From: Candidatus Spyradosoma merdigallinarum
Lineage (GTDB): Bacteria > Verrucomicrobiota > Verrucomicrobiia > Opitutales > UBA953
Reading direction: 5' to 3'
NCBI GenBank assembly: GCA_018713755.1
Contig: DVOG01000016.1
Coordinates: 1 to 35,768, forward strand
Length of the DNA stretch: 35,768 bases
Part shown: one piece after another, positions 1-35,768 of the stretch
Position numbering within the stretch: position 1 is the first letter of the stretch
Layout: each line of letters begins with the position of its first letter
Program-made: the position numbers and the translations under genes
The notes under the pieces: model-generated
Databases searched by the model: none
Told to the model about the DNA's origin: nothing
The model's input: only the letters and a program-made list of their open reading frames with translations

Positions 1-647
1 TTTTCCGCCGCTTCTTTTTCTCCGGGGAAATCGGCGGGAACGCCGTCGGTCGCGTCGCTTCCTTCGTTGACGCGCGGCGCCGTCTCGGGAACGGCTTCGG
101 CGCGCGCGGGAACGGCGGAGGCGATTTTTTCGGCGGCGGCGCGCAGTTCCGCAAGGCGTTTTTCCGCGGCGTCGATTTTCTCGCGAAGCTCCTGCAGCTG
201 CGGCGCGATTTTTTCTCCGACGGCTTCGGGCAGGTTTTCGAAACGCTCGTCGAGCGCGCGGCTGATTTTTCCGAAAAAGTCGTCCAGGTCGTCCGCGATG
301 TCGACGTCGCGCGCGGCGAGTGCGTTTTTCTCGATTTCGTTTTGGCGCTCGGCGAGAGCGGCGATGCGGCGGACGAGCGTTTCTCCGAGCGAGCGCAGAT
401 CCTCGTGGATGACCTGCTGGTTGGCGAGGATTTTGCGCGCGGCTTCGTCGTCCGGCCGCGGCTGCGGCGTTCCCGCGCGCGGCTTTTTCGCTTCGAGAAT
501 GAACGGGAGGGTCGCGCAGATTTGCCCGACGACGAGCACGGCGGCGAGCAGCGTCAGCGTTCCCGCGCCGTGCGTTTCCCGGCTGACGTAAAAGAGCGCC
601 GCCGCGGCCGCCGCGACGAAGATGATGGGGAGAGCGATTTTTTGCAT
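1..647 (-). CDS. Hypothetical membrane protein with coiled-coil region (3' end runs off the window)
   Basis: Not in the ORF track; read by hand from ATG at 647: MQKIALPIIFVAAAAALFYVSRETHGAGTLTLLAAVLVVGQICATLPFILEAKK..., two hydrophobic segments followed by a charged helical region (LQELREKIDAAEKRLAELRAAAEK); no stop seen before position 1. Confidence 0.7.
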   Translation of the reverse strand, partial: MQKIALPIIFVAAAAAALFYVSRETHGAGTLTLLAAVLVVGQICATLPFILEAKKPRAGTPQPRPDDEAARKILANQQVIHEDLRSLGETLVRRIAALAERQNEIEKNALAARDVDIADDLDDFFGKISRALDERFENLPEAVGEKIAPQLQELREKIDAAEKRLAELRAAAEKIASAVPARAEAVPETAPRVNEGSDATDGVPADFPGEKEAAE

Positions 648-765
648 GGCGGAAAACTGCGCGTTCAACGATGCGCGCGCGCGTTCCCGCGGGCAAGTTG
701 AAAATGCGGCGGCGGAAACATTCTTGCCGTTCGAGGAGGGCGCGTTCCCGCGGCGCGATTTTTTT

Positions 766-1785
766 TCAGCTCACGAAGCCGACTTTGCGGTAGACTTTCG
801 CGAGCGTGCGGTTCGCCGTCCGCTGCGCGGTTTCGGCGCCGGCCTTGAGCACGGCGTCGAGGTGGTCTTTTTGCGAAACCAGTTCTTCGTAGCGGTCGCG
901 AATCGGGGAAAGCAGCGCGACGACGGCGTCGGCGACGGCTTTCTTGAACTCGCCGTAGCCTTTGCCGGCGAAGGCGTCCTCGACGGCTTCCGGCGTCGTT
1001 CCCGCGGCGGCGGCGTAAATCGAAATCAGGTTCGTCACGCCGGGCTTGTTTTCGGGATCGCGGCGAATCGAGCCTTCGGAGTCCGTGACGGCGGACATGA
1101 TTTTTTTGCGGATCGCGTCGTTCGAGTCGATGATGTAGACGGTTCCCGCCTGGTTGGGGTCGGATTTCGACATTTTCGCGGTCGGCGTCTGCAGCGACAT
1201 GATGCGCGCGCCGGCTTCTCCGATGAAGGGCTCGGGAACGTTGAAGGTGGGCGAATACGTCGCGTTGAATTTTTCCGCGAGGTCGCGCGTGATTTCCAGG
1301 TGCTGCTTCTGGTCTTCGCCGACGGGAACGACGTGCGCGTTGTAGAGCAGGATGTCCGCCGCCATCAGCGCGGGATAATAGAGCAGGCCGGCGCCGACGG
1401 AAATTTGCTTTTTCGCTTTGTCCTTGAACTGCGTCATGCGCTCGAGCTGTCCGAGCGGGCAAAGGCAGCTGAGCACCCACGCCAGCTCCGTGTGTCCGAT
1501 GACTTGGCTTTGCGCGAACAGCGCGCTTTTCGCGGGATCGAGCCCGCACGCCATGTATTGCGCGAGGCAGGAATACGTGTTGCGCCGCAGGTCCGCGGGA
1601 ACGGTCGGCACGGTGATCGCGTGCTGGTTGGCAATCATGAAGTAGCAGACGAAGTCGTCCTGCATTTTTTTCCAGTTGTGCGCGGCGCCCAGGTAGTTGC
1701 CGAGGTGAAGCCGCCCCGTGGGCTGCATGCCGGTGAGGACGACGGGTTTCTGCCGCGCTGCGGTCTCTGGTTGATTTTCGGACAT
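766..1785 (-). CDS. trpS: Tryptophan--tRNA ligase
   Basis: TGMQPTGRLHLGNYLGA (HIGH-like), YPALMAADIL, VPVGEDQKQHLE, KMSKS. Confidence 0.97.
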   Translation of the reverse strand: MSENQPETAARQKPVVLTGMQPTGRLHLGNYLGAAHNWKKMQDDFVCYFMIANQHAITVPTVPADLRRNTYSCLAQYMACGLDPAKSALFAQSQVIGHTELAWVLSCLCPLGQLERMTQFKDKAKKQISVGAGLLYYPALMAADILLYNAHVVPVGEDQKQHLEITRDLAEKFNATYSPTFNVPEPFIGEAGARIMSLQTPTAKMSKSDPNQAGTVYIIDSNDAIRKKIMSAVTDSEGSIRRDPENKPGVTNLISIYAAAAGTTPEAVEDAFAGKGYGEFKKAVADAVVALLSPIRDRYEELVSQKDHLDAVLKAGAETAQRTANRTLAKVYRKVGFVS

Positions 1786-1898
1786 GGTTTGAAAAAAAAC
1801 GTAGCGCTCATCATGGCGCGCCGCTCGGGATTCCGCAATGAAGAAGCGCGGCGGGAACAGCTCTCGCGGGAGAATGGCGCGTTCCCGCGCAAAAAACG

Positions 1899-1927
1899 TT
1901 TACACGCGCCGCGAATCGTCGCACAAT
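1899..1927 (+). promoter_or_regulatory. Putative sigma70-type promoter for nagA
   Basis: TTTACA, 17 bp spacer, CACAAT, about 46 nt upstream of the ATG. Confidence 0.4.
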
Positions 1928-1973
1928 GAGGACTCATCCCGTTTCTCCCCGAATTCCACGCTTTTATCGTCTT

Positions 1974-3119
1974 ATGAAAACGCTCATCAAAAACGCACAC
2001 GTCATCTCGCCCGGAATCGATCTCGCGGGCGGCTCCGTTCTCGTCGAAGACGGGAAAATCGCGCAGGTCTGCGGCGCCGGCGCTCCCGTGCCCGCGGCGG
2101 ACGAAACGCTCGACGCCGGCGGGCAGATGCTCATGCCGGGCTTCATCGACATTCACTCGCACGGCGCGGGCGGCGCGGACACCTGCGACGGCACGGTCGA
2201 AGCGCTCGAAAAAATCGTCTCCTGCAAAATCAAGGAAGGCGTGACGACCTGGTTGCCGACGACGCTGACGCTCGGCTACGACACGCTCGAGAAGGTGATG
2301 CGCGCCGTCGCCGAATACCGCAAGGCGCCGCGTTCCGTCAAGATTCCCGGCGTCCACCTCGAAGGGCCGTTCGTGAATCCGAAAATGTGCGGCGCGCAGA
2401 ATCCCGACTTTCTCAAAAATCCCGATTACGCGATCGTCGAAAAGCTGAACGCGATCGCTCCCGTGCTTGTGATCACGCTCGCGCCGGAGCTTGAAGGCGC
2501 GACGGACTTCATCGCCAAGGCGACGGCGCTCGGCGTGCGCTGCTCGGCGGGCCACAGCGCTGCGACGCACGCGCAGTTTCTCGCGGCGAAAGCGGCGGGG
2601 CTCGCGCACCTCACGCACTTCTGCAACCAGATGTCGCCGCTGCACCACCGCGAAATCGGGCTGGTCGGCTCCGGTTTCCTCGATTCCACGATCAAGGCGG
2701 AAATGATCTGCGACAAGGTGCACCTTTGCCCGGACATGCTCGCGACGGCGTTCAAGGTGATGACGCCCGAGCGCATCATGATGATTACGGACTCGCTCGC
2801 CTGTTCCGGTTTGCCGGACGGACCGTCGCAGCTCGGCGGACTGCCGATCATGGTCAAAAACGGCGAGGCGCGGCTGATGTCGGGAAATCTCGCGGGATCG
2901 ACGCTGAACTATTCGCTCGGCATCCGCAATATCCGCGAAATCACGGGACTCCCGCTCAGCGAAATCGTCAAGGCGACGTCGTGGAACCAAGCGCAGTCCC
3001 TCGGCCTGCACGACCGCGGAAAAATCGCGCCGGGCTTCGCCGCGGACTTCGTGCTGCTCGGCGAAGACTTCCTCGTCACGAAAGCTTTCGTGGACGGCGT
3101 CTGCAAATTCGAACGCTGA
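1974..3119 (+). CDS. nagA: N-acetylglucosamine-6-phosphate deacetylase
   Basis: PGFIDIHSHG, HLEGPF, GHS, THFCNQM, ITDS, LAGSTL, GFAADFV; start taken at MKTLIKNAHV. Confidence 0.95.
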   Translation: MKTLIKNAHVISPGIDLAGGSVLVEDGKIAQVCGAGAPVPAADETLDAGGQMLMPGFIDIHSHGAGGADTCDGTVEALEKIVSCKIKEGVTTWLPTTLTLGYDTLEKVMRAVAEYRKAPRSVKIPGVHLEGPFVNPKMCGAQNPDFLKNPDYAIVEKLNAIAPVLVITLAPELEGATDFIAKATALGVRCSAGHSAATHAQFLAAKAAGLAHLTHFCNQMSPLHHREIGLVGSGFLDSTIKAEMICDKVHLCPDMLATAFKVMTPERIMMITDSLACSGLPDGPSQLGGLPIMVKNGEARLMSGNLAGSTLNYSLGIRNIREITGLPLSEIVKATSWNQAQSLGLHDRGKIAPGFAADFVLLGEDFLVTKAFVDGVCKFER

Positions 3120-3151
3120 TCGTTCCCGCAGAAAAATCTCCGCATCCTCTC

Positions 3152-3186
3152 CGGCGGGAACACGGTTTCGCGTTCCCGCCGTTTTT
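3152..3186 (+). terminator. Intrinsic terminator-like hairpin made of two inverted motif copies
   Basis: CGGCGGGAAC, 10-nt loop, GTTCCCGCCG, then TTTTT; 32 nt after the nagA stop. Confidence 0.6.
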
Positions 3187-3192
3187 CTCCCG

Positions 3193-4452
3193 ATGAGCAG
3201 AAAAGCGTCCGTCATCATCGTCGGCGGCGGCGGCCGCGGCACGATTTATTCCCGTCTCCTGCGGGAAATGCCCGAGAAGGCGAAAGTCGTCGCCGTCGCC
3301 GAGCCGCGCGAATTTTTTCGCCGACGCATCGCGGAAATGCACGACGTTCCCGCGGAGAACGCCGCGGCGGACTGGCGGGAGCTCGCCGCGCGCCCGAAGT
3401 TCGCGGACGCGGTCGTCATCGCCACGCAGGACCGCATGCACCTCGAGCCGACGCTCGCTTTCTCCGAAAAAAAATACCACATCCTGCTGGAAAAGCCGCT
3501 CGCGCCCGATCTCGACGGCTGCCGCCGCCTGGTCGAGGCCGTCGCCCGCAGCGGCGTAATTCTTTCCGTCTGCCACGTGCTGCGCTACACGGAGTTCACG
3601 CGCGCGCTCAAGGCGCTGCTCGACGCGGGAACAATCGGGAAAATCGTTTCCGTGCAGCACTTGGAGCCGGTCGGGCACTGGCGTTTCGCGCACTCGTTCG
3701 TGCGCGGGAACTGGCGGCGCGAAAGCGAGTCTTCGCCTGTGCTGCTCGCGAAATCCGCGCATGACATCGACTGGATCCGCTACATCGTCGGCTCGCCCGC
3801 GGCGCGCGTTTCGTCGTTCGGGTCGCTGATGTTTTTCAGGCAAGAAAATCGCCCGGCGGGAGCGTCGCCGCGCTGCGCGGATTGCGCCGTCGCGGGAACG
3901 TGCCCCTACGACGCCGTGAAATTCTACACGGAGCGTCTGCGCGCGGGAACGCTCGACGCCTACGTCGAAAGCGTGACGGGAACGCCGACGCAGGAAAGTT
4001 TGCTCGAAAACCTGCGCGTCGGCCCCTACGGGCGCTGCGTGTTCGCGTGCGACAACGACGTCGCCGACCATCAGGTCGTCAACGTCGAGTTCGAAAGCGG
4101 CGCGACGGCGTCGTTCACGCTCGCGGGCTGCTCGAAATACGGCGACAGACGCATCACGATTTTCGGTTCCCTCGGCGAAATTTCCGGCGACGGAGAAAAT
4201 ATTTTTCTCAGTTCTTATCTCGCGGGAACGACGGAGCGCGTGCCCGTTCCCGCGCCGCGCATCGCCGAAGACCGCCACGGCGGCGGCGATTTCAACCTCC
4301 TCGACGCTTTCGTCGAGGCCGTGCTTTCGGGCGACGCGCGCGGAATCGTTTCCGGCGCGGATGTTTCCCTCGAAACGCACGCGCTCGCGTTCGCCGCGGA
4401 AGCCGCGCGCCGCGAAAACCGCATCGTCGAAATGCGCGATTTTCTTCGCTGA
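3193..4452 (+). CDS. Gfo/Idh/MocA family NAD(P)-dependent oxidoreductase
   Basis: IIVGGGGRG Rossmann motif, DAVVIATQDRMH, ILLEKP, HSFVRGNWR, HDIDW, HGGGD. Confidence 0.92.
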   Translation: MSRKASVIIVGGGGRGTIYSRLLREMPEKAKVVAVAEPREFFRRRIAEMHDVPAENAAADWRELAARPKFADAVVIATQDRMHLEPTLAFSEKKYHILLEKPLAPDLDGCRRLVEAVARSGVILSVCHVLRYTEFTRALKALLDAGTIGKIVSVQHLEPVGHWRFAHSFVRGNWRRESESSPVLLAKSAHDIDWIRYIVGSPAARVSSFGSLMFFRQENRPAGASPRCADCAVAGTCPYDAVKFYTERLRAGTLDAYVESVTGTPTQESLLENLRVGPYGRCVFACDNDVADHQVVNVEFESGATASFTLAGCSKYGDRRITIFGSLGEISGDGENIFLSSYLAGTTERVPVPAPRIAEDRHGGGDFNLLDAFVEAVLSGDARGIVSGADVSLETHALAFAAEAARRENRIVEMRDFLR

Positions 4453-4489
4453 CGTTGCCGCGCGCGCGTTCCCGCGCGGCGTCGATTTT

Positions 4490-5059
4490 ATGACCAAGAT
4501 GAATTTCGGAAACGAGCACGCCGGAAAGATTCGCCTGGAAGACGTCGGGAAATCGGATTGGCGGGAGTTCAAAACGCAGGCGCAGCGGGCGCTGACCGCG
4601 GCCGTCGCGGAAAAATTCGGCTTCCGCGGGCTCGTTCCGCTCGAAGAGGATTTTCGGGAGTTGCTGAAAAAGCAAGGACTTCATCTGAAGTTTTTCGTCG
4701 CGGGAACGGAAAAAATCGGCGGCGCAGCCGTGCTGTCCGACGAAAAGACGCGGCGCTGCTTCGTCGAGCTGTTTTTTCTGCGGGAGGAATTCCAAGGGCG
4801 CGGCTTGGGCGTCGCCGCTTGGAAGTCGCTTGAAGACGCGTTCCCGCGGACGAGGCTCTGGAAACTGTGCACGCCGTATTTCGAAAAACGGAACATTCAT
4901 TTTTACGTGAACAAATGCGGCTTCCGCATCACGGAATTCGTGAACGCCCGGCACAGAAGCGCCGACGAAAACTGCAACAGCCCCGCCGGCGAAGAAGGGC
5001 CTTGGCGCGACGAGCTTCTCGTCTTCGAAAAACCGACGCCGCGTCCCGGCATCGCGTGA
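4490..5059 (+). CDS. GNAT family N-acetyltransferase
   Basis: LFFLREEFQGRGLG acetyl-CoA motif, TPYFEKRNIHFYVNKCGF. Confidence 0.85.
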   Translation: MTKMNFGNEHAGKIRLEDVGKSDWREFKTQAQRALTAAVAEKFGFRGLVPLEEDFRELLKKQGLHLKFFVAGTEKIGGAAVLSDEKTRRCFVELFFLREEFQGRGLGVAAWKSLEDAFPRTRLWKLCTPYFEKRNIHFYVNKCGFRITEFVNARHRSADENCNSPAGEEGPWRDELLVFEKPTPRPGIA

Positions 5060-5073
5060 ACCCGCGCGTCGCG

Positions 5074-5121
5074 AAAAAATCCGCGAAATCGCCGTTGAGC
5101 CGATTTCGCGGATTTTTTTTT
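5074..5121. terminator. Bidirectional intrinsic terminator between the GNAT gene and tRNA-Tyr
   Basis: AAAAAATCCGCGAAATCG ... CGATTTCGCGGATTTTTT inverted repeat with A/T tails between convergent genes. Confidence 0.85.
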
Positions 5122-5124
5122 AAG

Positions 5125-5210
5125 TGGTGGTGAGAGAGGGATTCGAACCCCCGAACGGAAAACCGAATGGATTTACAGTCCACGCCCTTTAGCCACTTGG
5201 ATATCTCACC
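5125..5210 (-). tRNA. tRNA-Tyr (GTA)
   Basis: Reverse complement GGTGAGATATCCAAGTGGCTAAAGGGCGTGGACTGTAAATCCA...GGGGGTTCGAATCCCTCTCTCACCACCA: 7-bp acceptor stem, anticodon loop CT-GTA-AA, long variable arm, TTCGAAT T-loop, encoded CCA. Confidence 0.95.
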
Positions 5211-5326
5211 GATGTGAAAAGGAAATACAAAAATGTTCCGTTTCCGCGATTTTTGCAAGCGTTTTTTGTTTCTCGAGAGGAGATTTTTCATTTGAAAAAA
5301 AACCTCTCGGCGGAAAGACTTTGCGC

Positions 5327-5830
5327 ATGAACTACCTGCACGCGTATTGGAGAATGGCCTACATCGAAGCGCCGAAAAAAGACGCCGCGCCGAAGAGCGA
5401 CGACCCGTTCGCCGAGATTCCGAAAGTCGCGGACGAAAAGTCCGTTCATCTGCTTTATCGCGGGAAAACGGGCTACCTCGTTCTGAACACGTTCCCGTAC
5501 AACGCCGGGCACCTGCTCGCCATTCCTTATCGCGCCGTTCCCGCGCTCGCGGAGCTGACGCCGGAAGAGCGCGCAGACCTGATGGAGCTGATCGTGCTCG
5601 CGCAGAAAATTCTCTCCGACGCGCTGCATCCGCACGGCTTCAACGTCGGCTTCAATTTCGGCGCGTCCGCCGGCGCGGGCATCCCGAAGCACCTGCACTG
5701 CCACATCGTGCCGCGCTGGGAGGGCGACAGCAATTTCATGCCGGTCATTGCTGACACGCGCACGCTTCCCGCGTCGCTCGACATGATGTGGGAGCGGCTG
5801 AAGAAATTCACGCCGCCGCACGTCGCCTGA
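5327..5830 (+). CDS. HIT family protein (Ap4A phosphorylase/hydrolase-like)
   Basis: WRMAYI, LNTFPYNAGHLL, GFNVGFNFGASAGAGI, HLHCHIVPRW histidine triad. Confidence 0.92.
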   Translation: MNYLHAYWRMAYIEAPKKDAAPKSDDPFAEIPKVADEKSVHLLYRGKTGYLVLNTFPYNAGHLLAIPYRAVPALAELTPEERADLMELIVLAQKILSDALHPHGFNVGFNFGASAGAGIPKHLHCHIVPRWEGDSNFMPVIADTRTLPASLDMMWERLKKFTPPHVA

Positions 5831-5855
5831 ACCGCAGCTCCATCGGGAACGGCAG

Positions 5856-7169
5856 ATGCTTGATTTTTTCGAGGAGGACGCCGCGCGCGCCGCGGGAACG
5901 CCCGACGCGGAAACGCCGCTTTCCGTGACGGAATTCACGCGGCGCATCCGTGCGCTCGTCGAAAACGCGTTCGGGGACGTCCGCGTCCGCGGCGAAGTAT
6001 CGAATTTGCGGATACAGTCGAGCGGGCACGCGTATTTCACGCTGAAGGACGCCGGCGCGCAGCTTTCCGCCGTCGCGTTCCGCGGCACGCTCGCGCGGTC
6101 TGAGACGCGTCTGCGCGAGGGGATGCAGCTCGTCGTGTCCGGGAAAATCAGCGTTTACGAGCCGCGCGGGAACTATCAGATCGTCGTTCGCGCTTTTCAG
6201 GAAGAAGGGCTCGGGCGGCTGCAGGAGGCTTTCGAAAAACTGCGCCGCAAGCTCGAAGCCGAAGGGCTTTTCGACAAGAGCCTGAAGCGCGCGATTCCTC
6301 CGCTCCCGCGGACGATCGCGTTCGTCACGTCGCCGACGGGAGCGGCGATCCGCGACTTCATCAGCATTCTGCGCCGGCGCGGCTGGAAGGGGCGGCTGCT
6401 CGTCGTTCCCGCCAAGGTGCAGGGCGTCGGCGCCGCGGAAGAAATCGCGCGCGGCATCAAGTCGGCGAACGCCGTGCGCGGGCTGGAGCTGCTCGTCGTC
6501 GGACGCGGCGGCGGAAGCCTCGAAGACCTCTGGTGCTTCAACGAGGAAATCGTCGCGCGCGCCGTGCGCGCTTCCCGCGTTCCCGTGATTTCCGCCGTCG
6601 GACACGAAATCGATTTCACGCTGAGCGACTTCGCCGCGGATCTCCGCGCGGAAACGCCTTCCGCCGCCGCGGAATACATCTCGAGCGCTCGCATGGAAAT
6701 GACGGATCGCGTCGACGCCGCTTCCGCGCAGCTCGAGAATCTGACGGAGCGCGCGATTCAGGATTTTTCTCAGCACGTCGATCTGCTCGAGTCCAAGCTC
6801 GCGCGCAATTCTCCGTTGAACCGGCTGCATCTTGCGCGGGAACGGCTTTCGGGAACGGCGTCGCGCCTTGCCGCCGCTTCCGCCGGGCGCATTTCCCGCT
6901 TGCGCGAAACGCTTTCCGCCGCCGCGTTTTCGCTCGAGCGGCAGAACCCGGAGCATCGCGTGAAGCTTGCGCGCCTGCGCCTCGAACAGCTCGCGACGCG
7001 CTTGTCTGCGTCGGGCTTGGACGCGACGCTTCGCCGCGGATTTGCCGTCGCCCGCGACGCGAAAACCGGAAAAATCATCGGGCGTTCCCGCGAGGTCGGC
7101 TTCGGGCAGCTCGTCGAGCTTCAGTTCGCCGACGGGCGCACGCGCGTCGAGGGGCGCGATTTGAATTGA
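5856..7169 (+). CDS. xseA: Exodeoxyribonuclease VII large subunit
   Basis: GEVSN, SGHAYFTLKD, VTSPTGAAIRD, RGGGSLEDLWCFN, SAVGHEID, AETPSAAAE. Confidence 0.97.
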   Translation: MLDFFEEDAARAAGTPDAETPLSVTEFTRRIRALVENAFGDVRVRGEVSNLRIQSSGHAYFTLKDAGAQLSAVAFRGTLARSETRLREGMQLVVSGKISVYEPRGNYQIVVRAFQEEGLGRLQEAFEKLRRKLEAEGLFDKSLKRAIPPLPRTIAFVTSPTGAAIRDFISILRRRGWKGRLLVVPAKVQGVGAAEEIARGIKSANAVRGLELLVVGRGGGSLEDLWCFNEEIVARAVRASRVPVISAVGHEIDFTLSDFAADLRAETPSAAAEYISSARMEMTDRVDAASAQLENLTERAIQDFSQHVDLLESKLARNSPLNRLHLARERLSGTASRLAAASAGRISRLRETLSAAAFSLERQNPEHRVKLARLRLEQLATRLSASGLDATLRRGFAVARDAKTGKIIGRSREVGFGQLVELQFADGRTRVEGRDLN

Positions 7170-7171
7170 AA

Positions 7172-8068
7172 ATGAACGGCGGAGAAAAAGACGGCGGCGG
7201 CGCGTTTCGGCCGCGCGTTCCCGCGGGAACGGCGGCGCGGGACTTGCCCGTCGCGCTCACCGTCGCCGGCTCGGATTCCGGCGGCGGCGCGGGCATTCAG
7301 GCGGATTTGCTGACGTTCGCCGCGCACGGCGTTTTCGGGACGACGGCGATTTCCGCGCTCACGGCGCAGAATCCGCGCGGCGTTTCCGGCGTCCATCCCG
7401 TTCCCGCCGCTTTCGTGCTCGAACAGGCGGAGCAGGTTGCCCGCTTTTTCCCCGTTTCCGCGGCGAAGACGGGAATGCTCGCCGACGCGGAAATCATTTC
7501 CGCCGTCGCCGATTTTTTCTCGGCGCATCGGGAAATTCGGCTCGTCGCCGATCCCGTGATGATCGCGACGAGCGGCGCCCGGCTGATCGACGAAGACGCG
7601 GTTTCCGCGCTGCGGGAACGCCTGCTGCCGCTCGCGTCGCTCGTCACGCCAAATCTCGACGAAGCGGAAGTCCTGCTCGGAGAAAAGTTTTCGTGGCGCG
7701 GGAACGCCGCCGCCGAGGCGGAGGAAATGCCGCGCTCGGCGCAGCGGCTCGCCGACGCGCTCGGCGTTCCCGCGCTGCTCAAGGGCGGGCACGGCGCTGG
7801 CGCGAAGATTCTCGACGTGCTCGCGTTTCCGGGAGACGCCGCGTCCCGTTTCGCGGAAGTTCACGCGCGTATCGAAGAGACGGATACGCACGGGAGCGGC
7901 TGCACGCTTTCCGCGGCGGTCGCCGCGAATCTCGCGCTCGACGCGGGGAAGAATTTCGGAGAAAAAGAGCGGCTCGTCCGCGCCGTTTCGCGCGCGGCGG
8001 CATACGCGGCGCGCGGCATCGCGTTCCCGCTGCGCGTCGCCGGCGCGCGGTTCATCGCGCATTTGTGA
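7172..8068 (+). CDS. thiD: Hydroxymethylpyrimidine/phosphomethylpyrimidine kinase
   Basis: ALTVAGSDSGGGAGIQADL, KTGML, DPVM, TPNLDEAE, LKGGH, THGSGCTLSAA. Confidence 0.95.
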   Translation: MNGGEKDGGGAFRPRVPAGTAARDLPVALTVAGSDSGGGAGIQADLLTFAAHGVFGTTAISALTAQNPRGVSGVHPVPAAFVLEQAEQVARFFPVSAAKTGMLADAEIISAVADFFSAHREIRLVADPVMIATSGARLIDEDAVSALRERLLPLASLVTPNLDEAEVLLGEKFSWRGNAAAEAEEMPRSAQRLADALGVPALLKGGHGAGAKILDVLAFPGDAASRFAEVHARIEETDTHGSGCTLSAAVAANLALDAGKNFGEKERLVRAVSRAAAYAARGIAFPLRVAGARFIAHL

Positions 8069-8077
8069 TCGCGCGCG

Positions 8078-9154
8078 TCAAAGGAAAACGCCGCCGCCCA
8101 GCAGCGTTTCGCCGTCATAGAGCGCGAGAATCTGCCCGGACGCGAGCGCGCGTTGCGTCTCCTTGTAAAGGATGCGCGCGCCGCCGTTCCCGTCGGGAGA
8201 GAAGACGATCGGCGTCGAGGCGTCGCGGTAGCGCACGCGGGCGAGGAGCTCGCGCTCTTCCGTCACGGGGCGATTGATCCACGAGAGATTTTTCACGCGG
8301 GATTCGTTCGTGTAAAGACCGGGAACGTCGGGGTGGTCGAAGGCGACGACGAGCTCGTTTTCTTCGAAGCGTTTGGCGACGACGACGTAGTGTTCGTCGT
8401 CGGCGTTCGAGGGAACGCCGATTCCGCGGCGCTGACCGATGGTGTAGCGATGCAGGCCCTTGTGCTCGCCGAGGATTTTTCCCGAAAGATCCACGACGGC
8501 GCCGGGCTTTTCGGGAATGTATTGCCCGAGAAATTCGTTGATGCGGATTTTTCCGATGAAGCAGATGCCCTGGCTGTCTTTGCGCGCGGCGTTGGGCAGC
8601 CCCGCCTCCGCGGCGACGGCGCGCAGTTCCCGTTTGAGCAGATGCCCGACGGGGAAGAGCGCGCGGCGCGCCTGCTCCTGACGCAGCAGCGCGAGAAAAT
8701 AGCTTTGATCCTTGCCGGGATCGTTCCCGCAAAGAATGTCCGCCGAGCCGTCCGCGTTCACGCGTTTCCGCGCGTAATGTCCCGTGGCGACGAAGTCGAA
8801 GCCGTCGGCGAAGGCTTTTCGGGCGAACACGCCGAATTTCATTTCGCGGTTGCAGAGCACGTCCGGATTCGGCGTGACGCCGCGTCTGTATCCGTCCACG
8901 AGATAGGCGACGACGTGTTCGCGGTAGTCTTCGATCAGATCGACGACGCGGAACGGGATGCCGAGCTTTTCCGCGACGGCGCGCGCGTTCGCGACGTCGT
9001 CCTCCCATGGGCATTCGCCGAAAAATTTTCCGCCTTCCTCGTTCATCCACGTGCGCATGTAGGCGGCGCTTACGTCGTGCCCTTCGCGCTTCAGCAGAAG
9101 CGCGGCGACGGCGCTGTCGACGCCTCCGGAAAGCGCTACAAGAACTTTTGCCAT
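8078..9154 (-). CDS. mnmA: tRNA 2-thiouridine(34) synthase
   Basis: [56 protein letters not shown]; start at MAKVLV. Confidence 0.97.
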
Positions 9155-9165
9155 AGTTTTTTTTT

Positions 9166-9606
9166 CTAAGAGACGAAAAGGACGATCGCCGCCGCGACGT
9201 CGCGCGCGTGCGTGAGGGAAATCAGAACGCGCGCGCCGCCGCGTTCCCGCAGCGCTTTTTCCGCGCGGGCGGAAAGCTGCGGCACGGGAGCGCCGCGCTC
9301 GTCGCAGAGCACGCCGAAGTCCGTGAGCGAAAATTCCGCGCCGACGCCCGTGCCGAGCGCCTTGGAAAACGCCTCCTTCGCGGCCCAGCGCGCGGCGAAC
9401 GACGCCCATTGCGCGTTCCCGCGGGAACGGCACAGCGCGGTTTCTTCCGGCGTGAAAACTTTTTCCGCGAAGACGGTTCCGCTGCGTTCGAGCGCGCGCC
9501 GCACGCGGGCCGCGGACTCGATGTCGATGCCGGCGGCGACGACGTTCGTTCCCGCAGGAATCGGCGGGAACGCGGGAAAAATTCCGCTCTCTTCCGGCGT
9601 ATCCAA
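9166..9606 (-). CDS. acpS: Holo-[acyl-carrier-protein] synthase
   Basis: [33 protein letters not shown]; lies downstream of pdxJ; TTG start is uncertain. Confidence 0.92.
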
Positions 9607-9649
9607 TTTTTTTAATACGTTTCTTTTTTCGCTTCCGCGGGGAAAGGTT

Positions 9650-10429
9650 TCACGGGCGCGGGGGCACGGTCAGCCCGTTGCGGATGCGCGCCTTCATTTC
9701 GCGGACGGCTTCTTCGATGCCGGTCATCAGCGCGCGGCAGAGAATCGAGTGCCCGATGTTCAGTTCGTGCAGGTGCGGCACTTCGACGATTTCGGCGACG
9801 TTCACGTAGCTGATGCCGTGTCCGGCGTTGGAGGCGATGCCGACGTTCGCGGCCGCTTCCGTCGCGCGGCACAGGCGGCGCAGCTCGCGGGAACGCGCGT
9901 CGCGGTCGTAATAGGCGTTGGCGTAGGCGCCGGTGTGAAATTCGATGAACGGCGCGCCGATTTTTTCCGCGGCGTCAATTTGCTTCTGTTCGGGATCGAG
10001 AAAGAGGCTGACGACGATGCCCGCCGCGGCGAAGTCCGCCGCGATGCCGCGGAGCTCGTCGATGCGCGCGGCGGCGTCGAGGCCGCCTTCCGTGGAAACT
10101 TCCTCGCGTCGCTCGGGAACGATGCAGACCGAATCCGGCTTCAGCTTCAGAGCGAAGTCGACCATCTCCGGCGTCGCCGCCGTTTCGAGATTGAGACGCG
10201 TGCGGATCGACTCGCGCAGACGCTGCACGTCGCGTTCCTGAATGTGGCGGCGGTCTTCGCGCAGATGCACGGTGATGCCGTCCGCGCCGGCCTGTTCCGC
10301 GGCGAGGGCGAGGGCGAGCGGATCCGGCTCGACCATCTGTCCGCAGGTGCGCGGATATTCGCGGTAGCGCGCCTGGCGCAGCGTTGCGGAGTGGTCGATG
10401 TTGACGCCGAGCAGAATCGTTTTTTTCAT
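9650..10429 (-). CDS. pdxJ: Pyridoxine 5'-phosphate synthase
   Basis: LGVNIDH, DGITVHLREDRRHI, VPERREEVSTEGGL, IEFHTG, AGHG, ELNIGH. Confidence 0.97.
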   Translation of the reverse strand: MKKTILLGVNIDHSATLRQARYREYPRTCGQMVEPDPLALALAAEQAGADGITVHLREDRRHIQERDVQRLRESIRTRLNLETAATPEMVDFALKLKPDSVCIVPERREEVSTEGGLDAAARIDELRGIAADFAAAGIVVSLFLDPEQKQIDAAEKIGAPFIEFHTGAYANAYYDRDARSRELRRLCRATEAAANVGIASNAGHGISYVNVAEIVEVPHLHELNIGHSILCRALMTGIEEAVREMKARIRNGLTVPPRP

Positions 10430-10470
10430 GGCGGCATTATCGGCCAAACCGCGCGGGAACGCCATTAAAA

Positions 10471-11523
10471 TCAGCGGCCGCGGTAGCCTCCGGCGTTTCG
10501 CCGCTGTTCGGCTTCTTCCCGCTTTCTTATCGCGTATTCGAGGTTCGCGCGTTCCCGCGCGAGATTCTCCGCTTTCCCTCTCGGAACGCCTTTCCGCTGA
10601 AGCTCCTCGGTTTTTTGTCGAACGGTCTGCTCGTAGGCGAGCCTTTCGGCGTTCGAGTCGTTCCCGTTCGCCTTGGCGCGAAGAATCTGAAGCTCCGCCT
10701 CTTCTTCTCTCACGGCTTCCGCCGCTTTCTTTTCGTATTCAAGGCGCAATTGTTCCCGCGCGCGCGTCGTTGCTTCCTGAAGGGAAAAACCGTTTTTTTG
10801 CAGTTCCTCGACTTTTTGGCGCTCTTCGCGGGCGAGTTCGAGTCTTTGAGCCAAGGCGTGATTCCCCGCGGCTTCCGCGCGCAGGATGCGCAGGTCTTCT
10901 TCGACTTCTTCCCGCGAGGCGCGAATCTTCTCTTCGGATTCGTCCTTCGCTTTCTTTGCCCGCTTTTCGCTCAGCTGCTTTTCAAGATCGATGTATTTCT
11001 GCACGGATGCGTCGACTTGCGCAAGCGACACGCCCGCCGCGAGAAATTGTTCCCGCAGTTCCGCGCGGAGAAGCTCTTCTTTGATTTCGGAAAGCTTTTC
11101 TTCACCGGCGATCTCCGCCTGCATGAGCTGCACTTTTTCCCGCAAGGCTTTCCGCGCGGAAGCTGCCGCGGCTTTGATCGACTCGATGCTTTTCCGCGTG
11201 GACAGAAGTTCCTTCGCGCGGGCGGCTTCTTCTTCCGAAAGCGTTTCGGCGCGTGAAAGCTCCGTCAGTTCCCGCTCGAGGGCTTCGAGACTTTCCGCGC
11301 CGACGAGCGCGAGCTCGACGCTGATTTTTGCGGACGCGCTTTGCGCGGCGGCGACGGAAAGTTCAGCGCGCGTCTTTTTCAGTTCTTCGGCGGCGATGTT
11401 TTCCGAAATTTGGTTCATTTCCCGCGGAATGCGTTCCGCGTCCTGCGCGGAGAAAGCTTGCGCGGCGCCGAGGCTGAGCAGAGAAACGAATAGCGCGTTT
11501 TTAGAGATTTCAGAGACGTTCAT
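10471..11523 (-). CDS. Putative exported coiled-coil protein with ~67-aa internal repeats
   Basis: Signal-peptide-like N-terminus (KNALFVSLLSLGAAQAFSA), then E/K/R/A/L-rich helix; repeats starting EEDLRILRAEAAGN and EAELQILRAKANGN. Confidence 0.7.
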   Translation of the reverse strand: MNVSEISKNALFVSLLSLGAAQAFSAQDAERIPREMNQISENIAAEELKKTRAELSVAAAQSASAKISVELALVGAESLEALERELTELSRAETLSEEEAARAKELLSTRKSIESIKAAAASARKALREKVQLMQAEIAGEEKLSEIKEELLRAELREQFLAAGVSLAQVDASVQKYIDLEKQLSEKRAKKAKDESEEKIRASREEVEEDLRILRAEAAGNHALAQRLELAREERQKVEELQKNGFSLQEATTRAREQLRLEYEKKAAEAVREEEAELQILRAKANGNDSNAERLAYEQTVRQKTEELQRKGVPRGKAENLARERANLEYAIRKREEAEQRRNAGGYRGR

Positions 11524-11750
11524 AACGCCGAAAATCAAAAGAAAATTCGGGCGCGGAGTCAAGAATACGAGAAACCCGCGTAACGCCTGGCGAATTTCGG
11601 CAGATTGCCGCAACAGCAATGGGGGATGGGATTGCGGAAGGCGGGCAGAGGGCTGAAAATCATTTCTGCACGGATTGAAGCAAGAGAACAGTTCCTAATC
11701 TCCGCCGGCCGTTTTATCCGTTAAAAGAAAACTGCCTTTGCCGCGGGTTG

Positions 11751-12422
11751 TTATGACACGCCTTTTTTCTTGAGATTTCTGTCGTTCTTTTCCGACAGCG
11801 AAAGCAGGACATCTGCGGGAGTTTTGAATAGGTAGTTTGCCGGTATTTCTTGCGCTTCCGCATTTCCCCACGCGGCAAGTCCGAAATCCAGCCCGGCATT
11901 TTTCGCACACTGACTGTCGTAAACGGTATCTCCTATATAAACGGCATCCCCGGCATGTATGTGGGCTGTGTTCAGATAGGTCAGCAAAGGATCAGGAAAA
12001 GGTTTGGGACGAGCGGCGTCTTCCACGCATATCACGGTGCCGAAATAGTCGGACAACGCAAAAAACGGGGCGGCAAAATCAGCCGCGTATTCGTTTCGGG
12101 TCTTGGATGTGACGATGCCCAGTTTGCAGCCGTTCGTTTTCAAGCTGCTCAATAACTCCGGGATGCCGTCGAAGAGCCGGATGCGGGATTTGTATTTCAG
12201 CAGATGCTCATTCCACCTGTCATTGGCGCGTTCCGTATCCGTTATGCCCAATTTGCGCAAGGCCACACTGCCCGGTATTCCAAGCGCGAATTTCAGTTCA
12301 TGCCTTCCGATGTCCTTATGCCGCATTTCCCGCACGGTATCTTGCAGGCTTCGCAGTATGGCTTCTTCCGTATCGATCAGCGTCCCGTCGATATCGAATA
12401 GGATATGCTTGTACTTTCCCAT
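11751..12422 (-). CDS. HAD family hydrolase (phosphoglycolate phosphatase/pyrophosphatase-like)
   Basis: LFDIDGTLIDT motif I, GIVTSK motif II, KPFPDP motif III, YIGDTVYD motif IV. Confidence 0.92.
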   Translation of the reverse strand: MGKYKHILFDIDGTLIDTEEAILRSLQDTVREMRHKDIGRHELKFALGIPGSVALRKLGITDTERANDRWNEHLLKYKSRIRLFDGIPELLSSLKTNGCKLGIVTSKTRNEYAADFAAPFFALSDYFGTVICVEDAARPKPFPDPLLTYLNTAHIHAGDAVYIGDTVYDSQCAKNAGLDFGLAAWGNAEAQEIPANYLFKTPADVLLSLSEKNDRNLKKKGVS

Positions 12423-12434
12423 CGCCGCCAGCTG

Positions 12435-12609
12435 TCAGATTCCGTTATCAATTTTCTTTATCACCCGGCAAGGATTGCCCGCCGCCGCGCAGTTGGCGGG
12501 AATGGAACAGGGACACTTTCTTGTGCGCAAAACCGTTTTTGCAATCTTCGGATTTTCGCTTTCGATGAAAGGTTCTCCCGCCAAGCATTTTCTCGTATTC
12601 CGTTTTCAT
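12435..12609 (-). pseudogene. Internally deleted, frameshifted maltose/galactoside O-acetyltransferase remnant
   Basis: MKTEYEKML, one extra base, then AGEPF...IPANCAAAGNPCRVIKKIDNGI*; matches the N- and C-terminal ends of Maa/LacA-family proteins, hexapeptide core missing; 175 nt (58 codons + 1). Confidence 0.7.
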
Positions 12610-12622
12610 AGTCTCTGCATTT

Positions 12623-13255
12623 TTAATCGAACTCCACCTGCCAGTTCTTGTCCGAACGGGCGGCAAAGCACATTTCTATTTGTTGATAACTGTTCTTGTC
12701 CACCGACAAGGGAGGCAGTTCGTTCAACCCGAAATAACCGCTTCCGACGGTTTCGATATTCGGATGGAAGCATCCGCCTTTCACCTCGCAAAGCACGAAT
12801 ACCTTGCACACATTGTAAGCGTATGGAGGCTGGTTGTGCAAGTTGCGGTCGTGCAGAGCGATGACCCGCACCGCTTCCACGTCAAGTCCGGCTTCTTCCT
12901 TCACTTCCTTGACGGTATTCGACTTCACGGTCTCCATCACATCCACCCATCCGCCGGGCAGGGACCAAGTCCCGTCATTTTCTTCTACCAACAAAATCTT
13001 ATCATCCTTGAAAATAGCTGCGCGGGTATCGAGCTTGGGAGTCTGAAATCCCGTCTCATTGCAAAACAAATCTTTCACTTGTGCCAGAGGAAGCTCGCCT
13101 TGCAGGCTGATTATCTCGGCGGCGATTTCCCGGACGCGTTCAAACCGCTCCTTGTCAAAAGGGTCTTTTGTGTAAGTCAGTCCCGCTTGCGCAATGAACT
13201 GAAGTTCTTTGGCCCATTCAAGCCATCGGCGTTCCTGCTCTCGTTTATTCATCAT
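12623..13255 (-). CDS. NUDIX hydrolase (ADP-ribose pyrophosphatase-like, with N-terminal extension)
   Basis: WAKELQFIAQAGLTY, GFQTPKLDTRAAIF, Nudix box LPGGWVDVMETVKSNTVKEVKEEAGL. Confidence 0.93.
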   Translation of the reverse strand: MMNKREQERRWLEWAKELQFIAQAGLTYTKDPFDKERFERVREIAAEIISLQGELPLAQVKDLFCNETGFQTPKLDTRAAIFKDDKILLVEENDGTWSLPGGWVDVMETVKSNTVKEVKEEAGLDVEAVRVIALHDRNLHNQPPYAYNVCKVFVLCEVKGGCFHPNIETVGSGYFGLNELPPLSVDKNSYQQIEMCFAARSDKNWQVEFD

Positions 13256-13287
13256 CGTTGCGGATCATTTAATTTTGAAAAAATAGG

Positions 13288-13319
13288 AAAAATTCCCGCG
13301 CGCTTTTTTGCGGCGGGAA
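13288..13319 (-). terminator. Putative terminator after the Rsm22-like gene, motif-based stem
   Basis: Minus strand TTCCCGC-CGCAAAAAAGCGC-GCGGGAA followed by TTTTT. Confidence 0.45.
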
Positions 13320-13334
13320 CGCCGGGGCGTTGCG

Positions 13335-14522
13335 CTACGGCGCGTATTTTTTCAGCGTTCCCGCGAAGCGGAAAAGCCCGTTCCCGCCGAGCGGCGAGAG
13401 CGTTCCCGCAAGAACGGCGACGTCGCCGCGCTCCCACTCCGCCGCGATTTTTTTGACTTTGCTTTTTGAGAGGCCGCGCGTCGGAATTTCCGCGGAAATC
13501 TTTTCTCCGCGCGGGTTGACGCCGACGAAGCGCAGGCAGCTCTTCGTCGCTTCCAGCGGGGAGACGAGGCGCACGACGTCCGCGGCGCCTTCGGGAACGG
13601 CGAACGTCCTCCCCGGCGTTTTTCCGAGCGCGCACCAGGAAAACTTGAGGACGGAGAGATCGCGGAAAAGCGTGCGGTTCAGGAAAGCGAGGGTTTCCGG
13701 CGGCGTCCATTTCCGCGCTTCGTGATTCCAGAAAATGCCTTCGCGCAGCAGCGGGCACGGGTGCGCGCCGAGTTCGGGAGCGAGGCGGAAAAACGGCTTT
13801 CCGGGATTCGCCGCGAACGCGTCGCTCGCGCGCTGGAGGCGTTCCGCGGTGATTTTCAGCGCGGGTTCGAGAGCGACGAGCGCGCCGCGTTCCGCGAGCA
13901 GCGGCGCGAGGCTTTTCAAAAACGGCGCAGCATCGGCGGGCGCGGGAACGGCTTCGTTCAAACTCCATCCGAGCAGAATCAAATCCTGCGGCGGCAGCGC
14001 AAGATCCGCGGGAACTCCTTTGCGCAAATCGGCGCGGACGGTTTCGACGGCGACGTTCCCGCCGGCCGCTCCCGCCGCCGCGAACGCTCTTGCCGCGTCG
14101 AGCGCGGCGCGGGAACGGTCAAGCGCCGTAATGAGAATTTTTCTTTCCGGGAAAATCTCCCGCAGTTCCGCCGCCGCCGCGAAGCCGCAGGGTGCGGCGC
14201 CGCTGCCGAGATCGAGCACGCGCAGCGGGGCGGGAGCGTCTTCCGGCGCGCGCCCGCAGAGCCCGAAAAGCCTGCGCAGGGCGAAACGCGCCCGCGCAAA
14301 GCTTTGCGGGAAGAAAAACAGTCCGTAGGCGGCGAGCAGGCGCGGCTCGCTCATGTAGTCGCGGAATTTGCCGTCGCGGGGACGTTCCGTCGTGAAAAGG
14401 TCGCTGAGCGCGCGGACGTCGGTGCGCGCCTTTTCGAGCAGCGTTTCCGTGTCCGTTCCCGCGGGAACGGACAGCGCCGCGCGGGTTTTTTCGAGCCAGA
14501 AAATTTCGGACGGAGACGGCAT
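13335..14522 (-). CDS. SAM-dependent methyltransferase, Rsm22-like family
   Basis: AYGLFFFP, VLDLGSGAAP (SAM motif I), DLILLGWSLNE, LVALEPA, HPCPL. Confidence 0.75.
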   Translation of the reverse strand: MPSPSEIFWLEKTRAALSVPAGTDTETLLEKARTDVRALSDLFTTERPRDGKFRDYMSEPRLLAAYGLFFFPQSFARARFALRRLFGLCGRAPEDAPAPLRVLDLGSGAAPCGFAAAAELREIFPERKILITALDRSRAALDAARAFAAAGAAGGNVAVETVRADLRKGVPADLALPPQDLILLGWSLNEAVPAPADAAPFLKSLAPLLAERGALVALEPALKITAERLQRASDAFAANPGKPFFRLAPELGAHPCPLLREGIFWNHEARKWTPPETLAFLNRTLFRDLSVLKFSWCALGKTPGRTFAVPEGAADVVRLVSPLEATKSCLRFVGVNPRGEKISAEIPTRGLSKSKVKKIAAEWERGDVAVLAGTLSPLGGNGLFRFAGTLKKYAP

Positions 14523-14529
14523 TTTCTTT

Positions 14530-15204
14530 TTACGCGGCGTAATCCGTCGGGTCGGGAACGCCGGCTTCGCGGAAAGCCTGCGCGCGCTCGATGCAGGTGG
14601 CGCACTTGCCGCAGTGCTTTTCTCCGCCGTTGTAGCAGGACCACGTCAGGCCGAACGGCACGCCGAGCTTCGCGCCGAGAGCGACGATTTCCGTTTTGCT
14701 CATGCCGACGAAGGGGCGCTCCAGCCGCAGCGGGTTCCAGTCCGCGACGCGCAGGACCGCGTCGAGTTTTTCCGCGAATTCCTCGCGGCAGTCGGGATAA
14801 ATCGCGTGGTCGCCGCCGTGCGCGGCGTAGGCGACGGTTTCGCACTTTTCGGCGATGGCCCACGACGCCGCAATCGAGACGAGCAGCAGGTTGCGCGCGG
14901 GAACGACCGTCGTCTTCATGCCCGCTTCGCTGTAGGCGCCTTCGCTGACGGGAACGCTTTTGTCCGTGAGCGCATTCGCGCCGAAAAACGCGGAAACGGC
15001 GCGCAGGTCGGCGACGCGATAGGGCACGCCGTAGTGCGCGCAGACGGCGCGCGCGGCGTCGATTTCGCGCGCGTGGCGCTGCCCGTAGTCGACGCCGAGC
15101 GCGAGCACGCGGCGCTTTTCGGCGACGAGCTTCGCCAAAAGAACGGACGAGTCCAGCCCGCCCGAGAGCAGCACGACGCTGCTTTTCGGATTTTCGGAAA
15201 CCAT
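14530..15204 (-). CDS. queC: 7-cyano-7-deazaguanine synthase
   Basis: LLSGGLDS, DYGQRH, TVVPARN, YPDCR, TWSCYNGGEKHCGKCATC. Confidence 0.97.
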   Translation of the reverse strand: MVSENPKSSVVLLSGGLDSSVLLAKLVAEKRRVLALGVDYGQRHAREIDAARAVCAHYGVPYRVADLRAVSAFFGANALTDKSVPVSEGAYSEAGMKTTVVPARNLLLVSIAASWAIAEKCETVAYAAHGGDHAIYPDCREEFAEKLDAVLRVADWNPLRLERPFVGMSKTEIVALGAKLGVPFGLTWSCYNGGEKHCGKCATCIERAQAFREAGVPDPTDYAA

Positions 15205-15321
15205 GCGGGAACTTTATTTTCCGCCGCGCGGGAAGGCAAAAAAAATCGGGCGGCGGCGGGGCGCGGTTCGTTGCGCCTTGTTTGATTTGACGTTTCCGCG
15301 GCGGCGGCGCATTTTCTGCGC

Positions 15322-16755
15322 ATGGCAGATTTTTCCGCAGCGACGGAAGCGCTGAAAAACGCGCTCGGGAGCGACGTCGTCCGCACGGACGAGGCCGCGC
15401 GCTTCGCCGCCTCGTTCGACAACACGCGGCTGTCCTTCATGCCGGACGCCGTCGTGTTTCCGCGCGACGAAGACGACGTCGGCGCCGTGCTGCGCGCGGC
15501 TTGCGCGAGCGGCGTTCCCGTGACGGTGCGCGGCGCGGGAACGGGGACGACCGGCGCGGCGGCGCCCGTCTGCGGCGGCTGGGCGCTTTCCCTCGCGCAT
15601 TGGACGCGGCTTGAAATCGATGCGGCGGCGGGCACGGCCGACGCGCAGCCCGGAGTCGTCACCCGGCGCGTCAGCGACGAGGCGGCGAAGTTCGGTCTGT
15701 TTTATCCGCCCGATCCCGCGAGCGTGAAATTCTGCACGATCGGCGGGAACATCGCGACGAACGCCGGCGGTCTGCGAGCCGCGAAATACGGCGTGACGCG
15801 CGACCACGTGATCGCGCTGGAAGGCTTTCTGCCGACGGGCGAAAAGGTGCGCTGGGGCGCTCCCGTGAAAAAGTTCGTCAGCGGCTACAACCTGCGTGAC
15901 CTGTGGATCGGCTCGGAGGGGACGCTCGGCGTCGTCACGCGCGCGCTGCTGCGGCTCGCGCCGCTCCCGGAAGCGCGGCGCACGTTTCTGTGCGCGTTCG
16001 ACGGCGACGCGGCGGCGCTGCGCGCGGCGGAAGCGCTGCTGCGCGCGCGCGTCGTGCCGTCCGTGTGCGAATTTTTGGACGCGCTGTCCGTCGGCTGCGC
16101 GGAGGCTTACCGCGGGAAAAAGTTTTTCGGGAAAAAATCCGCCGTGCTGCTCGTCGAAGTCGACGGCGACGCGGCGTCCGTCGCCGCGCAGGCGGAGCGC
16201 GTGCGCGCCTGGGCGCGCGGGAACGCGTCGGAGTTCCGCGAGACGGGCGACGCGGCGGAGGCGGAATCGCTTTGGGAGGCGCGCCGCATTTGCTCGCAGG
16301 CGATGTTTCTTTTGGCGGACGCCAAGCTCAACGAAGACGTCTGCGTTCCCGCGAGAAATTTCATTCCGCTGCTGGAAGCGATGCGGAAAATCACGGAGGA
16401 GACGGGGCTGGCGACGCCGATTTTCGGACATGCGGCCGACGGGAATCTGCACGTCCACATCATGTATCGCCGGGCGGACGCGCGGGAACGCGCGGCGGCG
16501 CAGACGGCGATTAGGCGCGTGATGGAGACCGTCGTCGCGCTCGACGGCGCCATCACCGGCGAGCACGGCATCGGGCTGTCGAAGTCGCCGTTTCTCGCGC
16601 TTCAGCACGCGCCGGCGGAAATCGCCGCGATGCGCGCCGTGAAAAGGGCGCTCGATCCGCAGGACATTCTCGGCCGCGGCAAAATCTTCACGCCGTTCAA
16701 CGTCTGGGACTGCGTTCCCGTCGACGTCGTTTTGCCCTGGGACAAAAAGAAATGA
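15322..16755 (+). CDS. FAD-binding oxidoreductase (GlcD/D-lactate dehydrogenase family)
   Basis: RGAGTG, PPDPAS, TIGGNIATNAGG, GSEGTLG, FGHAADGNLH, GAITGEHGIG, ALDP. Confidence 0.92.
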   Translation: MADFSAATEALKNALGSDVVRTDEAARFAASFDNTRLSFMPDAVVFPRDEDDVGAVLRAACASGVPVTVRGAGTGTTGAAAPVCGGWALSLAHWTRLEIDAAAGTADAQPGVVTRRVSDEAAKFGLFYPPDPASVKFCTIGGNIATNAGGLRAAKYGVTRDHVIALEGFLPTGEKVRWGAPVKKFVSGYNLRDLWIGSEGTLGVVTRALLRLAPLPEARRTFLCAFDGDAAALRAAEALLRARVVPSVCEFLDALSVGCAEAYRGKKFFGKKSAVLLVEVDGDAASVAAQAERVRAWARGNASEFRETGDAAEAESLWEARRICSQAMFLLADAKLNEDVCVPARNFIPLLEAMRKITEETGLATPIFGHAADGNLHVHIMYRRADARERAAAQTAIRRVMETVVALDGAITGEHGIGLSKSPFLALQHAPAEIAAMRAVKRALDPQDILGRGKIFTPFNVWDCVPVDVVLPWDKKK

Positions 16756-16824
16756 CGCGCGTTCCCGCCGCGCGTCCGCTCGCTCTCCCGCAGGAAAGGG
16801 GAAGTTTCGGCGAACGGGCGAAAA

Positions 16825-16867
16825 AAAAAGCGTTCCCGCGGGAAATTTCCCGGCGGGAACGCTTTTT
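16825..16867. terminator. Bidirectional terminator whose stem is an inverted pair of the dispersed motif
   Basis: AAAAAGCGTTCCCGC ... GCGGGAACGCTTTTT between the convergent glcD-like gene and rpmA. Confidence 0.85.
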
Positions 16868-16890
16868 CGTTGCGTCGGCTGCGCGAAAAA

Positions 16891-17145
16891 TTATTTCGCG
16901 GCGGCGGGCTCGATCGAGACTTTGCGATGCGCTTTGTCCCAAACGACCGTGCCGTCCTTGAGCGCGAACAGCGTGTAGTCGCGGCCCATGCCGACGTTGA
17001 GCCCGGCGCGCATTTTCGTGCCGCACTGCCGGATGAGAATGCTGCCGGCGCGGGCGAACTGCCCGCCGTAAAGCTTGACGCCGCGGCGCTGCGCGTTCGA
17101 GTCGCGTCCGTTGGAAGAAGTTCCTCCGCCCTTATGATGTGCCAT
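16891..17145 (-). CDS. rpmA: 50S ribosomal protein L27
   Basis: [34 protein letters not shown]; follows rplU. Confidence 0.96.
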
Positions 17146-17176
17146 TGTATTTCCTTCTTGTTAAATGTTGAACCGC

Positions 17177-17491
17177 TTACGCGTTGATGGATTCGATTTT
17201 GATGACCGAAAGTTCCTGCCGGTGGCCGCGCGTGCGGCGATATCCTTTGCGGCGCTTCATCTTGAAGATGACGATTTTCTTGCCGCGCTTGTTTTCGAGG
17301 ATTTTCGCCGTGACGCTCGCGCCCGGAATCGTCGGCGTCCCGACCTTGGCGGTTTCGCCTTCGCCGGCGAAAATGACCTGGTCGATCGTGACGGTGTCGC
17401 CCGCCTGCGTCTCAGGATAGCGGTTGACGGAAAGAATGTCGCCCTCCTTGACGGTGAACTGGCGTCCCTGCGTGATGATTGTCGCTTTCAT
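17177..17491 (-). CDS. rplU: 50S ribosomal protein L21
   Basis: [31 protein letters not shown]. Confidence 0.97.
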
Positions 17492-17696
17492 GTTGCTGAA
17501 AAATGTGAACGACTAAAAAACATCTCCGCGAGAAATTATGCAAGCGTTTTTTTTCGCGGGAACGGAAATGCGTTTTCGCGGGCGCCTCGCCCGTTCCCGC
17601 GGCGTTTTCTCAAAGACGGGAAAACGGACGTCGCGGGAATCGCCTCCGCTTTTTCGTTTTGAAAAAAGGCGGGAGTGGCGATTAAATCGGCGGCGC

Positions 17697-18665
17697 ATGG
17701 AAGAGATTCTCGTCATCAAGCCCTCGTCGCTGGGCGACATCGTGCACGCGCTCGTCGTCGTCGAATCGTTGCGGCGCCAGCGCGGGAACGTGCGCGTCAC
17801 GTGGCTTTCCCGCGACATTTTCGCGCCGCTGCTCGAAACGTGCCCGACGGTCGACCGCGTCATCCGCTACCGGCGCGAGGGCGGGCTGCGGGAAATCGCC
17901 CGCGTCGGAAGCGCGCTGCGGCGGGAACGCTTCGACCTTGTGCTCGACATGCAAGGACTGGCGCGCTCGGCGTTTTGGGCGCGGTGCGCGCCGGCTCCGC
18001 GGAAAATCGGGCGCGGGGACGGCCGGGAGTTTTCCCGGCTGGCCTTCCGCGAGCTTGCGCCGCCGCCGGAGAAAGGATTCAAGCGCGCGCACGCGGTGGA
18101 GATTCTTCTGCAGTTTCTGCGCCCGCTCGGGCTGGCGCCGGAAATTCGCGGCGAAGTCTCGTTCCCGCGGGCGAAGCTTTCCGAGAGCGTCCGCCGGCTG
18201 CTCGCGCCGGACGGCGGAGATTTCCCCGCGCCGATTCTGCTGTTTCCGGATTCGCGGCGTCCGGAAAAAGAGTGGCGCGGCTTTCGCGAACTGACGTCGC
18301 TGCTGCTGGCGGCTTCGCAGGGCGTTCCCGTCGTCTGGGTCGGCTCGAGCCGCTACGCGCCGGATCCGGCGTGGGACGCGGTCTACACCGACTTCGTTTC
18401 GCTGATGGGCAAAACGACGCTCGCGGACGTCGCGGCGCTGATTTCCCGCGCGCGCTTTTGCGTGACCAACGACAGCGGGCCGATGCACATCGCGGCGGCG
18501 ATGGGCGTTCCCGTGTTCGGCATTTTCGGTCCGACGCCGCCGGAGCGCTACGGCCCGTTCCCGCTTTCGTCTCCGAAAAACCGCGTCATCCGCGCGCCCG
18601 GCGGCGATTTGTCGAAGCTTTCCGCGCAGGCGGTCTTCGAGCGGCTGCGGGAACAGGCGGCGTAG
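17697..18665 (+). CDS. Glycosyltransferase family 9 (LPS heptosyltransferase-like)
   Basis: ILVIKPSSLGDIVH, DLVLDMQGL, NDSGPMHIAAA, IFGPT. Confidence 0.92.
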   Translation: MEEILVIKPSSLGDIVHALVVVESLRRQRGNVRVTWLSRDIFAPLLETCPTVDRVIRYRREGGLREIARVGSALRRERFDLVLDMQGLARSAFWARCAPAPRKIGRGDGREFSRLAFRELAPPPEKGFKRAHAVEILLQFLRPLGLAPEIRGEVSFPRAKLSESVRRLLAPDGGDFPAPILLFPDSRRPEKEWRGFRELTSLLLAASQGVPVVWVGSSRYAPDPAWDAVYTDFVSLMGKTTLADVAALISRARFCVTNDSGPMHIAAAMGVPVFGIFGPTPPERYGPFPLSSPKNRVIRAPGGDLSKLSAQAVFERLREQAA

Positions 18666-18746
18666 GACGCGCTGCGTTTCCCCGCGTCGAAATAAGTGTT
18701 CGACTTCGCGTCGAAATCAGAGTGTTTTATTGGAAATAATCAGAAC

Positions 18747-19556
18747 ATGTCCAAACAGATGAACAGGCGTTTTTCTCACGGGAAAGAAAAGGGCGCGGCG
18801 CGCGGCGACGACCGCAACCTCGTGCTCGTCGACGAAGATTTTCAGGACGCGGATTTCGAGGATCGCGTGTGGCTTTACTGGCAGCGGCACGGCAGAAAGA
18901 CGATCGCGGGCGCGACGGCGCTTTTCGTCGCCATCATCGCGGCGATCGTGTGGGTCGAGTCCGGGAAGATGCGCACGGCTTCGCTTCAGGCGGAATACGC
19001 TTCGGCGAAAACGCCGGAGGCGAAGCTCGCTTTCGCCCGCGCGAACGAGGGACATCCGATCGCGGGAACGGCGTATTTCGCCGCCGGACGCGAATTTTCG
19101 GAAGCCGGGAAATACGCCGAGGCCGCCGACGCCTTCGGGAACGCCGGCCGCGTGTTCGCCGATCTGGAGGATTTCTCCGCGATGCGGGATCGCGCGACGG
19201 TGTCCGAAGCGGTCGTCCGCGCGCGCGCCGGAACGGAAGGCGCGGAGGAAAACGCGTTCGCGCTGCTGAAAAAGCTCGCGGGAACGCCCGGCGCGGATCC
19301 GCTCTGCCGCGGGCAGGCGATGTACGAGCTTGCGGCGGCGGCGCTCGCCGCGGGAAATCTCGCCGAGGCGCGGCTGTGGCTCGACGAGATGGACCGTTCG
19401 CTCGATCCGTCGAATTTCTGGCAGATGCGCAAGAGCGCGCTGATTTCCGCCGAGCCGCGGCTCGCTTTCGCCGAAGAACCCGTCGCCGCTCCCGCGAAGA
19501 ACGCGGCGGAAACGCCTTCCGCGGACGCGCCCGGCGTTCCCGCGGAAAAATCCTGA
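18747..19556 (+). CDS. Membrane-anchored TPR-like protein (YfgM-like)
   Basis: DFEDRVWLYWQR, then one transmembrane helix and Ala-rich TPR-like helices. Confidence 0.6.
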   Translation: MSKQMNRRFSHGKEKGAARGDDRNLVLVDEDFQDADFEDRVWLYWQRHGRKTIAGATALFVAIIAAIVWVESGKMRTASLQAEYASAKTPEAKLAFARANEGHPIAGTAYFAAGREFSEAGKYAEAADAFGNAGRVFADLEDFSAMRDRATVSEAVVRARAGTEGAEENAFALLKKLAGTPGADPLCRGQAMYELAAAALAAGNLAEARLWLDEMDRSLDPSNFWQMRKSALISAEPRLAFAEEPVAAPAKNAAETPSADAPGVPAEKS

Positions 19557-19583
19557 ACGCCGTTTTTTCTTTCTTTTCCTGCG

Positions 19584-20576
19584 ATGTCCAGCGCGAAGTC
19601 CGACAGCGGCGGCGTTCCCGCGATTGAGGTGCGCCACCTCAGCAAGACGTTCGGGAACGTGCGCGCGATTTCCGACGTCTCGTTCGCCGTGCAGCCGGGA
19701 GAAATCGTCGGCTTCCTCGGGCCGAACGGCGCGGGAAAATCGACGACGATGCGCGTTCTCGCCGGGCTGACGCAGGCGGACAGAGGCGTCGCGCGGATTT
19801 GCGGCGTTTCCGTGGCGACCGAGGCGCTGCGCGCCAAAGCGCGGCTCGGGTATATGCCGGAAAACAACCCGTTGCCGGAAGAGCTGCGCGTCATCGAATA
19901 CCTGCGCTGGCGCGCGAAGCTCAAGAACGTGCCGCGGCGGGAAATCGCCGCCCGCACGGAAGCCGCGATGGAGGCCTGCGACCTCGCGCGCAAGGCGCGG
20001 CGCAAGCTCATCGGCGCGCTTTCCAAGGGATTCCGTCAGCGCGTGGGCATCGCCGACGCGCTGATCGCCGAGCCGGACGTCGTCATTCTCGACGAACCGA
20101 CGATCGGGCTCGATCCGCATCAGATTCTCGGCATCCGCTCTCTGATCCGCTCCCTGCGCGGGCGCAAAGCGGTGCTGATTTCCAGCCACATTCTGCCCGA
20201 AATCGAGAACGTCTGCGACCGCGTCATCATCATCAACGGCGGGCGCATCGTCGCGGCGGGAACGCCGCAGGAGCTGCGCGGCGAGTTCATCCGCGCGCGC
20301 ACGTTCCGCGCGGCGACGACGGCGCCGGCGGAAAAAATCGCGGAGGCCGCGGGCGGGCGCGTTTCCGTGGAGGAAATCGCGGCGGAGTCGGGGGGCGAGG
20401 GCGGCATGCGCGTCTTCGAGGCGCGCGTTCCCGCGGAGGAAGAAATACGCGGCGAGTCGATCGTCGAGGCGCTCGTGCGCGGCGGCTTCGCCGTGCGCGA
20501 TTTTCACGAAAAGCGCCCGACGCTCGAAGACATTTTCATCGCCGCGACGAAACGGAGCTACGACGTCAAGGAATGA
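19584..20576 (+). CDS. ABC transporter ATP-binding protein (GldA-like)
   Basis: GPNGAGKST Walker A, LSKGFRQRV signature, ILDEPT Walker B, SSHILPE. Confidence 0.95.
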   Translation: MSSAKSDSGGVPAIEVRHLSKTFGNVRAISDVSFAVQPGEIVGFLGPNGAGKSTTMRVLAGLTQADRGVARICGVSVATEALRAKARLGYMPENNPLPEELRVIEYLRWRAKLKNVPRREIAARTEAAMEACDLARKARRKLIGALSKGFRQRVGIADALIAEPDVVILDEPTIGLDPHQILGIRSLIRSLRGRKAVLISSHILPEIENVCDRVIIINGGRIVAAGTPQELRGEFIRARTFRAATTAPAEKIAEAAGGRVSVEEIAAESGGEGGMRVFEARVPAEEEIRGESIVEALVRGGFAVRDFHEKRPTLEDIFIAATKRSYDVKE

Positions 20577-21340
20577 GGCACTTTCTGATTATTTTCAAGC
20601 ACGAGCTGCGGCTACTGTTCATCTCTCCGGCGACCTACGTCGCGGGAACGGTTTTTCTTGCGCTGATGGGCGGGCTTTACTGGCTGGCGCTGCAGCGCGC
20701 GTCGGTGGGCTCGCTCGGCGACGCGCTTCCCGCGGAAGTGTTTTTTCAGCTGTTCTTCGTGCCGCTGCTGATCCTCGTGCCGCTGATCACGATGCGCTCG
20801 TTCGCGGAAGAGCGGCGCACGGGAACGCTGGGCGCGCTGATGACGACGCCGACGGGCGCGCTCCCGATCGTGCTGGGCAAATTTTTCGCCGCCTACGCGC
20901 TGTATCTTTTCCTGTGGGGGCTGGCGCTGGGCTTCCCGATTTCGGCGTGGTTCATGCTGAAAGATCTTTATCCGGACCCGCGGCTGCTCGCGGCGGGATC
21001 GCTCGCCGGCGGCGCGATTTTCGTGGCGCTCAGCGGGCTGCTTTACGTCGCGGTGGGCATTTTGGCGAGTTCGCTGACGCGCTCGATGCTCGTCGCCGGG
21101 CTGCTGACGAGCTGCGGGCTGTTCATCCTCGTCGTTTCCGGCGGCGTGCTGCAGCTGCTTCCGCTGGAAAATTACGAGGCGCTTTCCGGGATGAACGACA
21201 TCATCGAATACGTGTCCGTGTTCCGCCACTTGGAAAACTTCTCCCGCGGGCTGATCGACACGCGGCCGCTTTTCCTTTTCGGGAGCGGCGCCGTGCTCGC
21301 TCTCGGGCTGACGGCCATCAGCATCGAATCGAAAGCCTGA
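20573..21340 (+). CDS. ABC-2 transporter permease (GldF-like)
   Basis: ATGA overlap with the ATPase gene; MRSFAEERRTGT, VLGKF, FSRGLID; about six transmembrane segments. Confidence 0.9.
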   Translation: MRHFLIIFKHELRLLFISPATYVAGTVFLALMGGLYWLALQRASVGSLGDALPAEVFFQLFFVPLLILVPLITMRSFAEERRTGTLGALMTTPTGALPIVLGKFFAAYALYLFLWGLALGFPISAWFMLKDLYPDPRLLAAGSLAGGAIFVALSGLLYVAVGILASSLTRSMLVAGLLTSCGLFILVVSGGVLQLLPLENYEALSGMNDIIEYVSVFRHLENFSRGLIDTRPLFLFGSGAVLALGLTAISIESKA

Positions 21341-21347
21341 CCCGACC

Positions 21348-22955
21348 ATGCGCAAAAAATCCTCGCTGTTTTCCCTGAAAGATTTCCGCGGCGTCCGCTT
21401 TTTCGGCAGGCTTAACCGGGCGGCGCAGGCGCTGCTTGCGCTGACGCTGCTCGTCGGGCTCAACTACGTCGCCGCGCAGCCCTCGTTCTGCCTGCGCTGG
21501 GATTTGGATTTCGAGAACCGCCGCGGGCTTTGGCCGGAGACGCGCGCGCAGCTCAACGAGCTCGCGAAGCGCGCGCCGGCGGACGTTTCTCCGGAAAATC
21601 CGTGGGTGCGGCTGATCGTCACGCTTCAGCCGCCGGCCGCGGGAACGCCCGCGGAAGAGGCCGACGCGATTTCGATGCTGCGCAAGCAGGTGCTCCGCCT
21701 CGTCGACGATTTCAAATACGAGGCGCGGCAGACGCGGCGGCCGGACTGGATACGCTTCGAAACGGCGGACCTCGTGAAGAACACGCGTCTGAGCCGCGAG
21801 CTGGAGAAATACGGCGTGCTCCCGCCGACGACGGCGATCGTCGCGCTTTCCCGCACCGGTTGCCGCACCGTCACGGCGGAAGAGCTGATCAAGCTCAGCC
21901 CGGGCGAAAGCGGGACCGAGCCGGTCATCGACGGTTTTCGCGGCGAAGAGGCCGTGATGTCCGCCGTGCTCGGCGTCACGGAGGAATCCGCGCCGAACGT
22001 CTATTTTCTGACCGGGAACGGCGAGCTCGACATCGACAGCAGCAGCCGCAGCTTCGGGCTTTCTTCGTTCGCGCAGGCGCTGCGTTCCCGCTACATCGCC
22101 GCCAAAACGCTCGACCTTTCCGTCGCGCCGGACGTTCCCGCGGACGCGGCGCTCGTCGTCATCGCCGACCCGCGCGTGCCGATTTCCCCGCAGACGGAGG
22201 AAAAGCTCGCCCGCTACCTGCGGGACCGCAACGGGCGCGTGCTCGCGATGATCGGGCCGGGAACGGACAGCGGGCTGGACAATCTTCTCTTCGACTGGGG
22301 GCTGCAGATGCAGGACGTCTTCGTCGTCGAAAATTCGCCGCTGTGTCGGCTTTACGACGGGAATTTCGCCGTGCGGCGCTACCCGGCGCGCCCGCATAAG
22401 ACGGCGGAAATTCTCGTGGCGCTGAGCCTCCCCGTCGTTTCTTCGCAGTTCCGCGCCGTCGAGGCGGATCTCGGCGCGAAGGAAGACCGCACGCGCACGA
22501 TCACGCCTCTGTTTTTTTCGTCCGCGGGAACGGATCCTTCGACGGGAGCGCCGACGAGCTGGGGCGAGCGCGACTACCGCAGCGCGCCTTACCGCTTCGA
22601 CACGCTGCGCGGGGACGTGGACGGTCCCGTGCCGCTCGGCGCGGTTTCCGAGCGCACGGCGGGATCGCGGCTCGGCGTGAGCATTCCCGGCGGGAGGCTC
22701 GTCGTGATCGGCTCCGGCGACATCGCCTCGAACGCGCAGATCGAAAACGGCGGGAACAAGCCGTTTCTGATGAACACGGTCAACTGGCTGATTGACCGCG
22801 ACGTGATGCTGAACATCCCGCCGCGTCCGATTTCGCAGTTTCGGCTGAAGGCGACGCCGCCCGATTTGGCGCACGTCGGCTGGAACTTTCTGTTCTTCCC
22901 CGCGGGCTTCGCGCTTTTCGGGCTTCTCGTGTTTTACTGGAGAAAGCGCCCCTGA
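21348..22955 (+). CDS. ABC transporter auxiliary component (GldG-like)
   Basis: N- and C-terminal transmembrane helices, VYFLTGNGE, GRLVVIGSG, GNKPFLMNTVNWL; follows GldA/GldF-like genes. Confidence 0.8.
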   Translation: MRKKSSLFSLKDFRGVRFFGRLNRAAQALLALTLLVGLNYVAAQPSFCLRWDLDFENRRGLWPETRAQLNELAKRAPADVSPENPWVRLIVTLQPPAAGTPAEEADAISMLRKQVLRLVDDFKYEARQTRRPDWIRFETADLVKNTRLSRELEKYGVLPPTTAIVALSRTGCRTVTAEELIKLSPGESGTEPVIDGFRGEEAVMSAVLGVTEESAPNVYFLTGNGELDIDSSSRSFGLSSFAQALRSRYIAAKTLDLSVAPDVPADAALVVIADPRVPISPQTEEKLARYLRDRNGRVLAMIGPGTDSGLDNLLFDWGLQMQDVFVVENSPLCRLYDGNFAVRRYPARPHKTAEILVALSLPVVSSQFRAVEADLGAKEDRTRTITPLFFSSAGTDPSTGAPTSWGERDYRSAPYRFDTLRGDVDGPVPLGAVSERTAGSRLGVSIPGGRLVVIGSGDIASNAQIENGGNKPFLMNTVNWLIDRDVMLNIPPRPISQFRLKATPPDLAHVGWNFLFFPAGFALFGLLVFYWRKRP

Positions 22956-22994
22956 GCGCGTTCCCGCCGCAAAATTTCAAGGAATTCAAAGAAA

Positions 22995-25145
22995 ATGCGC
23001 TTCAAGCTCACCCTTCTGCTCCTCGTCGCCAACATCGTCACGTTCGGCTTCATTTGGCGCAACGCCGGCGGGAACGCCGAGACGGAAATTTCCGCGCAGG
23101 CGTTCTTTTCGGCGGACATTTCCGAAATCGCCGTTTCCGGCGCGAACGGCGCGGCGGCGTATGCGCTGGAGCGGCGCGGGCGCGACTGGTTCATGACGCA
23201 GCCGTTCGCGTGGCGCGCCGACGCGTTCGCCGTCAGCCGCCTGCTCAACGAACTGCGCTTTCTCGACAGCAGCATCGGTTTCTCCGTGGAGGAGGCCGCC
23301 GACGCGGGCAGCTCGCTCGCGAGCTACGGGCTGGAAGAAACTTCGGCGAAGGTCAGCGTGACGGATTCGGCGGGAACGCACGAGCTGCGGCTCGGGAAAA
23401 CGACGCCGGACGGACGCTGCGTCTACGTGCTTTCTCCCGACGGGAAAGTCATCGTTCCCGCGCCGCGGTCGCTGTTCAACGCGGTCGCGCAGACGCCGGA
23501 CGACCTGCGCAGCCGCGAAGTCTTTTCCATGCGGCCTTACGAAATCCGCGCCGTCACGGTGCGCACGGCTTTTTCCGGCGGGCGCGAGCAGCGCACGGGG
23601 CTGGTGCGCGTCCGCGGGAACGAGGAGTCGCCCGACGCGGCGCAGTGGCGCTTCGAGACGCCCGTCGCCGCCGCCGCCGATTCCCGGCTCGTGGAAAAGC
23701 GACTCGGCGAGCTCGCTTCGCTCGGCTACGTCCGCATCGTTTCCGGGGACGCGGGGGATTCCGACGCCTACGGGCTGAAAACGCCGGGAATGCGCTTCAC
23801 GCTCGACGCGGCGGACCGCAGCCGCACGCTGCTCGTCGGAAACGCAGATCCGAGCGACGCCTCCGGCGAGACGCGCTTCGCGAAGCTCGAAAACAATCCC
23901 GCCGTCTTCACCGTTCCCGCGGCGCCCGTCGAGGCCTGGCGCGACGCGGCGCGGGAAATGCGCGACCCGTATTTTCTGCGCTTCGATCCCGCGGAGCTCA
24001 TCGGCATCACGATTCACGACGGGAACGACGCGCTCGTGATTCACCGCATGAACGTCGCCCGCGGGAAGGCGGGCGAAGCCGCGGAGGACGCTTCCGTTCC
24101 CGCCGTCGCCGCGGCTCCGGACGTGGGCGCCGTCGCCGAACCGCGGCCGGAGATTTTTTCGGAAAAATCCGCCGCCGCCGCCAATCCCGTCTACAATTCG
24201 TGGCAGATGCCCGTCGCTCCCGGCTCGAGCGTGACGGCGGCGACGAAGGTCGAGCCCGAAGTCATCGCCGAGCTGATCGAAAAGCTGCGGAATCTGCGCG
24301 CGGTGCGCGCTCCGGGCGCGGACGACCCCGCGCTGTCCGCCGCCCGGCGCCGGCTCTGCGACGCGTTCGTCGCGGACGTCGCGACGCCGGAAGACATTTC
24401 TCAGATGAAGTTCAACACGCCGCTGCGCATCGTCGAGCTCGAATTCGCTTCGCCGGACGGGAAGACGCGCTCGCAGACGCTCACGATCGCGCCGGCGGCG
24501 GAAGAGGGCACGCCGATTCACGCCAAGACGGGAACGTCGATTTATTCGATCACGCCTGAAATTCTCGACGATCTCGACGCGCACGCGGCGCATTTCCGCG
24601 ACCGCCTCGTCTTCACGCTGCCCGAGGGCGGGAAAATCGTCGGGCTGAAGCTTTCCGAGCTCGACGGGCATCTCGAAAAGACGCTGCTGCGGGAAGCCTG
24701 TCCCGAAGGCGTCGCGGATTGGGCGGAAGAGCTCGAAAAGAACGCGGAGCCGTTCCCGCAGGCGCTCGCGAAGCTGATTCGCGCGACGTCGACGGTCGTC
24801 GCCGTTTCGTATCTGCCCGAACCGTTTTCGCGGAGCTTCGAGGACGACGCGTATTTGGGCATGGGCGTTCCCGAGCCGTGGCGCTACCGTGTCGACGTCG
24901 ACGTGCTTCTCGCCGACGGCGAAAAGAACACGCCGGGAAAAACGGAGACGGTGACGTATTTTCTGACGCGGCGGCTCGGCGGGACGACGCAGCTCGCCGG
25001 TTCGCCGGCGCAGGACTGCATTTTCCGCATTCGTCAGGATTTCATCGACGCCATGCACGCGCTGACGTTCAACCGTTCGGGCATCATTCCCGAAATCAGC
25101 GATCCCGACGGCATTTCCGCCGACAACATCAGGCCCGCGGAATGA
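22995..25145 (+). CDS. DUF4340-like periplasmic protein
   Basis: N-terminal anchor; repeated units W.MTQP..WRAD / W.FETP..AAAD, YGL, LRLG..; usual neighbour of GldAFG-like clusters. Confidence 0.7.
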   Translation: MRFKLTLLLLVANIVTFGFIWRNAGGNAETEISAQAFFSADISEIAVSGANGAAAYALERRGRDWFMTQPFAWRADAFAVSRLLNELRFLDSSIGFSVEEAADAGSSLASYGLEETSAKVSVTDSAGTHELRLGKTTPDGRCVYVLSPDGKVIVPAPRSLFNAVAQTPDDLRSREVFSMRPYEIRAVTVRTAFSGGREQRTGLVRVRGNEESPDAAQWRFETPVAAAADSRLVEKRLGELASLGYVRIVSGDAGDSDAYGLKTPGMRFTLDAADRSRTLLVGNADPSDASGETRFAKLENNPAVFTVPAAPVEAWRDAAREMRDPYFLRFDPAELIGITIHDGNDALVIHRMNVARGKAGEAAEDASVPAVAAAPDVGAVAEPRPEIFSEKSAAAANPVYNSWQMPVAPGSSVTAATKVEPEVIAELIEKLRNLRAVRAPGADDPALSAARRRLCDAFVADVATPEDISQMKFNTPLRIVELEFASPDGKTRSQTLTIAPAAEEGTPIHAKTGTSIYSITPEILDDLDAHAAHFRDRLVFTLPEGGKIVGLKLSELDGHLEKTLLREACPEGVADWAEELEKNAEPFPQALAKLIRATSTVVAVSYLPEPFSRSFEDDAYLGMGVPEPWRYRVDVDVLLADGEKNTPGKTETVTYFLTRRLGGTTQLAGSPAQDCIFRIRQDFIDAMHALTFNRSGIIPEISDPDGISADNIRPAE

Positions 25146-25188
25146 GTTCCCGGATTTTTTCTTTCACCACCGAAACGACAACGACACC

Positions 25189-25722
25189 ATGACCGCACCC
25201 ATCCCGCCCCAGAAAACCGCTTATTCCGCCGCCGCCGCCGAGGACGCGATTCTCGTCTTCGTCCGCGGGCGCGCGACTTACACGACGTGCCGCGCCTTCG
25301 GCGAATTTCTCGAAGCCGCTCCCGCGAGCGGGCGTTCCCGCCTCGTCATCGACCTCTCCGAATGCGCGAGTTTGGACAGCACGGTTCTCGGGCTCATCGC
25401 CGGCGCCGCCGTCGAATTCCGCAAAAACGGCGGAGAAGTTTTCCTGCAGCGGGCGACGGGGCGGACGCGCGACGTCATCGAAAACCTCGGCCTTCCCGCG
25501 TTGCTGACGCTGCTTCCGGAAAGCGAAACCGCGCCGCTTCCCGAGGCGCTGGCCGCGGGGGAAACGTCGCTTCCCGAAGCCGCTCCCGCAAGCGGCGGAA
25601 CGATTCTCCAGGCGCATGAGACGCTGATGGCGGCGAACCCGGAAAACGTCGCGCGGTTCAAGGACGTCGTCGCCTTCATGCGCGAAGACCTCATGAAAGA
25701 CTTGTCCGAAGAGCGCTCCTGA
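25189..25722 (+). CDS. STAS domain protein (anti-sigma factor antagonist-like)
   Basis: VRGRAT, LVIDLSECASLDSTVLG, ILQAHETLM, ARFKDVV. Confidence 0.85.
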   Translation: MTAPIPPQKTAYSAAAAEDAILVFVRGRATYTTCRAFGEFLEAAPASGRSRLVIDLSECASLDSTVLGLIAGAAVEFRKNGGEVFLQRATGRTRDVIENLGLPALLTLLPESETAPLPEALAAGETSLPEAAPASGGTILQAHETLMAANPENVARFKDVVAFMREDLMKDLSEERS

Positions 25723-25760
25723 GCGCGTTCCCGCCGCCGTTTTTCCTCTCTCCGTTCACG

Positions 25761-27041
25761 ATGCAGACTTACGTTGAGGCTTTGGCAGAGCTCTGCCGCT
25801 CCGCGGGATTGCCTCCGCAATACGCCGGGGACGCGGCGCTGCTGCTTTCCGCGGCGGCGTTCGCGCTGGCGATTTTCGTCGTCCAGCGCGCGCTGAAATG
25901 GACGCTGACCGCCGTCGCGCGCGTTTGGGCGAAGCGTTCCCGCAACACGTGGGACGACGCGTTCTGCGAGGCGCATTTCCCGTCGCGCGCGGCGCATTTG
26001 TTCGCCGCCGTGCTGAGCGTGCGGCTTTTCGGCGCGATTTTCGAAGAGGGGACGCGGCTGTTCGAGATTTTCCGGGCGGCGACGGGCGTCTACTTCGCCG
26101 TCGCGGTCGCGGGAACGGTCTTCGCCGCGCTCGGCGCGCTGATGATCGTCGGGATGAACGACAAACGGTTCAAGGACGTTCCGATCAAGGGCTTTTTCCA
26201 GGCGCTGAAAATCCTGGTCGCGCTCGGCGCGGCGGTTTGGGTGCTTTCGATTCTTTCGGACAAATCTCCCGCGTATTTTCTGTCGGGGCTCGGCGCGCTG
26301 ATGGCGATTCTTCTGATCGTCTTCAAGGACGCGCTGCTGGGCTTCACGGCGGGCGTGATGATTTCGGCGAACGATCTCGTCCGCAACAAGGACTGGATAG
26401 AAATTCAGAGCATGGGCGTGGACGGGGAGGTTTTCGACGTTTCGCTGACGACGGTGAAGGTGCGCAACTGGGACAACACGATCGCCAACGTTCCCGCCTA
26501 CGCGCTGATTTCCACCGCGTTCAAGAACTGGCGCGGCATGGAGACTTCCGGCGGGCGGCGCATCAAGCGCGCGATCCGCATCGACATGCAGACCGTGCAT
26601 TTCGCGTCGGAAGACGAAATCGCGCGCTGGCGGAAAATCGAGCTGCTCAAGCCGTATTTGACGCGGAAGCTCGAAGAAATCTCCGCCGCGAACGCGCGCG
26701 TTCCCGCGGAAGCTTCCGGCGTTCCCGCGAACGTGCGCATGCTGACGAATCTCGGCACGTTCCGCGCCTACTGCATGGCGTATCTGAAGGCGAACAAGCG
26801 CATCCACCAGGGCATGACGATGCTCGTGCGCCAGCTCGACCCGGGTCCGACCGGGCTCCCGCTCGAAATCTACGTCTTCACGAACGACACGCGCTGGGCG
26901 AATTACGAGGACATCCAGTCGGACATTTTCGACCACCTGCTCGCCGTGATTTCCGAGTTCGGCCTCGCGCCGTATCAGGAGCCCAGCGGGCGCAACTTCG
27001 AAGGCGCGCTTGCTCTCGCCGGACGTTCCCGCCGCGCCTGA
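25761..27041 (+). CDS. Mechanosensitive ion channel, MscS family (YbdG-like)
   Basis: FKDALLGF, DWIEI, DGEVFDVSLTTVKVRNWDNT, NWRGM, GRRIKR, TNLGTFR, GLPLEIYVF. Confidence 0.93.
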   Translation: MQTYVEALAELCRSAGLPPQYAGDAALLLSAAAFALAIFVVQRALKWTLTAVARVWAKRSRNTWDDAFCEAHFPSRAAHLFAAVLSVRLFGAIFEEGTRLFEIFRAATGVYFAVAVAGTVFAALGALMIVGMNDKRFKDVPIKGFFQALKILVALGAAVWVLSILSDKSPAYFLSGLGALMAILLIVFKDALLGFTAGVMISANDLVRNKDWIEIQSMGVDGEVFDVSLTTVKVRNWDNTIANVPAYALISTAFKNWRGMETSGGRRIKRAIRIDMQTVHFASEDEIARWRKIELLKPYLTRKLEEISAANARVPAEASGVPANVRMLTNLGTFRAYCMAYLKANKRIHQGMTMLVRQLDPGPTGLPLEIYVFTNDTRWANYEDIQSDIFDHLLAVISEFGLAPYQEPSGRNFEGALALAGRSRRA

Positions 27042-27092
27042 GGCGCGGGAACGCCGTTCGGCCGCGCCTGCTCTCGCCGGGCGTTCCCGCCG
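27005..27092 (+). repeat. Imperfect 30-bp direct repeat duplicating the 3' end of the mscS-family gene
   Basis: CGCGCTTGCTCTCGCCGGACGTTCCCGCCG (27005-27034) versus CGCGCCTGCTCTCGCCGGGCGTTCCCGCCG (27063-27092), 2 mismatches. Confidence 0.8.
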
Positions 27093-27103
27093 TTTGCCGG
27101 ATT

Positions 27104-27718
27104 TTATATCGGGAACCAGATGAAAACCGCCGCGTCCCAAAAGGCGTGGGAGAGGATGATCGCGGAAAAGCGTTCGGGGAAAAAGCGGTAGAGCGCGCCC
27201 CAGACGACGCCGGCGGTCAGCGCGGCCGCCGTCAGCATGAAGTTGCACGAGCCCGCATGCGCCAAAGCGTAGAGCAGGGAGGCCGCGGCGAAGCCGGCGT
27301 TCGCGCCCCAGCGTTCCGACAAGGTGCGCTGCACGTAGCCGCGCCAATAAATCTCTTCGGCGGGACCGATGAGCAAAAGCATCAGCGCGGCGAGCAGCCA
27401 CGGCGATTCGCCTTCTTTCATGCCGTAGATGGCGTCCACTTGCGGACGCGCGAAGTCGAACATCCAGGCCGACGCCTTGTCGCCGAGCCAGAAAACGCCC
27501 CACAGCGCGGCGGCGATCGCCGCGCCGAGCGCGACGTCGGAAACGCGCCAGCGGATCTGCCGCAGACAGCCGCGGTCGAACGCGACGGAAAGGACGCAGA
27601 GCGCGACGGCCGAGGCGGTCATCATCCGCCAAAAATCGACGTGAGGCGCCGTCGGCGGCGAGAACATCGCCGTCCACAGCGCGAAGGCGAGCGCCAGCGT
27701 GAACAGGAGCTTTTTCAC
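27104..27718 (-). CDS. CPBP (CAAX/Abi) family intramembrane metalloprotease
   Basis: GPAEEIYWRG, YALAH, ILSHAFWD; GTG start overlaps the upstream stop (GTGA). Confidence 0.9.
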   Translation of the reverse strand: MKKLLFTLALAFALWTAMFSPPTAPHVDFWRMMTASAVALCVLSVAFDRGCLRQIRWRVSDVALGAAIAAALWGVFWLGDKASAWMFDFARPQVDAIYGMKEGESPWLLAALMLLLIGPAEEIYWRGYVQRTLSERWGANAGFAAASLLYALAHAGSCNFMLTAAALTAGVVWGALYRFFPERFSAIILSHAFWDAAVFIWFPI

Positions 27719-28608
27719 GACATGATTCCGCTGACGATGAAGCTTGCGGACAGCGACAGGCTGAACATCAGCTGAAGCTTCGCCGTGGCTTCATCCAAGT
27801 CGGCGATGGCGGCGGAACCGTCTTTGATGAAGCAGACGGCTTTGCGCGCATTTTTCAGCGCGGGGAAAAACGCCGCCCATGCGATCAGGTTCCACGCCGG
27901 CAGCATCCCGACGGCGACGCAGCCGCTGATCCAAAAAAACGGAAGGATGATTTCGGCGCAGTAGAGCGCGACGGACGCGCGCGCCCCGATGTTCATCGCG
28001 ACGGTGCGGATGCGCGCGCGCCGGTCGGTGCGCATGTCCCGCGTGTTGTTGCAGTGCAGAATGGCCACGGTGATCAGCCCCACCGGAACGGCCAGGCAAA
28101 GCACACTCCAGTCGAGCTGAAGCGTCGCCGCGTAGACCGTTCCCACGGTGGGAAGCAGCGCATAGGCCGTGAATATCACGAAGTCGCCGAAGGCGCGGTA
28201 TTTCAAAAACGGATACAAAACGGAACAGGCCAGGCCGCCGAGCCCGATACAGAGCAGCGGCGCGCCCGTGCGCAGCCACAATCCGACGCCGGCGACGATC
28301 GCCGCGGCCAAAAGCCCGACGGAGAGCCGCAAAATCTCTTTCGGCGCGAACATGCCGCTCGTCAGCGTGCGCGCGCCGTAAGTGTCGTTCGCGTCGACGC
28401 GGCGCCGATAGTCGAAATAATCGCTCCACGTGTTGCCGGCGGCATGAAACACGATGATGTTCAGCAGCGCCCAAATGCCGTTGAGCCAATTCGCGTCGTC
28501 GTGCCGAGCGAACAGATAGCCCAGCGTCGCGACGACGGGCATGGCGGACGCCGGGAACGACCACGGCCGCACGGCGATCAGCCATTCTTTCATCGTATGC
28601 TTTTTCAT
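27715..28608 (-). CDS. UbiA-family prenyltransferase (MenA-like)
   Basis: AVRPWSF, NTWSDYFDY, HCNNTRDMRTD Asp-rich motifs; multiple transmembrane segments. Confidence 0.88.
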   Translation of the reverse strand: MKKHTMKEWLIAVRPWSFPASAMPVVATLGYLFARHDDANWLNGIWALLNIIVFHAAGNTWSDYFDYRRRVDANDTYGARTLTSGMFAPKEILRLSVGLLAAAIVAGVGLWLRTGAPLLCIGLGGLACSVLYPFLKYRAFGDFVIFTAYALLPTVGTVYAATLQLDWSVLCLAVPVGLITVAILHCNNTRDMRTDRRARIRTVAMNIGARASVALYCAEIILPFFWISGCVAVGMLPAWNLIAWAAFFPALKNARKAVCFIKDGSAAIADLDEATAKLQLMFSLSLSASFIVSGIMS

Positions 28609-28775
28609 GGCGCCGATGTTAAGAAATTGCGGAGAGAATGGAAGCCGTTTTGAAAAAAAATCCGAAATCCGGCGTCCGCGCGGCAGAGCGCCGCGTTCCC
28701 GCGAAATCTTCCGCGGCGCGTTCCCGCGTTTTTCCCGTTGCGGAAACGCGCCGCTCCCGCAGAATATTTCGCGCC

Positions 28776-29438
28776 ATGACGAAGAAAGAACGCGCGCAGT
28801 TCATCGCGGAAACGCTGGACGAGCTTTATCCGAATCCGCCGATTCCGCTGCGGCACAAGGACGCCTTCACGCTGCTCGTCGCCGTCGTGCTGTCCGCGCA
28901 GTGCACGGACAAGCGCGTGAACGAGGTCACGCCGTCGCTGTTCGCGCTCGCGGACACGCCGGAGGCGATGGCGCGGCTGCGCCCCGAAGACGTCGAAAAA
29001 ATCATCCGCCCCTGCGGGCTTTCCCCGCGCAAATCCCGCGCGATCGTTTCGCTTTCGAAAGACATCGCGGAAAAGCACGGCGGGCGCGTTCCCGCGGATT
29101 TCGCCGCGCTGGAGGCGCTCGACGGCGTCGGGCACAAGACGGCGTCGGTCGTCATGTCGCAGGCGTTCGGCGTTCCCGCCTTTCCCGTGGACACGCACAT
29201 TCATCGGCTCGCGGCGCGCTGGAAACTTTCTTCGGGGAAAAGCGTCGAGCGCACGGAGCGGGACCTCAAGGCGCTTTTTCCGCGGGAGCGCTGGAACCGC
29301 CTGCACATCCAAATGATTCTCTACGGGCGGGAACACTGCACCGCGCGCGGCTGCGACGGACACGTCTGCGGCATCTGCCGCGCGCTCAACGGCGAAAAAA
29401 AGCCGCCGCGCGGCAAGGCGGGAGGCGGGAAAAAATGA
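28776..29438 (+). CDS. nth: Endonuclease III
   Basis: LLVAVVLSAQCTDKRVN, LDGVGHKTASVV (HhH), FPVDTHIHR, C-terminal Cys cluster. Confidence 0.95.
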   Translation: MTKKERAQFIAETLDELYPNPPIPLRHKDAFTLLVAVVLSAQCTDKRVNEVTPSLFALADTPEAMARLRPEDVEKIIRPCGLSPRKSRAIVSLSKDIAEKHGGRVPADFAALEALDGVGHKTASVVMSQAFGVPAFPVDTHIHRLAARWKLSSGKSVERTERDLKALFPRERWNRLHIQMILYGREHCTARGCDGHVCGICRALNGEKKPPRGKAGGGKK

Positions 29439-30268
29439 CGGAAATTTTCGTCGCGGCCGCGGCGGTCTTCCTCGCCGGCTTCATTTTCCTGACGCTGCGC
29501 GCGCGCCGGCGTCGGAAAAAATTCTTCGACGCGCCGTTCCCGCCGCAGTGGAGAAAACTTCTGCGCCGCAACGTTCCCGCCTACGAAAAGCTGCCCGCGG
29601 ACCTGCGCGAAAAATTTCACCGCCGCGTCAAAGAGTTTCTCGCCGAAAAAAATTTCGAGGCCTGCGGCGGGCTCGAAACCGTCTCCGACGCCCTCGCGCT
29701 GACCATCGCCGGAAACGCGTCGCTGCTCGTGATGAACCGCCCCGGCGAAGCCTGGCGCGCGCTGCACTCCGTGCTCGTCTACCCCGGCGCGTTCGGCGCG
29801 GAAAAAGACGACGCCGACGACGCGGGCGAGGCCGGCGGCGTCCCGATTCGGCGGGAACGCGGCGCGCGCGACGGCGAGTCCTGGACGCACGGCAGCGTCG
29901 TGTTCTCGCGGGAACGCATCGCGCGCGACATCGCGCTGCACGGGAACGGGCAAAACGTCGTGATTCACGAATTCGCGCATCAGCTCGATTCCGACGACGG
30001 AATCGCCGGCGGCCGCCCGCCGTTCGCCGATCCCGCCGACGCCAAGACGTGGGCGGAAGTTTCCGCGCGCGAGCTCGAACGCTTGCGCTCCGGCGACGCC
30101 GAGACCGTCATCGACGAATACGGCGCGGAAAATCCCGCGGAGTTTTTCGCGACCGCCGTCGAAGCCTTTTTCGAAATGCCCGCGGAAACGCGCCGCGCGC
30201 ATCCCGCGCTCTACGCGCTGCTCGCGCGCCTTTTCGCGGTCGATCCCGCGGAGCAGTTCCGCCGCTGA
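29435..30268 (+). CDS. Zinc-dependent peptidase, MtfA/M90 family
   Basis: N-terminal transmembrane helix, LVYP, GESW, NVVIHEFAHQLD (HEXXH), YGAENPAEFFATAVEAFFE. Confidence 0.9.
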   Translation: MTEIFVAAAAVFLAGFIFLTLRARRRRKKFFDAPFPPQWRKLLRRNVPAYEKLPADLREKFHRRVKEFLAEKNFEACGGLETVSDALALTIAGNASLLVMNRPGEAWRALHSVLVYPGAFGAEKDDADDAGEAGGVPIRRERGARDGESWTHGSVVFSRERIARDIALHGNGQNVVIHEFAHQLDSDDGIAGGRPPFADPADAKTWAEVSARELERLRSGDAETVIDEYGAENPAEFFATAVEAFFEMPAETRRAHPALYALLARLFAVDPAEQFRR

Positions 30269-30455
30269 GCGGCGTTCCCGCGCCGCGCGGGGAAGGCTGC
30301 GCCGCGGAGTCTCAAATAAAAGGCGAGGAAAAAGCGCTTGCGCGGGCGCTTTTTTTTTTGTCAGAATCGTTGTTCAAGAAATGAGACGCCGCTCCCGCGC
30401 CGTTCCGTTTCCGAAAAAAAAAACGAAAATACAATCACAACTGACAAAACGCATC

Positions 30456-31161
30456 ATGAAAAAATGCATCACGATTGCGGCGCTTCTCGCCGCGGGAACG
30501 GCGTTCGTCAACGCGGCGGATCTCACGTCGACGTTCGCGGGACAAACAAACGGACAGCATCGCGCTGAACGTCGCCGGCATTGACGGCGTCACGGGCACG
30601 GTCGCTCTCGGCGGGGACGCCTCCGCTTTCCAGACCTCCGGCGCGGCGGGCGGAGACAGCGCGTTCTTCTCCCCGGACATAAACGTCGGACAAAGCGCGG
30701 GGAACACGTGGACGGCGACGTTCACCTACGATTTCGGCGCCGAGTCGCTCACCGTCGATTCGATCGCGCTGGATCTCGGCATCTTCAATGCTTCCGGCGA
30801 TTGGCAGGGTGCGAACGTTGACCGCTATTTCGACTTTTCGGTGACGCTGAGCAACGGCACCGATTCCGTGGAATACTCGGCGGAGAATATCATGATTTCC
30901 GGCGTTGTCGACGGATACGGCAACGGTCTTAACACGCACTATTCGCTCGACCTCAGCGGCAGCGAGCTGGAGCTTTCCGGGGACAGCGTCACGCTGACGC
31001 TGACGGTTTCGCGGGGTGAATCGAACACGCTCGGCTGCTTCATCGGGCTGAACAGCGTCACGCTCAAGGACGCCGCCGCCGTTCCGGAGCCGTCGGCGTT
31101 CGGCCTGCTCGCGGGACTGGGCGCGCTGGCGCTCGTCGCTTCGCGCCGCCGCCGCAAATGA
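30456..31161 (+). pseudogene. PEP-CTERM sorting domain protein, frameshifted at a CAAA duplication (30543-30550)
   Basis: Signal peptide MKKCITIAALLAAGTAFVNA in one frame; mature domain and VPEPSAFGLLAGLGALALVASRRRRK in another; removing one CAAA joins them (..FAGQTDSIALNV..). Confidence 0.85.
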
Positions 31162-31213
31162 GGCGCGGGGAAAAGAAGCTTTTTCATATCCTTAGACAAG
31201 TCAGCAGAGACAG

Positions 31214-31255
31214 AGGCGTTCCCGTCGGGACTTTCCGCGGGAACGCCTTTTTTTT
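31214..31255 (+). terminator. Intrinsic terminator whose stem is an inverted motif pair
   Basis: AGGCGTTCCCG ... CGGGAACGCCT followed by a T run, downstream of the PEP-CTERM gene. Confidence 0.85.
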
Positions 31256-31314
31256 CGTTTCGCGCGGGAGCGCGGGCGTGTATTTTTCGGAAAAAATCAT
31301 TTTTCTTTTCGCTT

Positions 31315-32124
31315 ATGGAAATTCTGCTTTACGGATCGGCGGCGGTCGAAGCGTGCGCGAGGCTGCGGCCCGCGGCGCTGCGGGAAATTTACGTCGAGGA
31401 AGGGCGGGAACGCGCGTTCGGCGCGCTGCTCGACGCCGCGCCGCGGGAAGGCTGCGCGCGGAAGACCGTTTCCGCGGACGAGCTGGCGCGGCTCGCGGGA
31501 ACGCGCGCGCACGGCGGCGTCGCGGCGCGCACGGAACGGCCCGAGCCGGCGCAGGTGCGGCCCGCAATGCGCGACGCGTGGCACGCGGCGGGCGAGAAGG
31601 TTCTTTTCCTCGAAAACGTCGCGCAGCCGGAGCAGCTGGCGTCGATCGCGCGCACGGCGGCGATCTGCGGCTTTTCCCGCGTCGTCGCCGACGAGAAAAA
31701 AACCGTTCCCGCGCTGGCGAGTTCCCGTTTCTGGAGCCTGAGCGGCGGCGCGGCGGAGGCGCTGAAGCTTTACCGCACGGAGTCGCCGGCGGGCTTGCTG
31801 CGAATGCTGGGCGAGAAGTATTTCGTCGTCGGGTTCGCGCGCGAGGGCGGGCGGCGCATCGATTACGCGAAGCCGCCGACGTTCCCGGGAAAGACGACGG
31901 CGTTTTTGCTGAGCGGCGACGCGAACGGCGTTCCCGCGGAGCTGATTTCGCGTTGCGGGCATCTGCTGCACGTGCCGGAGCCGGCGGAGGGTTTCCTGCG
32001 TTACGCGCCGGCGGAGCTTGCCGCGCTCGCGCTGCCGTGGCTTTCTTCGCGGGCGAAGCGCGCGGGAGCGGGTTTCCTGCAGCGGAAAAAGGAGCGGGAA
32101 AAGCGCGCGGGCGGGAACGCGTGA
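31315..32124 (+). CDS. TrmH/SpoU-family RNA methyltransferase-like protein (degenerate motifs)
   Basis: YG..AVEA N-terminal domain, ELARLAGTRAHGGVAA, LFLENVAQPEQLASIARTAA, LSGGAAE, CGHLLHVP. Confidence 0.7.
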   Translation: MEILLYGSAAVEACARLRPAALREIYVEEGRERAFGALLDAAPREGCARKTVSADELARLAGTRAHGGVAARTERPEPAQVRPAMRDAWHAAGEKVLFLENVAQPEQLASIARTAAICGFSRVVADEKKTVPALASSRFWSLSGGAAEALKLYRTESPAGLLRMLGEKYFVVGFAREGGRRIDYAKPPTFPGKTTAFLLSGDANGVPAELISRCGHLLHVPEPAEGFLRYAPAELAALALPWLSSRAKRAGAGFLQRKKEREKRAGGNA

Positions 32125-32267
32125 ATTTTTCCCGGCGAATTTTTCGCTTTGCCTTCCGGAAGTTTTTCTCCGAAAATCGCTGTCCTGCATTCGTCATCGC
32201 ATCACGACTGACTCAACGCAACAAGAGACAACCCGAGAAACGAAACAACCCAAGCCACACAAAAAAA

Positions 32268-33368
32268 ATGAGAGCATCGCTTATCGCCAAACAGTTCGCC
32301 GTCGCCGGGCATTTGATTTCCGTCGAACCCTACGGCAGCGGGAACGTGAACGACACGTATCTCGCCATCTTCCGCACGACGTTTTCGGAAGAGCGCTTCA
32401 TCCTGCAGCGCGTGCGCCGCGCCGTGTTCCCGCGTCCGGAGAACATCATGCGCAACATGCGCATCGTGACGGACGTCTGCCACCGGAAGCTGGAGGAAGT
32501 CAACGAGCATTCCGACCGCATCTGGCAGCTCCCGAAAATCATCCAGACGCGCGACGGGCACGATTTCTACATCGACGGGGACGGCGATTTGTGGCGCGCG
32601 ATTTCGAACATCGCTTCGGCGGTTTCCTACGAAAAAGTCCAGTCTCCCGATCACGCCTACGAGGCGGGAACGGTGCTGGGGCACTTTCAGAAGCTCATCA
32701 GCGACATTCCCTGCGAAAGCCTTTCCTACGCGATCGAGGGCTTCCACATCACGCCGGGCTACCTCGCGCAGATGGACGAAACGCTGAAGACGCCGCTGGC
32801 GCAGGACTTGCTTTCGCATTCCCGCGAAGCGCGCACCTGCCTGAAATTCATCGAGGACCGGCGGGATTTCTGCTCGGTTTTCGAAAACGCGAAAAAAGAG
32901 GGCAGGCTGCACCTGCGTCCGACGCACGGCGACCCGAAGGTGGCGAACATTCTCATCGACGAAAAGACGGGGAAAGGCACCTGCATCGTGGACTTGGACA
33001 CGATTCAGCCGGGCCTCGTTCACGCGGACATCGGCGACGCAGTGCGCTCCTGCTGCAATCCCGCGGGAGAAGACGCGAGCGACCTGCATTCCGTCGTTTT
33101 CGACACGGAGCTTTTCTCGGCGATTTACCGCGGCTACATGTCCTACGCGAAAGACTTTTTCACGAACGAAGACCACGCCTACATGTTCGACGCGATCCGC
33201 ATCCTGCCGCTCGAGCTCGGCATCCGCTTCTTCGCGGACTACCTCGCGGGCGACGTGTATTTCAAGACGCGGCACAAGGAGCACAACCTGAAGCGCGCGC
33301 TCGTGCAGCTCAAGCTCGCCGAGAGCGTTGAGGCGCGGGAAGGGCGGATCCGGAAGGTGCTCGGCTGA
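32268..33368 (+). CDS. Aminoglycoside phosphotransferase-family kinase (N-acetylhexosamine kinase-like)
   Basis: GSGNVNDTY, ILQR, HGDPKVANIL, VDLDT, DIGD, ELGIRFFADYLAGDVYFK. Confidence 0.88.
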   Translation: MRASLIAKQFAVAGHLISVEPYGSGNVNDTYLAIFRTTFSEERFILQRVRRAVFPRPENIMRNMRIVTDVCHRKLEEVNEHSDRIWQLPKIIQTRDGHDFYIDGDGDLWRAISNIASAVSYEKVQSPDHAYEAGTVLGHFQKLISDIPCESLSYAIEGFHITPGYLAQMDETLKTPLAQDLLSHSREARTCLKFIEDRRDFCSVFENAKKEGRLHLRPTHGDPKVANILIDEKTGKGTCIVDLDTIQPGLVHADIGDAVRSCCNPAGEDASDLHSVVFDTELFSAIYRGYMSYAKDFFTNEDHAYMFDAIRILPLELGIRFFADYLAGDVYFKTRHKEHNLKRALVQLKLAESVEAREGRIRKVLG

Positions 33369-33405
33369 GCGTTCCCGCGGGGCGCGGCGGAATTTTCGGC
33401 GAGGC

Positions 33406-34305
33406 ATGCACTTCGGCGCGGTCATCACGGCGGGAACGGTTCTGTCGGGGGCGAGCGTTCCCGGGAGCCGCGCCGTCCAAATCTCGCTCACGCTCGCGTT
33501 TTTCGCGCTGATGTTCGCCGCGTCCTGGCGCGGCTACTGGCGCGGTCCCGTGCGGCAGGCGGCGCCGCTGTGCGCGTTCGCCGTTGCGTCCGCCGCCGCG
33601 TATTTTTTCGGCGCGGCGTTCGGGCACGCGTGGCTCGGAATCGTCGGCGTTCCGTGGATTTTGCGCGGTCCCGTGGGCGTCGTTCTGCTGTGCCTTTTCA
33701 TTTGGCTTCCCGTTTTCAGCGTCCTGTGGAGCCGCGGGCGCAAGCAGGTTTCGGAGAGAACGGGAGAGCCGGAGCATCCGGTGCTCGGCGCGGTCGTCGG
33801 GTGCTGGACGGGAATTTTCTGGGGCGGGCTGGCGGCGCTCTGCGTCGCGGCGGCGGGAACGGTCGGCGAAACGTATCTTGCCGTGCACGCGGGAACGGGC
33901 GCGAAATCCGCGGCGGATCGGGTCTCCTACGCCTTCGCGAAGGCGAAAAATTCGATCGCGCTGTATCCGGGGCTCTCTTTCCTGAAAACGTGGAGCCCGC
34001 TCCCGGACTCGGCGCTCCGCATCGCGGGAAAAACGCTGGACGTGCTGGGTTCCCGCGCGGCGCAGCAGCGGCTGCTGCGGATGCCGGAAATCCAGTCGCT
34101 GGTGACCGATCCCGCCGTTTATCCCGTGCTTTCCGATCCGGAAATCCGGCGCATGATCGAGCGGCGCGACGTCGACGCGCTGCTTTCCGATGCCCGCATT
34201 CGGCGAATGCTTTACGACGAGACGTTCCAGCGGCGGATTTCCGCGCTGGATTTGGAGCCGCTGCTGGACAGCGCTCTCGCGGGAACGCCTCCGCCGCTTC
34301 CGTGA
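33406..34305 (+). CDS. Membrane protein, CvpA-like
   Basis: WRGYWRG after a hydrophobic helix, several transmembrane segments, VLGAVVG, soluble C-terminal part; start uncertain. Confidence 0.55.
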   Translation: MHFGAVITAGTVLSGASVPGSRAVQISLTLAFFALMFAASWRGYWRGPVRQAAPLCAFAVASAAAYFFGAAFGHAWLGIVGVPWILRGPVGVVLLCLFIWLPVFSVLWSRGRKQVSERTGEPEHPVLGAVVGCWTGIFWGGLAALCVAAAGTVGETYLAVHAGTGAKSAADRVSYAFAKAKNSIALYPGLSFLKTWSPLPDSALRIAGKTLDVLGSRAAQQRLLRMPEIQSLVTDPAVYPVLSDPEIRRMIERRDVDALLSDARIRRMLYDETFQRRISALDLEPLLDSALAGTPPPLP

Positions 34306-34336
34306 ACGGGATTTTCGCGGGAACGGGATTTCCCGC

Positions 34337-34365
34337 TTGACTGCCCGCGCCTGAAAAAACAAAAT
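34337..34365 (+). promoter_or_regulatory. Putative promoter of rpmF-plsX
   Basis: TTGACT, 17 bp spacer, CAAAAT, about 40 nt upstream of rpmF. Confidence 0.5.
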
Positions 34366-34404
34366 CATCAGTTCATTTTAATTCCTTAACAGAAAGCTTC
34401 AGTC

Positions 34405-34581
34405 ATGGGACAACCGAAACGCAAGCAGTCCAAACGCCGCAGCGCCCTGCGCCGCGGAGCCAACCAGTTCAAAGCGCCTTTGCTCGCGAAGGACGCCGAC
34501 GGTTCCGCCATCCGTCCGCATCGCGTCAATCCCGCCACGGGAACGTATCGCGGCCGCAAGGTCGTCGAAGTCGACCTTTGA
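34405..34581 (+). CDS. rpmF: 50S ribosomal protein L32 (cysteine-free form)
   Basis: Not in the ORF track; hand translation MGQPKRKQSKRRSALRRGANQFKAPLLAKDADGSAIRPHRVNPATGTYRGRKVVEVDL*; directly upstream of plsX. Confidence 0.93.
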   Translation: MGQPKRKQSKRRSALRRGANQFKAPLLAKDADGSAIRPHRVNPATGTYRGRKVVEVDL

Positions 34582-34649
34582 TTTCTTTTTCCGCTTTGCG
34601 CGGAAAAAGTTTGTTTTCGGGAGCGCATTCGGCGTAATATTTCCGCATC

Positions 34650-35717
34650 ATGGAAACGGACGCGCAGACATACCGCATCGCGGTGGATTGCATGGGCGGC
34701 GACAAGGGGCCCGCGGAAGTCGTCCAGGCGGTCGCGCTCGCGCTGAAAAAAATCGGCGAAGGCGACCGGCTCATCCTCGTCGGGCAGGAAAAAGTCATCC
34801 GCGACGCGATGCGCGCCGCGGGACTGACGTCTCACCCCCGCGTTGAAATCCGGCACGCGCCCGACGTCATCGGCATGGACGACAAGCCGATGCAGGCGAT
34901 GAAGTCGAAGAAAAATTCGTCGATGATCGTCGCGTTGGAAATGCTGAAGGCGGGCGAAGTCGACGCTGTGGTCTCGACGGGCAACACGAAAGTGATGGTC
35001 GGGGCGGGAACGCTGAAGGTGCGTTTGCTCCCCGGCGTGCAGCGCCCGGCGCTTTCGGCGATTCTTCCGCGCAAGAAAGGCTATTCCGTCGTGGCGGACG
35101 TCGGCGCGAACCCGGAAACGACGCCGGAGCAGCTCGTGCACAACACGGTGCTGGGTTCGCTCTATTCCATCGCCGTGCTGGGCACGACGAAGCCGAAAGT
35201 CGGTCTGCTGACCGTCGGCACGGAGGAAGGCAAGGGCGGAGACCGCATCAACCGCGCTCACGCGTATCTCAAAGCGCTCAACGAGCGTTTCGACTGGTTC
35301 GAATACGTCGGTCCCGTGGAAGGCTTCGACGTTTTCCAGAGCGACGTCGACGTCATCGTGACGGACGGCTTCACCGGCAACATCCTGATCAAGACGATCG
35401 AAGGACTCGTCTACATGATCAAGGATCTCGTCGGCGAAAAAGTGAAGCGCAATCCTCTTTATCTCGGCGCGGGCCTCGTGCTGCTGCCGCTGCTGCGGAA
35501 TCTGAAGTCGCACCTGCGTCCGGAGCGTTTCGGCGGCGCGCCGCTGCTGGGGCTGAACGGCCTCGTGATGAAGGCGCACGGCTCGAGCAACCGCTACGGC
35601 ACCTGCGCCGCCATCGTGATGGCGCACAACGCCTGCTCGAAGGCGATGAACAAAAAGGCGTCGGAGCTGCTCGCCGTCGCGAACGAGGTCGTCGCCGAAG
35701 TGCAGCAGGGCGCCTGA
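34650..35717 (+). CDS. plsX: Phosphate acyltransferase
   Basis: IAVDCMGGDKGP, STGNT, RPAL, DVGAN, GTEEGKG, DVIVTDGFTGNI, GGAPLLGLNG, KAHGSS. Confidence 0.97.
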   Translation: METDAQTYRIAVDCMGGDKGPAEVVQAVALALKKIGEGDRLILVGQEKVIRDAMRAAGLTSHPRVEIRHAPDVIGMDDKPMQAMKSKKNSSMIVALEMLKAGEVDAVVSTGNTKVMVGAGTLKVRLLPGVQRPALSAILPRKKGYSVVADVGANPETTPEQLVHNTVLGSLYSIAVLGTTKPKVGLLTVGTEEGKGGDRINRAHAYLKALNERFDWFEYVGPVEGFDVFQSDVDVIVTDGFTGNILIKTIEGLVYMIKDLVGEKVKRNPLYLGAGLVLLPLLRNLKSHLRPERFGGAPLLGLNGLVMKAHGSSNRYGTCAAIVMAHNACSKAMNKKASELLAVANEVVAEVQQGA

Positions 35718-35768
35718 CTTTTCCCGCGTTCCCGGGAAAAGAAAAAGAGCGGCGGGATTTTCGTTCCC

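What the first reader, a model, noticed from the sequence alone, without database searches (positions are those of the whole stretch)
34..35734. Candidate new DNA uptake sequence: CGTTCCCG/CGGGAACG at roughly 50-fold excess
Seen: a hand count gives about 150 exact CGTTCCCG or CGGGAACG 8-mers (23 in the first 5 kb, 25 in the next 5 kb), often extended to GCGTTCCCGC. At about 66% GC, roughly 3 are expected in the whole window. The motif is non-palindromic and orientation-balanced (12 forward, 11 reverse in the first 5 kb). Known: short, non-palindromic, strand-neutral motifs at around 1 per kb, lying in core genes and terminator stems, define the Neisseriaceae DUS (GCCGTCTGAA) and Pasteurellaceae USS (AAGTGCGGT); cyanobacterial HIP1 (GCGATCGC) is palindromic. 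This motif matches none of them. Inference: a self-DNA recognition signal for natural transformation in a probable Verrucomicrobiota/Opitutales lineage where I know of none. Alternatives are a nucleoid-protein site, a methylation or repair-driven motif, or a recombination signal.
Basis: partly seen in the sequence, partly recalled or inferred. Interest (0 to 1): 0.92.

Follow-up and report, generated by a model that had tools for sequence, protein, structure and literature searches.

The report
Genome-saturating self-DNA tag in Spyradosoma
One eight-letter DNA word, CGTTCCCG, is written thousands of times on both strands through the genes of one genus of uncultured gut Verrucomicrobia and is nearly absent from its relatives; it is likely a self-DNA tag spread by biased recombination, read most likely by the genus's remodelled RecBCD enzyme or else by a DNA-uptake receptor, neither yet tested.

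Summary
Real and genome-wide. The window has 151 sites (76/75); the 1.6-Mb genome has 6,397 (4.0/kb), 7.8-fold above a protein-preserving shuffle, filling 84% of coding positions where the protein allows the word. It is unpolarised, sits in 194 of 294 terminator-like hairpins, is kept between species above background, and is enriched in all 19 genomes of the genus (Ca. Spyradosoma; four weakly, three of them apparently decaying) and in none of 287 other Opitutales sampled. The pattern matches DUS/USS, and pilus, ComEC, DprA and ComM genes are present. But those genes are family-wide, no ComEA was found, and no receptor-like pilin stood out. RecC is present in 19/19 genus genomes but clearly in none of 9 sister-genus genomes (one weak, one faint hit), and its Chi-reading segments carry fixed replacements not seen in 136 other RecC representatives. 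Strains are mosaic. Best reading: a recombination-driven self tag (about 0.8), read as a Chi-like site by RecBCD (0.45) or as an uptake sequence (0.35). KOPS, codon bias and a conserved methyltransferase are disfavoured. No function was tested. Not found in print in four searches.

The parts
35..35734 (.). 151 exact copies of CGTTCCCG/CGGGAACG (76 +, 75 -); 125 inside called genes, 26 outside; preferred context g-CGTTCCCG-C-g
16831..16861 (.). Inverted motif pair forming a hairpin flanked by A and T runs, between the convergent FAD-oxidase gene (15322-16755 +) and a short gene (16891-17145 -): likely bidirectional intrinsic terminator
   Evidence: -32.1 kcal/mol, z -4.8
31217..31245 (+). Inverted motif pair plus T run downstream of gene 30475-31161: likely intrinsic terminator
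   Evidence: -31.3 kcal/mol, z -5.5
9547..9572 (.). Inverted motif pair with 10-nt gap; hairpin no more stable than shuffles
   Evidence: z -1.0
7216..7231 (.). Abutting inverted pair CGTTCCCG-CGGGAACG (16-bp palindrome); also at 9414-9429 and 14454-14469; 47 such pairs in the genome
10667..13313 (.). Largest motif-free gap of the window (2.65 kb; GC about 0.50-0.54 over 11.5-13.5 kb), with HAD hydrolase and NUDIX genes: likely recently acquired DNA
22995..25145 (+). DUF4340 gene used for the ortholog comparison: 10 sites here, 1-17 in genus orthologs, 0-1 in six outgroups; lineage-specific sites coincide with amino-acid differences

Best explanation
CGTTCCCG saturates the genomes of one highly recombining genus and is likely a Chi-like recombination signal read by the genus's own remodelled RecBCD, which would spread it by biased gene conversion. 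Shown: the word is an 8-mer with a strict TCCCG end and a tolerant CGT end, unpolarised, filling 84% of synonymous opportunities; RecC is present across the genus and carries clade-fixed replacements in the segments that read Chi in E. coli, with the R142/D705 pair kept; strains are mosaic. Inferred: RecBCD would chew into broken or incoming double-stranded DNA until it meets the word, then load RecA on a strand that still carries it, so alleles with the word would win exchanges slightly more often. A weak per-site bias (log-odds shift 3.8) is enough to fill silent sites, bend poorly constrained residues and colonise terminator stems, opposed by protein constraint and by selection against hairpins inside genes. 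The result would be a self/non-self mark: own DNA is rescued within a few hundred bases, foreign DNA is degraded further.
For: RecC (PF04257) in 19/19 genus genomes; among 9 genomes of sister genera one weak hit (6.7e-22), one faint, seven none; RecB and RecD homologues in G000. Against the E. coli RecC structure sequence and the Chi-affecting residues listed in PMC5959072 section 18, the clade has S39N, G41A, M42Q, D136W, Q137R, L139Q and G704W nearly fixed in 45 homologues. Fixed replacements hit 7 of 15 conserved columns in Chi segments vs 22 of 194 elsewhere (Fisher p 0.0014). Of 136 other RecC representatives, 134 have D/E at the D136 column, none W, and none has A-Q at 41-42. Control: ComEC has 1 such replacement in 50 columns. 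Conservation stops at the 8-mer edge, and RecC's fold spans 8-9 nt (PMC4614115 passages). Unpolarised Chi exists in Pseudomonas (1119 vs 1122). Known Chi words are at most 1.8x expected in G000. Same-strand neighbours do not repel each other. Strain mosaicism: clustered SNPs and four-gamete patterns.
Against: No Chi is known at this density: 4.0/kb vs 0.2-0.3/kb, and no Chi is known to fill terminators; the only precedent for the whole pattern is DUS/USS. The RecC-motif link rests on one origin. 53 RecC-positive Opitutales outside the genus lack the word; their tunnel residues were not examined. The weakly enriched genomes G001, G002, G013, G014 still have an open RecC frame, so the decay is unexplained. 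A directional SNP excess 5' of CGTTCCCG (212 vs 149) comes from one strain pair and is not robust (shift-test p 0.03-0.48 over 8 settings), and three cross-species pairs show none. The RecC outgroup is more distant than the ComEC outgroup, and a minor pilin shows 22 of 123 replacements against a small outgroup. RecC could have adapted to a word that another force had already made abundant. The conversion-drive step is my inference.
Confidence: 0.45

Rival explanations
1. The word is a DNA uptake sequence: a surface or periplasmic receptor of the type IV pilus/ComEC machine prefers fragments that carry it, and uptake bias followed by recombination drives it through the genome, as in Neisseriaceae and Pasteurellaceae.
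For: Every genomic hallmark is met: strand-neutral, inverted pairs in terminators, motif-encoded tripeptides enriched 1.7-3.4x (about 2x reported for DUS/USS, PMC2817400 passages), lower density in conserved proteins (rho -0.32, n 495) and low-GC or phage genes, 10-mer count 2455 comparable to DUS dialect counts of 2245-4549 (PMC3630211 passages), graded recognition like USS. ComEC 41/41, DprA 9/9 genomes tested, ComM 25/25, PilB/PilT/PilC and 7 pilins present. Strains recombine. A small PilA-derived pilin is full-length in 19/19 genus genomes; a PilW-like pilin has a genus-conserved DRxRR loop.
Against: No ComEA found in 8 genus genomes; the only hits were the approximately 800-aa Tex-like protein and the DprA helix-hairpin. 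The machinery is family-wide and so does not explain the genus limit. The pilins examined are net acidic or neutral, the small pilin has diverged counterparts in three sister-genus genomes, matches no solved structure at E<=0.001 and is nearly identical in dense G007 and decayed G013/G001. No saturation between same-strand neighbours, whereas two USS within 100 bp do not add uptake (PMC7811141 passages). No dialect seen across lineages with 39% protein identity.
Confidence: 0.35
2. The word is the site of an abundant chromosomal protein (nucleoid-organising, loading or self-marking factor), kept by weak selection at each site.
For: Graded binding-site-like profile with flank preferences; kept above background between species (0.67-0.97 vs 0.42-0.64); spacing within genes somewhat more even than random.
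Against: No periodicity in pair distances; sites are gained and lost freely and 12 of about 94 differ between two strains; the evenness comes from avoidance of inverted pairs in genes; no candidate protein found (the genome-wide comparison covered only 59% of one relative).
Confidence: 0.12
3. A HIP1-like ratchet: a methyltransferase marks the word and methyl-directed repair converts near matches into it.
For: Density like HIP1; MutS is present; several methyltransferase genes occur in G000; HIP1 is linked to methylation and transformation (PMC13756078 passages).
Against: C5 family found in 10 of 19 genus genomes and not in G000; N6/N4 family not found in dense G004, G005, G007; D12 family in 2 of 5; MmeI-like gene in 2 of 5. 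G004 and G005 have none of the three Pfam families. Differences from the word span all 8 positions and 19 substitution types. Type I, Eco57I, BREX and phosphorothioate systems were not surveyed across the genus.
Confidence: 0.06
4. A by-product of codon or peptide bias, a terminator repeat, or a KOPS-type polar signal.
For: GC-rich genome; the word is frequent in terminators; consecutive sites lie on the same strand slightly more often than half (0.53).
Against: 7.8x over the synonymous shuffle, occupancy 80-87% in all six frames vs 3-17% for four control words; same word at gene GC of 44-66%; 78% of sites are coding; 1102:1040 on skew-oriented contigs while a separate word family (CGAGGGCG 72:10; GAGCAGGG 122:7 in G013) is strongly polar.
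Confidence: 0.02

Closest known systems
DNA uptake sequences: DUS of Neisseriaceae (ComP receptor) and USS of Pasteurellaceae (ComN/PpdA predicted receptor)
   Same: Thousands of non-palindromic, strand-neutral copies; inverted pairs in terminators; motif-encoded peptides enriched; rarer in conserved and in foreign genes; limited to one clade; critical core with tolerant flanks.
   Different: Unrelated sequence; another phylum; 8-mer at 4/kb with 84% occupancy; no AT-rich flanks in coding sites; no dialects seen; no ComEA and no receptor found; uptake untested.
Chi sites of RecBCD (E. coli GCTGGTGG; Pseudomonas GCTGGCGC)
   Same: Non-palindromic 8-mer with a five-base strict part and a three-base tolerant part; enriched in resident genes; host has RecBCD; unpolarised as in Pseudomonas.
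   Different: 12-20 times denser; 17-fold over order-2 expectation rather than a few-fold; fills terminators and alters proteins; RecC Chi segments rewritten; activity untested.
HIP1 (GCGATCGC) of cyanobacteria
   Same: Very high density in coding and non-coding DNA, conserved above background, function debated and linked to DNA exchange.
   Different: Not palindromic; no conserved methyltransferase found; no periodicity seen; one genus rather than a phylum.
KOPS/SRS (FtsK/SpoIIIE orienting sequences)
   Same: Non-palindromic 8-mer.
   Different: No polarity; a different word family (AGGGCG, GAGCAGGG) is the polar one in this genus.

Membership tests
DUS/USS | Strong genome-wide over-representation of a short non-palindromic word on both strands | tested here: met
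DUS/USS | Inverted pairs in intrinsic terminators | tested here: met
   194 of 294 terminator-like hairpins carry the word, 103 in both arms (own scan, no shuffle control); 303 close pairs vs 198 expected
DUS/USS | Proteome distortion; scarcity in conserved and foreign genes | tested here: met
DUS/USS | Complete competence gene set | tested here: inconclusive
   ComEC, DprA, ComM, pilus ATPases, PilC and pilins present; secretin found in G003 and G014, not in G000; ComEA not found in 8 genus genomes; ComF not searched
DUS/USS | Sequence-specific receptor (ComP- or ComN-type pilin) | tested here: inconclusive
   Two candidates folded; neither is clearly receptor-like
DUS/USS | Uptake or transformation depends on the word | not testable with these tools
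   needs an isolate
Chi (RecBCD) | Host encodes RecBCD | tested here: met
   RecC 19/19; RecB and RecD homologues in G000, G007, G009, G013
Chi (RecBCD) | Non-palindromic 5-8-mer over-represented in resident genes | tested here: met
Chi (RecBCD) | Leading-strand polarity (E. coli type; not universal) | tested here: not met
   chi2 85.8, df 68; 1102:1040 and 305 of 587. Absent in Pseudomonas Chi too
Chi (RecBCD) | RecC tunnel suited to this word | tested here: inconclusive
   Chi segments rewritten and fixed, R142/D705 kept; which word is read cannot be computed
Chi (RecBCD) | Orientation-dependent nuclease switch and RecA loading at the word | not testable with these tools
   needs enzyme; the indirect SNP asymmetry test was inconclusive
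HIP1-type palindromes | Palindrome | tested here: not met
   sequence
HIP1-type palindromes | Cognate methyltransferase conserved with the word | tested here: inconclusive
   none of four families conserved; other families not surveyed
KOPS | Near-complete replichore polarity | tested here: not met
   with a polar word as internal positive control

The most novel reading that the evidence does not exclude
A gut bacterial genus carries a RecBCD with a rewritten Chi pocket that reads CGTTCCCG, and Chi-biased gene conversion alone has driven the site to one per 250 bp, rewriting codons, amino acids, terminators and even a CRISPR repeat. A cytoplasmic recombination enzyme would then produce the signature so far ascribed only to DNA uptake sequences, and other 'orphan' iterated motifs could have the same cause.
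Probability: 0.4. Interest if true: 0.95.

Novelty: new variant of a known kind. Interest (0 to 1): 0.86.

Why it matters
Either leading reading is new. If it is an uptake sequence, it is a third independent origin, outside Proteobacteria, in a lineage with no ComEA found. If it is a Chi site, it is by far the densest known and shows that a repair enzyme can drive a word into a proteome. The genus supplies a natural experiment (a dense lineage whose sister clade appears to be losing the word) and a directly testable protein: RecBCD can be expressed and assayed without culturing the organism. That makes the old question of why genomes accumulate such words, by selection or by drive, testable in a new system.

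Tried and rejected
Dialects: 20-57 kb samples of four weakly enriched genus genomes and nine other genomes, and 1.23 Mb of G013, showed no replacement word. Lost-gene search: 59% of G013 was held; the synteny and broken-gene screens gave no candidate, so the cause of the decay stays open. RecC sequences could not be tied to the dense and decayed genomes, so tunnel differences between them are untested. Small pilin as receptor: Foldseek gave no match at E<=0.001 (best FimU, E 0.07). PilW-like pilin: best match Thermus TTHA1219, Z 10.5, rmsd 3.2, 152 aligned, which shows fold only. Family f17 has the 9-mer about 2-8x over the reversed control, but RecC was found in only 6 of 11 and polarity in G096 was not significant (p 0.16, first 100 of 659 sites). 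Viral collection: 50 loci with an inverted pair, none denser than 1.2/kb; two CRISPR spacers had no match; tail-sheath relatives were distant. RNA runs were contigs with flat cover and gave no evidence on expression. Flank divergence was symmetric between species. Apparent saturation disappeared for same-strand pairs once overlaps and gene effects were controlled. The sigma-70/terminator scan of 20 kb found no excess of terminators over shuffles (39 vs 36.6); its loop limit misses the long motif hairpins. Two papers asked for were not held, so partial activity of E. coli Chi variants and the role of comE1 in H. influenzae are not used. No supplements were read.
Full report
Observation. The window holds 151 exact sites, 76 forward and 75 reverse, against 2.5 expected from base composition. 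It is contig C86 of a 1.6-Mb, 92%-complete assembly with 6,397 sites, 4.0 per kb; the 40 sparsest contigs still have 1.3-3.3 per kb. I called genes with my own hexamer model (1,382 genes, 87.7% coding). Coding sequence has 4,990 sites versus 640 after synonymous shuffling and 212 after codon-order shuffling. Of 5,963 coding positions where the protein permits the word, 4,990 (84%) use it, 80-87% in each of six frames; four control words reach 3-17%. Peptide patterns it encodes are 1.7-3.4 times enriched, AGT and VPA five times. Intergenic density is 7.1 per kb, coding 3.6.

Anatomy. Single-base variants in the first three positions are often still enriched (up to 10-fold); variants in TCCCG are mostly near or below background, apart from CGTTTCCG at 2-4-fold. 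Flanks prefer G at -1 and C at +8, with no AT-rich arms in coding sites. There is no polarity: chi2 85.8 on 68 contigs, 1102:1040 on skew-oriented contigs, and 305 of 587 in stretches of relatives, while another word family (CGAGGGCG 72:10; GAGCAGGG 122:7 in G013) is strongly polar and looks like the KOPS of this genus. Density peaks just after stop codons; 194 of 294 terminator-like hairpins from 1,231 gene ends contain the word, 103 in both arms; two in the window fold with z near -5. Inside genes, inverted pairs under 100 bp are 11-30% rarer than expected, and same-strand pairs are independent. Density falls with protein conservation (rho -0.32, 495 orthologs) and in low-GC and phage genes; the window's 2.65-kb motif-free gap is low in GC.

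Distribution. All 18 other genomes of the genus are enriched: 14 at 2.6-4.5 per kb, three at about 0.65, one at 0.29; six genomes of sister genera have 0.03-0.09. Among 301 Opitutales genomes the 9-mer is enriched only in the 14 of this genus; the 287 others have at most 0.07 per kb. The genus is Ca. Spyradosoma by the title of an 80%-identical ortholog record and by protein names; NCBI places it in Opitutia. The species occurs in chicken or bird gut runs (17 of 24 listed runs hold half of the sampled words or more). On a one-gene quick tree the three 0.65 genomes are sister to dense G007. In dense pairs the word is retained in 0.67-0.97 of sites versus 0.42-0.64 for GC-matched 8-mers; among the three weak genomes retention is 0.32-0.85 versus 0.41-0.51, on 13-25 sites per comparison, and 22 of 26 of their aligned sites are shared with G007. 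With synonymous variants enriched in G013, this reads as decay after the force relaxed. Differences span all eight positions and 19 substitution types, and flanks are not conserved, so the outcome is favoured, not one mutational route. Between two strains 12 of about 94 sites differ: each site is weakly held.

Recombination. Strain contigs are mosaic: SNP counts per 300 bp are over-dispersed in four of five blocks; one contig has 13 of 29 differences in 310 bp (only 40 of 434 rows were listed); four-gamete patterns appear among listed SNPs (17171 vs 19510; 3829 vs 3933). This supports frequent allelic exchange but not its route.

Uptake reading. ComEC is in 41 of 41 genomes, DprA in all 9 distinct genomes tested, ComM in 25 of 25; PilB, PilT, PilC and seven pilins are in G000. 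All are shared with motif-free genera. ComEA was not found in 8 genus genomes. A 127-residue PilA-derived pilin is full-length in 19 of 19 but has diverged counterparts in three of nine sister genomes, is not basic, and is almost identical in G007 and the decayed clade. A PilW-like pilin has a genus-conserved DRxRR loop. Published DUS counts (2,245-4,549; PMC3630211 passages), terminator pairing (PMC12616744 passages) and tripeptide doubling (PMC2817400 passages) match the pattern here. Two USS within 100 bp do not add uptake (PMC7811141 passages), which fits less well with independent same-strand sites.

Chi reading. RecC is in 19 of 19 genus genomes, weakly in G019, faintly in G305 and not found in seven other sister-genus genomes; G020 has AddAB-like genes instead. 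In the order it is patchy, 67 of 301, and the 53 carriers outside the genus lack the word. Aligned to E. coli RecC, 45 homologues at 35% identity or more replace S39, G41, M42, D136, Q137, L139 and G704 with nearly fixed N, A, Q, W, R, Q and W, and also differ at Q38, T40, Q44, L64 and W70, while D133, L134, R142 and D705 are kept. Most of these are residues reported to affect Chi recognition (PMC5959072 section 18; PMC4614115 passages). Fixed replacements hit 7 of 15 conserved columns in these segments versus 22 of 194 elsewhere (p 0.0014). None of 136 other representatives (the rest of the best 150) has W at the D136 column or A-Q at 41-42. I take this clade to be the genus from two named hits; the taxonomy of its most distant members is unknown. 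Polarity is not required for Chi (PMC8022716 passages). Against: known Chi densities are 0.2-0.3 per kb; the link is one origin; RecC frames are open in the decayed genomes; the directional SNP test was inconclusive.

Methylation. No methyltransferase family tested tracks the word; other families were not surveyed. HIP1 background is from PMC13756078 passages.

Mechanism. The occupancy shift is 3.8 log-odds units, what a weak per-site bias gives in a large recombining population (inference). The shared claim, a self tag maintained by biased recombination, I put at about 0.8. I rank RecBCD (0.45) slightly above an uptake receptor (0.35) because it is the only candidate reader whose presence and binding surface change with the word; the uptake reading keeps the advantage of precedent, and the two could coexist.

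Literature. No paper in the library holds the word in this sense: whole-word search for four forms gave one unrelated paper; searches for uptake sequences with Verrucomicrobia, with HIP1 and with k-mer/GTDB screens gave nothing on this genus. The five papers naming Spyradosoma were seen as listings only; the held part of PMC8035907 gave no passage; PMC1939737 was seen as passages. Subscription papers and supplements were not seen. Two earlier AI reports on other genomes of this genus reached the uptake reading; they are not independent support, and the lines shown do not mention RecBCD.

Noticed in passing
G000:C154:1-6531 and C166:1-440: Type V-A-like CRISPR locus (1282-aa Cas12a-like gene, cas4, cas1, cas2; names recalled from the sequences, not scanned). 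The 5' end of its 36-nt repeat reads GTTCCCG, seven bases of the motif; the large gene has 13 sites.
   Followed up: partly
G000:C22, C154, C166 arrays: None of 34 CRISPR spacers contains the word; 3.2 expected at genome density.
   Followed up: partly
G000 and G013, genome-wide: Strongly polar word family AGGGCG / GAGCAGGG (122:7 in G013), likely the KOPS-type signal of the genus.
   Followed up: partly
G013 (L238-L322): Abundant AT-rich heptamer-like repeats (AGATTAA, AGAGCTTA type), hundreds of copies in 1.23 Mb.
   Followed up: no
G000 genome-wide: CTAG (0.05 of expectation), GTAC (0.27) and GGCC (0.39) are strongly avoided.
   Followed up: no
Opitutales family f17 (e.g. G185, G213, G226): CGTTCCCGC about 2-8 times above the reversed control in all 11 genomes, at no more than 0.07 per kb; cause unknown.
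   Followed up: partly
L062:5664-8897, L063:1183-4165: Pilin operon and pilB/pilC are almost free of the word and lower in GC, like highly conserved or highly expressed genes.
   Followed up: partly
window 10667-13313: Low-GC, motif-free island with HAD hydrolase and NUDIX genes, probably recently acquired.
   Followed up: partly
G000:C166:422-8964: Phage tail-like genes (sheath, tube, tape measure by appearance) with 1.3 sites per kb next to a CRISPR array.
   Followed up: partly
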